A stretch of DNA of 64,000 bases. Source: an uncultured Candidatus Rokubacteria bacterium. GTDB lineage: Bacteria; Methylomirabilota; Methylomirabilia; Rokubacteriales; DASRDR01. The notes beneath the pieces are model-generated. The model had not been told where the DNA came from and did no database searches. It saw only the letters and a list, made by a program, of their open reading frames with translations. Location: positions 1,760,001-1,824,000 of the forward strand of contig CAWDVE010000010.1 of the NCBI GenBank assembly GCA_963805625.1, read 5' to 3'. Position 1 is the first letter of the stretch; the number at the start of each line of letters is the position of its first letter. Position numbers and translations under genes: made by a program. Below, piece by piece: positions 1 through 64,000 of the stretch.

Positions 1-1440
1 GCCGGCATGCTTCGGGATCTCCCAGAGGCTTGCGCCCTCCGCCTCGAGTACGCCGGCGACCCGGCGGAGACCCTCACGAACCGGGCCGTCGACGGACCTC
101 GCAGGGACGGTCGGCGCCGGGCCAGGGTCGCGCAGCGCGCCACGCGGCAGCTCGGTGAAGCTCGCGGAGATCTCGGCCAGCAACGTCTCGAAGCGCAGGC
201 GATCCTCGAGCGCGGCCTGCGCGCGCCGCCGCCGCCGCCGCTCGAAGAGCAGGCCCACGACGACGAGGGTCTGACTGACGAGCAACGCGAGCGCCGAGAC
301 GATCCCCCACCGGTATTGCTCCCACAGGGTCGGCTCGCGGTAGAGCACGCGGCTGCCGGGCGGCAGCCGGTTCTCGTCGAGACGCCAGCGCCGGAGCTGC
401 CGCCAGTCGACGACGACCTGCGGGCTCACCTGGCTGGCCCCCCACGGCGGCACCGCCTCGCCGCGAAGGACGCGCACCGCGACCCGGCCCGCTTCCGCGC
501 TCAGCTCCTGGAGGTCGACCATCGAGCCCCCCACGGCGCCAGCCCCAACCGTCGGGCTGAACACGGAGAACACGGGGCAGTTGGCCGCGGCCGACACCCT
601 GGGCAGGAAATCAAGCCCGACGAGGGATCGGCCGGCACCGTCGATCCAGACCTGGGACACCAAGAGGATCGAGCGTTCGGGAAGCGCGGCGACGCGCGTC
701 AGCATCTCCTCGAGGCTCAGGCCGGCCAAGTCCATCAGCTCCAGCCGGTCGCCGAAGGCCCGAAGCCGCTCCCGGTGCAGATCGGCGAAGAGCCGATTCT
801 CCGGCGACACGCCGCTGATCAACGCCACCCGCTGTGTCTTCGGCAGCAGCCGGAGAGCCAGGCGCACCGTGCCCTCAACGTCGTACCGCATCGGGATGGC
901 GGCCATCGTTGGAGGAAGCTCGAGCCGGGTCAGCAAGAGCTCGTCCACCCCGGCCACCACGACCGGCACCCCAGGCCAGAGGCCACCGCCCCAGCGGGCC
1001 AGGAACCCGAGGGGAGAGGGTAGAAAGGTGACGATGGCATCGAGCGTCACGCCGTCGTACTTCGCGCGAAACGCATCACGAACCCTGCGCTCGACGTCTG
1101 CCCCCTGGTAGCGTTGGGTGTCCACGTGCTCGCTGTAGATGCTGACGCGGGACCCCCAGGTCGTGACGAGCGGCCCGCGCATCCCAGCCAGCAGGAGCTG
1201 GGTCCCCGGAAGGGTCGGCTGATCCGGGAGCAGGATGAGGACGGCCTTCGGGGATCCCGCCTCCTCCGCTACCAGGGCACCGGGGGCGAGTAGACCGAGC
1301 GCCATGAGGGCCGGGAGAGCCGACCGGGCGCTCCGGCCCACGAAGCGCAAGGAAACCAGACATGCGGAGACGACGACGCGGTGCGACCCACCCGCCGCAG
1401 GTCGTGGCACCCGCGGAATGTCCGGTGCAGCCACAAGCAT
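1..1440 (-). CDS. Membrane sensor protein (periplasmic ABC-SBP-like domain + TM helix), probably a histidine kinase; runs off the left edge
   Basis: Not in the ORF track because it has no stop in the window. Manual translation gives a signal-like segment (ALPALMALGLLAPGALV), then KAVLILLPDQP...IYSEHVDTQRY...FRAKYDGVTLDAIV...WPGVPVV, then SVWEQYRW + TM + ERRRRRRAQAALEDRLRFETLLAEIS. The start is uncertain. Confidence 0.7.
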   Translation of the reverse strand, partial: MLVAAPDIPRVPRPAAGGSHRVVVSACLVSLRFVGRSARSALPALMALGLLAPGALVAEEAGSPKAVLILLPDQPTLPGTQLLLAGMRGPLVTTWGSRVSIYSEHVDTQRYQGADVERRVRDAFRAKYDGVTLDAIVTFLPSPLGFLARWGGGLWPGVPVVVAGVDELLLTRLELPPTMAAIPMRYDVEGTVRLALRLLPKTQRVALISGVSPENRLFADLHRERLRAFGDRLELMDLAGLSLEEMLTRVAALPERSILLVSQVWIDGAGRSLVGLDFLPRVSAAANCPVFSVFSPTVGAGAVGGSMVDLQELSAEAGRVAVRVLRGEAVPPWGASQVSPQVVVDWRQLRRWRLDENRLPPGSRVLYREPTLWEQYRWGIVSALALLVSQTLVVVGLLFERRRRRRAQAALEDRLRFETLLAEISASFTELPRGALRDPGPAPTVPARSVDGPVREGLRRVAGVLEAEGASLWEIPKHAG

Positions 1441-1915
1441 GTGTGAGGCGTAGCCCCCTTGGCCGTAGCCCCATGGCTTGTAGGGAGCCAGGGTGATCAT
1501 CAGCGACCGTGGCCGTGTCGGCCACCCCACCGGGATTATCGCAGAACTGTCACGAGAGCTCCAACCCGACGCCCAGAGCCCGCCGACGTCAGCAGGAACG
1601 CGGGGACTGACGGCCCAAGGCGCGGCAGATCGTAGGGGGGCGCCCGCCGAACAATACGTCCGACCCCGGGCATCACGCAGTGCGCTAGGCAGCACCGAGC
1701 CTGTGGACGAGCGAGAGACTCATCGACAGGCCGCGTCCGACGCCGACGAATCACTCGGATCATCCCGCGAATGACAGCGGTGACGATTACCTGCTGAGCT
1801 TGTGTCTCTAGGGCTGCCGAGGATGAGTGGCCGGTTGAGCTTCGCTGAATGCCAGTCGGGGAGTCTGGCAATCGCACCGGGGGCTACGGTGTGCGCCGTA
1901 ACCCCCGATGGCCGT

Positions 1916-1960
1916 TGGAGCGGCCGACCGGAATCGAACCGGCGATGTCCAGCTTGGGAA
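1916..1960 (-). repeat. tRNA-Gly 3' fragment (att core), copy with 2 mismatches
   Basis: 43/45 identical to 32662-32706; identity stops at the edge of the anticodon loop. Confidence 0.92.
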
Positions 1961-2526
1961 TTTCCTTGCGGTCACCTCACGTCATGTCACTTCCCCTCAG
2001 AATTCATCACTTTCGGCCACCTTCACGATCCCCGGATCTCACGTCTTGTCATTCCTTCTCACGCCATTCGGGCAGCATCTTGGGCAGCAGTCGCTGAGCG
2101 TCGCGTCAAGCAGGACACGTGCGTCGGAACCTCGGGGTGGCTCAATGTCGGATCGCCCGCGTCCAGAGCACTGTCGCGGATCCTGTGGTGTCCCACATTC
2201 TGACCGCATCCTCGTAAGGGCGCCCCGGCTCACCGCCACGAGTGATCCCCGCGGGCGAGCGTGACGGCTGGGCTGCTTTGATACCGTCCAAGACGTCCCC
2301 CTGCAATCCATCATACGAAGGCGGCCTCCTCCCCAGCGAGGAGGCTGCTCACTTTTGCACACCCCCTGACCAGGCGCGTTGCGAACCAGCCTCGGCGGGA
2401 GGCGCCCTTCACTGGCGACGCGCCCTGTTGTAGTCTTTCGGCTCGATAGCCCGACATCACGCCGGCAGTCTGGCCGTCGCGAGATGGAAGCGTCATGAAA
2501 GTGCGCTAACGGTGGTACGACGGGCA

Positions 2527-5500
2527 ATGGAGATACAGCCACCTCGAGGCCTGTGGTTCTCGCCCTTTCGGCTCGATCCGGATAATGCGCTGCTGTGGCG
2601 AGGCTCGGCAGAAATTCACCTGACACCCAAGGCCTTCGCCGTGCTGCACTGCCTCGTTGAGCGCCACGGCCAGCTTGTCACTAAGGACGTGTTGCTCGAG
2701 CGCGTCTGGCCCGGGACCGTGGTGGGCGACGCAGTGCTCAAGGTCTGCGTTCGGGAGATCCGGAAGGCTCTCGGCGATGAGGTCGGCGCACCCCGGTTCG
2801 TGGCCACGGTGCACCGTCGGGGGTACCGGTTCATCGCCGACGTCACCGACGTCGACCCGCGACCGCCGCGCGGTGAGGCGCCGGGGGGGTCGGCGGCGGC
2901 CGCCGCCCTCAGCAGCCGCGCCGGCTATCGCGGCCCGGCCCACTTCGTGGGCCGGGAGACGGCTTTGGGCAAGCTCCGGACAGGGCTCGATGCGGCGTGG
3001 CGCGGCGTGCGACAGATCGTCTTCGTGACCGGCGAGCCTGGCATCGGCAAGACGGGTGTGGTCGAGGCCTTTCTCGAGCGCGTCGCCTCCGACCCGCGCG
3101 TCTGGATCGCGCGAGGCCAGTGCGTCGAGACGTACGGGACTCAGGAACCATATCTGTCGCTGCTCGATGCCCTCGGCCGGCTGTGCCGCGAGACTGGGGG
3201 CGACTGGCTGGTCACCCTCTTGCGGCAGCATGCGCCCACCTGGCTGGTGCAGATGCCATGGCTCCTCGGTCCCGCCGACCGCGACGCGCTGCACCGGGAG
3301 TTGCTGGGCGCCACGCAAGAGCGCATGCTGCGCGAGATCGCCGAAGCGGTCGAGGCGCTGACTGCGGAAGCGCCTCTGGTCGTGGTCCTCGAAGACCTGC
3401 ACTGGAGTGACCCGGCGACCGTCGATCTGGTCTCACTCTTGGCGCGGCGCCCGCAGCCGGCGCGGTTGCTCCTGATCGGTACGTATCGTCCAGTCGATCT
3501 GATCGTCCGCCAGCACCCCCTCAAGGAAGTCAAGCTCGAGTTGCAGGCCGCCGGGCGATGCCAGGAAGTGTCGCTCGAGTTACTGGGTGTGGCCGCGGTG
3601 GCCGACTACCTGCGGGAACGTTTCGCCCACAACGCCTTCCCGTCAGGACTGGCGCAGGTCATCAGCCGGCGGACCGAGGGCAATCCGCTCTTCATGGTGA
3701 GCGTGATCGACGACCTCGTCGGGCGCGGACTGATCGCCATGCGCGACGACCGGTGGGAACTCCGCGCGGGGCTGGAGGAGGTCGAGGTCAGCGTGCCGGA
3801 GAGCCTGCGCCAGATGATCGAGCGGCGGATCGAGCAGCTCGGCGGCGAGGAGCGCCGCATCCTGGCGGCGGGCAGCGTGGCCGGCATGGAGTTCTCGGCG
3901 GCCTCGGTGGCGGCGGCCCTGAACCAAATGACGGCCGAGGTGGAGGAGCGGTGCGACGAGCTGGCGCGGCGGCAACTCTTCATCCGTTCGCTCGGAGCAC
4001 GCGAGTGGCCGGACCGGACGGTGGCGTCGAGCTACGGGTTCATGCATGCCCTGCATCAGAACGCGCTCTATCAGGGCATCACGCCGACGCGACGGCGGCA
4101 CTTGCACCAGGCGATCGGCGAGCGGGAGGAGATCGGCCACAGCGACCGGAGGGGGGATATCGCCGGCGCGCTCGCCGTGCACTTCCAGCAAGCGGGCGAT
4201 GACCGGCGAGCCGTGCGGTACCTGGCGGAGGCGGCGGACACGGCGAGTCGCCGACACGCCAACGCCGAGGCGGTCGGGTACGTCGCGCGCGCGCTCGAGA
4301 TCGCCGAGCGGTTACCGGACGGCGAGCGCGTGGCCTCGCACCTGGGGCTGCTCAAGCAGCTCGGCCTCCTCCGCCGCGCCATGGGCGACGTGCGCGGTTC
4401 GATTGAGGACTTCACGGCGCGCGCCCGCTACGCGCGGGAGCACGGCCGCGGCGATGAGGAGGTGCGGGCACTGTTGGAGCTGGGCGGCGCCCTCTCCTGG
4501 GTCGATCGCGACCGTAGCCTGGCCGCTGTCGAGCAGGCCCTCGCCCTCGTGCCTCAACTGCGTGACAAGGCATTGCAGGCGCACGTCAATGGTTCCCTCG
4601 CGTTCCAGCGCATCCTCTCGCGCGGATGGCGGGACGAGGACGCCAAGACGTGCCGTCTTTCGTTGGACATCGTGCGGCGCACCGGTGAGCGACGGCATCT
4701 CAGCCTACACGTTGGCCGCTATGCACTTCTGCAGAGCCACCGGTCGGAGTACCGGGCAGCGTGCCGCACGGCGGAGCAAGGCCTGCGGCTGGCGGTGGAG
4801 GTGCGCGACGCCTATCACTACATGACCGCTCAGTTCTATCGCGCGTGGGCGTTGCTGCATCTCGGGCAATGGGGGGAGCTGCGGCGCGTCCTCCGCGACG
4901 GACTCGAGATGGCGGAGCGCAACGGCCATCACCTGTGGGCGCGGGCATTCCGATTCCACACGGCATGGCTGCTCACGCACGCGGGTGACTTCGCGAGGGC
5001 TCGTGCGCTCTGCGAGCAGGAGCGGCAGCCCGGTGAGGAAGTCCAGCTGGGGGAGAACCTGGGCTCGATCGTCCTCGGGTTCGCCAATGTCGGGTCGAGC
5101 CGGTTCCCCGAAGCCCTGCGCGCCTTCAAGGAGGTCACCGGCCGGTTCGACAGCGGACCGGTCCTGATGGACTGGATCCTCAACATGCCGCTGCGTCTAG
5201 GACTGGGAGAGTACTGGCTCGTGCGCCGACAGTTCGGGCGGGCCCGCGAAGAGATGAAGGAGCTGTGTCGGCTCGCCACCGCCCCGGGTGAGCGCACGTA
5301 CCTCGCCCTCGGTCATCAGGGCCTGGCCGAGGCGGCTCTGGGCGAGGGCGACCGAGCCATGGCCGAACGCGAGGTGGCCGAGGCCCTCCGCGTGCTCGAC
5401 GGGTTCGAGGCGCCGGTGGCGGCGTGGCGAGTCTGCGCCACCGCCGCGCGTGTCGAGGAGGCACGTGGGAGCCTGTTGAGAGCGAAGGCCTACTGGGGGC

Positions 5501-5703
5501 GAGGTGCCGCGGTGCTCGAACGACTGGCAACCTGCCTAGAGGATGACGGCGATCTGTACCACTCCTTCCTGGCCCAACCCGCGGTTGAGGCCGTGCGCCG
5601 GAACGCGAAACGCTCGGCCGACGATGCGCCGGCAAAGAGCCTAGCCCCAGGCCGCGGCGGCCGGCGCCCCGGCTCGTCACGCCGCCGTCAGCGTCTGCCG
5701 TAG
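2527..5703 (+). CDS. OmpR/PhoB-type winged-helix + AAA/STAND ATPase + TPR-like transcriptional regulator
   Basis: N-terminal LTPKAFAVL...IRKALGD...TVHRRGYRF; Walker A GEPGIGKT; Walker B VVLEDLHWSD; TEGNPLF; helical C-terminus. Confidence 0.88.
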   Translation: MEIQPPRGLWFSPFRLDPDNALLWRGSAEIHLTPKAFAVLHCLVERHGQLVTKDVLLERVWPGTVVGDAVLKVCVREIRKALGDEVGAPRFVATVHRRGYRFIADVTDVDPRPPRGEAPGGSAAAAALSSRAGYRGPAHFVGRETALGKLRTGLDAAWRGVRQIVFVTGEPGIGKTGVVEAFLERVASDPRVWIARGQCVETYGTQEPYLSLLDALGRLCRETGGDWLVTLLRQHAPTWLVQMPWLLGPADRDALHRELLGATQERMLREIAEAVEALTAEAPLVVVLEDLHWSDPATVDLVSLLARRPQPARLLLIGTYRPVDLIVRQHPLKEVKLELQAAGRCQEVSLELLGVAAVADYLRERFAHNAFPSGLAQVISRRTEGNPLFMVSVIDDLVGRGLIAMRDDRWELRAGLEEVEVSVPESLRQMIERRIEQLGGEERRILAAGSVAGMEFSAASVAAALNQMTAEVEERCDELARRQLFIRSLGAREWPDRTVASSYGFMHALHQNALYQGITPTRRRHLHQAIGEREEIGHSDRRGDIAGALAVHFQQAGDDRRAVRYLAEAADTASRRHANAEAVGYVARALEIAERLPDGERVASHLGLLKQLGLLRRAMGDVRGSIEDFTARARYAREHGRGDEEVRALLELGGALSWVDRDRSLAAVEQALALVPQLRDKALQAHVNGSLAFQRILSRGWRDEDAKTCRLSLDIVRRTGERRHLSLHVGRYALLQSHRSEYRAACRTAEQGLRLAVEVRDAYHYMTAQFYRAWALLHLGQWGELRRVLRDGLEMAERNGHHLWARAFRFHTAWLLTHAGDFARARALCEQERQPGEEVQLGENLGSIVLGFANVGSSRFPEALRAFKEVTGRFDSGPVLMDWILNMPLRLGLGEYWLVRRQFGRAREEMKELCRLATAPGERTYLALGHQGLAEAALGEGDRAMAEREVAEALRVLDGFEAPVAAWRVCATAARVEEARGSLLRAKAYWGRGAAVLERLATCLEDDGDLYHSFLAQPAVEAVRRNAKRSADDAPAKSLAPGRGGRRPGSSRRRQRLP

Positions 5704-6125
5704 CCCTCTCGGGCTGGGGAGCGTCGCAAGGGGCGCGACGGTCAGGTGACCGGTGGCGGGAGGCGAGCACGCCCGGGCCGCAGATGCTCGCCGGGGGCGG
5801 TCATCCCGAGCCGCTACAGTCGCCGCCCGGAGTCTCCGGGCGTCTGTGTTTGCGCGCCCAGGATCCGCCTGGCCGCCGTGCAGTGCGGAAGCGTCGCAGA
5901 TCGGAGGTGGAGCGTCTCCGACGCAATACGGCATTCACTAATTCCACCCTTGCTGACCAGGCGATCGGCCCTGGCTCCGAAAGGTCTACAGCACCGCCAA
6001 CGAATTTGGTGTGAGCGCCGTGTCCGCTCGCCCGATGAGCCGCGGTAGACCCGCGGTCGAGATTGCCATCCGTCTCCACGCCAGCGCCATTCCAGCCCGA
6101 CCAGGATAGCCGTGACACCCAGCTT

Positions 6126-6163
6126 CCTTACCCGATTCTAACCGAAACCTTACGCGGTCCTCA
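6126..6163 (+). promoter_or_regulatory. Four direct repeats at 11-bp period, candidate winged-helix operator
   Basis: CCTTA (6126), TCTAA (6137), CCTTA (6148), CCTCA (6159), upstream of the 6225 and 6520 genes. Confidence 0.45.
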
Positions 6164-6224
6164 TGACGGGGCCGCACGGGTTCCCTACCCTCGACGTCGA
6201 GTGCAATGACCAGAGAGAGCCCGA

Positions 6225-6446
6225 GTGACGCCCGCTGACGAGACCCGACGCGCGCTACCCGTGGAACGGGCGTTCGTCGTGCACCTGCGACCGGAGGCGC
6301 TCCCCGAGGAGGGGCTACTGGTGGGCCGCGTCGAGCACGTCGTGTCCGGCCGGAGCGAGCATTTCGATTCGCTGCCCGAGTTGCTCGCCTTCCTAGGCCG
6401 GACGGTGAGGGTAGCAGAGGGGCTCTGCTTCAAGGAAGCGAGGTGA
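6225..6446 (+). CDS. Small hypothetical protein
   Basis: 73 aa; protein-like AFVVHL...GRVEHVVSG...FDSLPELLAFL. Confidence 0.65.
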   Translation: MTPADETRRALPVERAFVVHLRPEALPEEGLLVGRVEHVVSGRSEHFDSLPELLAFLGRTVRVAEGLCFKEAR

Positions 6447-6519
6447 GGGAACCAACGCGGGCCGACGTAATGACGCCACGTCCTCTTCACCACTCACACA
6501 GAGAGAGGAGCTTGCAACC

Positions 6520-7317
6520 ATGAAGAAGCAGATGGTCTTGTCCACCGTAGCCGCCGTTGGCGCGCTGTCGGTTCTGCTGTCACTCCCGGTTCGCCAGGCA
6601 CACGCACAAGCGGTATACCAGGCCGCCGGGCCGACCGCGGCCTCGATTCAGAGCACGGTGGACGAATTCCGTGATGCCCTGGGAGACAACCACGGCAACG
6701 TGGCGCAGCATTTCGACGGAGGTCGCCGCGAGATCAACTGGGACGGTAACCCTACGACGGACGTGACAACACCCCCGATCACGCCGTTCAACACGTTCCT
6801 GAACAGCCGCGGCGCTCAGTTCACCACGCCGGGGACCGGCCTTTCCCAGGCCCCTCCATCGGGCGGCCCTCAGGGCGGCCTTGCCGTGCTCTTCGACAAT
6901 CCCGCTTACGCCACCACCTTCAGCACGTTCAGCGCCCCGCGCCTGTTCACGCCGGTAGGCAGCCGGATCACCGAGGCCTTGTTCTTCGAGGCCGGCACCA
7001 ATGGAGCGAACCCGGCTGCGGTGACTGGCTTCGGCGCGGTCTTCACGGACGTTGACGGGCCGGAAGCGGGAAAGTCGGAGAAGCATAGTACCCGGATCGA
7101 GTACTTCGACGCCGATGGCCATCGGCTCTTCACCGGGCTCGTCCCGGCCTCGCCTGGCGATGGGACCTTCTCCTTCTTCGGCATCGTGTTCGACGACCCG
7201 CGCATCGCTCGGGTGCGGATCACGACCGGCGACTCGCGCCCGGGCCCGGATGACGATAAGAAGGACATCGTCATGATGGATGACTTCATCTACGGTGAGC
7301 CGCAACCTTTGCCATGA
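6520..7317 (+). CDS. Secreted beta-rich hypothetical protein
   Basis: GAGGAG RBS; signal peptide ending AHA; RREINWDG, FGAVFTDVD and MMDDFIYGEP motifs. Confidence 0.8.
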   Translation: MKKQMVLSTVAAVGALSVLLSLPVRQAHAQAVYQAAGPTAASIQSTVDEFRDALGDNHGNVAQHFDGGRREINWDGNPTTDVTTPPITPFNTFLNSRGAQFTTPGTGLSQAPPSGGPQGGLAVLFDNPAYATTFSTFSAPRLFTPVGSRITEALFFEAGTNGANPAAVTGFGAVFTDVDGPEAGKSEKHSTRIEYFDADGHRLFTGLVPASPGDGTFSFFGIVFDDPRIARVRITTGDSRPGPDDDKKDIVMMDDFIYGEPQPLP

Positions 7318-7395
7318 GCGACGCGGCGGTGGAGCGGCCCAACAGGAGCTCGGGCGACTCCTGACGTTGGACCCCGCCTCTTATCCGACAGGCCT

Positions 7396-7420
7396 GGAGG
7401 GGGGCACTCTGCCCCCCTCC
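7396..7420. terminator. 11-bp GC hairpin (terminator or REP-like)
   Basis: GGAGGGGGGCA-CTC-TGCCCCCCTCC, 80 bp after the 7317 stop. Confidence 0.45.
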
Positions 7421-7872
7421 CCCCTGCTTTCGGCGTCACTCCGGGCTTCCCCGCAGAACGCAGCGAGCCTCGAATCGGAAGGGGGAAGCACTGCTTTCGT
7501 ACCGTCCAAAGCCCCCCCGCAACCATGAACGGCACACAGTCCTCCGGCTGACGACGGCGTTGCTGCTCATCGAGCACGGAGCGTTCGACTTCGCCATGTA
7601 CAAGGACTGGAGTGGCTACGCCGCGACAATCGGGAGCAGCCCATTCTTGCTCGCTCACCATCCGCTCCGTCCCTTCGCCGCTGGTTCGAATGCGCCCGAC
7701 AGCGACGTCCAACCTCGAGTCTGGACGTCGCAGGTCGAGGGAGCTGCCCAAACGAGCTCATCTGCATGGGATCTCATTGGAAGCATGGGCGAAATTCGGT
7801 GTGAACGCAGGCGCAAAAGCAGCAGCAACGCGAACGCGGAGCTGCAGGTGCGCTGCAACCCCGCGTCGTCGT

Positions 7873-7917
7873 TGGAGCGGGCGACCGGAATCGAACCGGC
7901 GACGTCCAGCTTGGGAA
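7873..7917 (-). repeat. tRNA-Gly 3' fragment (att core), perfect copy
   Basis: 45/45 identical to 32662-32706. Confidence 0.95.
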
Positions 7918-8085
7918 TTTTCTTGCGTGGTCTCACGAAATGTCACTTGCCATCAGAATTCATCACTTGCGCCCATCGGCCCGATCCCGCGATCTCACAC
8001 CTTGTCACTCCTTCTCACGCCAGTTGGGCAGCAGCCGCCGGACGCCGCGTCATGCTGCCTAGTCGGCCCTCCACCGCTCCGTCCC

Positions 8086-8874
8086 TCACCTCATGCTTTC
8101 CCGCACGTCGACCAGCACCTGGTCGTAGACGCCGAGACGGACGAAGCCCAGGCGGGGAAACTCGAGATCGAGGATGACGGCCAGGGAAAGCGCCATGGTG
8201 GCCGCGAAGGCCGCCATGTGAACCCAGTTCCGCCCCCGACCCGCCGCCATACTGTGCCCGGAGAGCAGGGAGCTCACGAGCATCAGCGCGATGAGCATGG
8301 CGTAGATGATGCCCGGGGGGTGCGTCTGGGCGGCGACGGTCCGGGTGGTGGCGATGTCGATCATCGCGTTGAGAGCGGGAAGAACCAGCATCCGCGTGGG
8401 CTGGGAGCCCTCGCGTTGGCTAACGGCGACGGCCTGGGTCCAGATCTCTCCCTGCAGTGCCGCGGCCCGGGCCAGCTCCGCCCTCGCCGCCGAGACGTCC
8501 GGGAGGGCTCGGTACGCCGCGAGTCGCGCGTCGACGTATTGCCGGAACTTCTCCCGAAGCGCCGGCTGGGCCTCGGGCGGAAGCACGGCGAGCCGCAGGT
8601 AGGCGGTGCCGATCGCGTTGGCTTCCTCGACGACGAGCTGGCGCCTTGCATCCCATCGCGACGCGGCGCCCGAAAACGTGAACGCGATCAGGAGCCCCAG
8701 GAGGGCGAAGACCGCGCCGTCCATCACGCCGACCTCCGCCCGTGCCCCCTGAGGATCACCCGCCGCGCGCCATCGGCCGATACCGCGGCCGATCTCCAGG
8801 AAGAGGAGCATGCCGACGAACACGCCGACAGTCAAAGACAAGCCCAGAAGCACGGAGTGCCGGTACGCCATCAC
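8086..8874 (-). CDS. DUF4239-like membrane protein
   Basis: LLGLLIAFTFSGAASRWDARRQLVVEEANAIGTAYLR and ILDLEFPRLG motifs; several TM segments. Confidence 0.8.
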   Translation of the reverse strand: MMAYRHSVLLGLSLTVGVFVGMLLFLEIGRGIGRWRAAGDPQGARAEVGVMDGAVFALLGLLIAFTFSGAASRWDARRQLVVEEANAIGTAYLRLAVLPPEAQPALREKFRQYVDARLAAYRALPDVSAARAELARAAALQGEIWTQAVAVSQREGSQPTRMLVLPALNAMIDIATTRTVAAQTHPPGIIYAMLIALMLVSSLLSGHSMAAGRGRNWVHMAAFAATMALSLAVILDLEFPRLGFVRLGVYDQVLVDVRESMR

Positions 8875-9167
8875 GGAGACGAGAGGCGGCTCGCCAAACC
8901 GGCTGCACGTGTCGCAGCGCGAAGGTCATCAAGGGCCGCTCGTTTCATGGTCTCCTCTCGTGGCGAGGGCGGTTTCATCGGCTCTGCCAACGGTTCTATG
9001 CCGGGTACCGAACGCAGGCTTCAATAGGGGGCGCAGCGCCTCACTGGATCGCCTGGTGCGATGCGCGTTGGTACGTTCCGGAGCGCCTCGGCTGTGAACG
9101 GCCTCCGCGCGGGCCGCCTCCTCGACCACGTCGTCGGCCAGCGCGCTTCACGAACGAACGCCTGGCA

Positions 9168-9427
9168 TTACTGCGCGTTGTTCTTGGCGTCTTGAGTCTT
9201 CTGCTGAAGAAACTGCTCCTCCGCGGTCGTCCGCCCCGGCAAGATCAGCTTGGGCGACTGGGGCTGATAGCACGTCTGCTGGCTTGCCCACATCTGGCAC
9301 TGCTGCTGGTTGACGACCTCTTGCTCCGGGCTCTGCCCCTGCGTCGGGTACACAAGGCCACGACCACCGCCGTGCTGAGGATGCGCGCGGTGTCCCTGGC
9401 CCATGTCCTCGATGGCGGCCGCGCCAT
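9168..9427 (-). pseudogene. Frameshifted small exported protein
   Basis: A signal-like ILSTAVVVAL and a YPTQGQSPEQ...QCQMWASQQT domain lie in different frames. Confidence 0.4.
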
Positions 9428-9531
9428 GTTCAGGATGGTTCGTCCACCTCCGGTGGAGGCAGGGTGAGCCAGCGACCCGCGTACAGTCCTCCATGATAGA
9501 CTGTGGGACTAAGTAAAACGAGTCGAGTGAG

Positions 9532-9762
9532 TTGACCACGACCAAGACCGTATTCACCGCCGTCCTCGAACGGGAAGGCGACGTCTATGTCGGGCTGTGC
9601 CCCGAACTCGACATCGCCAGCCAAGGGGCGACGATCGAAGAGGCCGCCGCGAACCTCCGGGAAGCAGTAGTCTTGTTCCTGGAGACGGCCGACTCCCGAG
9701 AGATCACCCACCGGTTGCGGTCTGGCGTGTTCGTGACGACGTTCGACGTCGTCGATGGGTAG
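9532..9762 (+). CDS. hicB: HicB-like antitoxin (short form)
   Basis: FTAVLEREGDVYVGLCPELDIASQGATIEEAAANLREAV. Confidence 0.85.
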   Translation: MTTTKTVFTAVLEREGDVYVGLCPELDIASQGATIEEAAANLREAVVLFLETADSREITHRLRSGVFVTTFDVVDG

Positions 9763-9981
9763 ACTGCGGGTCCTCTCCGGCCGCGAAGCCTGCCGCATCC
9801 TGGAGCAACACGGATTCAGCGAGGTTCGGCGCCGAAGAAGCCACATGTCATGCAGCGTCGAACCTCCGAGGGCACGACTACGGTTCCGGTCCCGAACCAC
9901 GCCGAACTCGCCATCGGGACTCTGGCGTCAATCATCCGCCAGAGCGGCGCGCCTCGCGCGGCATTCGAGTCGCCGGAGTAG
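9755..9981 (+). pseudogene. hicA: HicA toxin, 1-nt frameshift
   Basis: MGRLRVLSGREACRILEQHGFSEVRRRRSH, then VMQRR...TVPVPNHAELAIGTLASIIRQSG in another frame; CACATGTC here vs CACATTGTC in the second copy. Confidence 0.8.
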
Positions 9982-10145
9982 CTCCCAGCCGTCACGCCGC
10001 CCTTCCTGGGGAGCGACGGAGGACCCGCCGTCCTCGGGAGATGCCTCCCAAGCCGAGGCGCACGCGATGTGACCTTGAACCCACGATAGCGCCAGGGCAT
10101 CCGGAACCCCAAGGAAACCCGGAACGAATTCATGATTCGGTGTAC

Positions 10146-10976
10146 TTAGATCGTGATCGTCCGGAACCGAAGGATGATGACGGCGAGGATGACGATGGTG
10201 AGACTGCCGAGGACCGGGTTCCCGTAGGAGCTGACCAGCACCTGCGCCCCGCCCAGGACCAACGCGGCGAGCGCGAGGTTGCCGAGCGACACCCCCGCCA
10301 CCAGGACGAGCATGAAGGCGTTGATGAGCCAGGGGACGCCGAGGTTGGGATGCACACTCACGAGTGGGGTGAGGAGCGCGCCGGCCAGGCTCGCCACGCC
10401 CGCGCCGAGGCAGAAGGTGACGAACCGGACGAGCCGCGTGTTGATGCCGAGCGCCTGCGCCAACTCCTCGTTCATGATCACCGCCTGGGCGACGACCCCG
10501 ATCTGCGTTCGTTGCATCACGAGCCAGACGAGGACGCCGAGGGCCACCGCGATCAGGAGAAGGACGAGCCGGTACTGGGAGTAGGTCACGCCGGCCACGC
10601 TGATCGGCTGCGCGATCGCGCTCTCGGCGAACCGGATCTCGCGCCCGAAGTAGAGCGTGAGGATCTGCACGACGATGATGTTGAGGCCCCAGGTGGCAAG
10701 GATCGTATCGAGCGGCCGCGCGTAGAGCGGGCGCAGGATCCGCCACTCGATCAGCGCCGCGACCGCCACCCCCATGACCGCCGCCAGGAGCAGCGCCGTC
10801 CAGGGGTTCCAGCCGGCCCAGGTCGTGAGGACCCCCGCATAGGCGCCCATGGCGAGGAACGCCCCGTGGGCGAGGTTGATGATCTTGAGGACCCCGTAGA
10901 CGACGAGGAGGCCGACCGCCACGATGTACAGCACGCCAGCCGTCGTGACGACGTCGAGCAGCTGCGTGGTGTACAT
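10146..10976 (-). CDS. Branched-chain/urea-type ABC permease (LivH/UrtB-like)
   Basis: GVLKIINLAHGAF motif; hydrophobic. Confidence 0.88.
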   Translation of the reverse strand: MYTTQLLDVVTTAGVLYIVAVGLLVVYGVLKIINLAHGAFLAMGAYAGVLTTWAGWNPWTALLLAAVMGVAVAALIEWRILRPLYARPLDTILATWGLNIIVVQILTLYFGREIRFAESAIAQPISVAGVTYSQYRLVLLLIAVALGVLVWLVMQRTQIGVVAQAVIMNEELAQALGINTRLVRFVTFCLGAGVASLAGALLTPLVSVHPNLGVPWLINAFMLVLVAGVSLGNLALAALVLGGAQVLVSSYGNPVLGSLTIVILAVIILRFRTITI

Positions 10977-11017
10977 GGCGATCGGCCTCCCCCGGGGTCA
11001 GCTCTTTCCGTTTCCGT

Positions 11018-12193
11018 TTACTTGAGGTTCGGGCACTGGTTGCCCGGACCGACGAGCCCGAAGCTCTTGATGATCTTGGTCTTCCCGTCCGCCTGCACCT
11101 GGGCGAGGTAGACCGGCAGCGGCGCGTGGTGCTGCTTGTTCATCTGCACCGCTCCCCGCGGCCCCTTGAAGACGATCGTCGGCAGCACCGCCGCTACCTT
11201 GTCCGCGTCGGTGCTCGTCGCCTTCTCGACTGCCATGGCGTACGCGTGGATGCCGTCGTACTCCGGCTCGGAGAGCGAGTTCGGCGTCTTGAGATTGGCC
11301 CCGAACTTCTTCTTCATCGCCTCGAGGAAGGTCTTGTTCTCGGCGTTGTCGATACCGGTGAAGTAGTCGCCGGTATAGTAGACCCCCTCGGCCGCGTTGC
11401 CTCCCTGCTCGGCCGTCAGCTCGTCGATCGAGAGGCTCCCGACCGGCATCGTCAAGCCGGCCGCCTTGAACTGCTTCATGAAGTCGATGTTCGGCCCGCC
11501 GCCCGAGGTGGCGTACATGATGCCGTCCGGGTTGGCGGCGCGGATCTTGCTGATAATCGCCGTCCAGTCGGACTGCTGGAGCGGCTGGTACTCCTCGCCG
11601 AGGATCGTGCCGCCCAGTTCCTTGATCGTCTTCTTGGCCGGCTCGATCAACCCGCGCCCGAAGGCGTAGTCGCTGCCGAGCACGAACCACTTCTTGACTT
11701 TCTTCTCGTCGGTCATGAACTTCACGAGCGGCGACACGATCTGCTCGGGCACCCAGGCGTTGACGTAGAGGTACTTTCCGCAGGCACGCCCCTCGTAGAA
11801 GGAGGTGTAGATGAACAGCGTCTTCGCGCGGTCGGCGATCGGGGCGCCCGCGTTGCGCGCCGCGCTCGTCTCCATGGTGATGATCACGTCGGCCTTGTGC
11901 TGCCGGATCGCCGTGTTGAACGCTTTCGCGGCACCGGCCGGGCCGCTTTCGTCGTCGAGCGGGAGCAGCTTCACCGGCCGCCCCATGATGCCACCCTTGG
12001 CATTCAGCTCCTCGACCGCCAGTTCCGCCGACTGCACGACGGCCGGTGCCACGACGCTGTTTACGCCGGAGAGGCCGACCGGCACGGCGATGACGATTGG
12101 CTGCTTCGCGGCCGACTGCGCCGCGCCACCCGATGGCGTGGCGAGCCCCAGCATCAGTGCCAGGGCCCCGAGTGTTCTCGAACTCTTCCGCAT
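11018..12193 (-). CDS. ABC substrate-binding protein (LivK/UrtA/AmiC family)
   Basis: Signal peptide; ELNAKGGIMGR; YTSFYEG; LGSDYAFG. Confidence 0.9.
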   Translation of the reverse strand: MRKSSRTLGALALMLGLATPSGGAAQSAAKQPIVIAVPVGLSGVNSVVAPAVVQSAELAVEELNAKGGIMGRPVKLLPLDDESGPAGAAKAFNTAIRQHKADVIITMETSAARNAGAPIADRAKTLFIYTSFYEGRACGKYLYVNAWVPEQIVSPLVKFMTDEKKVKKWFVLGSDYAFGRGLIEPAKKTIKELGGTILGEEYQPLQQSDWTAIISKIRAANPDGIMYATSGGGPNIDFMKQFKAAGLTMPVGSLSIDELTAEQGGNAAEGVYYTGDYFTGIDNAENKTFLEAMKKKFGANLKTPNSLSEPEYDGIHAYAMAVEKATSTDADKVAAVLPTIVFKGPRGAVQMNKQHHAPLPVYLAQVQADGKTKIIKSFGLVGPGNQCPNLK

Positions 12194-12213
12194 GGCTGTT
12201 CCCCCTTCCGGTT

Positions 12214-12909
12214 CTAGATGACCAGGTGTCGTTCGACGTGCTCCCGCGCGCCGGCATCGCTGGCGCGCCCGGTCTCGACGACCGTCCCCCCCTTTAGGAC
12301 GGCATAGCGGTCCGCCAGCGCCAGCGCGAACCCGACGTTTTGCTCCACGAGCACGATCGTGAGGCCGTGCGCCCGCCGCTCCTCCGCCAGGACCTCTGTG
12401 AGCCTCGTGATCATGGCGGGTTGGAGCCCTTCGCTAATCTCGTCCACGAGGACCAGACGCGGACGGGTGAGGAGCGCCCGTCCGATGAGGAGCATCTTCT
12501 GCTCCCCCCCCGAGAGCGTCCCCGCGCGCTGTTGCTGCCGCGCCTTCAACACCGGGAACCAGCGCGCGATCGTCTCGAGCCGCGCGTCGAAACTGGCCCC
12601 GTCTCGCAGCGCGAGGCGCAGGTTCTCCTCCACGGTCAGGTCCTGGAAGATCGACTTCTCCTGGGGGACGTAGCTCACCCCGAGGCGCGTGATGCGGTAG
12701 GGCGGCCATCCGGTGACGTCCTGCCCGAGAAGCTCCACGCGGCCTTTCTTGGCCGGCAGGAGCCCCATGATCGTCTTGAGGAGCGTCGTCTTCCCCATCC
12801 CGTTCTTCCCGAGGATGGCGAAGATCTCGCCGCGCGGGACGTCGAGGGCGACGCCGTGGAGAACCGGTGACTCGCCGTAGCCCCCCTCGAGGGCCTGGAT
12901 GGTGATCAT
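12214..12909 (-). CDS. ABC ATPase (LivF/UrtE-like)
   Basis: GKNGMGKTT, LSGGEQKML, VDEISEGLQP; ATGA overlap with the upstream gene. Confidence 0.9.
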   Translation of the reverse strand: MITIQALEGGYGESPVLHGVALDVPRGEIFAILGKNGMGKTTLLKTIMGLLPAKKGRVELLGQDVTGWPPYRITRLGVSYVPQEKSIFQDLTVEENLRLALRDGASFDARLETIARWFPVLKARQQQRAGTLSGGEQKMLLIGRALLTRPRLVLVDEISEGLQPAMITRLTEVLAEERRAHGLTIVLVEQNVGFALALADRYAVLKGGTVVETGRASDAGAREHVERHLVI

Positions 12910-14711
12910 GGCTTGCCGCCGATGTAGATCGTCCGGACCAGCTCCGAGTCGGCCACCTCCGCGAGCGGGCCATCGAGGAGGATCTTCCCCTGGTGGAGCA
13001 CCACGAGCCGCGTGCTGATCTCGCGGACGAAGTCGAGGTCGTGCTCGATGAGGAGCAGGCAGAGCCGGTGGCTCCGGGCCAGCTCCCGCAGCACGCTGCC
13101 GATCGCCGCCCGCTCGTCGCGCGTGAGCCCCGCCGTCGGCTCGTCGAGGAGGAGCACCGTCGGCTCGAGCGCGAGCACCATCGCAAGCTCCAGGGCCTGC
13201 TTCGCCCCGTGCGAGAGGTGGCCGGCCGGCTCGTTCAGGAGCGGCAGGAGCCCCGAGACCTCGACCGCGTGGAGGGCCGGCTCCGGCAGCGCCAGCGTCC
13301 GGGAGCGCCGCCAGGGCGACGCTGGCGTCCGGTAGGCGCGCGCCACGCGCAGGCAGTCGAGGACTGTCAGGGCGTCGAAGACGTTCGGCGTCTGGAACTT
13401 CCGGCTCACGCCCAGCGCCACGCACTCTTGCGGCGGCAGGCCGTCGATCCGGCGGCCGCCCACCCGCACCTCGCCGCTCGACTGCTCGCGGCCGTCCGCG
13501 ATGCAGCGGAGGAGTGTGGTCTTGCCGGCGCCGTTCGGCCCGACGATCCCCACGACCTCGCCCCGTCTCGCCTCGAGGTTCACCCTCTCGAGCACCTGCA
13601 GGCTCCCGAACCGCTTCGACACGCCACGCAACTCGAGGACCGGCCCGTCCTCGCTCGCGGTGGGGGCCGCGCCGTTCGCTCTGGGAAGGGCGCGCAGCGA
13701 GGCGGTGTGCGCCGCCGGGCGCGCGAGAACCGGCCTCCGCGTCTGCGCGAGCGCACGGACCAGCCGCGACACGCCAGTGACGAGCGCCGGCACGACCCCT
13801 TGTGGGAGGTAGACGACGACCAGCACGAAAGCGACGCCGACGAAGAGGAGCCAGACGAAAGGGAGGTTGCCGCCGAGGACCGCCGAGACGTAGTTGATGC
13901 CGATCGTGCCGAGGATCGGGCCGCCCAGCGTCCCGCGGCCGCCTAGCGCCGTCCAGACGACCATCTCCGTCCCGAAGGTGAAGTCGCCGTAGTTGTGAGC
14001 CGCGACCGTCCCGAAGAGCACGTAGAAGGCGCCGGCCAGCGCCGCCACCGCGCTGCAGACCGCCATCAGGCCGATCTTCAGGCGCGAGGTCCGGAGCCCC
14101 AGGTACCGGCAGCGCTCCTCGTTCTCGCGGATCGCGACCAGCATCCGCCCCGCGTCGCTCGTGACAAGCACGTAGGCGCCGACCGCCACGAGGAGGAGGA
14201 GCCCTCCCGAGATCCAGAACCACTCTTCGCCCGAGAGGAACGGCGCTGGGATCGGCAGCCCGCTGCTCGACCCCGTGTATGCGCCGCCGGAGAGGATGAT
14301 CTGCGTGAAGACCACCGGGAGCGCCAGCGTCACGATCGCCGCGTAGATCGGCGACGCGCGGTCGAAGAAGGCGAGCCACCCGACCCCTGCGCCCACCAGC
14401 GCCGCCGCCGCCATCGCCACGACGATCGCCCCCGCCGTCGCGAGCAGCCCCTCGACGTAGTAGGCGAGCGCGAGGGCCACCGTGTAGACGCCGATGCCGA
14501 AGAACGCCGACTGGCCGAACGTCAGGACGCCCGTATAGCCCCAGAGAAGGTCGACCGTGATCGCCGCGATCGCGAAGAAGAACGCCTGGGCGAGGATCTG
14601 CTGCGCGTAATCATCGAGAACAAACGGGCTCGCGGCCAGGGCCGCGGCCAGGAGCGTTGTAACGGTGAGTATGCCTTGCCACCGAGCGGCCATCCAAGTG
14701 TCCACTGGCAC
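12906..14711 (-). CDS. Fused ABC permease + ATPase (LivM-LivG / UrtC-UrtD-like)
   Basis: LWGYTGVLTFGQ permease followed by GPNGAGKTT, LSHG and LLLDEPTAG. Confidence 0.88.
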   Translation of the reverse strand: MPVDTWMAARWQGILTVTTLLAAALAASPFVLDDYAQQILAQAFFFAIAAITVDLLWGYTGVLTFGQSAFFGIGVYTVALALAYYVEGLLATAGAIVVAMAAAALVGAGVGWLAFFDRASPIYAAIVTLALPVVFTQIILSGGAYTGSSSGLPIPAPFLSGEEWFWISGGLLLLVAVGAYVLVTSDAGRMLVAIRENEERCRYLGLRTSRLKIGLMAVCSAVAALAGAFYVLFGTVAAHNYGDFTFGTEMVVWTALGGRGTLGGPILGTIGINYVSAVLGGNLPFVWLLFVGVAFVLVVVYLPQGVVPALVTGVSRLVRALAQTRRPVLARPAAHTASLRALPRANGAAPTASEDGPVLELRGVSKRFGSLQVLERVNLEARRGEVVGIVGPNGAGKTTLLRCIADGREQSSGEVRVGGRRIDGLPPQECVALGVSRKFQTPNVFDALTVLDCLRVARAYRTPASPWRRSRTLALPEPALHAVEVSGLLPLLNEPAGHLSHGAKQALELAMVLALEPTVLLLDEPTAGLTRDERAAIGSVLRELARSHRLCLLLIEHDLDFVREISTRLVVLHQGKILLDGPLAEVADSELVRTIYIGGKP

Positions 14712-14749
14712 TATAACTCGGTTTCGCGCGACAATGCGGAACGGCGGGG

Positions 14750-15640
14750 GTGTCTATGAGCGATCGAAAGGGACGCGACGAGGCGGTCGTGAAGATCGCC
14801 TGTGTCCAGATGGCGCCGGTCGTCGGCGAGAAGGAGCGGAACGTCCGTCGGAGCGTCGAGCGGATCGAGGAGGCCGCCGGCGCGGGCGCCGGTCTGATCG
14901 TGCTGCCCGAGCTGTGCAATTCGGGATACGTGTTCGACTCCCGCGAGGAGGCCTTCGCGCTAGCCGAGGAGATCCCGGACGGCCCCACCTGCCAGGCCTG
15001 GATCGAGGTCGCCCGCAAGCACGGTCTCCACCTAGTCGCCGGCATCGCCGAGCGGTACGGGCAGGTCCTCTACAACGCCGCCGTCGTCATCGGGCCATCA
15101 GGCTTCGTCGGGAAGTTCCGGAAGAACCACCTCTGGAACGAGGAGAACCTCTTCTTCGAGCCGGGCAACCTCGGCTTCCCCGTCTTCAAGACGCCAGTAG
15201 GTCGTATCGGGACCTTCATCTGCTACGACGGCTGGTTCCCCGAGAGCTATCGGCTCTGCGCCCTGCAGGGCGCCGATATCGTCTGCATCCCCACCAACTG
15301 GGTACCCATCCCGGGGCAGGCGAAGAACCGAGAGGCGATGGCCAACATCCTCGTCATGGCCGCCGCCCACGCCAACTCCGTCTTCGTCGCCGCCGCCGAC
15401 CGGGTCGGCACCGAGCGGGGGCAGCCCTTCATCGGCCAGAGCCTCATCGCGTCGTATACCGGCTGGCCCATCGCCGGCCCCGCCAGCCCCGACACGGAGG
15501 AAATCCTCTACGCCGAGGCCAACCTCGCCGACGCCCGCCGCAAGCGCAACTGGACCGAGTACAACCAGGTGCTCCGCGACCGCCGCACCGACGTCTACGA
15601 TGAGATGCTCGGCGCCAAAACAACCAGGGGGTGGTACTGA
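14750..15640 (+). CDS. Nitrilase-superfamily carbon-nitrogen hydrolase
   Basis: E-K-C triad: LPEL, FRKNHLW, ICYDGWFPE. Confidence 0.9.
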   Translation: MSMSDRKGRDEAVVKIACVQMAPVVGEKERNVRRSVERIEEAAGAGAGLIVLPELCNSGYVFDSREEAFALAEEIPDGPTCQAWIEVARKHGLHLVAGIAERYGQVLYNAAVVIGPSGFVGKFRKNHLWNEENLFFEPGNLGFPVFKTPVGRIGTFICYDGWFPESYRLCALQGADIVCIPTNWVPIPGQAKNREAMANILVMAAAHANSVFVAAADRVGTERGQPFIGQSLIASYTGWPIAGPASPDTEEILYAEANLADARRKRNWTEYNQVLRDRRTDVYDEMLGAKTTRGWY

Positions 15641-15825
15641 TGACGTTGCCGCCGCTCAAACACGTGGCCGAACTGGCCGGCTACCCGCTGCCAGAAGCGG
15701 ATCTCAAGCAGGTCGCGTCGATCCTCGAGGGGATGATGGAGGACATCCAGAAGCTCCGTGATCTGGACTTGCCCGACGACGTCGAGCCGATCCTCACCTT
15801 TCAGGTCGACCCCTGGAAGGCGTGA
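15640..15825 (+). CDS. Small GatC/AtzG-like amidase partner protein
   Basis: About 61 aa, VAELAGYPL...DLDLPDDVEPILTF, directly upstream of the amidase. Confidence 0.6.
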   Translation: MTLPPLKHVAELAGYPLPEADLKQVASILEGMMEDIQKLRDLDLPDDVEPILTFQVDPWKA

Positions 15826-15826
15826 G

Positions 15827-17245
15827 ATGAGCGCTGCCGAGTGGCCCTGGCGATCTCTGGCCGCCGCCGCGAGCGCCGTCGAGTCGCGCGCCGTCTCGCC
15901 TGTTGAGCTGACCCAGGCCTGTCTCGACCGGATCGAGAAGGTCGACCGTGCCGTGCACGCCTTCGTCTCCGTCGATGCCGAGGGGGCGCTCGAGGCCGCC
16001 CGGGTCGCCGAGCGTGAAATATTGGCCGGCCGCTACCGAGGCCCCCTGCACGGCATCCCCATCGGCATCAAGGACAACTACGACACCGTCGGCGTCCCCA
16101 CCCGCAACGGCTCCCAGGTCTTCGTCGACCGGATGCCGTCGTCGGACTCGACGGCCTGGGCGCTCTTGCGCGACGCCGGCGCCGTGCTCCTCGGCAAGAC
16201 CGTGATGAGCGAGGCCGCCTGGGGCGTCGACTTCCCGCCTGTGCGGAACCCTTGGGACGTGCGGCGCAACCCCGGCCTGTCGTCCGGCGGCTCCGGAGCC
16301 GCCGTGGCCGCCGGGATGTGCTTCATGGCCATGGGGTCGGATACCGGCGGGTCCATCCGGATCCCCGCTGGGCTCTCGGGCGTCGTCGGGTTGAAGGCCA
16401 CCTACGGCCGCGTCTCGAAGGCCGGCGTGATGCCCCACACCTGGTCTCTGGACAGCGCCGGGCCGTTGACCCGGCGGGTCGAGGACGCCGCGTTGACGCT
16501 CCGGGTGATCGCCGGCTTCGACCCGCGCGATCCCGACTCGGCCAACATGCCCGTCGGCGACTACCTCGCCTCGTTGAAGAAGGGCATCCGCGGCCTGCGC
16601 GTCGGCGTGCCGCGCGAGCACTTCTGGGACCGGATGGAGTCTCGCGTCGAGCCTGTCGTCCGCCAGGCCCTACGCGATCTCGAGGGGGCCGGCGCGCGGG
16701 TGGAGGAGGGCTCCATCCCCCACATGGCCGGCGCCCTCGGCGCCATCCTCGTGACCGAGATGGCGTCGGTCACCGCCTGGCACGACACGTATCTGCGGCA
16801 GCCCGACCGGCGTGCCCGGTACACCCCAGAGGTGCGCGCCCTCATGGACGCCGGGAAGTTCATCTTCGCCACTGACTTCCTCAAGGCTCAGCGCCTGCGC
16901 CGGGTGCTGACTGATGAGGTGCGCGCCGCCTTCGCCGGCGTCGACGTCCTTGCGACGCCGACATTGCCCTTGTGCGGCTGGGAGGTTTCGCAGAGCCACG
17001 TCGAGATCGCCGGCCAGCCCGAGCACGTGCTCCACGCTTGCTGGCGTTACACGCACCCCTGGAACCTGACCGGGCTGCCCGCGCTGTCCGTGCCGTGCGG
17101 GTTCGCGGACGGGCTCCCCGTCGGCCTGCAGCTCGTCGGCAAGCCATTCGACGAGGCGACCATCTTACGGGTGGGGCAGGCGTATCAGCAGACCACCCGC
17201 TGGCACGAGCAGCATCCGGCCGACCCCGCGCCGGGCGCGGCCTGA
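15827..17245 (+). CDS. Amidase-signature enzyme (GatA/AtzE-like)
   Basis: IKDN, PGLSSGGS and GSDTGGSIRIPA (Lys-Ser-Ser triad). Confidence 0.9.
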   Translation: MSAAEWPWRSLAAAASAVESRAVSPVELTQACLDRIEKVDRAVHAFVSVDAEGALEAARVAEREILAGRYRGPLHGIPIGIKDNYDTVGVPTRNGSQVFVDRMPSSDSTAWALLRDAGAVLLGKTVMSEAAWGVDFPPVRNPWDVRRNPGLSSGGSGAAVAAGMCFMAMGSDTGGSIRIPAGLSGVVGLKATYGRVSKAGVMPHTWSLDSAGPLTRRVEDAALTLRVIAGFDPRDPDSANMPVGDYLASLKKGIRGLRVGVPREHFWDRMESRVEPVVRQALRDLEGAGARVEEGSIPHMAGALGAILVTEMASVTAWHDTYLRQPDRRARYTPEVRALMDAGKFIFATDFLKAQRLRRVLTDEVRAAFAGVDVLATPTLPLCGWEVSQSHVEIAGQPEHVLHACWRYTHPWNLTGLPALSVPCGFADGLPVGLQLVGKPFDEATILRVGQAYQQTTRWHEQHPADPAPGAA

Positions 17246-17265
17246 TTGTTGTTCGAGGAGTCGCA

Positions 17266-17985
17266 ATGTCCGACTGGAAGCTGGACCGGAAGAGCGCGTA
17301 CGTCCCCGACGTCATCCCCGACAGCGACCTCGCCATGTATCGCAAGGCGGGCTTCGGCCATCCCATCGGCTGGGGCCGCAAGGTCGGCATCGCCGTCGTC
17401 GACATGACCCGCGCCTTCACCGAGGACCGGTTCGCGTTGGGGAGCGCGAAGATGGGGCAGGTGGCGCTACGTGGGATCTCGCTGTTGCTCGCGGTGGCCC
17501 GGCCGGTCGGAGTGCCGATCTTCTTCACCAAGATGGCGCCGTTCAAGAACCGCACGGAGGCCGGCCGCTGGTTCGACTCCTGCCCCGGCATCTTCGGCCG
17601 GGACGACGACCCCGCCGCCCATGAGTCCGTCGAGATCCCGCCCGAGATCGCCCCACGTCCCGACGAGCCCGTGATCGTCAAGGGGAAGCCGAGCGCTTTC
17701 TTCGGGACGCAACTCCACAGCATGCTGACCTACCACAACGTCGACACGCTGATCATTACCGGCATGGTCACCTCCGGCTGCGTCCGGGCGACCGTCGACG
17801 ACGCCTTCTCATACGACTACCGGGTGATCATTCCCGAGGAGTGCGTCGCCGACCGCGCCGAGGTGCCGCACCGGGTGAACCTGTTCGATATGGAGATGAT
17901 CAGTGCGGATGTGATCGAACTGGAGGAAGTGCTGCGGCATCTGCGCGGGCTGAACCGTGCCGTGTACGCGGAGGCCAGGCTGTAG
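17266..17985 (+). CDS. Isochorismatase-family cysteine hydrolase
   Basis: VVDM, KGKPSAFFGT, TSGCVRATVDDAFS; GAGGAG RBS. Confidence 0.88.
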   Translation: MSDWKLDRKSAYVPDVIPDSDLAMYRKAGFGHPIGWGRKVGIAVVDMTRAFTEDRFALGSAKMGQVALRGISLLLAVARPVGVPIFFTKMAPFKNRTEAGRWFDSCPGIFGRDDDPAAHESVEIPPEIAPRPDEPVIVKGKPSAFFGTQLHSMLTYHNVDTLIITGMVTSGCVRATVDDAFSYDYRVIIPEECVADRAEVPHRVNLFDMEMISADVIELEEVLRHLRGLNRAVYAEARL

Positions 17986-18243
17986 TGCCGGTCCTCATTG
18001 CTCATGCTGCGACTGCGCCTTTTGCCCCAGGGCCGACTTTGTCGCCTTCTCCATGTCGGGGCGATTCACCTCGGTCTTCCTGCGCCTTGCGTCTGACACT
18101 CCACACGGAACACGTTGGTCCACGCGGGATGTTGTTCGGAGCCATGGCCCAGGCGCTTGACGAACGACCGCTGCTCTTCCACTGGATGGGTTAAACAGAA
18201 GGGACAGGGGGTCAATCTCGGGCCCGGACGGGAGCCGTGCACG

Positions 18244-18648
18244 TCACGGAATGATGGAGAAGCGTCCGAGCTTGGCGGGGCGATAAACACCGAAGTCCCG
18301 GTGGTCGAGCGTGAACACCTTGTTGACCCCATCGCGCTCCGCCACCGCCACCAGGCTCGCATCTGCGAGGTCCATGGGCAGATCCCGGTACTTCCGCATC
18401 AGCGCCCGCATGCGGGGCGCGTCCGATGCATCGAGTCCAAGGAGGTGCAAGCGCCCGCTCTCGATCAAGCTCCACAACTCGTCTTGCGCCTCCGTGGAGA
18501 ACCCGAGGAGGTACATGGCCTCGGTCACCACCGGCCAGGTTGTGCCCAACGGCGGCCGCAACGCGCGCAACGCCTGGACGCACTCGCGATGGCGCCTATC
18601 GTCCCGGTGGAGGATGGCCACCAGGGGGCCGGCATCAACGAGGATCAT
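18244..18648 (-). CDS. vapC: VapC PIN-domain toxin
   Basis: MILVDAGPL, VVTEAMYLL, MDLADASLV, FTLDHRDF. Confidence 0.88.
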   Translation of the reverse strand: MILVDAGPLVAILHRDDRRHRECVQALRALRPPLGTTWPVVTEAMYLLGFSTEAQDELWSLIESGRLHLLGLDASDAPRMRALMRKYRDLPMDLADASLVAVAERDGVNKVFTLDHRDFGVYRPAKLGRFSIIP

Positions 18649-18905
18649 GCGCGGCGCTTGGACAGGAGGAGTGAACGGAAGTGGTCGCCGGTGCGCTCCG
18701 ATAGATCCGGCGGCCCGCCCTCGGCACACCCGATAGCGTCCTTCCACATCTCGAAGGCCATTGGTCCCTGTCGGGTCTCGGATTCCGCGGCGGCGAGGCG
18801 CTGAATGGCGTCACGGATGACCTGTGATCTGGTCCGCCCCGTGCGGCGCGCCAGGGAGCGGACCGCGCGCTCCGTCTTCGGATCGAGTCTCACACTGATC
18901 GGCAT
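18645..18905 (-). CDS. vapB: VapB ribbon-helix-helix antitoxin
   Basis: ISVRLD...TRSQVIRDAI; overlaps the vapC start. Confidence 0.82.
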   Translation of the reverse strand: MPISVRLDPKTERAVRSLARRTGRTRSQVIRDAIQRLAAAESETRQGPMAFEMWKDAIGCAEGGPPDLSERTGDHFRSLLLSKRRA

Positions 18906-19731
18906 GGCCCCGCCCTCCTGTAGACGTATGACGGTATTGTACTACAGGACAGGCGGGCACCGCCCCGCGGGAGGTCTCAGGCTCGCTCGCTGAGGACCAC
19001 CGAGAGCTGAGCGTCGTTCGCGCCGGTTACTCATCGGGTTCATGTCTTTGGACAGGCCGCCGCTCACCCTCGTCCATCATTGCGGCCGGCGCGCGTTCGG
19101 AGCGGGCGCGGGGGCTGCTCGCCGCACTGTTCTCTGGCGACGATCCAGCGCCTCAGGCTGGGGCGACACAAGACCCGTGAGACTTCCGCGCGACATCCCG
19201 GTGGCGAGTTCGCACGAGCCCCGGGCGATATCGGGTCCCGGGTAACCCGCCAGACCGGGAGCCAACTTCGCCAGACGACCTTTGAATCCAGTGAGCATCA
19301 CGTGACCATCCCACGTCATGACGCCTGTTCGGTCGGTAGGAAGTCCTTCCTCGTTTGCCCCCTCAACGGTATAAGTCCTCGGCAGCAAAGGCGGGAGGCG
19401 GGGACTGAAACTCCCGCTGTTGGGATCCCAACTTTCAAGCCGCACTTCTTCCGGCTGATCCTCGCCCGCGGGCCCAGAGCACAAGCTGAGAGCTCACGGA
19501 GAGAGCGCGCAGGGGGGGCCGTCCGCTAATAGTTGCCGTCGCGCGAGCGCTCCGCCGGTCACCAAACGGTCACCATCCGATGGTGACTTTCTTGGTGACC
19601 CAGTCGACTCCGTGTCCGGGAAGTGCGCGATAAACAAGGACGACGCGCTGGGCCAGAAGAATGAATGCCAGTCTGGAAAAATAGCAATCGCATCGGGGGC
19701 TACGGCGTGCGCCGTAACCCCCGATGACCAT

Positions 19732-19776
19732 TGGAGCGGGCGACCGGAATCGAACCGGCGACGTCCAGCTTGGGAA
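19732..19776 (-). repeat. tRNA-Gly 3' fragment (att core), perfect copy
   Basis: 45/45 identical to 32662-32706. Confidence 0.95.
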
Positions 19777-19781
19777 TTTCC

Positions 19782-20054
19782 TTATGCCTGCCTCACAAAC
19801 TGCCACTTTCTGAGCCGCCGGCGGGCAAACCCTTCCAGTGCGGTGGGCGAGAACACCACGCCGATCGCCGTGGGTTCACCATGGCGATTCAGCTCCGCAT
19901 AGCGCGACACCGTCCCCTTCCCGAGATCCGTCTGCCCTCCCAGGTGTCGGGCTGCTGGCGCGTCAGAGCGCCGGTCGAGTAACGCACACCCGGTCAGGAT
20001 CATCGCCACCAATAGGACAACTGCAAGGGAACCAACCATTCTGTGCCCCTCCAC
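19782..20054 (-). pseudogene. Truncated lipoprotein (N-terminus resembles DUF5602-type proteins)
   Basis: Lipobox LTGC, then LGKGTV...PTAIGVVFSPTALEG, then runs into the att arm. Confidence 0.5.
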
Positions 20055-20370
20055 GTGTCAGGCAACGGGGTTCCAGAGCGCCTCGCTGGCGAGCGGTGCT
20101 GCGAGGACGGCGAGCATCAGGGTGAGGATGCGTCGGGACTGGGGGGGACATGAAGTCTCCCTTTCTCGGGCGTTTCCCACCAACGTGGCTCACGGACAAG
20201 GCAACCTGGCGGGTTGGGACACTTATGCCACGGGCTGGGGACCGGCTGACTCTGTCCCCGCCACGCCATGGGGGAAGAGAGTCAAATGCTGCACCGAACG
20301 TAATGCGCTCGCATCACAACCTCCCCGGCACAGCAATTGCTGATCCGTGACCATGGGCGGGGGGTAGGCG

Positions 20371-20937
20371 GTGAGCCTGGGGACGGCCTTGGTAGTCGTG
20401 GCCATCGCGGTCGCCGGCGGCCTCGGTGGCTGGTTGTTGACGGGCGAGTCCGCGATCCTCCAGCCGGTCGCGTTTCCGCACAAGGCACACCTGGATCTCG
20501 AGGATCCCAAGTTCGAGTGCACCACCTGTCACGACCAGGCGACGAAGGGCCCCGTCGCCGGTCGGCCCTCGACCAAGAAATGCCTCTCCTGCCACAGCGG
20601 CGAGAGCAAGAGCGTCGAGGAGAAGAAGCTCCAGGCGTTCGGGGAAAAGGGCGGGGAGATTCCCTGGCGGCGCGTCTGGCGGCTGCCCGCTCATGTCTTC
20701 TTCTCCCACCGCGTCCATGTGGTCGCGGCGAAGGTGAAGTGCCAGACCTGCCACGGCCCCATGGAGACCCTGGATCGACCACCGGGCCGGCCCCTCAAAC
20801 AGCTCGCCATGAGCGATTGCATCGGCTGCCATCAGCAGTGGCGCTGGCCGGACGAGGGCGTCGCGCGGGAAGCAGAGCCGACGCGCGTCCCGACGGCGCG
20901 GCGAGTGTCGACCGACTGCAACGCGTGCCATAGATAG
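20371..20937 (+). CDS. Membrane-anchored pentaheme cytochrome c (ActA/QrcA-like)
   Basis: N-terminal TM; QPVAFPHKAH; five CxxCH motifs (CTTCH, CLSCH, CQTCH, CIGCH, CNACH); HVFFSHRVH. Confidence 0.88.
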   Translation: MSLGTALVVVAIAVAGGLGGWLLTGESAILQPVAFPHKAHLDLEDPKFECTTCHDQATKGPVAGRPSTKKCLSCHSGESKSVEEKKLQAFGEKGGEIPWRRVWRLPAHVFFSHRVHVVAAKVKCQTCHGPMETLDRPPGRPLKQLAMSDCIGCHQQWRWPDEGVAREAEPTRVPTARRVSTDCNACHR

Positions 20938-20946
20938 GGTGACACG

Positions 20947-23358
20947 ATGCGCGTGACGCGGCGCCGTTTCCTCCAGGCCCTCGGCGCGTCTGCTGGGGCC
21001 GCGGCGGTTACCGGCAGTATGTTGACGCGGGCCGAGCAGGCCGGCCAGCGCCTCAAGACATGGGCCACGCCCGAGCAGACCGTGGTCCCCGCCATCTGCC
21101 AGCAGTGCCCCGGCGGATGCGGGGTCCTGGTCCGGGTGCTGGACGGCGAGGTCGCGGGGTTGTCGGGCAATCCGCTCCACCCGGTCAACCGGGGCGGACT
21201 GTGTCCGAAGGCCTACGGGGGCCTCCAGCTCCTCAACGACCCGAACCGCCTCCGAGGGCCGATGGTGCGGGACGGAGAGCGCGGGCGCTTCCGGCCCATT
21301 GGCTGGGATGAGGCCCTGGGCTTGGTGACGCGACGCCTCTCCGAGCTGCGAGCCCAGGGCCTCCCGCATACGGTGGCGATCCTAGGTGGACAGTACCGAG
21401 GCTACCGCGACACGCTCTGGCGACGGTTCGCCGAGGCATACGGGACCCCCAACTACGTTCGTGTCCGCTGCCTCGCTCCGGAGCGGCCGGCCCTGGCCCA
21501 CCAGCTCATGCAGGGCGTGACGGTTCCCCTCGGGTACGATCTCGGCGAAGCTCAGCTGATCCTGGCCTTCGGGACCGGCCTCCTGGAGTCGTGGCTCGGC
21601 CCGGTCCACGCCGCGCAAGCCTTCGCCCGTCTTCGCCGGAGCGCCGATCGGCCCCGCGGCCGGTTCATCCAGGTGGATCCCCGGCGCTCGCCGACCGCGA
21701 TCAAGGCGGACCGTTGGGTTCCGATCGTGCCGGGGACCGATGGGATCCTCGCGCTCGGAATCGCCAATGCCATGATCCGCGAGGGACTCTACGACCGGGA
21801 GTTCGTGGACCAGCACGCATTCGGCTTCGAGGACTGGGCCGACGCCGCCGGTGAGCACCCGGGCTTCAAGAATCTCGTGCTCAAGGAGTACGGGCTCCTC
21901 ACCGTGTCGGCGGCTACCGGGGTGCCGGTCAAGACCATTCTCGAGACCGCCCGGGACCTCGGCACCATCAGGCCGGCCGTCGTGCTCGGGGAGCGGGGCC
22001 CCGCGTTCGGGTCCGACGATCTCCACACCCGGATGGCGCTTCACAGCCTCAACGCGCTGGCCGGCAACCTCGGCGTCCGGGGGGGACTCCTGATCCAGGG
22101 GGACCTGCCGCTGACCGCGGTGCCCCGGGTGTCACGCGACGAGGTCGCGAGGCGCGGGCTCGACCACCCCCGGCTCGACGGCGCGGGACAGGGCGAGTAC
22201 CTACTGGCCTCCGACGCGCCCCAGGCGCTGCCGGAGCGGATCCTGGCCGGGACGCCGTACCCGATCAACGTCCTGTTCCTCTTCGCTACCAACCCCGTGG
22301 CCAACCACCCTGCGAAGGAGCGGTTTGCCGAGGCCATGCGCCGGATCCCGTTCAGCGTGAGCTTCTCCCCGTTCCTCGACGAGTCGAGCGCCCTGGCCGA
22401 CCTGATCTTGCCCGACCACACTTACCTCGAGCGCTGGCAGGACGACCAGGTCACGCACTTGGCTGGCTTCAGCTGCTTCAGCCTGGCCCGGCCGGCGGCC
22501 ACGCCCCTTCACCAGACGCGCAACACGGCCGACGTCCTGCTCCAGGTCGCCAGAGCGCTGGGCGGAGGGGTGACAGCGAGCCTCGCGTGGGAGAAGTTCG
22601 AGGACCTCCTCTACGAAGGCGCGCGCGGCCTGTACGACGCCGGACGAGGGTACGTGGTCGCGGCCCACACAGAGGAAGCGCTGCGGAAGATCCTCGAACG
22701 CCAAGGGTATTGGACGCCGGAGTTCGAGTCCTACGACGACTTCTGGGAGGCGCTCGGACGGCGTGGCGCCTGGTGGGACCCCACGAGCCTTCCGGTGAGC
22801 CGCAAGACGCTCCTCAAGACGCAGACAGGGAAGTTCGAATTCTACGCCCTGGGGCTCAAGCGGCTCCGGGAGAACGCCGTGAAGGGCGGGGCGAAGCTGG
22901 AGGCCGTCGCGCAAGCCCTCGGCCGGCGAGACCCGGATGATCTCGCCTTCCTGCCGGCCGTCGCGATCCCTCCCGCTCGGGAGTCGGGCTCGTTCCCCCT
23001 GCGCCTCAACACCTACCGTCTAATGAGCCGGCCCACGGGAGGCGGGAGGAACCAACCCTGGCTCCTCGAGCAGCCGGCCGTCCACGTCCGGGCGTCGTGG
23101 GAGGGCTGGGTGGAGATCCACCCGAAGACGGCGGTCGGGCTCGGGGTGAAGAGCGGCGACTGGGTCTGGGTCGAGTCGGCCAAGGGGCGGATCCGCCTGA
23201 AGGCCAAGCTCTATACCGGGACTCTCCCCGACATGGTCCACGTGCCGCTCTTCGGGGGCGAAGGACCGAACCCCAACGACCTGATCGCCAGCGAGGCGGA
23301 CCCGTTCAGGGGCTTTGGCCTTCTCAACACTACCCGGGTGCGGATCACGAAAGTCTGA
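20947..23358 (+). CDS. Tat-exported molybdopterin-oxidoreductase-family subunit (QrcB/ActB/PsrA-like)
   Basis: TRRRFLQ Tat motif; CQQCPGGC...LCPK FS0 motif; ADLILPDHTYLE; C-terminal EIHPKTA domain. Confidence 0.88.
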   Translation: MRVTRRRFLQALGASAGAAAVTGSMLTRAEQAGQRLKTWATPEQTVVPAICQQCPGGCGVLVRVLDGEVAGLSGNPLHPVNRGGLCPKAYGGLQLLNDPNRLRGPMVRDGERGRFRPIGWDEALGLVTRRLSELRAQGLPHTVAILGGQYRGYRDTLWRRFAEAYGTPNYVRVRCLAPERPALAHQLMQGVTVPLGYDLGEAQLILAFGTGLLESWLGPVHAAQAFARLRRSADRPRGRFIQVDPRRSPTAIKADRWVPIVPGTDGILALGIANAMIREGLYDREFVDQHAFGFEDWADAAGEHPGFKNLVLKEYGLLTVSAATGVPVKTILETARDLGTIRPAVVLGERGPAFGSDDLHTRMALHSLNALAGNLGVRGGLLIQGDLPLTAVPRVSRDEVARRGLDHPRLDGAGQGEYLLASDAPQALPERILAGTPYPINVLFLFATNPVANHPAKERFAEAMRRIPFSVSFSPFLDESSALADLILPDHTYLERWQDDQVTHLAGFSCFSLARPAATPLHQTRNTADVLLQVARALGGGVTASLAWEKFEDLLYEGARGLYDAGRGYVVAAHTEEALRKILERQGYWTPEFESYDDFWEALGRRGAWWDPTSLPVSRKTLLKTQTGKFEFYALGLKRLRENAVKGGAKLEAVAQALGRRDPDDLAFLPAVAIPPARESGSFPLRLNTYRLMSRPTGGGRNQPWLLEQPAVHVRASWEGWVEIHPKTAVGLGVKSGDWVWVESAKGRIRLKAKLYTGTLPDMVHVPLFGGEGPNPNDLIASEADPFRGFGLLNTTRVRITKV

Positions 23359-23359
23359 C

Positions 23360-24043
23360 ATGGCGCTCTGGGGGATGGTGATCGATCTCGACCGTTGCAC
23401 CGGCTGCCAGGCGTGCGTCATGGCGTGCAAGGCAGAGAACAACGTGCCCGCCGTCGGGGCGAGAGAGGCCGCACTCGGCCGGACCATCAGCTGGATGCAG
23501 GTGCTGACCGAGGAGGACGAGACGCGCCCCGGAGAGGTGAAGCGCTTCCTGCCCAGGCCGTGCCTCCAGTGCGATGATCCCCCGTGCACCAAGGTCTGCC
23601 CCGTCTACGCCACCTACCGCAACCCCGAGGGGATCGTCGCCCAGATCTACGCGCGCTGCATCGGGTGCCGCTTCTGCATGGCGGCTTGCCCGTACAACGC
23701 CAAGTACTTCAACTGGCGGGTCTACCAGAAGGAGGGGCCGGGGCAGAACCCGGACGTGTCGGTTCGTCCCAAGGGTGTCGTGGAAAAGTGCACCTTCTGC
23801 CATCACCGCCTCCAGAAGGCCCGGGAGCGTGCACTCGCTGAGCGGCGGGACCTGGCCCCCGGGGAGTACGTTACCGCCTGCGCCGAGGCCTGCCCAGCGC
23901 GCGCGATCACCTTCGGAGACCTCTCCGATCCCGGCAGCGAGGTCTCGCGCCTCGCGCGGAGTCCCCGCGCCTTCAGGCTCCAGGAGGAGCTGGGGACGAA
24001 GCCCAAGGTGATCTACCTGACCGAGGGCGAGAACCATGGGTGA
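23360..24043 (+). CDS. Four-cluster Fe-S protein (NrfC/PsrB/QrcC-like)
   Basis: CTGCQACVMAC, CLQCDDPPCTKVC, CIGCRFCMAACP, CTFC...CAEACP. Confidence 0.92.
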   Translation: MALWGMVIDLDRCTGCQACVMACKAENNVPAVGAREAALGRTISWMQVLTEEDETRPGEVKRFLPRPCLQCDDPPCTKVCPVYATYRNPEGIVAQIYARCIGCRFCMAACPYNAKYFNWRVYQKEGPGQNPDVSVRPKGVVEKCTFCHHRLQKARERALAERRDLAPGEYVTACAEACPARAITFGDLSDPGSEVSRLARSPRAFRLQEELGTKPKVIYLTEGENHG

Positions 24044-25400
24044 GCCCCGGATCGGCCGCGGGGACCCGTACGAGGCCCCCCTGCTCGCCCCCATCGAGCG
24101 AACGGGACCCGGGTTCTACTGGGCCGTGGGCGCTCTCTCGCTGCTCATCGCCTGGGGAGCCGTGGCCTACTGGCGGCAGTTCACCGAGGGGCTCGGGGTG
24201 ACGGGGCTCCACCAGCCGGTGTCCTGGGGCTTCTACGTCACCAACTTCGTCTTCTTCATCGGGATCAGCCATGCCGGGACCCTGATCTCGGCGATCCTCC
24301 GGCTCTCGAAGGCGGAGTGGCGGCGCCCCATCACCCGCATGGCCGAGGTGATCACGGTGATGGTCCTCTTCATCGGGGCGGGACAGATCCTGGTGGACCT
24401 GGGCCGGCCCGACCGGATGCTGAACGTCATCCGCTACGGCCGCTACCAGTCCCCGCTTCTCTGGGACGCCACCAGCATCAGCGCGTACCTTACTGCCAGC
24501 ATCGTGTACCTCTACCTCCCGCTGATTCCCGACATCGCCATCCTCCGGGACCGACTCGACAAGCGGAAGCTCCTCTACGCGGTCCTGGCCCTGGGCTGGA
24601 CGGGCAGCGCGCGCCAGCAGAAGGTCCTGAACCGGGCGATCGCGATCATGGCCGTCCTGGTGATCCCAATCGCGGTCTCAGTCCACTCGGTGGTGTCCTT
24701 CGTCTTCTCCATGACGCTCCAGCCCATGTGGCACTCGACGATCTTCGGTCCCTACTTCGTCGTGGGCGCCATCTTCTCGGGCATCGCCGCCCTCATCGTG
24801 GCGATGATCGTCTTCCGGAAGGCTTACGGGCTCGAGGCCTACCTGAAGCCGGTCCACTTCCGCTATCTGGGGCAGCTCCTCCTGATCATGTCGCTTCTCT
24901 GGTTCTATTTCACCTTCGCCGAGTACCTGACCGGCTACTACGGAGCGGAGCCGGAAGAGATGCACGTCTTCTGGGCCAAGGTGACCGGACCCTTCCGGCT
25001 GTTCTTCTGGGGAATGGCCCTCACGAACTTCGTCGTTCCGGTGCTCTGCCTGGTGAGGCTGGGCCGCCACACGATCGGCAAGGTCCTCGCGGCTTCTCTG
25101 TCGGTCTCGGTGGGGATGTGGCTGGAGCGCTTCATCATCGTCGTCCCGACGCTCTCGAATCCCAGGCTTCCGTTCCCGGAGGGCCACTACTGGCCGACCT
25201 GGGTGGAGTGGGGGGAGATGACAGGCAGCTTCGCCCTGTTCGCTCTCTTCTACCTCCTCTTCACCAAGCTCTTCCCGATCATCTCCATCTGGGAGATCCG
25301 GGAGGGTCGGGAAGGGATCAAGGAGGTCCGCGAACGGCTCGACAGCTACCTTCCGGCCGCGGCCGAGGCGGAGCTGGCCGTGGCGGAGCCCAGGCGATGA
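24036..25400 (+). CDS. NrfD/PsrC-family quinone-interacting membrane subunit (ActC/QrcD-like)
   Basis: WGFYVTNFVFFIGISHAGTLISAIL, DLGRP, SPLLWD, GMWLERF. Confidence 0.9.
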   Translation: MGEPRIGRGDPYEAPLLAPIERTGPGFYWAVGALSLLIAWGAVAYWRQFTEGLGVTGLHQPVSWGFYVTNFVFFIGISHAGTLISAILRLSKAEWRRPITRMAEVITVMVLFIGAGQILVDLGRPDRMLNVIRYGRYQSPLLWDATSISAYLTASIVYLYLPLIPDIAILRDRLDKRKLLYAVLALGWTGSARQQKVLNRAIAIMAVLVIPIAVSVHSVVSFVFSMTLQPMWHSTIFGPYFVVGAIFSGIAALIVAMIVFRKAYGLEAYLKPVHFRYLGQLLLIMSLLWFYFTFAEYLTGYYGAEPEEMHVFWAKVTGPFRLFFWGMALTNFVVPVLCLVRLGRHTIGKVLAASLSVSVGMWLERFIIVVPTLSNPRLPFPEGHYWPTWVEWGEMTGSFALFALFYLLFTKLFPIISIWEIREGREGIKEVRERLDSYLPAAAEAELAVAEPRR

Positions 25401-25720
25401 CGGGGAGCAGCCCGGGGCCGGTCGCCGAGCGAACCGTGAGGGCCCTCCAGTGGACGATGGCCGGGGCCGCCGTCCTCTTCATCGTCGGGATCATTACCTG
25501 GATCAGTCACCTGATCCGCACCGCCTGGCGGCTCCAGGACGTCCCGTCGGCCTCCATCGGGATCTCGCTGGTGGCGATACCGGTCTTCCTCACCCTGCTC
25601 GGAGTGGTCCTGTACGTCTTCTGGGGGCTCCTGGCGGACCCGGGGCGAGGGAGCGAGCCTCCCGCGCATCCGACGGCGCCTCCCGGGGGCGACCGTCAGA
25701 CCACCGGAGGCAGATCGTGA
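25397..25720 (+). CDS. Small two-TM membrane protein
   Basis: Overlaps both neighbours (ATGA/GTGA); two hydrophobic helices. Confidence 0.65.
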   Translation: MTGSSPGPVAERTVRALQWTMAGAAVLFIVGIITWISHLIRTAWRLQDVPSASIGISLVAIPVFLTLLGVVLYVFWGLLADPGRGSEPPAHPTAPPGGDRQTTGGRS

Positions 25721-26970
25721 AGCGGCGGGTTCTGGTCGTCGGCCTCGTGGCCCTCCTCGCGGGAGTGGGACCGGCACTCGCCGTCCGCCCGGCCTCCGGA
25801 GGTCACGAGGGCCTCTCCGCCATCCTCCCGGGCAATCCGCTGGAGGGAAGCCGGCTCTTCACCGGGAAGGGGTGCCTCAGCTGCCACTCCGTCCATGGCG
25901 TCGGCGGGACCACCGGGCCCGATCTCGGCCGCGGGATCCTGAACCGCCCCCTCCTCGATATCGCCGGCGTGATGTGGAACCACTCTCCGGGGATGGAGCA
26001 CGTCTTCCAGGAGAAGCGCCTCGCCAGGCCCCGGCTCGAGGTCGCAGAGATGGCGAGCCTGCTGGCGTTCCTCTACTACCTCGGCTCCCTTGATCCCCCC
26101 GGCAATGCGGAGGTCGGCGCCCGCCTCTTCCGGCAGAAGGGCTGCCAGACCTGCCACTCCGTGGGCGGACAGGGCGGCCACATCGGCCCGGAGCTGGACC
26201 AGTACAGCCGCTACGCCTCGCCTCTCCACCTCACGGCCGGCCTGTGGCGACGGGGAAAGGCCATGGCCGCGAAGATGGAAGAGCGGCGGGTCCCGCGCCC
26301 CAGCTTCGAGGGTACCGACATCCCGGATCTCCTCGCGTACATCCGGAGTGCGGGAGGCAGCTCGGAGCGGATCTACGTCCCGCCGGGGAACCCGAAGCAC
26401 GGGGAGGAGCTGTTCACCGCGAAGCGATGCGTGGAGTGCCACTCGGTGAGGGGCCACGGCGGGAAGGTGGGGCCTGACCTCGGGCTCACGGTCAAGGGAA
26501 GTCTCATGCGGATCGCCGGGACGATGTGGAACCACGGGCCCAGGATGTGGGCAAAGATGGCCGAGCGGGGCATCGAGGTCCCCTCGCTCGGCACCGGGGA
26601 GATGGGGGACCTGATCAGCTACCTCTACTTCTTCCAGTTCATCGATCCGGCCGGCGACCCCCGCCGGGGGTGGGTGGTGTACAAGGAGAAGCGGTGCGGC
26701 GCATGCCATGCCGCCACCGGGGCCGGCAAGCCGGTCGCCCCGCCGTTCGCCGATCTGGTCGAGAAGCTCGCCACTCCCCTCGAGGTGGTCACTGCGATGT
26801 GGAATCACGCGGGAAAGATGGAGGAGAAGATGTCGGAGGAGAACGTGGCCTGGCCGGTCCTCAAGGGCGGAGAGATGGCGGACCTGCTCGACTACCTCCT
26901 CTCCGGCCGGGGGGTCGCGGCGCCGTCCGACGGCTCCAAGGTGCCCGCGCCCAAGGGGCAGCCACGGTAG
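25717..26970 (+). CDS. Periplasmic cytochrome c with four tandem mono-heme domains
   Basis: Signal peptide; CLSCH, CQTCH, CVECH, CGACH; three of the four followed by MWNH. Confidence 0.85.
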   Translation: MKRRVLVVGLVALLAGVGPALAVRPASGGHEGLSAILPGNPLEGSRLFTGKGCLSCHSVHGVGGTTGPDLGRGILNRPLLDIAGVMWNHSPGMEHVFQEKRLARPRLEVAEMASLLAFLYYLGSLDPPGNAEVGARLFRQKGCQTCHSVGGQGGHIGPELDQYSRYASPLHLTAGLWRRGKAMAAKMEERRVPRPSFEGTDIPDLLAYIRSAGGSSERIYVPPGNPKHGEELFTAKRCVECHSVRGHGGKVGPDLGLTVKGSLMRIAGTMWNHGPRMWAKMAERGIEVPSLGTGEMGDLISYLYFFQFIDPAGDPRRGWVVYKEKRCGACHAATGAGKPVAPPFADLVEKLATPLEVVTAMWNHAGKMEEKMSEENVAWPVLKGGEMADLLDYLLSGRGVAAPSDGSKVPAPKGQPR

Positions 26971-26999
26971 GGAGACTCCGCAACACAAGGAGGTGCGCG

Positions 27000-27968
27000 A
27001 TGACGCGCTCAAGAGGCACGTTCGGGACGCTGTTGCTCGCCGTCTTGGTCGGGCTCGGGCCGGCCGCGGCCGACGAAATGGAGATCGCCGCCAAGAAGGT
27101 CACGGAGGCACCCGCGATCGACGGGAAGGTGGACAAGATCTGGGATGGCGTCAAGGCCACGAAAGTGACCGCGTCCGAGGGCCCGCAGGGCGACGTCGAG
27201 ATCAGCCTGAAGGTCCTCTACACGGACAAAGACGTTTACTTCCTGTTCCAGTGGCCCGACAAGACCCAGAGCCTCAACCGGCTCTACGAGTTCACCGGGA
27301 CCGAGTGGAAGAAGCTCAAGGGGGCCGAGGACCGGTTCAACCTCATGTGGGACATCGCCAACACAATGAAGGAGTTCCCCGCCAAGGGATGCACGGCCGC
27401 GTGCCACAAGCAGGACAAGAAGATCTGGCTCAGTACCAACGGACCCACCGAGCGGCTGGACGTGTGGCACTGGAAGGCGCAGCGCTCGAACCCGGTGGGC
27501 TATGCCGATGACCAGTGGCTGGGCCACGAGCTCCGCAAGGAGGGGGACGAGGAGATCGCCCGGGGTAACGACGCGAAGACCGCCGGGGGCTACTCGGACA
27601 ACTGGGACAAGGATGCCAAGCGCCCCAAGTACATGTTCAAAGAAGGAGTCAAGCCGGGGCCGATCCTCCTGAAGAAGGACGCGGTGGAGATCAAGGACGC
27701 GAAGTTCAAGGCGGGCGACCGACTGCCGCGTGAGGTGCTGGAGAAGCCAGTCGGGAGCCGCGGCGACATCGAGGCCAAGGGGGTATGGGACAAGGGTCGC
27801 TGGACCCTCGAACTCCGGCGGGCTCGCGACACCGGGGACAAGGAAAACGACATCCAGTTCACTGATCCGAACCGGCCATACTACTTCGGGATCTCGGTTC
27901 ACGACGACGCCGGCGACGAGGACCATTCTCACACCGGCCGCACGGCGATGAAGCTGCTCCTGAAGTGA
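27000..27968 (+). CDS. Ethylbenzene-dehydrogenase gamma-like (DOMON) heme protein
   Basis: Signal peptide; APAIDG, YFLFQWPD, EDR, CTAACH, DVWHWKAQR, WTLELRR. Confidence 0.8.
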   Translation: MTRSRGTFGTLLLAVLVGLGPAAADEMEIAAKKVTEAPAIDGKVDKIWDGVKATKVTASEGPQGDVEISLKVLYTDKDVYFLFQWPDKTQSLNRLYEFTGTEWKKLKGAEDRFNLMWDIANTMKEFPAKGCTAACHKQDKKIWLSTNGPTERLDVWHWKAQRSNPVGYADDQWLGHELRKEGDEEIARGNDAKTAGGYSDNWDKDAKRPKYMFKEGVKPGPILLKKDAVEIKDAKFKAGDRLPREVLEKPVGSRGDIEAKGVWDKGRWTLELRRARDTGDKENDIQFTDPNRPYYFGISVHDDAGDEDHSHTGRTAMKLLLK

Positions 27969-28175
27969 CGGGGAGGGACGCTGGAGCGGGCGGTTCAGGA
28001 CTGACCCTGCGCGGGGGGAGGTATGCGTCAGCCGGCTCGGCGGCCGCCTTGGTGGGTGAGGGCCGCCCCGCCGGCGCCGCCGAGATCGACGAGGTGGCCG
28101 GGGTCCTATCGGCCACGCAGGGCACGGTGGTCGCCGGCAACATCGACGCGGTGCAGCAGGGGGTGGCCCCGAGCC

Positions 28176-29492
28176 TGTCCTTCGCCAAAACCTGTCCGGT
28201 GGATAAGCGGTTGATCTTTTGGCTCTGATCCGGAGACAATCGCCGCCCCATGATCACTACGCTGCTGCACCTGCTTCGACTCTTCCCGTTCCTCTGCGTC
28301 GGCCACCGCCAACTTGCTCTCGAGAACCTCGCCTTGCGCCAGCAGCTCGCCGTGTACAAGAGAACGGCGAAGCGGCCGCAACTGCGCCGCCGCGAGCGGC
28401 TCTTCTGGGTCTGCTTGTCCAGGGTGTGGACGAAATGGAGAGCGGCCCTCGTCATCGTGGCACCCGACACCGTCCTGCGCTGGCAGCGGCACCGCTTCCG
28501 TCTGCACTGGACCACGCTTTCCGGCCGGCCCGCCGGGGGCCGCCCGCCCGTCAGCCCCGAGATCAGAGCCCTTGTCAGACAAATGGCCGCGGCGAATCCG
28601 CTCTGGGGCGCCCCGAGAATCCATGGTGAGCTCCTGAAGCTCGGCATCGACATCGGCGAGCGCACTGTCTCCCGGCTGATCCCCAAGCGTCGCACCCCGC
28701 CGTCTCAGACCTGGCGCACGTTCCTCACCAACCATGTCCGCGACCTGGTCTCGATCGACTTCTTCACCGTGCCCACTGCTGGGTGGCGCGTCCTCTTCGT
28801 CCTCGTCGTGCTCGCTCACCATCGGCGGCGCGTCGTCCACTTCAACGTCACCGAGCATCCCACCGCCTGGACCGCCCAGCAGATCGTGGAGGCGTTCCCG
28901 GACGACACCGCGCCAGCCTATCTCCTCCGCGATCACGACACGATCTACGGTCACGCCTTCCGGCGACGGGTGAAGGGCCTGCAGATCCAGGAGGTCCTCA
29001 CGGCCGCCCGCTGCCCGTGGCAGAATCCCTTCGTGGAACGGCTCATCGGCTCGATACGGCGCGAGTGTCTGGACCATGTCCTCGTTCTGAGCGAGCCGCA
29101 CCTGCACCGCATCCTGACCCGCTACTTCGCGTACTGTCACCGCGCCCGAACGCATCTCTCACTCGAGAAGGATGCGCCAGACGTCAGGCCCATCGAGCGG
29201 CCGGCGATGGGCACGATCGTGCCGATCTCCGAGGTCGGGGGCCTGCATCATCGATACGTACGGCGGGCGGCATAACCCAGCATCGACCGGCTCGCGCCCC
29301 GCTACTCTTCGTCGTCCCGGCCGTCATCCGTCCTGCACGGACGATCACATCTTTCTGTGCTAGGCCCGATCGCCGGAGGATGCCGACTGCCTTGCGGCGG
29401 GCCAGCCGCTCACCTGTCGTCAGGCGTGCTGAGCCCGCCGGTCGCCCACGGAGCGTCGCCAGGCGAGTCGGCCGCGGTTTTGGCGAAGGACA
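28176..29492 (+). mobile_element. Insertion sequence, about 1.3 kb, IS3/IS481-like DDE type
   Basis: Perfect 17-bp terminal IRs TGTCCTTCGCCAAAACC / GGTTTTGGCGAAGGACA (TG...CA); 3-bp GCC flanking duplication. Confidence 0.88.
28250..29275 (+). CDS. Integrase-core (rve) DDE transposase
   Basis: WGAPRIHGEL, SIDFF, LRDHD, PWQNPFVERLIGSIRRECLD. Confidence 0.9.
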   Translation: MITTLLHLLRLFPFLCVGHRQLALENLALRQQLAVYKRTAKRPQLRRRERLFWVCLSRVWTKWRAALVIVAPDTVLRWQRHRFRLHWTTLSGRPAGGRPPVSPEIRALVRQMAAANPLWGAPRIHGELLKLGIDIGERTVSRLIPKRRTPPSQTWRTFLTNHVRDLVSIDFFTVPTAGWRVLFVLVVLAHHRRRVVHFNVTEHPTAWTAQQIVEAFPDDTAPAYLLRDHDTIYGHAFRRRVKGLQIQEVLTAARCPWQNPFVERLIGSIRRECLDHVLVLSEPHLHRILTRYFAYCHRARTHLSLEKDAPDVRPIERPAMGTIVPISEVGGLHHRYVRRAA

Positions 29493-29628
29493 GCCCGCTC
29501 AGTGTCACCATCAACACGCGCCAAGGCACACAGGAATGGGACACGGCGACGCAAGTCGTCATGTGGTACCTCCCCGGTGGTCATGTCGACCTCGGTGTCC
29601 CTCCGATCGACGGCGCCTGGTTTGATGC

Positions 29629-30429
29629 CTATCGGGTGGCAGCCTTGATGGTCGGGAACGGGCCGTCGAAGAATGCCACGTTGTGGAACGCTTCGTTGAC
29701 CAGGGCCTCGGCGACAAGACGCGCCTGAGCACCGTCCCGACCGAAGACGACGATGCGGGTATTGTGATCCTCCATTGGGAGGCGACCGTCGTCCTTGGCC
29801 CGCTTCACCTCGCCAACGTCCTTTCCGGGCCTCAAGCCAGCGGCAGGCAACGTGCGGGCGCCGCTGATGGTCCCCGCTGAGAACTCCTCGCCACTCCTCG
29901 CGTCGAGGAACACGGCCGTCCGGTCGCTGGCGTGGACGTACGTGACTCCCTCGAGCCGGATCTGCGTGAGGCCGCCGAGCGCTCGCCAGACGGGAATGCC
30001 GAGTTGGTACCGGCGCACGCTGGTGAAGCCCGCGCCGAGAAGCTCCTCGGACAGGCGCTTGCTCTTACCGCAGTAAGGGCCGTTGCAGTACAGCACGAGC
30101 GACTTCGTCCGGTCGCCGCCGACCAGCCGCTCGATCTCTCGGACGTCCGACACGTAGACGGACATCGGGACGTCCGGCTTCGCGGACACGTTGAGCGCGC
30201 CGGGAATGTGGCTCACCGCATACTCCATGAACGGCCGCGCGTCGAGCACGAGACTGCTCTGGGCGCCGAGGACCTGCCTGAGCTCCTCGGTAGAGACCTC
30301 GGCCGTCTTCTGGTTGGGCTCCAGCAACGTTCCCTGGAATACGCTGAGGCCCGACTGAGCCGGAGCGATCGAGGTCACGAGGAGAGACGTGACCAGCACG
30401 GGGACGCTGGCTGTCCAAATCCTGTCCAT
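29629..30429 (-). CDS. Secreted tandem rhodanese-domain protein
   Basis: Signal peptide; LDARP...SHIPGALN; LYCNGPYCGKS; a second LDAR domain. Confidence 0.85.
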   Translation of the reverse strand: MDRIWTASVPVLVTSLLVTSIAPAQSGLSVFQGTLLEPNQKTAEVSTEELRQVLGAQSSLVLDARPFMEYAVSHIPGALNVSAKPDVPMSVYVSDVREIERLVGGDRTKSLVLYCNGPYCGKSKRLSEELLGAGFTSVRRYQLGIPVWRALGGLTQIRLEGVTYVHASDRTAVFLDARSGEEFSAGTISGARTLPAAGLRPGKDVGEVKRAKDDGRLPMEDHNTRIVVFGRDGAQARLVAEALVNEAFHNVAFFDGPFPTIKAATR

Positions 30430-30565
30430 CCGTACCTCCCTTTCATGCGGCGTTGTCCCACGTCCGGGCGGCCTTGGAACGGGCATGCCCGCGACGAGTC
30501 AAGGCCACGTGGATGGCGGAAAAAACTGAAATACATAACACGCCGTATTGATATAATTTCTGGTT

Positions 30566-31744
30566 ATGGACCTGGAAGCGCGGCTCCGTGCGTTCGCGGC
30601 CTTCGCGCGATGTCGTTCGTTCTCGGCGGCCGCGCAGGAGCTCCGCATCAGTCAACCCGCTGTCTCCAAGCACGTCGCCGACGTCGAGCGTTACGCCGGT
30701 GTGCAGCTCGTCGAGCGCCGTCCCCGTGGTGGCGATCTCACCCCCGCCGGCGAGTTCGTTGCCAATCACGTGCTCCGCGCCCAAGCCCTCTTGGCGCAGA
30801 CCGCCCGCGGCATCGCCCAGTTCCGTGAGCCCGCCACCGGATCCTTGACGATCGTCGCGTCGGGTGTCCCGGGCACCTACCTATTGCCGGAGGTCGTCGC
30901 GAGGTTTCAGCGCGCCCATCCCGGCGTGCGAGTGAGCATTGAGCTAGCGACATCCGCGAAAGCGGTGGAATCGCTGCGCTCGCATCGCGCCGAGCTCGGA
31001 GTGGTCGGCGGCTTTGCCGCCGCGCCCGAGATCGAATCGGAGCCGCTCGTGGAGGACAAGATCGTCGTCGTGGGGCCCCCGCAGCTCGCTCGCCGGACGC
31101 TGTCGCGGAAGCATGCGGAATCGATGACGTGGATCTCGAGAGAGGAGGGATCGGCCTCTCGAGCGTCGATCGAGGCAGCCTGGGCCGATTCCGGCATCAC
31201 CCCGAGTCGACGTCTCGAGCTCCCATCCTGGGAGGCGGTGAAGCTGGCCGTGTCCCGTGGTGATGGCGTGGCCGGGTGCAGCCGATTCGCGGTCGAAGGT
31301 GAGCTGCGCACCGGCTCCCTCGCGCTCGTTCGGCTTCGGGGCTGGAATGTTCGGCGGACGATCTCCATCATCCGGCTCCGGGATGCTACGTCTACGCCGT
31401 CGGCGCGCGAATTCCTGACGATGCTGCACGCGCAGTGGGGTCGCAAGCCGTCAGGACGAGCACACCGGCCTCCGGATCGCACCCCTCCCGGAGATTCAGG
31501 CTGGGCAGTGACGGCCCGCATGGTCCCGCCCGCCAGCTCTGACCGCATCTCTTACTGGGCGGACCACGCCGTCCACGAGCCTATCGGGCTCGCGATGCAC
31601 GGTTCACAGCGTGTCGCCTACGAGCGGACCGTCGCAGCGACGCGCGTCGCGTTGGGCGAGGAGCGCTTCGCGGCGACTTGGGCACAGGGGAAGGCGATGA
31701 CCACGGAACAAGCTGTCGAGTACGCCCTCTCGGCCGCCGATTGA
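30566..31744 (+). CDS. LysR-family regulator with an atypical C-terminal extension
   Basis: SFSAAAQELRISQPAVSKHV HTH; divergent from the rhodanese gene; about 95 extra aa. Confidence 0.85.
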   Translation: MDLEARLRAFAAFARCRSFSAAAQELRISQPAVSKHVADVERYAGVQLVERRPRGGDLTPAGEFVANHVLRAQALLAQTARGIAQFREPATGSLTIVASGVPGTYLLPEVVARFQRAHPGVRVSIELATSAKAVESLRSHRAELGVVGGFAAAPEIESEPLVEDKIVVVGPPQLARRTLSRKHAESMTWISREEGSASRASIEAAWADSGITPSRRLELPSWEAVKLAVSRGDGVAGCSRFAVEGELRTGSLALVRLRGWNVRRTISIIRLRDATSTPSAREFLTMLHAQWGRKPSGRAHRPPDRTPPGDSGWAVTARMVPPASSDRISYWADHAVHEPIGLAMHGSQRVAYERTVAATRVALGEERFAATWAQGKAMTTEQAVEYALSAAD

Positions 31745-31856
31745 TTGCGCCACGTCAATTCAGGAACCGGCCTCCTCTGGCTCTCCGCGCAAGGCCACCG
31801 ATCCCGTAGAGTCCTCCGTGATAGACTGCGGGAGCACGTAAGATGAGCCAGGTGAG

Positions 31857-32087
31857 TTGATCATGACCAAGAGCGTATTCACCGCCATCCTCGAGCGGGA
31901 AGGCGACGTCTATGTCGCGCTGTGCCCCGAACTAGATATCGCCAGCCAAGGGGCGACGATCGAAGAGGCCACCGCGAACCTCCGGGAAGCAGTAGCCTTG
32001 TTCCTGGAGTCGGCCGACTCCCGAGAGATCACCCACCGGTTGCGGTCTGGCGTATTCGTGACGACGTTTGACGTCGTCGATGGGTAG
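31857..32087 (+). CDS. hicB: HicB-like antitoxin, second copy
   Basis: Near-identical to 9532-9762. Confidence 0.85.
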   Translation: MIMTKSVFTAILEREGDVYVALCPELDIASQGATIEEATANLREAVALFLESADSREITHRLRSGVFVTTFDVVDG

Positions 32088-32326
32088 ACTGCGGGTCCTC
32101 TCGGTAGACTGCGGGTCCTCTCCGGCCGCGAAGCCTGCCGCATCCGGAGCAACACGGATTCACCGAGGTTCGGTGCCGAGGAAGCCACATTGTCATGCAG
32201 CGCCGAACCTCCGAGGGCACGACTACGGTTCCGGTCCCGAACCACGCCGAACTCGCCATCGGAACTCTGGCGTCAATCATCCGCCAGAGCGGCGCGCCTC
32301 GCGCGGCGTTCGAGTCGCCGGAGTAG
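32080..32326 (+). pseudogene. hicA: HicA toxin, inactivated by a 20-bp tandem duplication and a 1-nt deletion
   Basis: GGTAGACTGCGGGTCCTCTC at 32083-32102 and 32103-32122; CATCCGGAG here vs CATCCTGGAG in the first copy. Confidence 0.8.
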
Positions 32327-32490
32327 CTCTCAGCTGTCACGCCTCCCTTCCTGGGGTAGCGACGGAGGATCCGGTGTCCTCACGAGATGCCTCCAAAGCC
32401 GAGGGCACCCGATGTGACCCCCGAGGCCACCGGCCCCGCAGGCGAGACGTACGAGTCGCGGGCCTTGGGGCCGCACTCCATTTCCGTCGT

Positions 32491-32518
32491 TGACGTCCAG
32501 CCTCGAGGCTGGACGTCA
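32491..32518. repeat. Perfect 28-bp palindrome in the element arm
   Basis: TGACGTCCAGC-CTCGAG-GCTGGACGTCA; degenerate homolog at 7702-7731. Confidence 0.85.
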
Positions 32519-32622
32519 CCAGGTCAAGGAAACTGCCCAACGAGTTCCGTCTGCACTGGATCCCTTGGGAGGCATGGACGAAACTCGGTGTGAACGCGCC
32601 CACAAGGGCAGCATCGACGCGA

Positions 32623-32655
32623 ACGCGGGGCTGCAGGAGCCCTGCAACCCCGCGT
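32623..32655 (-). terminator. Hairpin immediately downstream of the tRNA
   Basis: ACGCGGGGCTGCAGG-AGC-CCTGCAACCCCGCGT; analogous hairpins precede all three att repeats. Confidence 0.6.
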
Positions 32656-32661
32656 CGTCGT

Positions 32662-32736
32662 TGGAGCGGGCGACCGGAATCGAACCGGCGACGTCCAGCT
32701 TGGGAAGCTGGCATTCTGCCGCTGAATTACGCCCGC
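32662..32736 (-). tRNA. tRNA-Gly(CCC)
   Basis: GCGGGCGTAATTCAGCGGCAGAATGCCAGCTTCCCAAGCTGGACGTCGCCGGTTCGATTCCGGTCGCCCGCTCCA: 75 nt, cloverleaf, CCC anticodon, encoded CCA. Confidence 0.97.
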
Positions 32737-32746
32737 ATCTGACTGG

Positions 32747-32776
32747 AGTCTAGTCAGCGGCCCCACGCTCTGTCAA
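32747..32776 (-). promoter_or_regulatory. Sigma70 promoter of tRNA-Gly
   Basis: TTGACA-N18-TAGACT. Confidence 0.7.
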
Positions 32777-32880
32777 TGGCTCGGGACCCTCAATAGCATG
32801 CGCTCCCCCGCCGGCCCGCCTGAGTTCGGCGGTGGCGCTCGCAAGTGAGAACGCGGTCCGACAGGCGCTCGATCCGGAGG

Positions 32881-34368
32881 TCAGCCGTATTCCTCGGGAG
32901 ATGATGCCCGCGCGAGCCAGGCGAGGGCCTCGTCCCGCGTCCTTACCAGACCGAGCGCCTGGGCCTCGCGGACCTGGCGGAGCACCCGACCCACGGGCGG
33001 TCCCGGCGGAAGCCCCAGCGCAGCCATGACGTCGTCACCCCGGACCAGGGGCGGCTCGGCCGCCTCACGGGCCGCGGGCCCCTCACCCGCCAGGAGCGAC
33101 TCCAGCAGCGTCCGGGTCGCACCCCGGTAGACCAGACCTGGGGCGCGACCGTCCGTCCCCGCAGCGTCGGCGATGGTGAGGCAGACGAGCGCGGGCACCT
33201 CCTCGGCGACATCGCGGTGGAACCGGTAGCGCGCACGCCGGGTCACCTCATCCAGCATCCCGAGGTGCATCGGCCGAAGGTGGTGGCGGACGAGTCGCGC
33301 CAGCACCTCCGTCGCGCGACCCGGCCAGCGAAGCCGCGCCGCGATGGCAGAGACCCGCTCGGCGCCAAGCCGGTCGTGGCCGATGAACCGGGTGCGCCCG
33401 GCGGCGTCGACGCTCCGCGTCTCCGGCTTGGCCACGTCGTGGAGCAGCACGGCCAGCTTCCACACCTCACGGCGGGTGAGGCTGCTTCCCATCGGCTCCT
33501 CGAACGACGCGGCGGCGCGCGCGTCGTGGGGCGCCAGGAGGGTCAGATCGCCGAGTAGCGCGTCGGCGGCCTCGAGCGACCGGAGCGAGTGCTCCCACAC
33601 GGTGAAGCGGTGGGGAGCGGACTGGGTCGCCTCGCGCATCGCCTGGACCTCGGGAAGGATCACGCGGAGGACGGACCACGCATCGGCTTGGCGGATAGCG
33701 GGCGCGCTCCGGGGCACCCGGAGGATGCGGGTGAGCTCCTCGCGAACACGCTCGGGCGCGACCGAGGCGAGCGCCGGCACCGCCGCCCGTGCCAGTGCCT
33801 CCGTTTCCGGCTCGATGCCGAAGTCGAGCTGGTGGCCGAGCCGTAGGACCCGGAGGACGCGCACGGGGTCGTCGGCGAACGCCGTCGTCCGGCACGCACG
33901 GAGCCGCCGGAGGACGAGATCGCCAAGACCGCCGGTGGGGTCCTGGATCGCCGCGGGTCCGCGAAGCAGCGCGTGGAGGTCGACGGCGAGCGCATCGACG
34001 GTGACGTCGCGCCCGGCCAGGTCAGCCTCGAGACTCGGTCCCCGGAAGTCGGTCAGGTCGACCTGGACGGGCGGCGGCCCGGCCAGGACCGCGCGCGCCA
34101 TGCCGTGCGGCTCGCCGAGCGGAACGAACGCGCCTCCGAGCCGATCCGCGAGGCGGCGAGCCGCCGCACCGCTCCCGTCCGGGAGGGCGAGGTCGACGTC
34201 GTGAAGCGGCCGCGCGAGCACGAGGTCCCGGACGACGCCGCCGACCAGCCACACGGGTCCGCCGACCGTCTCGGCGACAGCCGCGAGCAACGGCCGCATC
34301 GGATCGAGAGGCCCGAGCGTCACGAACGTCATCGATGCCAGCGATGCAGGTTTGGCCCGGCGTGGCAT
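32881..34368 (-). CDS. tRNA nucleotidyltransferase / poly(A) polymerase family protein with HD domain
   Basis: VGGVVRD, DVDL, RDVTVDALA, DDPVRVLR, LLHDVAKP; start may be about 12 codons later. Confidence 0.88.
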   Translation of the reverse strand: MPRRAKPASLASMTFVTLGPLDPMRPLLAAVAETVGGPVWLVGGVVRDLVLARPLHDVDLALPDGSGAAARRLADRLGGAFVPLGEPHGMARAVLAGPPPVQVDLTDFRGPSLEADLAGRDVTVDALAVDLHALLRGPAAIQDPTGGLGDLVLRRLRACRTTAFADDPVRVLRVLRLGHQLDFGIEPETEALARAAVPALASVAPERVREELTRILRVPRSAPAIRQADAWSVLRVILPEVQAMREATQSAPHRFTVWEHSLRSLEAADALLGDLTLLAPHDARAAASFEEPMGSSLTRREVWKLAVLLHDVAKPETRSVDAAGRTRFIGHDRLGAERVSAIAARLRWPGRATEVLARLVRHHLRPMHLGMLDEVTRRARYRFHRDVAEEVPALVCLTIADAAGTDGRAPGLVYRGATRTLLESLLAGEGPAAREAAEPPLVRGDDVMAALGLPPGPPVGRVLRQVREAQALGLVRTRDEALAWLARASSPEEYG

Positions 34369-34412
34369 CGTGCGGGGCGGGGTCGCCGGGCGGCGGGGCG
34401 AGCCGCCGGCGG

Positions 34413-34913
34413 TTACCGCGCGACCTTGAACTCCTTCACGAGCGCGGCGTCGAACTCACTCGACGGCGTGTCGTCGAAGCTGAGCTTCCCGGCCAGGCGC
34501 TTGGGCTCGTCGGCGCCGGACTCGAGCGCGGCCGGCCGCTGCGCGCCGGAGTGCTGGATCTTCTGGCCGTTGATCGCCATCCAGTAGTTGAGGCGCGGGC
34601 CACCGTCGATGTCCACGACCAGGCCCTCGGTGACCTCACCGTCGGTACAGCTCATCGTCTGGCAGGCGCGCATCTTGGCCCCCAGGTCCGTCCCCGACAG
34701 GATGAGTCGCCGCACCATCTTCTTGGTGTCGACCGCATCCGGTCCGGTGACGAGGTAAGCATGCGTGAGTGTCACCACCCTGCCCTTGTGGCTGAGCGTT
34801 CCCTTCGCCTCGCCGGGAGCCCCTGGCTTCCGGAGGGGAGCGCGACCGACAGGGTCACGATCAGGCCCATCACCGCGAGACCGGAGCACCCAGGGATGCG
34901 ACTCATGCACCAT
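34413..34913 (-). CDS. Hypothetical, probably exported protein; N-terminus possibly frameshifted
   Basis: Protein-like from AKGTLSHKG onward; a hydrophobic signal (LAVMGLIVTLSVAL) lies in the overlapping frame 34772-34963. Confidence 0.5.
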   Translation of the reverse strand: MVHESHPWVLRSRGDGPDRDPVGRAPLRKPGAPGEAKGTLSHKGRVVTLTHAYLVTGPDAVDTKKMVRRLILSGTDLGAKMRACQTMSCTDGEVTEGLVVDIDGGPRLNYWMAINGQKIQHSGAQRPAALESGADEPKRLAGKLSFDDTPSSEFDAALVKEFKVAR

Positions 34914-35511
34914 CCTTCATCGGAGCGATCAATGGTACGGACGAACCAAAGGCGTGGGCTCATGGTACCAACCCGCCCTCTGCCGGTAAAGGATCCGGCA
35001 TGGAGCCGCAGGTCAATCGGTAGCGCGCCGACCCGGGGCGCCGAGTCGCGTCCCTGCCCAGGATGGAACCGCTACCGTCCGCGCCGAAAATGCAGGGGCC
35101 CCCCACGTATCCCAAGCGGCTCAGTCGGGCAAGTACGGCCAGCGTGGAGGCCGTGAGCAACAGACGACGCTCGATGACGATCACGCAGTCGGGACGGATC
35201 CACCCGCGTCCCGGCGAGTACGGCTGAAGTCCAGCGTGCGTTCAGCCGCTGGTTGAGCGGTCCAGGGCGGCGGCATCGCGTCAGCCTCAACTTCGTGCGG
35301 TACCACCTGGCCCGGATCCGCCGGTCCGCGTCCGGCGCTCGGATCGGCGTGGAGCTGGATGACCGACGGGCAGGTGCGGGTCTTCCAGAGGGTCTGCGAG
35401 GAGCCGGCCATGCTGAGCCATTGGACCGTCCTCACCCCACGCTGCGGTCCCGCGCTGCGGCGCTGGGCGAGAGACGAGCCCCTGTAGGGGGGGGTCCGCC
35501 GGCTCCGTCGC

Positions 35512-37542
35512 TCAGGCCGAGGGCGCGACGATGCCACCGCCGCGGCCCGGCCGCTCGAGGTCGAGGAGCTGCGCCTCGACGAGCGTTCGGTAGGGCGCGC
35601 TCCGTCCGAGCAGCTCGGCGTGGCGGCCCTGGTCGACGACGCGGCCGCGCTCCAGCAGCACGATGAGGTCCGCGTGCGCCACGGTGCTGAGGCGATGGGC
35701 GATGACGAACACGGTACGCCCCCGCATGAGTGACGCGAGACTCCGGTGGACCAGGCGCTCGCTCGCCGCGTCGAGCTCGCTCGTGGCCTCGTCGAGGATG
35801 AGTATTCGGGGATCGGTGAGGAGCGCCCGCGCGATGGCGAGCCGCTTTCGCTGTCCGCCGCTCAGGCGCACTCCGCGCTCGCCGACGAGCGTCTCGTAGC
35901 CGTCGTCCATCTCCTCGATGAACCTCGCGGCCAGCGCCGCCTCCGCCGCCCGGGCGATCGCCTCCGGAGAGGCGTCGCGAACGCCGTAAGCGATGTTCTC
36001 GGCGATCGTCCCCTCGAACAGGAAGACGTCCTGCTCGACCACCCCGACGAGCCGCCGGTAGCACTGCAGGTCGAACTTCCTGATGTCGACCCCGTCGAGC
36101 TCGACCAGGCCCTCGCTGGGGTCCTGGAAGCGTGCGATCACGTCGCAGAGAGTCGATTTGCCCGCTCCGCTCGGGCCAACCAACGCGACGACGTGGCCGG
36201 CCGGGATCTCCAGGGTGACGCCCTGGATGGCCGGGAGTCGCCGGCCAGGATACTGGAAGCTCACCCGCCGCAGCGTGAATCGGCCGGCAACCTCCTCCGG
36301 GCGGGACGCCAGCGTGCCGGTGGCGCCCGGGAACTCCGGCTCCTCCTCCAGGACGTCGAGGACGCGGTCGAGCGCGGCGAGGCCATTCTGGGCCCCGCTC
36401 GCCGCGCTCGCGAGCACGCCGAGCGGCTCGAGCAGCATGGCGAGGTAGAAGAGGAAGGTCACCAGATTGCCGGTCGTGAAGGCCTCGGCCGGGTCCAGGA
36501 CCCCCGCGGCAACTCCCGCGGCGTCGCTGAGGATACGGCTGGCGCCGTACCAGACCAGGATCGCGACTACCAGAGGGCTCAACAGCGACCAGGCGACGTC
36601 CACCGCGGTGCTCATCCACCATACGAGCATCTCCTGCCTGAGGTTCACGTGCTGGTCGCGCGCGTCCCGGGCCGCTTCCGTGCGCTGACGGCCGAAGCCC
36701 CGGATCACCCGGATCCCGGCAAACACCTCGGTGACATGCGCGTCGATGCGGCGGCGAAGCAGCCGGGCGTCCCGCCACACAGGGCGCATCTGCCGGATCC
36801 ACCGGCGGTGGGCAACGTACACGAGAGGAAGCAAGGGGCCGGTGAAGGCAAGGACCCGCCACTCGATGAAACCGAGGGCCACCACCGTTCCGAGGAGCTG
36901 GATCAGCGCCCGCCAGGGCTGATAGAGCATGACGGCGAGCAGGCCGGCGGAGGCGCCCACATCCTCTCGCAGGAGGCTCGCCAGCCCGCCAGACTGGTAC
37001 GCGCGCAGTCGGGGCAGCGGCAGCCGGATCGCGTGTGCGAAGACCCGGCGGCGAAGCCTGGACTGAAGCCGGCGGTTCGCAAGGGCGGTGAGGTAGCGAC
37101 CCCACGTGCCGATGGCCGCCGACGCCACGGCCACGGCGACGAGGACGACGGCGATCGTCGCCAGCAGCTTGCCGGAGGTCGCCGGCAGGCCGATCCTCCT
37201 GAGGACGTCGGGCATCGGACGATGACCGAGCACGTGGTCCAGGACGAAGCCCGTCACCGCCGGAGGGATCAGCCGGAGCGCGGCGGCGATCGTGACGGCC
37301 GCGAGTGACACGGCAATCCTCGAGCGAACGCCGCCGAGGAGCGTCCAGAACACACGGATCAGCTCGCCCACCGAGCGATGCCGGGGCTGACCGCGACGCG
37401 AGCCGGTGCCCCGCCCGCCCTCGGTCGCATGGGCCGCGAGGGCTCGGCGGTAGTCGCGATAGCGGAGCCCACTCCCCCGACGTGCGCTGCTCACGAGAGG
37501 CGGAGTCCGTTCACGCGAGGTCAGTGACGGGAACGCGGCCAT
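35512..37542 (-). CDS. ABC exporter, fused TMD + ATPase
   Basis: GPSGAGKST, LSGGQRKRL, ILDEATS, IAHRLST; start uncertain. Confidence 0.88.
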   Translation of the reverse strand: MAAFPSLTSRERTPPLVSSARRGSGLRYRDYRRALAAHATEGGRGTGSRRGQPRHRSVGELIRVFWTLLGGVRSRIAVSLAAVTIAAALRLIPPAVTGFVLDHVLGHRPMPDVLRRIGLPATSGKLLATIAVVLVAVAVASAAIGTWGRYLTALANRRLQSRLRRRVFAHAIRLPLPRLRAYQSGGLASLLREDVGASAGLLAVMLYQPWRALIQLLGTVVALGFIEWRVLAFTGPLLPLVYVAHRRWIRQMRPVWRDARLLRRRIDAHVTEVFAGIRVIRGFGRQRTEAARDARDQHVNLRQEMLVWWMSTAVDVAWSLLSPLVVAILVWYGASRILSDAAGVAAGVLDPAEAFTTGNLVTFLFYLAMLLEPLGVLASAASGAQNGLAALDRVLDVLEEEPEFPGATGTLASRPEEVAGRFTLRRVSFQYPGRRLPAIQGVTLEIPAGHVVALVGPSGAGKSTLCDVIARFQDPSEGLVELDGVDIRKFDLQCYRRLVGVVEQDVFLFEGTIAENIAYGVRDASPEAIARAAEAALAARFIEEMDDGYETLVGERGVRLSGGQRKRLAIARALLTDPRILILDEATSELDAASERLVHRSLASLMRGRTVFVIAHRLSTVAHADLIVLLERGRVVDQGRHAELLGRSAPYRTLVEAQLLDLERPGRGGGIVAPSA

Positions 37543-37840
37543 CACCGGCCGGCAAGCGTGAGGAGGGGCAGAGGGGTCTGTTTCTCGACCGCATGCGGCG
37601 TCGTCATGATTGTACGACACCGTGAGGATCGCTTGCGGGGACTCGGTAAGCGGAGAGGTGGCAGAGCGACATGCCGCCAAGGGATCTGGCTCGAGGCGGT
37701 GAGTGTGTCCCGTCTCTGCCCCGCACCGGAGGGGTGAACACTCGGGCGGCAGAGGCGCGGTCCGGCAGCTTGCCGCGCGCCGTCGGACACTCGATAATCG
37801 CAGGCGTGGGCAGCGAGCAGTCGTGCTCGGAGGGCATCTG

Positions 37841-38617
37841 ATGGGGCGGGGGTTCGCTCTGCACGCCGGGGTGGCGCCCGAGGTGATCCGCGTGGCCGCC
37901 CGCGAGGCCGAGGCGGCGGGATACGACTCCTTCTGGGTGAACTACCCCGGGCCGGTCGACGGGCTGGCTTCGCTCGCCCTGGCTGCCGCCGAGACCACGC
38001 GCATCATGCTCGGCGTGGGCGTCGTGCCCTTGCACACGCACGGCCCGGACCGCATTCTCGCGGATCTCCGGGCGCATGCGCTTCCCGTCGATCGCCTCCT
38101 GCTCGGGGTCGGAAGCCCGAATCCGGGATCGCTGGCGCGCGTCCGGACGGGGATCGCGGCACTCCGAGCTCAGCTCCCGGCGCGGCTCGTCGTCGCCGCC
38201 CTGGGCCCGCGTATGTGCCGCCTCGCCGGAGAGGTGGCGGACGGTGTGCTTTTCAACTGGCTGACGCCGGCCCACGCGCTCACGTCGGCCGAATGGGTCC
38301 GGGCCGGCGCAGCGGCAACGGGACGGGCCACCCCGCGGCTCTACGCATACGTGCGAGTCGCCGTCGGAACGACGGGCGCCGCGCGCCTCGAGGAGGAGGG
38401 ACAGCGCTACCTGGCCATCCCCGCCTACGCGGCCCACTTTGCGCGAATGGGCGTGCCGCCGGTCGCCACCGCGGTCGCCGCCGCGACCGGCGCCGCCGTG
38501 CCCGCCGCGCTCGCCCGCTGGGAGCAGGCGGTCGACGGCGTCGTGGTGCGGGCCATCACGGCGCGGGACACCATCGACGAGACGCTGGCGCTGGTTCAGG
38601 CCGCGCGGCCCCGCTAG
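37841..38617 (+). CDS. LLM-class (luciferase-like) flavin oxidoreductase
   Basis: AEAAGYDSFW, TTRIMLGVGV, AALGPRMCRLAGEVADG. Confidence 0.85.
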   Translation: MGRGFALHAGVAPEVIRVAAREAEAAGYDSFWVNYPGPVDGLASLALAAAETTRIMLGVGVVPLHTHGPDRILADLRAHALPVDRLLLGVGSPNPGSLARVRTGIAALRAQLPARLVVAALGPRMCRLAGEVADGVLFNWLTPAHALTSAEWVRAGAAATGRATPRLYAYVRVAVGTTGAARLEEEGQRYLAIPAYAAHFARMGVPPVATAVAAATGAAVPAALARWEQAVDGVVVRAITARDTIDETLALVQAARPR

Positions 38618-38750
38618 CGCGCCCGGGCTGGCTCCGTCACGGCGCGACCCCGTGATCGCGCCCCGCAGCGTCATGCATCGTCTCGCGGCGCCCGGACCCC
38701 TTTCCACTTCGCCCCGTCTGGGCGAAGATGCCTCCTCGAGGGGAGCACCC

Positions 38751-39461
38751 ATGTCGGATCCCGGTGACCAGCGCCTCCCGTTCGGCTCGGACGACCTGCG
38801 CTTGCCCGACGCGCTCCGCGGCCCGCTGCGGGCGCACCTCGCCGCCCTGCGCGAGCGCTACCGGCGACGCGGCTGGGGCGGTCCCGTCGGGGTCGGACGG
38901 CGCCCCGCCCTGGTCGTCATCGACCTCGCGCTGGCCTGGACGGACCAGCGGCGCCCGGAGGTCGGGAGCGCCGTCGATTCCGTCGTGGAGGCCACCACGC
39001 GCGTCCTGGCCGCGGCCCGGGCTGCCGGAGTCTTCACGGTCTTCACTACGTGGGCGTACGACCCGGCCGCCCCGCCATCGCCGCACGACGCCAAGAATGC
39101 GCTCCACGTCGGCCCCGGCGACGAGAAGCTCCTGGAGCTCGACCCACGGATCGAGCGACGCCCGACCGAGCTGCTCCTCCGGAAGCGTTACGCGTCCGCC
39201 TTCAAGGGTACGAACCTCCACGAGATGCTCGCCGGGCAGGGGATCGACACGCTGGTCGTCACCGGGCTCAGCACGAGCCACTGCGTCTACGCCACGTGCC
39301 GGGACGCCACCGACAGCTTCCGGGTCATCGTGCCGCGCGAGGCGGTGGGGGAGCGTTGCGAGCTCTTCCACGAGGTCAACTTGCTCGACATCGAGCTGGA
39401 TCTCGGCGACGTCGTGCCAGTCGATGAGGTGATCCGCTATCTGGCTGGGGTCAGGCCTTGA
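38751..39461 (+). CDS. Isochorismatase-family hydrolase
   Basis: PALVVID, KRYASAFKGT, STSHCVYAT. Confidence 0.85.
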   Translation: MSDPGDQRLPFGSDDLRLPDALRGPLRAHLAALRERYRRRGWGGPVGVGRRPALVVIDLALAWTDQRRPEVGSAVDSVVEATTRVLAAARAAGVFTVFTTWAYDPAAPPSPHDAKNALHVGPGDEKLLELDPRIERRPTELLLRKRYASAFKGTNLHEMLAGQGIDTLVVTGLSTSHCVYATCRDATDSFRVIVPREAVGERCELFHEVNLLDIELDLGDVVPVDEVIRYLAGVRP

Positions 39462-39524
39462 CGTCCCTGGCCTCCAGCGCGGGCTCCTCGGAGGCCGGTT
39501 GTTTGGAAGTCAAGGCCTGACCCC
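39447..39524. repeat. REP-like palindromic element
   Basis: GGGGTCAGGCCTTGACGTCC...GGAAGTCAAGGCCTGACCCC, 19/20 inverted repeat. Confidence 0.8.
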
Positions 39525-39541
39525 CTCAAGGAGGAAGTCAC

Positions 39542-41095
39542 ATGCCGCGCCGCATCCTCACCGCCGTCCTTCTCGCCCTCGGGTGGCTCGTCGCGTTCGA
39601 CGCCACGCCGGGCGACGCCCAGGGCCCGAAGGTTCTCCGCGTCGCCACCGACACGAACCTGCCGTGGCTCGATCCCCACATGGGGACAGCCTTCACCCTC
39701 CGCGAGCTCTCTTCGCACGTCTTCGAGGGCCTGGTCACGATCGGCGAGGACTTCGGGGTCATCCCGCAACTCGCCGAGAGTTGGAGCGTCAGCGCCGACG
39801 GGACCGAGTACACCTTCAAGCTCCGTCCGGGCGTCAAGTTCCACAACGGCCGAACCGTCACGGCCGAGGACGTGAAGGCGTCCATCGACCGCTTCGTGCA
39901 GGTCGGGGCCCGGCGCGGTGACCTCGGAGCCGTCCAGACCGTCACGGCCGTCGATCCCCTCACCGTGCGGATCTCGCTGAAGCAGGCTCAGGGCTCGTTC
40001 CTCGGCGCTCTCGCCAACCCGGTCGCTCTTCTCGGGATCATGCCCAAGGAGCTCGTGCAGGGCGCCAAGGATCCCCTTCAGCCGCCCCAGCTCGTCGGAA
40101 CCGGGCCCTTCCGCCTCGCGGAGTGGGTCCGCGACCAGCAGATCACGCTCAAGCGCTTCGACGATTACACGCGGGACCGCCGGATGCCGGCGTCCGGGCT
40201 CGGCGGGGATCGGTCGGCGCTCGTGGACGAGGTGCACATCATATCCACCGGCGAGAGCGCAACTCGGTTCGCCGGGCTCGAGCGCGGCGACTTTGACTAC
40301 GCCATGGCGCTTGCACCCACGGCCTACGAACGGCTCCGGGCCTCGACGGCCCTCGACCCGATCGTGCTGAAACCCTTCACGCAGGTGATCCTACAGCTCA
40401 ACGCAGGCCGTGCGCCGTTCAACCAGGTCAAGGCCCGCCAGGCGGTCTCCCGCGGTCTCGACATGGAAACGATCATGCGGGGGGTGACGGGGAACCAGGC
40501 GGCGTTCTATCGCCTCCAGCCGAGCCTATTCTTCCCCGAGCAACGCGTGTGGCACAGCACCATAGGTCAGGACGTCTACAATCAGAAGAACCTGGATCTC
40601 GCGCGCCGGCTCCTGAAGGAGTCGGGGTACGATGGCCGACCGATCGCGTTGGTCACCAACCGCGACATCGAGTGGCTGTACCGCGCCGCGGTGCCGGTCC
40701 AGCCCCAGCTCGAGGCGATCGGGTTCAAGGTCGAGCTGGTGGTGCGGGACTGGCCCGGCCAGATTGCCCAGCAGAAGGAAGGGAACTTCGACATGGCCAC
40801 GAACGGGATCTCGACCCGGCCCGAGCCGACAGGGTTCGACTACCTCTTCCGCTGCGGGGCGTCCTACGAGACCTACGGCTACTGCGATCCGGAGATGGAC
40901 AGGGTGCTCGCGACCGGCGTGCGCGAGCGCGAGCCGGAGCGCCGCGCCCAGGCCTACACCCAGGCACAGAAGCAGTTCTACGAGAGCGTGCCGCTCGTCA
41001 AGATCGGCGATATGTTCCAGCTCGACGGCGCCACCAAGACGCTCAAGGGGTACAAGGTCTTCTTCCTGCGCCGCTTCTGGAACGTCAGCAAGTGA
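39542..41095 (+). CDS. Family 5 (peptide/nickel) ABC substrate-binding protein
   Basis: Signal peptide; LDP; YTFKLRPGVKFHNG; GTGPF. Confidence 0.9.
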   Translation: MPRRILTAVLLALGWLVAFDATPGDAQGPKVLRVATDTNLPWLDPHMGTAFTLRELSSHVFEGLVTIGEDFGVIPQLAESWSVSADGTEYTFKLRPGVKFHNGRTVTAEDVKASIDRFVQVGARRGDLGAVQTVTAVDPLTVRISLKQAQGSFLGALANPVALLGIMPKELVQGAKDPLQPPQLVGTGPFRLAEWVRDQQITLKRFDDYTRDRRMPASGLGGDRSALVDEVHIISTGESATRFAGLERGDFDYAMALAPTAYERLRASTALDPIVLKPFTQVILQLNAGRAPFNQVKARQAVSRGLDMETIMRGVTGNQAAFYRLQPSLFFPEQRVWHSTIGQDVYNQKNLDLARRLLKESGYDGRPIALVTNRDIEWLYRAAVPVQPQLEAIGFKVELVVRDWPGQIAQQKEGNFDMATNGISTRPEPTGFDYLFRCGASYETYGYCDPEMDRVLATGVREREPERRAQAYTQAQKQFYESVPLVKIGDMFQLDGATKTLKGYKVFFLRRFWNVSK

Positions 41096-41124
41096 CCGTC
41101 TGAGCGAGCCCGGGGCCCTCCGCG

Positions 41125-42069
41125 GTGGCGCGCTACGTCGCGCGGCGGATCATGCTGCTGGTCCCCGCCTGGCTGATCATGGGCGCCGCGGCGTTCGCCC
41201 TCATCCGCCTCATCCCCGGAGACCCGGCGGCGGTGCTGCTCGGGATGGAGGCGACCCCGCAAGCCGTGGCGGAGCTGCGCATCCGGCTGGGGCTGGACCA
41301 GCCGCTCCCCGTGCAGTTCGTCCTGTGGCTCTCGCGCGTCCTCCAGGGAGAGCTGGGTCGATCGTTCTTCCTGGGGCAGCCGGTTCTAGACGCGATCCTG
41401 GGCCGGCTGCCCGTGACCCTGAGCCTGACCGCCGCCGCCCTGACCTGCGCCGTCCTCATCGGGGTGCCGATCGGAGTCCGGGCCGCCACGCGCCCCAACT
41501 CTCCTACGGACCTCGGGGCGATGGCCGCCGCCGTGGTCGGCCTCTCGGTTCCCGACTTCGCGCTCGGCCTCGGGCTTGTCGTGCTGTTCGGCGTGGCCCT
41601 CCAGTGGCTGCCGGTCAGCGGGTACGTGCCGCTCTCGCGAAGCCCGGCGGGTTTCGTGCAGCACCTGATCCTCCCCGCGGTCGCCCTCGGCATGCCCCAG
41701 GGAGCGCTCATCGCCCGCATCACGCGGAGCAGCATGCTCGAGGCGCTCGGCGCGGACTACGTGCGTACCGCCCGGGCAAAGGGCCTCGCCGAGCCCGCGG
41801 TGGTCGGATGGCACGCCTTCCGGAACACGCTGATCCACGTGCTGACTGTCGTGGGAAGCGTGGCCGTCGTGCTCCTCGGGGGGGCGTTTGTGGTCGAGAC
41901 CGTGTTCAACCTGCCGGGGCTGGGCAACCTGGTGGTCATGGCGGTGAAGCGGCGCGACTATCCCCTGGTCCAGGGCTGCCTGCTGCTGATCTCCACGGTG
42001 GTCATCCTGGTCAATCTCGTCGTGGACGTGCTCTACGCCTATCTCGATCCCCAGGTCCGGTATGGCTGA
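41125..42069 (+). CDS. ABC permease (DppB-like)
   Basis: PGDPA, DYVRTARAKGL, RDYPLVQG. Confidence 0.9.
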   Translation: MARYVARRIMLLVPAWLIMGAAAFALIRLIPGDPAAVLLGMEATPQAVAELRIRLGLDQPLPVQFVLWLSRVLQGELGRSFFLGQPVLDAILGRLPVTLSLTAAALTCAVLIGVPIGVRAATRPNSPTDLGAMAAAVVGLSVPDFALGLGLVVLFGVALQWLPVSGYVPLSRSPAGFVQHLILPAVALGMPQGALIARITRSSMLEALGADYVRTARAKGLAEPAVVGWHAFRNTLIHVLTVVGSVAVVLLGGAFVVETVFNLPGLGNLVVMAVKRRDYPLVQGCLLLISTVVILVNLVVDVLYAYLDPQVRYG

Positions 42070-42934
42070 CGAAGTCCACCGGTTCGCACGCGTGGACGCG
42101 TCGTCCGGCTATGCGGTGTGGCGCCGGCTCGCGCATCACCGCCTCGCCTTGGCCGGCGGGGCGATCGTCCTCGTGGTCGCGACGCTCGCCGTCGCGCTGC
42201 CCGTCGTCGTCGCGACGGACCCCACGGCCTTGGACGTCCAGGCGACCCTGACGTCGCCATCGCGACGGCACTGGTTTGGGACGGACGACTTCGGGCGTGA
42301 CCTCTTCGCCCGCGTGGTCCACGGCATCCGTCTCTCGCTCTTGGTGGGCTCCTCGGTGCTGGCGGTGACCGTGTTGCTCGGCGCCGTGCCAGGCCTGGTC
42401 TCGGGCTTCGTGCCGCGGGCGGACGCGGTCATCATGCGCGTGATGGACGCCCTCATGGCTTTCCCCGCTATCCTGCTCGCGCTGTCCGTCATGGCGATCG
42501 CGGGACCGTCGACGATCAACGTGGTGGGCGCCCTTGGCGTGGCCTACGCGCCGCGCATGGCGCGCCTGGCGCGCGCGAGCGTCCTCGCCGTACGGAGCCG
42601 GGAGTTCGTCGACGCCGCCCGCGCGCTCGGGAACCGGCCGCTCCGGGTGCTGACGCGGCACGTCACCCCGAACGCGGCGGCGCCGATCATTGTCCAGGGC
42701 ACATTCACGGTCGGCTACGCGATCCTGGGAGAGGCTGCGCTCAGCTTCGTCGGGCTGGGCGCGGTCCCCCCGACACCGAGTCTCGGCAACATCCTGGCCG
42801 ACGCCCGCGTGTTCCTGCGCGACGCACCCTGGATGATCCTCTGTCCGGCAGCCACACTCGCGCTGCTGATCCTCGGCCTGAACCTCCTCGGCGACGGGGT
42901 CCGCGACGCGCTCGACCCGAGAACACGGATCTGA
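42062..42934 (+). CDS. ABC permease (DppC-like)
   Basis: HWFGTDDFGRD, EFVDAARALG, GDGVRDALDP. Confidence 0.9.
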   Translation: MADEVHRFARVDASSGYAVWRRLAHHRLALAGGAIVLVVATLAVALPVVVATDPTALDVQATLTSPSRRHWFGTDDFGRDLFARVVHGIRLSLLVGSSVLAVTVLLGAVPGLVSGFVPRADAVIMRVMDALMAFPAILLALSVMAIAGPSTINVVGALGVAYAPRMARLARASVLAVRSREFVDAARALGNRPLRVLTRHVTPNAAAPIIVQGTFTVGYAILGEAALSFVGLGAVPPTPSLGNILADARVFLRDAPWMILCPAATLALLILGLNLLGDGVRDALDPRTRI

Positions 42935-42937
42935 GAC

Positions 42938-43016
42938 GGGGTCAGGCCTTGGCTTCCTTTCATGCAGTTCAACCCGTACTCGCCGGTCGATTGCATGGAA
43001 GTCAGGGCCTGACCCC
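42938..43016. repeat. REP-like palindromic element, second copy
   Basis: GGGGTCAGGCCTTGGCTTCC...GGAAGTCAGGGCCTGACCCC. Confidence 0.8.
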
Positions 43017-43847
43017 GAAGAACGCGCGCGCGTTCTCGTAGAAGATCCGCCGGTAGACGTCCATCGGCAGGTCGCGGGCCCAGAGTCCCGCCCGCTCCGT
43101 CTCGTACGGGTACGGAAGGTTCGGGAAGTCGCTGCCGAAGAGGATCCGATCCCTGTAGCGGACCAGGTCGGCGTCACGCACGACCGCGGGGTCGATCGCC
43201 GTGTATGGAAGCGACGCCGGAGTCATCGCCATCGTCGTGTCGAGGTGGAGGTGCGGGAAGCGATCGAGGAGCTGGAAGGCCAGGCGGGTCTCGAACGCGC
43301 CCATGTGGCAGATCGACGCCCGCAGCGCCGGAAACTGCTCGAGCACCCGCTCGAAGCGCCCCAGGCCCGTGAACTCGTTGGTGTGAGGGCCCGTCCCCAC
43401 GTGGATCACGAGCACGCGGTCCAGCGTGACGAGGCGCTCGTAGACGGGCAGCATCCGCGGATCGTCCGGGTAGAACCGCTGGACCTGGATGTGGACCTTC
43501 AAACCCGCCAGCCCCCACGTCCCGCACGCCTCGTCCACGACCGCCCCCGGATCGTCATCCCCTGCGTGGACGGTGCCGAGCGGGATCCCGTCGGGAAATC
43601 GAGTCGCGACGTCGCGGATCCAGCGATTCAGGTCCCGGGAGATCCCCGGCCGGTGGGCGTACGAGAAGAACGCGAAGCGCTCGACGCCGGCCGCGCGGAG
43701 CGCCGCCACCACCTCGTCCGGCTCGGTGGGACCGCTAAGGTTCCAGTGAGAGTGCTCGTCGAACCACCGCCGGATCGCGGCGAAGAGCCGCGGCGGGTGC
43801 AGATGCGTGTGGGCGTCGATGTAGCGGAATCCGGAGGGCAGTTGCAT
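43002..43847 (-). CDS. Amidohydrolase_2-family metal hydrolase
   Basis: IDAHTH, GLKVH, ICHMG, ILFGSDFP. Confidence 0.88.
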   Translation of the reverse strand: MQLPSGFRYIDAHTHLHPPRLFAAIRRWFDEHSHWNLSGPTEPDEVVAALRAAGVERFAFFSYAHRPGISRDLNRWIRDVATRFPDGIPLGTVHAGDDDPGAVVDEACGTWGLAGLKVHIQVQRFYPDDPRMLPVYERLVTLDRVLVIHVGTGPHTNEFTGLGRFERVLEQFPALRASICHMGAFETRLAFQLLDRFPHLHLDTTMAMTPASLPYTAIDPAVVRDADLVRYRDRILFGSDFPNLPYPYETERAGLWARDLPMDVYRRIFYENARAFFGVRP

Positions 43848-43851
43848 CCCG

Positions 43852-44757
43852 TCAGGACCGCCGGGGACGGCGGGTCCGCCAGACAGCGGGGTGGATGACC
43901 CAGTCACCGGGCAGCCCGGACACGGCGACGCCGACCCGTACCTCTCCGGACCGGGCGAGCGCCGCCACCGCCAGCCGCACCTCGTCAGGCGGCACGCCGA
44001 AGAGGCGGGCGATCCCACGCACCGAGCCCCACGCGGCCCCGCCGAGATAGCGGCCGACCAGACGGCGAACCGCGGCCGGGCGGCCGAGGCGTCGGCCCTC
44101 CCCCACGGGGTCGGGAAGCCAGGCCTCCACCAGGTCCCAGCGGTACGAGAACGAGGGGTCGTAGCGCTCCTCCGTCTTCACCGCGAAAAGACCCTGCTGG
44201 AGCTCCGCCACCGCGCGCTCGAAGCCGCGCGTCGAGCCGGGCTCCAGCATGAGCGCCTCCGCTCGCCACTCCCGCGTGTAGAGGGGATGCCGGCGGATCA
44301 GGACGTCCATGAGCCGCTTGGCCGCGTGGGACAGGCGCCCCGCCTCGTACTCCGTGCGGTAGTCGCGGGCGCTCTGGCGGCCCCGGGCCAGGGCGTAGAA
44401 GGCGGGGAAGAGGTCGAGGGCCACGAGCACGGGCCGCCCCTTGAGGAGCTTGCCGTAGTAGACGGCGCGACGCGCGGGGAGGCTGTCCTTGAGCTCCCAG
44501 GTGAGCCCCACCCCGGCGTCGTGGTGGGAGCGACGGGGCCATCGCGGGTCGCGCCGGCCGACGACCGCCTCCCACAGGCACGCGAGCCCCTCGGGGAAGC
44601 GGTAGAAGGTGGAGCAGATCCCGACCTCTTCCACGAAGGCGATGGCGTCCCGCTCGCCCTTGACCCTGCGCGCGAGCACCCGACGGAAGGCCACGTCCCG
44701 TGCGCGCTCGAGCTCGGCGCGGACGAGTGGACGGGGAACGGCGCCCGGCGCGGCCAT
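43852..44757 (-). CDS. AlkZ/YcaQ-related winged-helix protein (putative DNA glycosylase-like)
   Basis: AIAFVEEVG, LWEAV, WELKDSLP, YYGKLLKGRP; family assigned by resemblance only. Confidence 0.55.
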   Translation of the reverse strand: MAAPGAVPRPLVRAELERARDVAFRRVLARRVKGERDAIAFVEEVGICSTFYRFPEGLACLWEAVVGRRDPRWPRRSHHDAGVGLTWELKDSLPARRAVYYGKLLKGRPVLVALDLFPAFYALARGRQSARDYRTEYEAGRLSHAAKRLMDVLIRRHPLYTREWRAEALMLEPGSTRGFERAVAELQQGLFAVKTEERYDPSFSYRWDLVEAWLPDPVGEGRRLGRPAAVRRLVGRYLGGAAWGSVRGIARLFGVPPDEVRLAVAALARSGEVRVGVAVSGLPGDWVIHPAVWRTRRPRRS

Positions 44758-44770
44758 GTTCCCGCCGGGA

Positions 44771-45664
44771 TCAGTCGAAGACGAGCCCCTGCTCGCCGAC
44801 GCGGTACTCCACGATCTCGTCGCTCATCGCGCTGCCGCGGTGCTTGGCGACGGAGACGAATCGCCCGACGCGGAGCCCGATCTTCTCGCGCCCGAGCAGG
44901 AGCACCGTGTTGGCCACCGCTCCGATGTCGCCCGCCGTCACCTTGCGCGAGACGAGATCCTCGAGCCGGGTCTCCTCAGTCGTGACCAGGAGCAGGGTCG
45001 TGATCGATCCGTGGTCGTATCGGTGTTGGTCGATGAACGCCCGGTGCTGCCACACGGGCAAGCAGATCTCCATCCCGAGCGTCTCGGCGTCCCGGTGGAT
45101 GATCTTCCGGTAGAGATCGTCCACGATGTGCGCCTGGATCGAGTCGTCGCTGTCGCGCGGCTCGATCCCGTCCACGACAACCCGCCGCGAGCCGTTCGCG
45201 AAGTGGAAGTAGAAGAACGGGCGGGCCGTGTAGAGGGCCCGCGCGTACGCCGCCTTCCAGCCCCAGTCGAACTCGCGGCCCTCGGGCGTGGCGACCTCGT
45301 AGTCGCGCCGCCGCCCGACCCAGGGAAAGGCGTCGAGGTAGTGGGCCTCCATCTCGCCCTCGGGTGGATACGGATCGCCCATCGGCATGACGGCGTGGGT
45401 CCAGCGACGGAGCGGCCAGGCATAGAGACGCTCGGCGTATGGCCCGTGCTGCTGGGAGTCCCCTCGGGCGTTCATGTCGACGACCAGCCCCGGAGGGCCG
45501 TCGGCGGCGCGCCCGTGGTGGGCGAACGTGAGCCCCAGGTGGGTCTTCCCGATTCCGGTCGCCCCGTAGACAACGGTGAGCGTTCCCGGCAGGAGACCGC
45601 CTCCGAGCATCGCATCCAGACGAGGCAGACCCGTGGAGACACGCGGACGCGCCGGCGAGGTCAC
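44771..45664 (-). CDS. KaiC/RAD55-like RecA-superfamily ATPase (single domain)
   Basis: STGLPRLDAMLGGGL, GATGIGKT, VVVDG, AKHRGS. Confidence 0.82.
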   Translation of the reverse strand: MTSPARPRVSTGLPRLDAMLGGGLLPGTLTVVYGATGIGKTHLGLTFAHHGRAADGPPGLVVDMNARGDSQQHGPYAERLYAWPLRRWTHAVMPMGDPYPPEGEMEAHYLDAFPWVGRRRDYEVATPEGREFDWGWKAAYARALYTARPFFYFHFANGSRRVVVDGIEPRDSDDSIQAHIVDDLYRKIIHRDAETLGMEICLPVWQHRAFIDQHRYDHGSITTLLLVTTEETRLEDLVSRKVTAGDIGAVANTVLLLGREKIGLRVGRFVSVAKHRGSAMSDEIVEYRVGEQGLVFD

Positions 45665-45672
45665 GAGGTCGA

Positions 45673-45701
45673 AGGATACGGACGCCTCCGGGGGCCGTCA
45701 A
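45673..45701 (-). promoter_or_regulatory. Sigma70 promoter, near-leaderless, for the KaiC-like operon
   Basis: TTGACG-N17-TATCCT ending 8 nt before the GTG start. Confidence 0.55.
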
Positions 45702-46166
45702 CCACGCGCGACCCCCGCGGGAGCGTGGGCTTCGGTCTCCGGATGGTCTCGCGCGCCCGCCCGGCGCTACACGACGAGGAGCGAAAGGGCGAGCGCCCAC
45801 AACGCGAACGCACCCGCGCACGCCGCCGCCGCGCTCACATCACGGAACGGAATCGCCCGCAGCGTCCTTGTCACCTGTTGAGTCGCGATGGGCCAAAAAA
45901 AAGACCACGGGGCATGTGTCGCAGTCGACGCGGCCTCGGACGCACTCTCGATACGGCGCCGGCCCGCGGGCGAGCTGACCCGCGGCCGCGATGCGGGAGT
46001 GCCACCACCGGCGCCGGCCCGCGCGCGAACCGCGTGCCCGGCTGTCCAAGCCTTCGTCCCCATCGCACCCGTGCCATCGCCTGTCGTCTGCCGCCGGCCA
46101 GCCATCGGGCCTCGGCGGCAGCTTCCTTCGGCGCGCGGCTGCGCGCCGTTTGCAGTGCGGGCGCGC

Positions 46167-46787
46167 TCAGAGGCCACGGACGAGCCCCACGACCTTGCCG
46201 AGGATCCTCAAGTCCTTCTCCCCTTCCCGAATGATGATGGGCCCCATGGTCGGATGCTCCGGCCGGAGGAGGACGGCATGCGCATCACGCGCGAACCTCT
46301 TGACGGTCGCCTCGCCGTCGACCAGGGCCACCACGATGTCGCCGGGCTGGGCGTGGTCCTGGCGGCGCACGAGCACGAGATCCCCCTCGACGATGTGGGC
46401 GTTGATCATGCTTTCCCCGCGCACCCGGAGTCCGAAGACGTCGTCGCCCCGGCCGCCGACCCATGCGGGATCGAGCGGCAGCACGCCGTCGCGATTCTCC
46501 TCAGCGAGGAGGGGAGCGCCGGCGGCGATGCGCCCGAGGATGGGCACTTCGTGCATCTTCGGGACCGGCACGGCCAGCGTGAGCGCCCGAGACGTCCGCC
46601 CCTCCGTGCTACGCCGGCGGAGGTAGCCCTTTCGCTCGAGCGCCCGCAGGTGATCGAAGGCCGCCCTGGGCGTGACATGGAAGCGTCCGCCGATCTCGCG
46701 CACCGTCGGCGGGACCCCGTTCGCCTCGGTGAAGCTCTGGATGAAGCCGAGCACCTCCTGCTGGCGATCGGTCAATCGTGTATCCAT
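46167..46787 (-). CDS. lexA: LexA repressor
   Basis: LTDRQ...PPTVREI wHTH; IAAG cleavage site; GESM (Ser) and ATVKR (Lys); GGAGG RBS. Confidence 0.95.
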   Translation of the reverse strand: MDTRLTDRQQEVLGFIQSFTEANGVPPTVREIGGRFHVTPRAAFDHLRALERKGYLRRRSTEGRTSRALTLAVPVPKMHEVPILGRIAAGAPLLAEENRDGVLPLDPAWVGGRGDDVFGLRVRGESMINAHIVEGDLVLVRRQDHAQPGDIVVALVDGEATVKRFARDAHAVLLRPEHPTMGPIIIREGEKDLRILGKVVGLVRGL

Positions 46788-46806
46788 GGGTGTTCCTCCA
46801 GCCAGG

Positions 46807-46836
46807 AGTGTAGTCAACACCCGTTGAGGCAGTCAA
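46807..46836 (-). promoter_or_regulatory. lexA promoter with a palindrome in the spacer
   Basis: TTGACT-N18-TACACT; TCAAC-N4-GTTGA at 46814-46827. Confidence 0.6.
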
Positions 46837-46852
46837 TCAAAAAAAGAGAGGG

Positions 46853-47377
46853 TCATGACGCGACCGCGACCTCCTTCGGATCGCACGCCGGGCAGGGCCT
46901 GAGGCCCTGCTCCCACGCGTCGGACGCGGTCTTCAGCGGGATCCGCTCGGATGCGGGGACCCGGGCCCGCCAGGCGCACTCGCGGCGGTGGAGGAGCCGC
47001 CCTCCGCGGCTGGTCCAGTACGGCTCGAGCAGGTCGTCCCCTGGCCCCTCGGCACCGCCAGCTCCCAAGCCTCCGGGTTCGGCCGCCGATACCCCGGCAC
47101 CCTGGCCGTCGACCCCGACGGCATCGCTCTCCGGAGTGCTCACCACGGGGGTCGCCGCCGCCGGTTCGGACGGGGACGGCGACGGGGGGGAGATGTCATG
47201 ATCCACGTTGATCTGAAGGTTCTGCTCGACGGTCGAGCGGAACTCGTCGCTCGCCCGGCGGAACTCACGCATCGCCCGGCCGAGCCGCCGCCCGAGGTCA
47301 GGCAGCTTGTCCGGCCCGAAGATGAGGAGGGCCAGCACCATGACGACGAGGAGCTCCTGGATGCCGATGTCGAGCAT
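46853..47377 (-). CDS. tatB: TatB/TatA-family subunit with a C-terminal Ada-type metal-binding domain
   Basis: [30 protein letters not shown]; tail LHRREC...[10 protein letters not shown]. Confidence 0.75.
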
Positions 47378-47391
47378 GGACTGGGCGAATC

Positions 47392-48291
47392 CTACACGAT
47401 GGGGCGGGCCGGTGCACCCGCCTTTCGCCCCTCGGCGTCCATCGCGCGGTGGAGGAGGATGAGCACGGCGAGCAGGAACATGTGGCTCCCGGACCACATC
47501 ACGCCGCCGCCAAACGCCTGGTCGTCCACGGGGTTCCAGTCCACCATGAGCCGCGGCGCCGCGGCGTAGGACGGGTAGAAGACCCGCTCCGACAGCCCGA
47601 GGACGGCGCCCAGGAGGGTGTTCTGGGCCGTCGCCAGGATGAGATAGCCGATGCGGGCGCCGTACATCACCCCGCTGCTGAGGCGATGGAATCGGGGCGT
47701 CGGGTTGACGATCGGCCACCAGAACAGCACGGCCGTCCCGAAGAAGGTCAGGTGCTCGAGGTCGTGCAGCATCGGGTACCGCAGCGCAGCTTCGTAGGCC
47801 ATGGGGTGGTGCCAGCCCCAGAGGGTCACCGTGTAGAGTGTGCCAGCTACCGGCATCCAGGTGAGCGTGCGGAGGACGCGTCGGACCGGGCCGGGGCGGC
47901 TCACGAGCGCGCCCACCCGGCGCCGGAGCCGGGGTGGCACGGCCCAGAGGATCATCGGGAATGGCGCCGCCAGGAGCAAGAGCGGCGGCGCGCCCATGAC
48001 CAGCAGCTGGTGCTGGATCATATGCGCGGTGAACGACAGCTCGGCCAGGAGCTCGATGGGCGAGCAGAGGGCGAGGACCACGCTCGCCAGACCAACCAGG
48101 TAGGCCGCGAGCCGCCAGCCCGGGGCGGCGCCACGGGTCCGGGGGGTGCGGTGGAGCTGCCACCAACCCCGGACGTAGAGTGCCGCGAGCGCGCCAACCA
48201 CGAGGAGAACCGTGGGCCGCCAGCTCCAGGCCCCCGCAACGCGAAAGATGAGGTCCCCCAGCCCGCTTGCAGCAACCTCCGGCGGCGGCAT
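47392..48291 (-). CDS. ctaG: CtaG (caa3-type) cytochrome c oxidase assembly factor
   Basis: [33 protein letters not shown]. Confidence 0.85.
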
Positions 48292-48296
48292 CGTGG

Positions 48297-48860
48297 TCAG
48301 GCCTCCGGCCCGACGAGGAGCTGGCCGAGGTACGCGCGCGCGTCGGGGCCCACCCAGTCGCGGATCCCGACCACCGTCCCGACGACCATCCCTCGCCGGT
48401 CCACGATAAAGGTCACCGGCAGCGCGAAGACCTGGTAGCGCTCGGCCACCTGCCCCGCGCTGTCCAGCAGCATCGGGAAGGCGAGCTTGTGCTGCTGGAT
48501 GAAGGCCTCGACCTCCTGCCTCGACTCCTTGAAGTTGATGCCCACGACCGTCAGCCCGCGAGGGCCAAGCTCCCGGGCGAGCGTCTCGAGCGCCGGCATC
48601 TCCTCCCGGCACGGGGCGCACCACGTCGCCCAGAAGTTCAGCAGCACGACCCGACCGCGGAAATCACGGAGCCGGACCAGCCGGCCCGACAGGTCCGGGA
48701 GCTCCAGGTCCGAGGCCGCGGTCGGCTCGGCCGGGCGGCTCACCGGGAAGGCGGCCGGTCGGCCGGCGGGAGCGGCGCGGCCCCAGTAGGCCGCCGCCCC
48801 GACCGCGCCGCCGAGCAGCAACAGCCCGGCGGACAGCTCGAGCAGCTGGGTGCGGGTCAT
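48297..48860 (-). CDS. TlpA/ResA thiol-disulfide oxidoreductase
   Basis: N-terminal TM; [16 protein letters not shown]. Confidence 0.9.
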
Positions 48861-49169
48861 CGGGAGTGGGGGCAATGGGGGAAGTGGGCCCGCCAACGCA
48901 TGTTCGGATGATAGACCCGCCTCGGGAGAGTCACAACGATGCGGGCCCTGCTGGCTTCCACGGGAGCGATGCGCACACACCGAACCATGCTGAAGGCCTG
49001 GGAGGGTAGAGCGAAATGGTAGTCTCCGAAACAGCATGGGCCCCCTGCTTGATCGATTCGGTCAGTCCGTCGACAAGCCCTCGATCCGAGGAACCAACCG
49101 GGGCCGAGAGCGGCTCGGAGCTCGGGTAGCCGTTGTGGTCCTACTCGGGCCGGTCATGGCCTTCGTCCG

Positions 49170-50834
49170 GTGGCGCAACCGCTAGGCCGCTCGACCGGCC
49201 CCGCCAGCGTCTGGGCCGGCGGTCCAGCGTGGCTCGTCCCGGGCGCTCTCTGCGCGCTCGGCGCGGCCTTGCGGCTCTGGCAGTACGGGGCCGGCGCTTC
49301 ACTGTGGGCCGACGAGGCGAACCTCGCCCTCAACGTCGTCGAGCACCCGCTGGGGCGTCTCCTGGGTCCGCTCGACTACCGCCAGGTCGCGCCGCCAGGC
49401 TGGCTCCTCCTCGAGAAGTTGGCCGTCCTGATCTTCGGCGAGGGCGAGTATGCGCTCCGCCTGATCCCGCTCCTCGGGAGCCTCGCGGCGTTGCCGCTCG
49501 GCTGGTGCGTCGCACGGCGAGCGCTTCCTCGCGGTCCCGGCCCGCCTTTCGCCCTCGGGCTCCTGGCGACGGGGGTCCCCTTCATCTTCTACGCAGCCCA
49601 GGCGAAGCCCTACTCGACGGACGTGGCGGTCGCGCTCCTGCTGGTCGCCCTGGGCCTGGCGGTGCAACAGCACGGCGCGGGCCAAGGACGGGCGCTCCGC
49701 CTGGGCCTCGCCGGGGCCATCGCGCCGTGGCTGTCGTACCCGGCGATGCTCGTTGCCGCCGGATTGCTGGCGGCACTGGCAGCGGCAGCGCTCCTGGACC
49801 GCGATCGCGCCCGCCTGCGGCTGCTCGTCCCGCTGGCGCTCGCGTGGGCGGCGAGCGCCGGGGGGGCCGTGCTCTGGGCGCGGGGCACCGTGACGCCGGA
49901 CGACGTGCTCTACATGCGGCGGTTCTGGGCCCGCGACTTCATGCCGTGGCCGCCCCGGGAGCTTTGGGATCTGGGCTGGCCGGTCGTCCGCCTGACCACC
50001 GTCTACGGAGGCGGCGGCCTCCGGTATCCCGCTCCGGGGCTCTTCCTGGTCTTGGCGGCGCTGGGCGCCTGGACGCTCTGGCGACGTGACCGCGATTCCG
50101 CGTGGATCCTTCTCATGCCCATCGCGGCCGCCTTCGGGGCGGCCGCGCTCCACGTCTATCCGTTCGAGCCGCGCGTGGTGCTCTTCCTCTTCCCGGCCTT
50201 CCTCGTGCTCACGGCGGCCGGACCCGAGGCGATCGGAAGGCTCGCCCGCCGGCGGGGCCGGCGCGTCGCGACGCTCGTGGCGGTCGCATGCGCCACGCTC
50301 GCCGTGCTCGGGCTCCTCCGGAATCCCCCGCCCTACGCGCCCGAGCCGCTCAAGCCGGTGCTCCAGGCGATGCGCCAGGCGTGGCAGCCCGACGACCGCG
50401 TCTACGTCTACTACGGCGGGGAGAAGGCATTCCTCTACTACGCGCGGCGATTCGGCTTCGCATCCGGTGATTATGTCCTCGGCCGCTGCGCCCGAGAGGA
50501 CCCGCGCGTCTACCTGCGCGAGCTCGACGCGTTCCGCGGAGCGCCACGGATGTGGCTGGTCGTGACCCACGCCGTCCCCGAGGAGACGACCGCCATCCGG
50601 GGCTACCTCGATCGCATCGGGACCCGGCGGGCCGCGTTCGAGGCTGGGAATGCGCCCGGCTCGCGCCGGAGCGACCGCGCCCGCGTCGACCTCTACGATC
50701 TCTCGGACACGGCGCGTCTGGCGACCGTCACGGCGGAGGGGTTCCCCATGCCGCCCCCGGCCGGAGGCGGCCAGGCGGCCGCTTGGTCCTGCCACCCGGG
50801 GGCGCCGCCCCCCGACGAGGAGGGACCCTCCTGA
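49170..50834 (+). CDS. ArnT/PMT-like (GT-C) membrane glycosyltransferase
   Basis: SLWADE, GEYALR, QAKPYS; many TM segments. Confidence 0.7.
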   Translation: MAQPLGRSTGPASVWAGGPAWLVPGALCALGAALRLWQYGAGASLWADEANLALNVVEHPLGRLLGPLDYRQVAPPGWLLLEKLAVLIFGEGEYALRLIPLLGSLAALPLGWCVARRALPRGPGPPFALGLLATGVPFIFYAAQAKPYSTDVAVALLLVALGLAVQQHGAGQGRALRLGLAGAIAPWLSYPAMLVAAGLLAALAAAALLDRDRARLRLLVPLALAWAASAGGAVLWARGTVTPDDVLYMRRFWARDFMPWPPRELWDLGWPVVRLTTVYGGGGLRYPAPGLFLVLAALGAWTLWRRDRDSAWILLMPIAAAFGAAALHVYPFEPRVVLFLFPAFLVLTAAGPEAIGRLARRRGRRVATLVAVACATLAVLGLLRNPPPYAPEPLKPVLQAMRQAWQPDDRVYVYYGGEKAFLYYARRFGFASGDYVLGRCAREDPRVYLRELDAFRGAPRMWLVVTHAVPEETTAIRGYLDRIGTRRAAFEAGNAPGSRRSDRARVDLYDLSDTARLATVTAEGFPMPPPAGGGQAAAWSCHPGAPPPDEEGPS

Positions 50835-50878
50835 TCCTGGCCTGACTCCGGAGCCTCGGTGCCGCCCGAGGCGTCGCG

Positions 50879-52168
50879 CTACCAGATCCGCATCGAGCTC
50901 CGCACGATCGCGTCGAGGTCCCGCGGACCCACGCTCCGCGGCGTGTTCGCCAGCAAGCGGGGCTGCTGGAGGGTGCCCTCGACCAGCGCGGCCGCGTCCC
51001 CCTCGCCGTAGCCGACGGCCGCGAGCCCGTTGGGGATGCCCACGTCCCGCATGAGCGCAACGAGCGCCCGGGGCAGCGCCTCGGGCCGCGCCGTCTCGTC
51101 GAGCTCCCGCACGGGCACGCCGAGGAGCTCGGCCGCCCGGAGATGCCGCTCGGGCGCAGTCGCGTAGGTGAACCGGAACGCCGCGGGCGCGGTGAGGATC
51201 ACCGACATGCCGTGCGGGACGAGCGCGTGACCCTGCGGATAGCCGGGCGGCCGGAAGTCCCGCACGAGCCCCGCGATCGGGTACGCGATCGCGTGCGGCA
51301 GGTGCACGCCCGCGTTGCCGAACCCGATCCCCGCGTAGTTCGCCGCCAGGGCGAGGTACGTCCGGGCCTCGAGGTCCATCCCGTTCAGCACCGCGCGCCG
51401 GAGATAGCGCCCGACGAGCTCGATGGCCTTCTCGCACCAGACGTCGCTCGCCGGGTTGGCGCCGATGTAGGCCGGCCGGTCCGGCGGATGGTGCTTGGGG
51501 CGCGCGTCGTAGGGCCGCGTCGTGTAGGACTCAATCGCGTGGGTGAGGATGTCGGCGCCCGCCGCCGCGGTCACCTCCGCCGGCGCCGTCAGCGTGCTCA
51601 GCGGATCGACGACGCCGAGCGTCGGGCGCAGGAGCCGGCTCGAGACCCCGGCCTTGACGTGCTGAGCGACCACGTGGGTCACGAGGACGGCCGTGGTCTC
51701 GCTGCCGGTGCCGGCGGTCGTGGGCATGGCGATGAGAGGCTTGAGCGGGCCAGGGACCGGCACGCCCCGGCCGACGGGCTTGTTCACGTAGTCCAGCAGC
51801 GGGGCCGGGTAGCACGTCAGGAGGTTCACGGCCTTACCCGTGTCGATCGCGCTGCCCCCGCCCACCGCGACGAAGCCGTCGACCTCCTTGGTGCGGGCGT
51901 AGTCGGCGGCCTCCTCCATCGAGCGGTCCGTCGGCTCGACGGCGACGCCGTCGAACACGTCCGCCTTGACGCCCTGCTCGTCGAGGAGCGCGCGCACGCG
52001 GTCGGGGAGCCCGAGCGCGGCGAGGCCGGGGTCGGTGACGATCAGAACCTTCCGCAGCCCGAGGCGGCGCGCGTCGAAGCCGATCTCCTCGGTCGCCCCG
52101 ACACCGAACTTGATCGGCGACATCTCCATGACGAACACGGTCTCGGTCGGCAGCGTGACGCCCTTCAT
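50879..52168 (-). CDS. Hydroxyacid-oxoacid transhydrogenase (Fe-ADH family)
   Basis: GGGSAIDTGK, PTTAGTGSETT, HAIESYT, GFGNAGVHLPH. Confidence 0.88.
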   Translation of the reverse strand: MKGVTLPTETVFVMEMSPIKFGVGATEEIGFDARRLGLRKVLIVTDPGLAALGLPDRVRALLDEQGVKADVFDGVAVEPTDRSMEEAADYARTKEVDGFVAVGGGSAIDTGKAVNLLTCYPAPLLDYVNKPVGRGVPVPGPLKPLIAMPTTAGTGSETTAVLVTHVVAQHVKAGVSSRLLRPTLGVVDPLSTLTAPAEVTAAAGADILTHAIESYTTRPYDARPKHHPPDRPAYIGANPASDVWCEKAIELVGRYLRRAVLNGMDLEARTYLALAANYAGIGFGNAGVHLPHAIAYPIAGLVRDFRPPGYPQGHALVPHGMSVILTAPAAFRFTYATAPERHLRAAELLGVPVRELDETARPEALPRALVALMRDVGIPNGLAAVGYGEGDAAALVEGTLQQPRLLANTPRSVGPRDLDAIVRSSMRIW

Positions 52169-52243
52169 GGCGCTCCCTCCGGCGCGGTATGCTTCCGCAG
52201 GCGGATTATAGCGCCGTCGCGGCGGCGGCGCGGGGAGGGCCGG

Positions 52244-53677
52244 ATGGGCATTCGACCGGATTCGCACGAGGCGCTGCTCCAGGTCGCGCGGCAGGGCTTG
52301 CCGAGGCGGGAGGGGCGGCCGAAGCGGGTCGTGATCGTCGGGGCGGGCATGGCGGGGCTCGTCGCCGCCTGGGAGCTCGCGCGGGCGGGCCACGAGCCGA
52401 TCGTGCTGGAGGCGCGGGCGCGGGTGGGCGGGCGCGTGCACACGCTGCGCGAGCCGTTCACCGACGGGCTCTACGCCGAGGCGGGCGCGATGCGGATCCC
52501 CCGGACCCACGACCTCACCCTCGCCTACTGCGAGCGGTTCGGGCTCAGGCTCACGCCGTTCACGATGAACAACCCGCAGGCGTACGCCCACCTGCGCGGC
52601 CGCCGATGGCGGGTCGGCGAGGTCCAAGAGAATCCCGGCTGCCTCCCGTTCACGCTGGCGGACGCCGAGTGCGGGCGCACGGTCGACGCGCTCTGGGCGG
52701 ACGCGATCGCCGGGTTCACGGATCGCGTCGCGCGCGAGGGGGACGCCGCCTGGGTCGCAATCGTGAAAGAGTGGGACCACTGCTCCACCCGCGAGTTCCT
52801 CGAGCTCTGCCACTGGTCCGAGGACGCGATCGAGGCGTTCGGCCTACTCCAGTTCCAGGAGGCCCTCATGAACTCCTCCTTCCTGGAGCTCCTCCGGGAG
52901 GAGGTCACGCGCTGCTATGTCGACCTGGTCGAGATCGAGGGCGGGATGGACCGGCTGCCGGGCGCGTTCGTCCCCGCGCTCCGCCCCCGCATCCGGTTCG
53001 GCGCGAGGATGATCGCCCTCGACCAGGACGAGCGGTCCGCCACCGTACACTATCAGACCGCGGCCGGGCGGTTCCAGGAGACCGGCGACCACGTCCTCGT
53101 CACGGTGCCCTTTTCCGTCCTGCGACACGTCGAGGCCTTGAAGCCCTTCTCACCCGCGAAGCAGCGGGCCATCCGCCAGCTCCACTACGACGCCTCGGCC
53201 AAGATCCTCTTCCAGTGCCGCCGGCGGTTCTGGGAGGAGGACGATGGCATCCGGGGCGGGGGCACGGCGACCGACCTCCCGATCCGCGCCCTCTACTATC
53301 CGGACCACGGTCGCGAGACCGGTCGCGGGGTCCTCCTGGCGAGCTACACGTGGTCGGAGGACGCCCAGCGCTGGGGCTCCCTCACTCCGAGCGACCGGAT
53401 CGCCCAGGCCCTCGAGAACGTCGCGCTCATCCACCCGCAGGTGACGCAGGAGTTCGAGGTGGGCACCTCCTACATGTGGCACCACGACGAGTTCGCGGGA
53501 GGCGCGTTCGCCCTCTTCGACCCGGGCCAGCAGACGCGCCTCTACGAGGCGATCGTCGCGCCCGAGGGGCGGATCCACTTCGCGGGCGAGCACGCCTCGC
53601 TCGCCCACGCCTGGATCCAGGGCGCGATCGAGTCAGGCCTCCGAACCGCCCGCGAGATCGGGACCGGCGCCCTCTAG
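52244..53677 (+). CDS. Flavin monoamine oxidase / L-amino-acid oxidase family
   Basis: GAGMAGL, LEARARVGGR, EAGAMRIP, FAGEH...WIQGA. Confidence 0.9.
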   Translation: MGIRPDSHEALLQVARQGLPRREGRPKRVVIVGAGMAGLVAAWELARAGHEPIVLEARARVGGRVHTLREPFTDGLYAEAGAMRIPRTHDLTLAYCERFGLRLTPFTMNNPQAYAHLRGRRWRVGEVQENPGCLPFTLADAECGRTVDALWADAIAGFTDRVAREGDAAWVAIVKEWDHCSTREFLELCHWSEDAIEAFGLLQFQEALMNSSFLELLREEVTRCYVDLVEIEGGMDRLPGAFVPALRPRIRFGARMIALDQDERSATVHYQTAAGRFQETGDHVLVTVPFSVLRHVEALKPFSPAKQRAIRQLHYDASAKILFQCRRRFWEEDDGIRGGGTATDLPIRALYYPDHGRETGRGVLLASYTWSEDAQRWGSLTPSDRIAQALENVALIHPQVTQEFEVGTSYMWHHDEFAGGAFALFDPGQQTRLYEAIVAPEGRIHFAGEHASLAHAWIQGAIESGLRTAREIGTGAL

Positions 53678-54741
53678 AACCAGCGGCGCTTGTCGACGAC
53701 GGTCGCGAGGGGCTCGCTTCGCGCGAAGCGACCAACGTTGTCCAGCAGCACGGCGAGGTGCCGCTCGGCGATCCGCGGCGACGCGCCGGCGACGTGGGGC
53801 GTCAGGATGACGTTCGGCATCGCCCAGAGCGGATGCTCCGGGGGCAAGGGCTCGGTCTCGTACACGTCGAGGCCGGCGCCGCCGATCTCGGCCGCCCGTA
53901 GCGCAGCAACGAGGTCAGCCAGGTCGACGATCGCCCCGCGCCCGATGTTGATCAGATAGGCGCTCGGCTTCATCTGCCGGAACTGCGCGCGGCGGAAGAG
54001 CTTCACCGTCTCGGGTGTGTGGGGCGCGGCGATCACCACGAAGTCGCTCTCCCCGAGGAGGTCGGGCAGCCGGTCCAGACGCCAGAGGGCCGCCACCCCC
54101 GGGGGTGCCGACGCCTGGATCGGGTCGACGGCCAGGACCCGCATTCCGAAGGCGAGCCCGCGCCGGGCGATCTCCGAGCCGATCTGGCCGAGTCCAACCA
54201 CGCCGAGCGTGGCGTCCGCCAGGTGCAAATGGGAGCGGTCGACGGCGCTGACATGCGCGGGCCCCGTAACGAAGTCCGACGGCTCCGCCTTGCCGAGCTT
54301 GTCCTCCACCTGGCGACGGGCGTTGCGCGCCACGGCCCGGACGGAGCTCTCCGCTTTGCCACCGAAGGGCGCCCAGCGGGCCTCGAGCTGGTTCCGGATG
54401 TAGTGGTGGAAGTTCCGCGCAAAGCAAAGGACGTAGCCGAACACGTGGTCGGCGATCACGTCCGAGTAGAGCCCGCGCATGTTCGTGAGCAGGCACGGGT
54501 GCTCCACGAGCTCCGGGAACATGTAGTGCTCGAGACTCGCCGTGGGCGCCTGCACCCAGCGGAGCTGTCGCGCTGCGGCGAGAAGCCCGGGGGTGAGCTT
54601 GCCAAAGAAGGCGTCGGCATCGACGATCGCCGCGCGTGCCTCGCCCTCGTCCCCGGCGTTGATGACGACCATGGAGCGGGCCGCCTCGACGATCTTGGCG
54701 AGGCGCTCCGGCTCGACGGCAGGATGGATGACGAGCTTCAC
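53674..54741 (-). CDS. D-2-hydroxyacid dehydrogenase
   Basis: GLGQIG, INIGRG, LDVYETEPL, TPHVAG; GTGA overlap with the ATP-grasp gene. Confidence 0.9.
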   Translation of the reverse strand: MKLVIHPAVEPERLAKIVEAARSMVVINAGDEGEARAAIVDADAFFGKLTPGLLAAARQLRWVQAPTASLEHYMFPELVEHPCLLTNMRGLYSDVIADHVFGYVLCFARNFHHYIRNQLEARWAPFGGKAESSVRAVARNARRQVEDKLGKAEPSDFVTGPAHVSAVDRSHLHLADATLGVVGLGQIGSEIARRGLAFGMRVLAVDPIQASAPPGVAALWRLDRLPDLLGESDFVVIAAPHTPETVKLFRRAQFRQMKPSAYLINIGRGAIVDLADLVAALRAAEIGGAGLDVYETEPLPPEHPLWAMPNVILTPHVAGASPRIAERHLAVLLDNVGRFARSEPLATVVDKRRWF

Positions 54742-56060
54742 GCGCAGGGCTCCTTCGTGGACTCCGGGGACTCTTGGGACTCTTGGGACTTTGGGGACGG
54801 GGTAGTGCCGGCCGATGCAGCCGAGCCGGATGTGTCGATGTCGAAGTCGAGCCGCCGGTGGGCCGCCCGGAGAGCTTCCTCGACGGCCTCGGGCGAATCC
54901 GCCCGCGCGAGAAGGAAGCCGAGATAGCGCGACCCCTCGGGGAGCGGGACCAGCTCCTGGCCGACGTGGGCGCTGATCGTCACCTCCTCGATCCCCGGGA
55001 CGGCGAGGGCCGCCTCGCGGCCCCGCACGGCCCGGAGCACCCCGGCGCGGGGGATGGGGATCATCATGACGGCGGCCGGCTGCCGCTCTCGCTCGAGCGA
55101 GTCGAGCTCGATCCCGAGCGCGTGGCGGATGACCAGCTCCTCCAGGGACAGGCCCGCCCCGAAGCGCAGCGTGCGCGAGCAGAGGCCGCCGATCGTGCGG
55201 GCGGCAAGCTCGATCATCCACGGCCCCTCGTCGTTCACGCGGAGCTCGGCGTGGACCGGCCCCTCCGCAAGCCCGAGCGCCCGGGCCGCCCAGCGCGCCT
55301 CGGCCGCGATCGCGAGCTGGACGTCGGGGGACAGGCGCGAGGGCGTCACGTAGATCGTCTCCTCGAAGTACGGCCCATCGAGCGGGTCGGGCTTGTCGAA
55401 GAGCGCCAGGACGTGGAGCTCGCCCCCGACCAGGAGCCCTTCGAGCGCGACCTCGCGGCCGGGAATGAAGTCCTCGACCAGCATCTCCTCCCGCCCCTCG
55501 CCGAGCTCCGCCGAATCCGGCGAGCCGAGGATCGCCGCGATCCGGCGAAAGGCGGCGACGAAGGAGTGCGCGTCATCGGCCCGGATCACTCCGCGGCTGC
55601 CGGCGAGGATCGTCGGCTTGAGAACGCAGGGATACGTCACGCGGTCGGCCGCGGCCTCGGGATCGTCGGAGACGTCGAGCAGCGTGAAGCGCGGCGACCG
55701 AACGCCGGCCCGGGCGAAGGCCTCGCGCATCCGGTGCTTGTTGCGGGTCGTGGAGACGGCCTCGAGGGAGCTCGATCGGAGACCGAGGCGCTCGGCGATG
55801 GCGGCCCCGACGACCGTGGTGCGGTCGTCGACGGGGACCACGGCGTCGACCGGGTGGCGTCGCGCGAACTCCGCCACCGTCCTCGCCGCCTTGATCCTAT
55901 CGCCAAAGTCGAGGGTGAGGAGGTTGTCCGGTAGCGCGGATTCGAGGACGTTCGGCCGCTCCGACGCGACCACGAGCTCGACGTCGAGCTTCGCCGCCGC
56001 GGCGACGAAGTCCTCCGTGCGGTACGTCGTCGTCGGGATCAGGAGAAGCAGGCGCAGCAT
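54738..56060 (-). CDS. ATP-grasp ligase (L-amino-acid-ligase-like)
   Basis: RNKHRMR, YPCVLKP, GSRGV, VEDFIPGRE, HAELR, IELAAR. Confidence 0.88.
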   Translation of the reverse strand: MLRLLLLIPTTTYRTEDFVAAAAKLDVELVVASERPNVLESALPDNLLTLDFGDRIKAARTVAEFARRHPVDAVVPVDDRTTVVGAAIAERLGLRSSSLEAVSTTRNKHRMREAFARAGVRSPRFTLLDVSDDPEAAADRVTYPCVLKPTILAGSRGVIRADDAHSFVAAFRRIAAILGSPDSAELGEGREEMLVEDFIPGREVALEGLLVGGELHVLALFDKPDPLDGPYFEETIYVTPSRLSPDVQLAIAAEARWAARALGLAEGPVHAELRVNDEGPWMIELAARTIGGLCSRTLRFGAGLSLEELVIRHALGIELDSLERERQPAAVMMIPIPRAGVLRAVRGREAALAVPGIEEVTISAHVGQELVPLPEGSRYLGFLLARADSPEAVEEALRAAHRRLDFDIDTSGSAASAGTTPSPKSQESQESPESTKEPCA

Positions 56061-56143
56061 GCGAGCCCTAGGAACAACGCCCGGCCGGGCCGGGAGACCC
56101 GAGTCCGGGCGCGCGCGCCCAGGGGATCAGGCGGTGAGGCGGG

Positions 56144-56431
56144 TCAGGCCTTCGACGGGGCGTAGTAGGGATTCGTGCCCGAGCCGTGATCCGTGGTGTC
56201 CAGGACCTCGGTGACCTCGGGGATCTCCTCGAAGATCATCCGCTCGATGCCAGCCTTCAGCGTCACGTCCGCCGCGCCGCAGCCCTGGCAGCCGCCCGAC
56301 ATCCGGATGTAGACCGTCGACTCCTTGACGTCGATCAGCTCGATGTAACCCCCGTGGCCCGAGACCGCCGGGTTGATGGCGCTGTCAAGCAGCTCCTGCA
56401 CCTTGTCCTTGAGCGCACCCTCTTCCGCCAT
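56144..56431 (-). CDS. NifU/NfuA C-terminal domain Fe-S carrier
   Basis: INPAVSGHGG, GGCQGC, TLKAGIE; GGAGG RBS. Confidence 0.9.
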   Translation of the reverse strand: MAEEGALKDKVQELLDSAINPAVSGHGGYIELIDVKESTVYIRMSGGCQGCGAADVTLKAGIERMIFEEIPEVTEVLDTTDHGSGTNPYYAPSKA

Positions 56432-56524
56432 CCCTGTCCTCCCTCTCGAGCACGACCCCGCCCTCCCGTCACGGCAGGACGGCTCGTGACCCATTCTACC
56501 CCAGGGACGGACTCGCCGCCCTGC

Positions 56525-57976
56525 TCAGAGCGCGCTCCCGACCGGCCGTCCCCGGAGGGCCAACTGGCCCTCGGTGGGCTCCGCTCAGCAGAACCACGGC
56601 TCGGTCAGGCGCGGCGGGCGCGCCCGCTCCGGGAGCACGCGCCCAGCCGGCAGCGTCCGGGGCGGGGCCCCGGCCGTGGCGTCGACACACGCTCGCACCT
56701 GGTCGAACGTGACGGCGTCGTCGGCGTGAGCCTCGGCCGCCGCCTCCACGACCCGGGTGACCTCGGCCTGGAGGGCGTCCATCCGCGGGTCCGGATGGGT
56801 CCAGGTGTAGGAGAACGCTCTCTCGACCAAGGGGCCGAGGTGGGGGCGCATCGCCGGGTGGTCGGTCAGCAGCGAGCCCGGTGGTACCAGGAGCCGGAGC
56901 GAGTACTGGACCGGGTCCACCGCGTCCACCAGGTCCTCGCCGTCCACGAAGTCGACCATCGCCCGGTAGTCGTCGAGCGTCGTCCAGGGGGTGAACGCCA
57001 CCCAGGTGGGCCGGAGCGGGATCCCGACCTGGCGCATCAGCCGGACGAGCTCGACGACGTCGGAGCGCGTGTGGCCCTTGTCGAGGTGCCGGAGCACGGT
57101 GTCGCTGAGTGACTCCACGGCCGAGACCACGAAGGCGCAGCCGAGCGTCCGGAGCTCCGACAGCATCGACCGGTGCCGCAGGAGGTGCTCGACCTTTGCC
57201 GTGAAGTCGAAGCTCACGTGCGGGAATGCCCCGTGGAGGGCCCGAGCCACGGCGAGCGCGTGCCGCGGGCCGTTGAGGAAGTCGGGGTCGCCGATCGTCA
57301 CGTGCGTCGCCCCCGCCTCGACGCACTGGCGAACGTCGGCCAGGACCACGTCCGGCGGGACGACGAAGAAGCGCCCGCCGTACACCGGTGGGATCGGGCA
57401 GTGCCGGCAGAGATGCTTGCAGCCGCGACTCGCCTCCACGTACCCGACCAGTTCAAGCCGCCCGTCGCGCTCGAGCCGCGCGTACTGCTTGAGGGAGGGG
57501 AGCGCCGAGCGACTCGGGACGGGGAAGCTGAGCCGGGCGAGGTGCGGCGTCGCAGGAAGCGCAACTATCCCCACGCCCGGGACGGGCTCGCCGGTGCCGG
57601 CCTCGAGCGTCTCGATGAGCGTCACGAGCGAGGCCTCCGCCTCACCGCCGATCACCGAATCGACGCCGTGGGCCAGCAGGTACTGGGCGTTCAGCTGTGC
57701 GTAGAGGCCGTATGCCACGACGTGACACGAGGGGTTCACGGCGCGCACGCGGCCGATCAGCGCAACGCCGACCCGGAGTGCGGTGTGCATCGGCACGGAG
57801 ACGGCGACGGCCCGCGCGCGCGCCACCTTGTCCGGATCGAAGGGCTCGACCGAGACGTCCATGACGGCTGGCGCGTAGCCGCGCGCCTCGAGGAACGCCG
57901 CCGCCCACGCGACGGCGAGCGGCTGGTGGCCGAGCTCGTAGCACGCGACCAAGAGGACCGCCCCTGGCTCTCGCAT
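56525..57976 (-). CDS. CUAEP-tail radical SAM selenoprotein with an N-terminal B12-binding-like domain
   Basis: CKHLCRHC motif; reading through the TGA at 56585-56587 gives EPWFC-U-AEPTEGQLALRGRPVGSAL*. Confidence 0.85.
56555..56572 (-). promoter_or_regulatory. Bacterial SECIS-like hairpin
   Basis: GAGGGCC-AGUU-GGCCCUC begins 12 nt after the UGA; G-U in the apical loop. Confidence 0.7.
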
Positions 57977-58047
57977 CCTGCTTCTACTCTACCCCCTGCG
58001 GGGCCGGCCCGCCCTTGACGCGCCCCCAAACGCCCGCCTAGCGTCGG

Positions 58048-58464
58048 GTGCGTGCGATCCCGGAACCCGGTCGCGGCGCCGCCCCCCTCACCGTCGTCAT
58101 CCCCATATGTCACGGGTGGCCGGCGATCCGGCCCTTCCTCGACCACCTTCGCGTTCAAGCACTGGCCACGGGCGCAGAGGTCATCGTGGTCGACGGCAGC
58201 ACCGTGCCTGCCCCGCCGGCGGAGGCGCTCTGGCCCGGACTCGTGTGGCTCCGCGAGGCCCGCGCGGGTGTCTTCGCGCTCCGGGCGCTCGCCCGGCGGG
58301 CGGCCGGGGGGGCCATCCTGGCCGTGACGGAGGACCATTGCCTGGTCGCCCCGGACTGGGTGCGCCCGCATCCTCGAGGCGTACGCGAGACATCCGGAGG
58401 CCGTCGCGATCAAGGGCGTCGTGCGGAACCGCAGCCACGGTCGGCTGTGGTACTGCGTTGCTGA
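58048..58464 (+). pseudogene. GT2 glycosyltransferase N-terminal fragment, frameshifted
   Basis: LTVVIP, EVIVVDGS, TEDHC...PDW; continues as RILEAYARHPEAVAIKG in another frame, then ends. Confidence 0.6.
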
Positions 58465-58528
58465 CACGCTAGCGCTGGGCTAGGCTGGGCGCGGGGACGA
58501 CTCGAAGCTCCACACTGAGGGAGGCAGC

Positions 58529-59155
58529 ATGCCCACGGCCAACACGCCCGGTCCGATCCTTCGCGACGAGATGCTCAAGGCTCGGGGTCGCACGGCCTTT
58601 CCCCTCGACCGCGGCCAGACGGTCCGCGTCGTCGACGTAGACGGCCAGCAGGTGGCGGACTTCGTCTGCTTCCGCCGCCCCGATACGAGCGAGAAGCTCT
58701 CGGTCCACAATACGGCCCTCATCCAGGGGACGATTCACATCAGCACCGGGCACCTGCTCCTGTCCGACCGGTGCGGCACCCTCATGACGATCACCGCCGA
58801 CACATGCGGACGTCACGATCTCCTCGCCGGCTCCTGCAGCGAGGGTACCAACCGCTGGCGTTATGGCGTAGCGGACACCCCCAACTGCCGGTCCAACTTC
58901 GAGGCGGCGCTCCGGCCGTTTGGGATCCCCCTGAAGGAGGTCCCCTACAGCTTCAACATCTTCATGAACGTGCCGATCGGTGACGGCAAGATCGGGATCG
59001 AGGAGCCCCTGTCCCGGGCCGGCGACCTCGTCGACCTCCGGGCAGAGTCGGATCTGCTCGTCGCGATCTCGAACTGTCCGCAGGAGCGGAACCCGTGCAA
59101 CGCGTACACGCCGACCCGGTTGCGCGTCGTCGTGTTCGGGCCGCCTCCCGCGTGA
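58529..59155 (+). CDS. DUF1989 urea-carboxylase-associated family protein
   Basis: DVDGQQVADF, HDLLAGSC, NCRSNF, NIFMNV, SNCPQERNPCN. Confidence 0.88.
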   Translation: MPTANTPGPILRDEMLKARGRTAFPLDRGQTVRVVDVDGQQVADFVCFRRPDTSEKLSVHNTALIQGTIHISTGHLLLSDRCGTLMTITADTCGRHDLLAGSCSEGTNRWRYGVADTPNCRSNFEAALRPFGIPLKEVPYSFNIFMNVPIGDGKIGIEEPLSRAGDLVDLRAESDLLVAISNCPQERNPCNAYTPTRLRVVVFGPPPA

Positions 59156-59198
59156 CCCCGGGGAGCGCGGCCAGACGGGCGGCGCCCCGGGGAGTCGC

Positions 59199-59957
59199 GT
59201 GAGCTCCTCGCCACCGCCCTCGCAGGTGCGCTTCATCGACCGGGGCGGAGGCGCCCGGCTCGCCTACGTCGCCCAGCCGGGTGCCGGCCCGACGGTGGTC
59301 TTCCTGGGCGGCTACGCGTCCGACATGACGGGCACCAAAGCGCGCTACCTGGAGGGCTGGTGCGGCGCCCGCGGCCAGGCCTTCCTCCGGTTCGATTATC
59401 AGGGCCACGGGCTGTCCTCGGGGCGGCTGGGCGACGGCACGATCAGCGCGTGGCGGAACGACGCGCTCGCAGTTCTCCAGGAGTGCGTCAGCAGCCCGGC
59501 ACTCCTCGTGGGCTCCAGCATGGGCGCATGGGTCATGCTGCTGGCAGCGCTCGCGGTACCGGAGCGCATCCACGCGCTCGTCGGCGTCGCCGCGGCGCCC
59601 GACTTCACCGAGGATCTCCTCTGGGCGAGGCTCGACGACGAGCGGCGCGCCGCCCTCCGGCGGGACGGCGTCATCCACCTCCCGTCCAGCTATGGCGAGC
59701 CCCTTCCCTTCACCTGGCGCCTGGTGGAGGATGGGCGGCGCTACCTCGTCCTTCGCGCGCCCCTCTCCCTGCCCCACCCGGTCCGCCTGCTCCACGGCAC
59801 CCGGGACCTCGACGTGCCGTGGGAGACCTCCATGCGCCTGGTCGAGGCAATCCAGGGCCGGGACGTCACGCTGACGCTGGTGAAGGACGGCGAGCATCGC
59901 CTATCGGAGCCTCACGAGCTCGCGCTGCTCGGTGCCGCCGTTGCAAGCCTGCTCTGA
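59199..59957 (+). CDS. Alpha/beta hydrolase
   Basis: SDMTGTKA, FDYQGHG, GSSMG, GEHRLS. Confidence 0.88.
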   Translation: MSSSPPPSQVRFIDRGGGARLAYVAQPGAGPTVVFLGGYASDMTGTKARYLEGWCGARGQAFLRFDYQGHGLSSGRLGDGTISAWRNDALAVLQECVSSPALLVGSSMGAWVMLLAALAVPERIHALVGVAAAPDFTEDLLWARLDDERRAALRRDGVIHLPSSYGEPLPFTWRLVEDGRRYLVLRAPLSLPHPVRLLHGTRDLDVPWETSMRLVEAIQGRDVTLTLVKDGEHRLSEPHELALLGAAVASLL

Positions 59958-59960
59958 CCG

Positions 59961-60722
59961 GTGACCACGACAGACTTCCGGCCTCCGGCATCTCCGCCGT
60001 GTCTTCGCTTCGGAGAGGGGCGCGTGAGCCGCCCCCTCCAGAACCGCGTGACGCCGTTCGGCGACCTGATCGCCACGCCCGCGCGCGGCACGCTCATGGG
60101 GAATCGCGGCCGCCTCCATGATCCCGACCGGCGGGTCGTGCGGCGGATCGCCGGCGGCTACCGCGCCTGGGTCACGTGCCGGCTCGCGTTTCGCGGCCGG
60201 CACCGTGTGGTGATGGCCCCGAATCGTTACACGGAGCTGTTCTTCCTGGACGAGGCGACGGCGCTGGCGGCCGGCCACCGCCCGTGCGGGGAATGCCGCC
60301 AGGCGGACTTTCGCCGCTTCAAGACAGCCTGGCTCGTCGCGAACCGCGATCGGGGCCTCGGCCCGGACGTCCTCATCGGTGCGATCGACCGCGAGCTCCA
60401 TCGGGACCGGCTGGAGCCCGACGGGCGGCCGCGCTCTCACCTCGCGGAGGTCGACTCGCTCCCCGACGGGGTCTTCGTCGTCCTATCGGACCTCGTCACG
60501 GCACTGCTCGTCTGGCGAGGCGGCCTGGCTCCCTGGTCGCCGGCCGGATACGGAAGGCCTCGGCCGTCGCCTCGCGGCGAGCAGGTCAGGGTCCTGACGC
60601 CGCGCTCCACCGTGGCGGCGATCTCGGCCGGTTACATGCCCGGCGTGCATCCGGGTCTCGCCGACGGGAATGCGGCCGGCGCGCGGCTCCACGCGGCCGA
60701 GCGTCTCCGCCAGGCGGACTGA
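59961..60722 (+). CDS. Hypothetical protein with a Cys-rich Ada-like motif
   Basis: PLQNRVTPFG, GNRG, YTELFFLDEATALAAGHRPCGECR. Confidence 0.75.
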   Translation: MTTTDFRPPASPPCLRFGEGRVSRPLQNRVTPFGDLIATPARGTLMGNRGRLHDPDRRVVRRIAGGYRAWVTCRLAFRGRHRVVMAPNRYTELFFLDEATALAAGHRPCGECRQADFRRFKTAWLVANRDRGLGPDVLIGAIDRELHRDRLEPDGRPRSHLAEVDSLPDGVFVVLSDLVTALLVWRGGLAPWSPAGYGRPRPSPRGEQVRVLTPRSTVAAISAGYMPGVHPGLADGNAAGARLHAAERLRQAD

Positions 60723-60758
60723 GCGCTCGTCGAGGACCTCCCCGACTATTCGCCCTCG

Positions 60759-61493
60759 CTACGGGGATGGAGCCCGGTCGGCGCGCCAGATCCCCACGAC
60801 GGACTTTCCGATCCGAAATCCGAGCCACGGGTCGAGCCGGCGCGAGAGAGGAACCATCAGCCGGTCCCAGCGGGCGATGTCGCGCGCGGTTGGAAGGCTC
60901 CGCCGCAAGAGGAAACGATTTCCCGCCGAGGCCAGGAGGCCAACGCTGTCGAGGTAGCGCAAGACGAGGCGATGGAGCCCTGGAGGCACGACCTGCTCGA
61001 GCGACCGGCGCGTGTAGCGCCGATGGTGTCCGATCGCCCGGTCGAAGGGCGAGTAGAGCCACGCGTGGGCCGGCGCCAGGACGATCAGGACTCCTCCCGG
61101 TCTGAGCACGCGGGCTGCGGCGGCCAGCTCCACCGCGTCGTCATCGACGTGCTCCAGCACGTCGATGTAAAGAACCGCGTCGAAGCGCGCGTCCGGCGGG
61201 AGGGTGCGAACGGTGCCGGCGCGAGCCTGGCAGCAACGCGGGAACGCGCCGTCCGCCACGGCGGCCGCAAGGCGCGAGGCCATCGCCCGGTCGGGCTCGA
61301 GGCAGAGCCACGTGCGCTGGCGGCCGTCGCAGAGACAACGAGTCGTCGCGCCGAGACCCGCACCGACCTCCAGGACGTCGCCCGTCAGGTAGGGACGGAG
61401 GAGGCTCGCGAAATAGTCCTTCCAGTTCTCCGCGCGGGCGAAGAGCTCGAGCTCCTCTCCGGGGTACGGCTCGGCCCCCGACGGCCCAGTCAG
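60759..61493 (-). CDS. Class I SAM-dependent methyltransferase
   Basis: The frame extends upstream of the track start through YPGEELELF...VLEVGAGLG to a CTG overlapping the previous stop; DVLEH and GHHRRY motifs. Confidence 0.8.
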   Translation of the reverse strand: MTGPSGAEPYPGEELELFARAENWKDYFASLLRPYLTGDVLEVGAGLGATTRCLCDGRQRTWLCLEPDRAMASRLAAAVADGAFPRCCQARAGTVRTLPPDARFDAVLYIDVLEHVDDDAVELAAAARVLRPGGVLIVLAPAHAWLYSPFDRAIGHHRRYTRRSLEQVVPPGLHRLVLRYLDSVGLLASAGNRFLLRRSLPTARDIARWDRLMVPLSRRLDPWLGFRIGKSVVGIWRADRAPSP

Positions 61494-61720
61494 GGGTACA
61501 CTCGCGTCTCGCCCGCGACGTAGTCGGCGTAGTCCCGGCGCGGGATCACGGCCGAATAGCTCCGGCTATTCAGGGTGACGAAGATGAACACCAGGGAGAG
61601 GAGAACGGCCTGGAGAAGGATCGCCACCAGGAGCCCGACGACGGCCGACGCCCAGCCCGGGATGGCGAGGTCGGTCATGGCTCGGATGATGACGACGGTC
61701 ACGATGCCCCCGAAGTTGTG
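61490..61720 (-). pseudogene. C-terminal membrane fragment of a GT2 glycosyltransferase
   Basis: IRAMTDLAIPGWAS + TM; no catalytic N-terminus, and it begins right after the previous gene's stop. Confidence 0.55.
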
Positions 61721-61724
61721 AGTT

Positions 61725-63227
61725 CTACCGCCGTACATGGTACTGGTAGACCCCGGTGAACCCGAGCCGGTACTCCCGGCGCAGGGCCTCGTAGAAGCGG
61801 TCCGCTCCGGTCTGCCACCCGTACTTGGGCCGGCGGAGATCCTCGTCCCAAGGCAACACGATGACGTCGAAGTAGCCGTCCGCGATGGACGCAATGAAGG
61901 AGTCTATCGGGAGCTTGCCTTCTGCCCACAAGAGAGTGTAGAGGTACGGGTCACTCAAGTAGAGTGGTCTCCCCAGGTTGTAGGCGTAGTTCGCCGCGAA
62001 GTACGGCGGGAACAGGATTCGCTGCGTCGGCCCCTCGAGCGCCCCAATCTCCGTCCTGACCTGCCGGATGACTCGGTCCGTCAGCCCCATCTTCTCAGGG
62101 GTGACGTACGCAAAGCGATCCGCCGGGATACGGACGTGATCGATGACCACGAGCGCCAGGAAGGCCAGCAGCGCGAGCGCCAGGCCCAGTCTCGCCCTCG
62201 GCGATGCGAGCGGTCGATCGGCCCGCTCTACCAGATACGCGAGCAGGGCCAGCGTTGGCTCGAAGAAGTAGTTCAGGTCCGCTCCGCGCTTCCCGAGAGT
62301 CAGGGCGAGGACGGCGAAGGTCACTGGGACATACACGGTCAGCGGAGTGCTCGGAGCCCGAGGTGACGCGGCCGGCCGGATGAGCGCCCGAACCCAGACC
62401 GCGATTCCGAGGACGATGACGGCGGCGTAGGCCCACTGGCGCGCCATCTCCGTCGCGAAGGTGCTGTACTGGCCCCAGTCATACGACTGGGTCGGCGCGA
62501 CGAGCACACTCCACCAGAACCCCGCTCCCCACGCGAGGTGAGCGACAATGGCAGCGCTGCTCCCGATCAGACCCACCGTCGCGATGAAGGTCAGGCCCTT
62601 GGTCCAGCGTATATGCCAAAGATAGAGCGCGCCAGCGCCGGCCGCCGCGAAGTAACTCTGCTTCGTCAGTATGGCCAGCGCGGCGAGACCTGCGCTGGCC
62701 ACGATCGCGCCGCGGGAAGTGCGGCGGGACAGAATGAGAAGGGCACCCAGCGATAGAGCCAGTGCCAAGGGGTCCTGACGAGCGTACGCGATGTGCCGGG
62801 TGACTCCTGGGATGGCAAGGAAGAACGCGGCGGCCGCGGCCGCGAGGAGGCGGCCGGCGCGGGTGGACGGGATCAAGAGAAGCGCGCCGGCGGCGACGAA
62901 CATGGCACCGGCCGAGACGAGCCGCGGCAGCGTGAAGGGGCTGATCCCCGAAGGCGACGGGAGCGCGGCCACGAGGTAGTGATAGGCAGGCGTGTACATG
63001 AGCAAGTTGAACGGGGGTGCCGCGAACGTGCCTTCCGCGTACACGTTGACGCCGTGCTTGAGCAGCAGAATCGTGTTGACCGCCGGGTTTTCGAGGTTTT
63101 GATCGAACGAGGTCGCCAATCCTGTCGCGGTCACGGCGACGACCCGGGGAAGCGCCAGCGCGAGGACGCACGCGACCGTTGCCAGTCGCGCCGCCGAGAG
63201 AGTCAGCGCCGTTGTAGGCTCTCTCAC
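61725..63227 (-). CDS. Polytopic membrane protein, GT-C glycosyltransferase-like
   Basis: YTPAYHYL, PRLVS, ARQD, LTKQS, NYFFE; many TM segments. Confidence 0.65.
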   Translation of the reverse strand: MREPTTALTLSAARLATVACVLALALPRVVAVTATGLATSFDQNLENPAVNTILLLKHGVNVYAEGTFAAPPFNLLMYTPAYHYLVAALPSPSGISPFTLPRLVSAGAMFVAAGALLLIPSTRAGRLLAAAAAAFFLAIPGVTRHIAYARQDPLALALSLGALLILSRRTSRGAIVASAGLAALAILTKQSYFAAAGAGALYLWHIRWTKGLTFIATVGLIGSSAAIVAHLAWGAGFWWSVLVAPTQSYDWGQYSTFATEMARQWAYAAVIVLGIAVWVRALIRPAASPRAPSTPLTVYVPVTFAVLALTLGKRGADLNYFFEPTLALLAYLVERADRPLASPRARLGLALALLAFLALVVIDHVRIPADRFAYVTPEKMGLTDRVIRQVRTEIGALEGPTQRILFPPYFAANYAYNLGRPLYLSDPYLYTLLWAEGKLPIDSFIASIADGYFDVIVLPWDEDLRRPKYGWQTGADRFYEALRREYRLGFTGVYQYHVRR

Positions 63228-63330
63228 GCGCCCATTCTACGGAGAAGCCACTCCAACTCGGTCATTCTGCGGGCGCTGCCGTGACCGGAGCGCTCGGACG
63301 AGTCCGGTCCGGCGCAGTCGCGTGAACTCG

Positions 63331-64000
63331 CTACGGCGGGTGGGTTTCCAGCTCGTGCGGAGTGGCCGGGGACGGGACGCCATCTCCGTCGCCCGACGCA
63401 ACGCCATTGGCACCGGTAGGCCCGTTCCGCGTAGCGACCCCGTGGCCGGCGACAGCCGCGACAGGCGCCGAGCCGTCCGCCGCGCCGTGTATCGCGACCG
63501 CCGGCTGCTCGGCGCGGGCTCGAGGCCGCCAGCCGAAGAGTCGCACGAGGTCGTCGAGCACGAGATAGGCGACCGGGGTGACCAGGAGCGTCAGCAGGAG
63601 CGAGAGCGTCTGCCCGCCGATGACCACGACAGCGATGGCGCGCCGCTCCTCCGAGCCGGGGCCGGAGCCCATCCAGAGCGGCAGCATGCCCGCCACCAGC
63701 GTGAACGTCGTCATGAGGATGGGCCGCAGCCGGTTCCGGTTGCCCTGCAGGATCGCGGTCTGGCGATCGTGCCCGGCCTGACGGAGCGAGTTCATGTGGT
63801 CGATCTGGAGGATCGCGTTCTTCTTGACGACACCGAAGAGCACCAGGATCCCCAGGGCCGAGTAGAGGTTGATCGTGTTCCCGGTGTACCAGAGCGAGAA
63901 GAGCGCGAAGGGTATCGCCAGGGGCAGCGAGAGCAGAATGGTCAGAGGGTGGACGACACTCTCGAACTGAGACGCCAGGATCATGTACATGAAGATCACA
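63331..64000 (-). CDS. RND efflux permease (AcrB family), C-terminal part
   Basis: [32 protein letters not shown]. Confidence 0.92.

Follow-up and report, generated by a model that had tools for sequence, protein, structure and literature searches.

Large islands of acquired DNA often lie beside tRNA genes, and the locus described here raises the question of how a stack of multi-gene segments can form at one such gene when none of its members encodes a recombinase. The locus lies in a genome of an uncultured Candidatus Rokubacteria bacterium (GenBank assembly GCA_963805625.1, contig CAWDVE010000010.1, abbreviated C10). The window, meaning the whole stretch of DNA that was analysed, spans 64,000 nucleotides (positions 1,760,001 to 1,824,000); coordinates without a contig prefix refer to it.

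Core copies of tRNA-Gly(CCC)

A preliminary description reported that the 3' 45 bp of a tRNA-Gly(CCC) gene recur at 1916, 7873 and 19732. These repeats were found again, all in direct orientation:

32662..32736, minus strand: tRNA-Gly(CCC), target of integration; its 3' 45 nt (32662-32706) are the repeated core
19732..19776, minus strand: core copy of the tRNA 3' end, exact
7873..7917, minus strand: core copy of the tRNA 3' end, exact
1916..1960, minus strand: core copy of the tRNA 3' end, mismatches at 1924 and 1946

A given 45-mer is expected by chance about 1e-15 times in the genome, and the tRNA was the sole match in an Rfam search of positions 1-34000. Identity runs to tRNA position 31, with which the anticodon loop opens (anticodon at 33), and so stops at the loop edge, as had been said. 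A direct 3' tDNA fragment with identity from the loop onward places the locus in the anticodon-loop class of tRNA islands. Two further core copies lie outside the window: one at C10:1711242, 50,674 bp further left than that at 1916, and a sixth on contig C17, accompanied by armB and a right arm. Mismatches had been thought confined to the most distal copy; the copy at 1916 does have two, but that at C10:1711242 is more distal and carries a 1-nt deletion. The segments measure 12,930 bp (E1), 11,859 bp (E2) and 5957 bp (E3), with E4 (50.7 kb) extending beyond the window.

Left and right arms

Conserved arms adjoin the cores on both sides:

32490..32661: left arm B of E1, with 97-99% identity to G174 and G166; outermost a 26-bp palindrome (32492-32517), then an inverted arm-type motif (32533-32539), hairpin beside the tRNA 3' end (32627-32651)
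19777..19812, plus strand: right arm of E1, cut short and lacking arm-type sites
19448..19731: left arm A of E2, carrying a GGTCACCA pair (19557-19575), two copies in inverted orientation and a hairpin (19696-19721)
7918..8052, plus strand: right arm of E2, with a GCGTCA end motif and one remaining arm-type site (8025-8033)
7704..7872: left arm B of E3; palindrome at its outer edge (7704-7729), arm-type motif in inverted orientation (7744-7750)
1961..2108, plus strand: right arm of E3, with six TCAC motifs, a GCGTCA end motif and paired arm-type repeats (2069-2089)
1666..1915: left arm A of E4, with a single arm-type site (1687-1694) and a hairpin (1880-1905)

The copies of armA are 87% identical and those of armB 82%. 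Right arms R1 and R2 are 81% identical, in line with the claim that a homologous arm follows each repeat, but the arm at 19777 agrees with R1 at just 22 of its 36 bases and lacks an arm-type site. Across right arms the motifs are conserved and the spacers vary. Within the array two of the four right arms are shortened and one lacks a repeat; that at C10:1711289 is interrupted by an insertion sequence of the same family as the one at 28176..29492. Both attL and attR, which CIMEs retain by definition, are kept, with a near-complete right-arm pair in E3 alone and damaged right arms in E1, E2 and E4. The arms are as the preliminary description had them, only longer, armA beginning at about 1666 and about 19448 and the right arms reaching 2108 and 8052. 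Its alternation of left-arm types A and B breaks at C10:1711242, where the left arm is again type A. Two other interpretations were set aside: that the window arms contain integrase 3' ends, the tBLASTn and BLASTn matches being weak or limited to the hairpin and core, and that a certain hairpin is the flank of an empty site, since it turned out to belong to a further left arm, one that carries a repeat pair.

Absence of a recombinase gene

The array was said to encode no tyrosine or serine recombinase, and this was upheld. There was no match to PF00589 between C10:697301 and 2009012, none to PF00239 in the array and none to PF12167 in the whole genome; the sole 'integrase', at 28250-29275, proved to be an rve transposase. 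A decayed integrase in every segment had been named as the outcome that would speak against the proposal; neither HMM nor tBLASTn searches detected integrase remnants in the array segments. An HMM for the cognate clade discussed below gave no match in C10:1680000-1793000 (113 kb), and its closest match in the genome lies at another tRNA and is 33% identical; no cognate-clade helper for mobilization in trans was found in this genome. The description of the segments as att-bounded and integrase-less holds, and the array is, as CIMEs are, without a recombination gene. By the same observation it has no tyrosine integrase of its own, which the Islander rule asks of an island.

Cargo of the segments

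The following features lie between the arms:

31805..32404, plus strand: hicB-like gene (31863-32087), then hicA with a frameshift (from 32080); accompanies arm B in relatives
29629..31744: rhodanese-domain gene plus a LysR regulator with an in-frame fusion to a gene fragment; G166 has this block next to arm B too
28176..29492, plus strand: insertion sequence, with an rve_3 transposase gene and with terminal inverted repeats of 16 bp
20371..27968, plus strand: E1 cargo, multihaem cytochrome, molybdopterin oxidoreductase, 4Fe-4S protein, NrfD, cytochrome c and EB_dh-domain genes
18244..18905, minus strand: RHH antitoxin and PIN toxin (vapBC-type), seemingly whole
10146..17985: E2 cargo, branched-chain-type ABC transporter, carbon-nitrogen hydrolase, amidase and isochorismatase-family gene
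9480..10060, plus strand: second hicB-hicA module, with the hicA frameshift at a different place
2512..7317, plus strand: E3 cargo, Trans_reg_C/AAA regulator plus two genes that match no Pfam family

The cargoes had been called unrelated, which is not entirely so: two of them have a common 630-bp hicB-hicA module (89% identity). Toxin-antitoxin modules had been proposed as stabilizers; given that hicA is frameshifted in both window copies this role fails for HicAB, and a vapBC-type pair in one segment is the only module that looks whole.

Shared arms and exchange between species

The same arms surround other cargo in other Ca. Rokubacteria and in soil contigs, as the preliminary description had anticipated. 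Like armB, hicB is 97-99% identical to its counterparts in G174 and G166, and in G174 other cargo lies behind the shared armB module. Given that the genes flanking this module are only 75-82% alike between species, including an adjoining poly(A) polymerase-family gene at 79-82% (57-64% at third positions), the exchange is recent. Three different break points lie on the inner side of the shared module; therefore, the integrase could have lain in the interior of a recent parent that first spread and then decayed separately in each host. Identity to G166 is patchy (0.73-1.00 per 150-bp step), for which homologous recombination alone could account. In soil contigs the right arms continue into diverse DNA at 2108, and the start of the E3 regulator also lies behind a right arm in L103, but with a different left neighbour. 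We gave little weight to G174:C6, because its flanks and those on C8, a contig of that bin, share 79-83% identity. Contigs from public runs break at the core and none bridges a junction at near-identity; in this assembled material, neither an excised circle nor an empty site was detected for any segment of the window.

A candidate cognate integrase in relatives

At 11 of 29 loci of the order, an Arm-DNA-bind_2 integrase (lambda-type, with xis) ends no more than 220 nt from the core and is followed by the paired arm-type repeats. The gene is intact in two genomes and otherwise broken or cut by the contig end, so that relatives present a decay series at the core: intact (G086, G114), frameshifted (G171:C97), C-terminal stubs (G171:C22, G163, G031) and absent. 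In G114 there is a whole 14-kb element with the integrase and with GGTCACC repeats on both arms, those of the right arm about 107 nt from the core, the same as in the window. TGGGCAG pairs come after the integrase stop in G024 and G031, and in G024 a right arm carries one as well. No contig was seen with both an intact integrase and TTGGGCAGC-type arms, G024 ending at a contig edge and G031 being a stub. On these arrangements of gene and repeats, the clade, which is common (109 clusters at E<=1e-80), is likely the cognate integrase of the window arms. Within the window's own family, the integrase is intact at 0 of 34 core copies, and any piece of it lies nearby in just 3. The putative parents carry an xis-like HTH gene and the integrase, once with terminase-like genes, and no relaxase among 8 further ORFs scanned.

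Other candidates were rejected. P0001, an integrase that overlaps the right arm of a second, Binatia-type arm family, has a best match of about 27% in this genome and 36% in 251 genomes of the phylum. In G171:C5 an integrase lies to the left of a 21-bp core, but its repeats are different and it was treated as a neighbour. In a profile search of representatives, proteins ending in a window-arm-derived motif belonged to the P0001 family only. Viral contigs yielded no junction match, no relative of P0001 and no usable locus for the Rokubacteria integrase; their five arm-pair matches had neither a tRNA core nor a right arm in the preceding 170 nt.

Origin of the array

It is extremely unlikely that the array arose by the joining of different strains' contigs at the 45-bp repeat. 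Genome contamination of 6.26%, the lack of a public contig across a junction and the single junction copy on C17 would suit such an error, but junctions of the same left arm-core-right arm make-up occur in G174:C8, L093, L113, L119, L125 and L129, the flanks vary from copy to copy, as does the core itself at two sites, and a join error may reorder segments but not create them. We also consider it unlikely that the segments are inert fossils, each immobile since the loss of its own integrase, with sharing explained by recent spread of autonomous parents and homologous recombination. The integrase decay series next to the arms speaks for fossils, as do the damaged arms and two broken hicA genes of the window, the differing inner break points of the shared module, the patchy identity to G166 and the lack of a helper in the genome. 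Nevertheless, five consecutive segments hold no remnant at all, pieces of the cognate integrase are rare near the family's core copies, and 44 of 46 distinct Binatia-type right arms have no integrase sequence, even though the gene overlaps the arm when intact, with identity falling from 0.91 to 0.26 immediately beyond the repeat pair.

That same sharp end of homology could be taken to mark dedicated non-autonomous cassettes, as the preliminary description proposed, with minimal arms under selection, cargo capture, routine movement in trans by rare helpers and an integron-like array. Conserved arm motifs with fixed spacing (the pair at +121 in 36 of 46 Binatia-type arms), two whole Binatia-type elements of 20.5 and 39.5 kb in genomes where the P0001 integrase is missing, and an integrase-less arm module that is the same in three genomes all point this way. 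However, the integrase of the window's arm family lies at the left arm, as in G114, and a sharp right-arm end is therefore expected in autonomous elements too. Moreover, there is no resident integrase, unlike in integrons, some window arms are damaged, and CIMEs, in the available parts of the published accounts, already outnumber autonomous parents at some loci. Dedicated cassettes are thus an improbable explanation.

We favor, with a probability of roughly 0.6, a stack of att-bounded, integrase-less islands of CIME type, which likely originated as lambda-type integrative elements that inserted site-specifically one after another, later lost their integrases and were probably remobilized by arriving intact elements of their family. 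Because the likely cognate integrase is intact, broken or missing at the same tRNA in relatives, the islands are likely leftovers of mobile elements, which an intact newcomer could move. Under this CIME-type reading, crossover would fall inside the 7-nt anticodon loop, and a newcomer would insert at the tRNA and displace older elements outward. The integrase gene next to the left arm would either be lost by deletion or give way to cargo and insertion sequences. An element that arrives later with matching arm-type specificity could provide Int and Xis, and excision between any usable left and right arm would then give hybrid circles that reshuffle arms and cargo, with homologous recombination among related elements adding patchwork. 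Travel between cells by packaging with a phage-satellite-like helper is a guess, from the terminase-like genes in the sole whole intact element.

A further reading is doubtful, and we offer it tentatively. Soil Rokubacteria and Binatia-like bacteria may keep standing integrase-free cassettes at tRNA-Gly(CCC), with arms under selection and 4-50 kb of cargo, shuffled between species by rare satellite-like helpers. One site would serve two unrelated integrase clades and three or more arm-repeat codes, the whole forming an integron-like store with a borrowed integrase that is invisible to island finders. The mapped arms and the candidate integrase make the question of fossil versus reusable cargo pool assayable, and the array hints at how an abundant uncultured soil lineage exchanges transport and respiratory modules.

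Comparison with known systems

Integrons are ordered arrays in which the newest member likely lies beside one fixed site, a likeness to the window array. They have intI and attC-bounded single-gene cassettes, whereas the window has long double-stranded att arms with arm-type repeats. No integron parts were found: no tyrosine recombinase lies near the array as a resident integrase by the insertion site, and each package is a block of several genes, 6-51 kb long and bounded by tRNA cores. The integron-like array with toxin-antitoxin stabilizers of the preliminary description is only partly supported, given also the two broken hicA genes, several damaged arms and the interrupted A/B alternation.

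The general phenomenon is already published, as CIMEs in streptococci and additive tRNA islands in marine bacteria, which limits the surprise. In the available parts of two accounts (PMC5704250, PMC7563491), CIMEs and microCIMEs of streptococci lack recombination genes, keep attL and attR and lie in tandem at the 3' end of a gene. They measure 1.2-13 kb, with empty forms of 130-220 bp, are reported to outnumber autonomous elements, and are said to arise by integrase decay of the kind seen in relatives of the window, being defined as derived from conjugative elements and as transferred in cis along with an autonomous neighbour. The window array resembles them in its att-bounded, integrase-less tandem segments, in their sizes and in its transporter, regulator and redox cargo, and a 211-bp unit in G255 resembles the empty forms. 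Unlike what these parts describe, every array member is integrase-less, even the one adjoining the tRNA, and the parents carry xis and integrase, once with terminase-like genes and with no conjugation genes seen. CIMEs have no conjugation or mobilization genes of their own, and the window, with none among its 42 ORFs, resembles them in this; a conjugative origin is nonetheless part of the CIME definition, and in that regard the same absence counts against the fit.

Tycheposons and Prochlorococcus islands, as far as the accessible text describes them, carry a tyrosine integrase and excisionase, lie in tandem at tRNAs with older ones pushed outward, leave fragmented integrases and partial tRNAs, and in some cases have a terminase (bioRxiv 10.1101/2020.12.28.424599). 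They are defined by the integrase, which the window segments do not have; their hallmarks (integrase, excisionase, replication/packaging module) are absent from these segments and partly present in the intact G114 element. Closer in layout are the additive flexible genomic islands of Alteromonas (PMC4898812) and fGI-2 of Ca. Methylopumilus (PMC10872708), in which cassettes are likewise split by partial tRNA repeats, vary in number and order and can be near-identical across species. The excerpts of these accounts describe no conserved att arms and assign no integrase, both of which are mapped here. Finally, the anticodon-loop islands of Islander and TIGER have, in the portions available, a 3' tDNA fragment downstream of the gene (PMC4383910, PMC12424338), and the window array shares this fragment and the crossover class. 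Since these tools, as there described, demand an integrase for each island, the window array would go unlisted, and integrase-requiring catalogues leave arrays of this kind, here more than 95 kb, uncounted.

Extent of the array

The source genome is 7.27 Mb with a GC content of 69%, 99.9% completeness and 6.3% contamination. Within the window, the 3' 45 nt of tRNA-Gly(CCC) (the core) recur at 1916 (2 mismatches), 7873 and 19732, as the preliminary description had claimed, and identity likewise ends at the first anticodon-loop base. The chance expectation of these repeats is ~1e-15. The copies bound segments E1, next to the tRNA, through E4 (50.7 kb), which leaves the window leftward; beside the cores lie left arms of two types (armA and armB) and, on the other side, right arms. 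BLAST of the genome detected two further copies outside the window: C10:1711242, with armA to its left and a right arm interrupted by an insertion sequence after 5 bp, and C17:21143-21187, flanked by armB and a complete right arm. A relic arm pair is also present (C10:1696650), and the cargo located at C10:1697-1707 kb shares 87-92% identity with an array element of a related genome (G174). The array therefore comprises five or more segments and covers upwards of 95 kb; its outer end lies beyond the mapped part. The array of integrase-less, att-bounded islands behind tRNA-Gly(CCC) is real and well mapped.

The C17 copy belongs to a lone armB-core-right arm junction (C17:21010-21421) amid insertion sequences, inside a region ending at a tRNA-Phe integrase and 1.8 kb from a truncated serine recombinase gene. 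Within E4, a 4.2-kb block (C10:1733479-1737665) is 99.5% identical to C12:179603-183776, a copy close to tmRNA and a tRNA-Leu island.

Cargo

The island cargo includes:

Window 20371-27968: complete-looking respiratory operon (cytochrome c, molybdopterin oxidoreductase, NrfD)

Toxin-antitoxin modules had been proposed as stabilisers, and this proposal holds only in part. E2 has a vapBC-type pair that is apparently whole; however, frameshifts disrupt hicA in the two window copies and in three relatives, and no toxin-antitoxin pair was seen among the ORFs scanned in E3. The hicA breaks form four independent sets, with one break common to E1 and G166, and the gene is whole in G160. A LysR gene at window 30566-31744 is fused in frame with the 3' end of another gene, and this fragment also lies ahead of hicB in G174 and G166.

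Arm structure

Right arms span ~150 bp; TCAC motifs recur in them, two direct repeats are placed ~107 nt away from the core, and the motif GCGTCA marks the end. Alignment of 16 right arms shows conserved motifs and variable spacers. In soil contigs, depth drops beyond window position 2108-2116, and in one soil run eight contigs diverge into differing DNA from 2108 on. In left arms the repeats belong to one of two types, GGGCAGCA or GGTCACCA, and a strong hairpin adjoins the tRNA end (z of -4.8 to -6.4 in three copies, -2.8 in the fourth). Lambda-type att sites provide the model for placement of arm-type and Xis sites, and because of their position and this likeness, the repeats and motifs are labelled putative arm-type and Xis sites. 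In the window, the right repeat pair is near-complete only in E3; E2 retains one repeat, E1 none, and that of E4 is cut by an insertion sequence.

The outer edge of armB is a 26-bp palindrome with a 6-nt spacer (32492-32517 and 7704-7729), one half of which copies the 10 core bases adjoining the anticodon loop, and which is kept in several relatives. An armA palindrome at 1850-1870 is spaced like an anticodon stem-loop. These palindromes are possible second crossover sites.

Recombinases

The earlier reading that 32.6 kb lack any tyrosine or serine recombinase agrees with domain searches extended over the array: PF00589 and PF00239 have 24 and 9 matches, respectively, in the source genome, and none inside the array. 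PF12167 has no match in the whole genome. Nor were decayed integrase remnants found in any segment, as an unfiltered six-frame search of C10:1680000-1793000 returned no match to an HMM of the candidate cognate clade (17 sequences, two of them from genomes flagged unpublished, G008 and G149, which are not the sole basis of any conclusion). For an intact member of this clade, the best match in the genome is only 33% identical and lies at another tRNA. Three consecutive tyrosine recombinase genes occur at C10:694903-697301, a trio that we take to resemble a RIT element.

The candidate emerged from G171, where a contig (C97) has an xis-like gene together with an integrase that is frameshifted and ends 124 nt ahead of the core end; the frameshifts could be assembly errors. 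The C-terminal piece of this integrase matches 26 of 183 genomes, and the integrase stop and the core are no more than 220 nt apart at 11 of 29 loci and no more than 900 nt apart at three others. The integrase has Arm-DNA-bind_2, Phage_int_SAM_3 and Phage_integrase domains, and its stop is followed by paired repeats whose sequence differs by element (GGTTACC, GGTCAC, TGGGCAGT). A complete 14-kb element in G114 includes the integrase and repeats that match between its two arms, along with terminase-like genes. In G024, two contigs carry TGGGCAG pairs, one in a left arm with integrase, the other in a right arm; this is the closest link from this clade to the window arms, and an indirect one. The Arm-DNA-bind_2 clade is the likely cognate integrase. 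It is common in protein space (109 clusters). In the family of the source genome, 34 core copies are spread over 17 of 21 genomes; pieces of the clade occur near three copies, and near no copy is it in a single open frame, most loci reaching 1.5 kb each side.

Exchange between species

A right-arm search of 183 genomes gave long matches in three of 20 family genomes besides the source, and matches over only 23-28 nt in two others. G174 (twice) and G166 have armB with hicAB at or close to the tRNA. As to whether the arms carry other cargo, they do: behind armB-hicAB, G174 has cargo unlike that of the source genome, while G166 has the same LysR-rhodanese block. Among these three genomes, armB and hicB are 97-99% identical, whereas the adjacent poly(A) polymerase-family gene is 79-82% identical (third positions 57-64%) and the remaining flanking genes 75-88%. 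This disparity indicates that exchange of the arm module between species is recent. The module has three different inner cut points and identity along the source/G166 element is patchy, which count against reading the sharing as movement without an integrase.

Two tRNA-Gly(CCC) loci in the G174 bin (C6 and C8) have flanks 79-83% alike and 6.9 kb of cargo 98.9% alike, reflecting either recent transfer or a mixed contig.

A second arm family

A junction pattern search yielded 23 loci in genomes and 105 in metagenomes, and none in viral sequences. Of these 128 loci, 23 have the window arm type and 67 a related, AT-richer one that occurs in records of Binatia and in "deltaproteobacterial" ones; the remaining 38 fit neither rule. 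Among 46 distinct second-type arms, 44 of which have at least 250 nt on the integrase side, one continues into a whole 390-aa integrase (P0001) and one into the P0001 C-terminus up to the contig end. The P0001 setting is confirmed by a further protein, P0015, whose reading frame runs across arm and core. P0001 belongs to a clade other than the likely cognate one of the window and is absent from each of five genomes with second-type arms. In 36 of 46 arms the repeat pair is located at +121, and in 37 integrase-less arms with a pair, mean identity falls from 0.91 over the pair to 0.26 beyond. This pattern is the best evidence that arms may remain under selection without an adjacent integrase, albeit in a sister family with many short loci.

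Binatia-type pairs also occur on arms in Rokubacteria (G162:C64, G166:C29 and G178:C187; loci L261, L264 and L273), hinting at possible exchange across phyla. At L082 (G255:C400:2215-2452) and L139, two cores only ~211 bp apart enclose one repeat pair, resembling microCIMEs as empty mini-elements. At G255:C337:202-5545, junction core and tRNA are inverted relative to each other, 5.3 kb apart.

Comparison with known systems

Inert decay of islands would accord with the broken hicA copies and eroded right repeats; set beside the apparent selection on second-type arms, it is unlikely. A dedicated cassette system is likewise unlikely. We favor, at a probability of roughly 60%, an array that works like the accretion of CIMEs. 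Among the openly accessible papers searched, none dealt with such elements in Rokubacteria or Binatia.

According to PMC5704250 and PMC7563491, CIMEs are elements that have lost integration and transfer genes, keep attL and attR, and accrete in tandem; the array fits this definition except for descent from conjugative elements. In PMC7563491, CIME sizes range over 1.2-13 kb and those of empty forms over 130-220 bp; at one tRNA, 215 CIMEs are reported versus 88 ICEs. Stacking as in the window array is likewise described for additive islands of Alteromonas (PMC4898812) and Ca. Methylopumilus (PMC10872708), and for tycheposon tandems (bioRxiv 10.1101/2020.12.28.424599).
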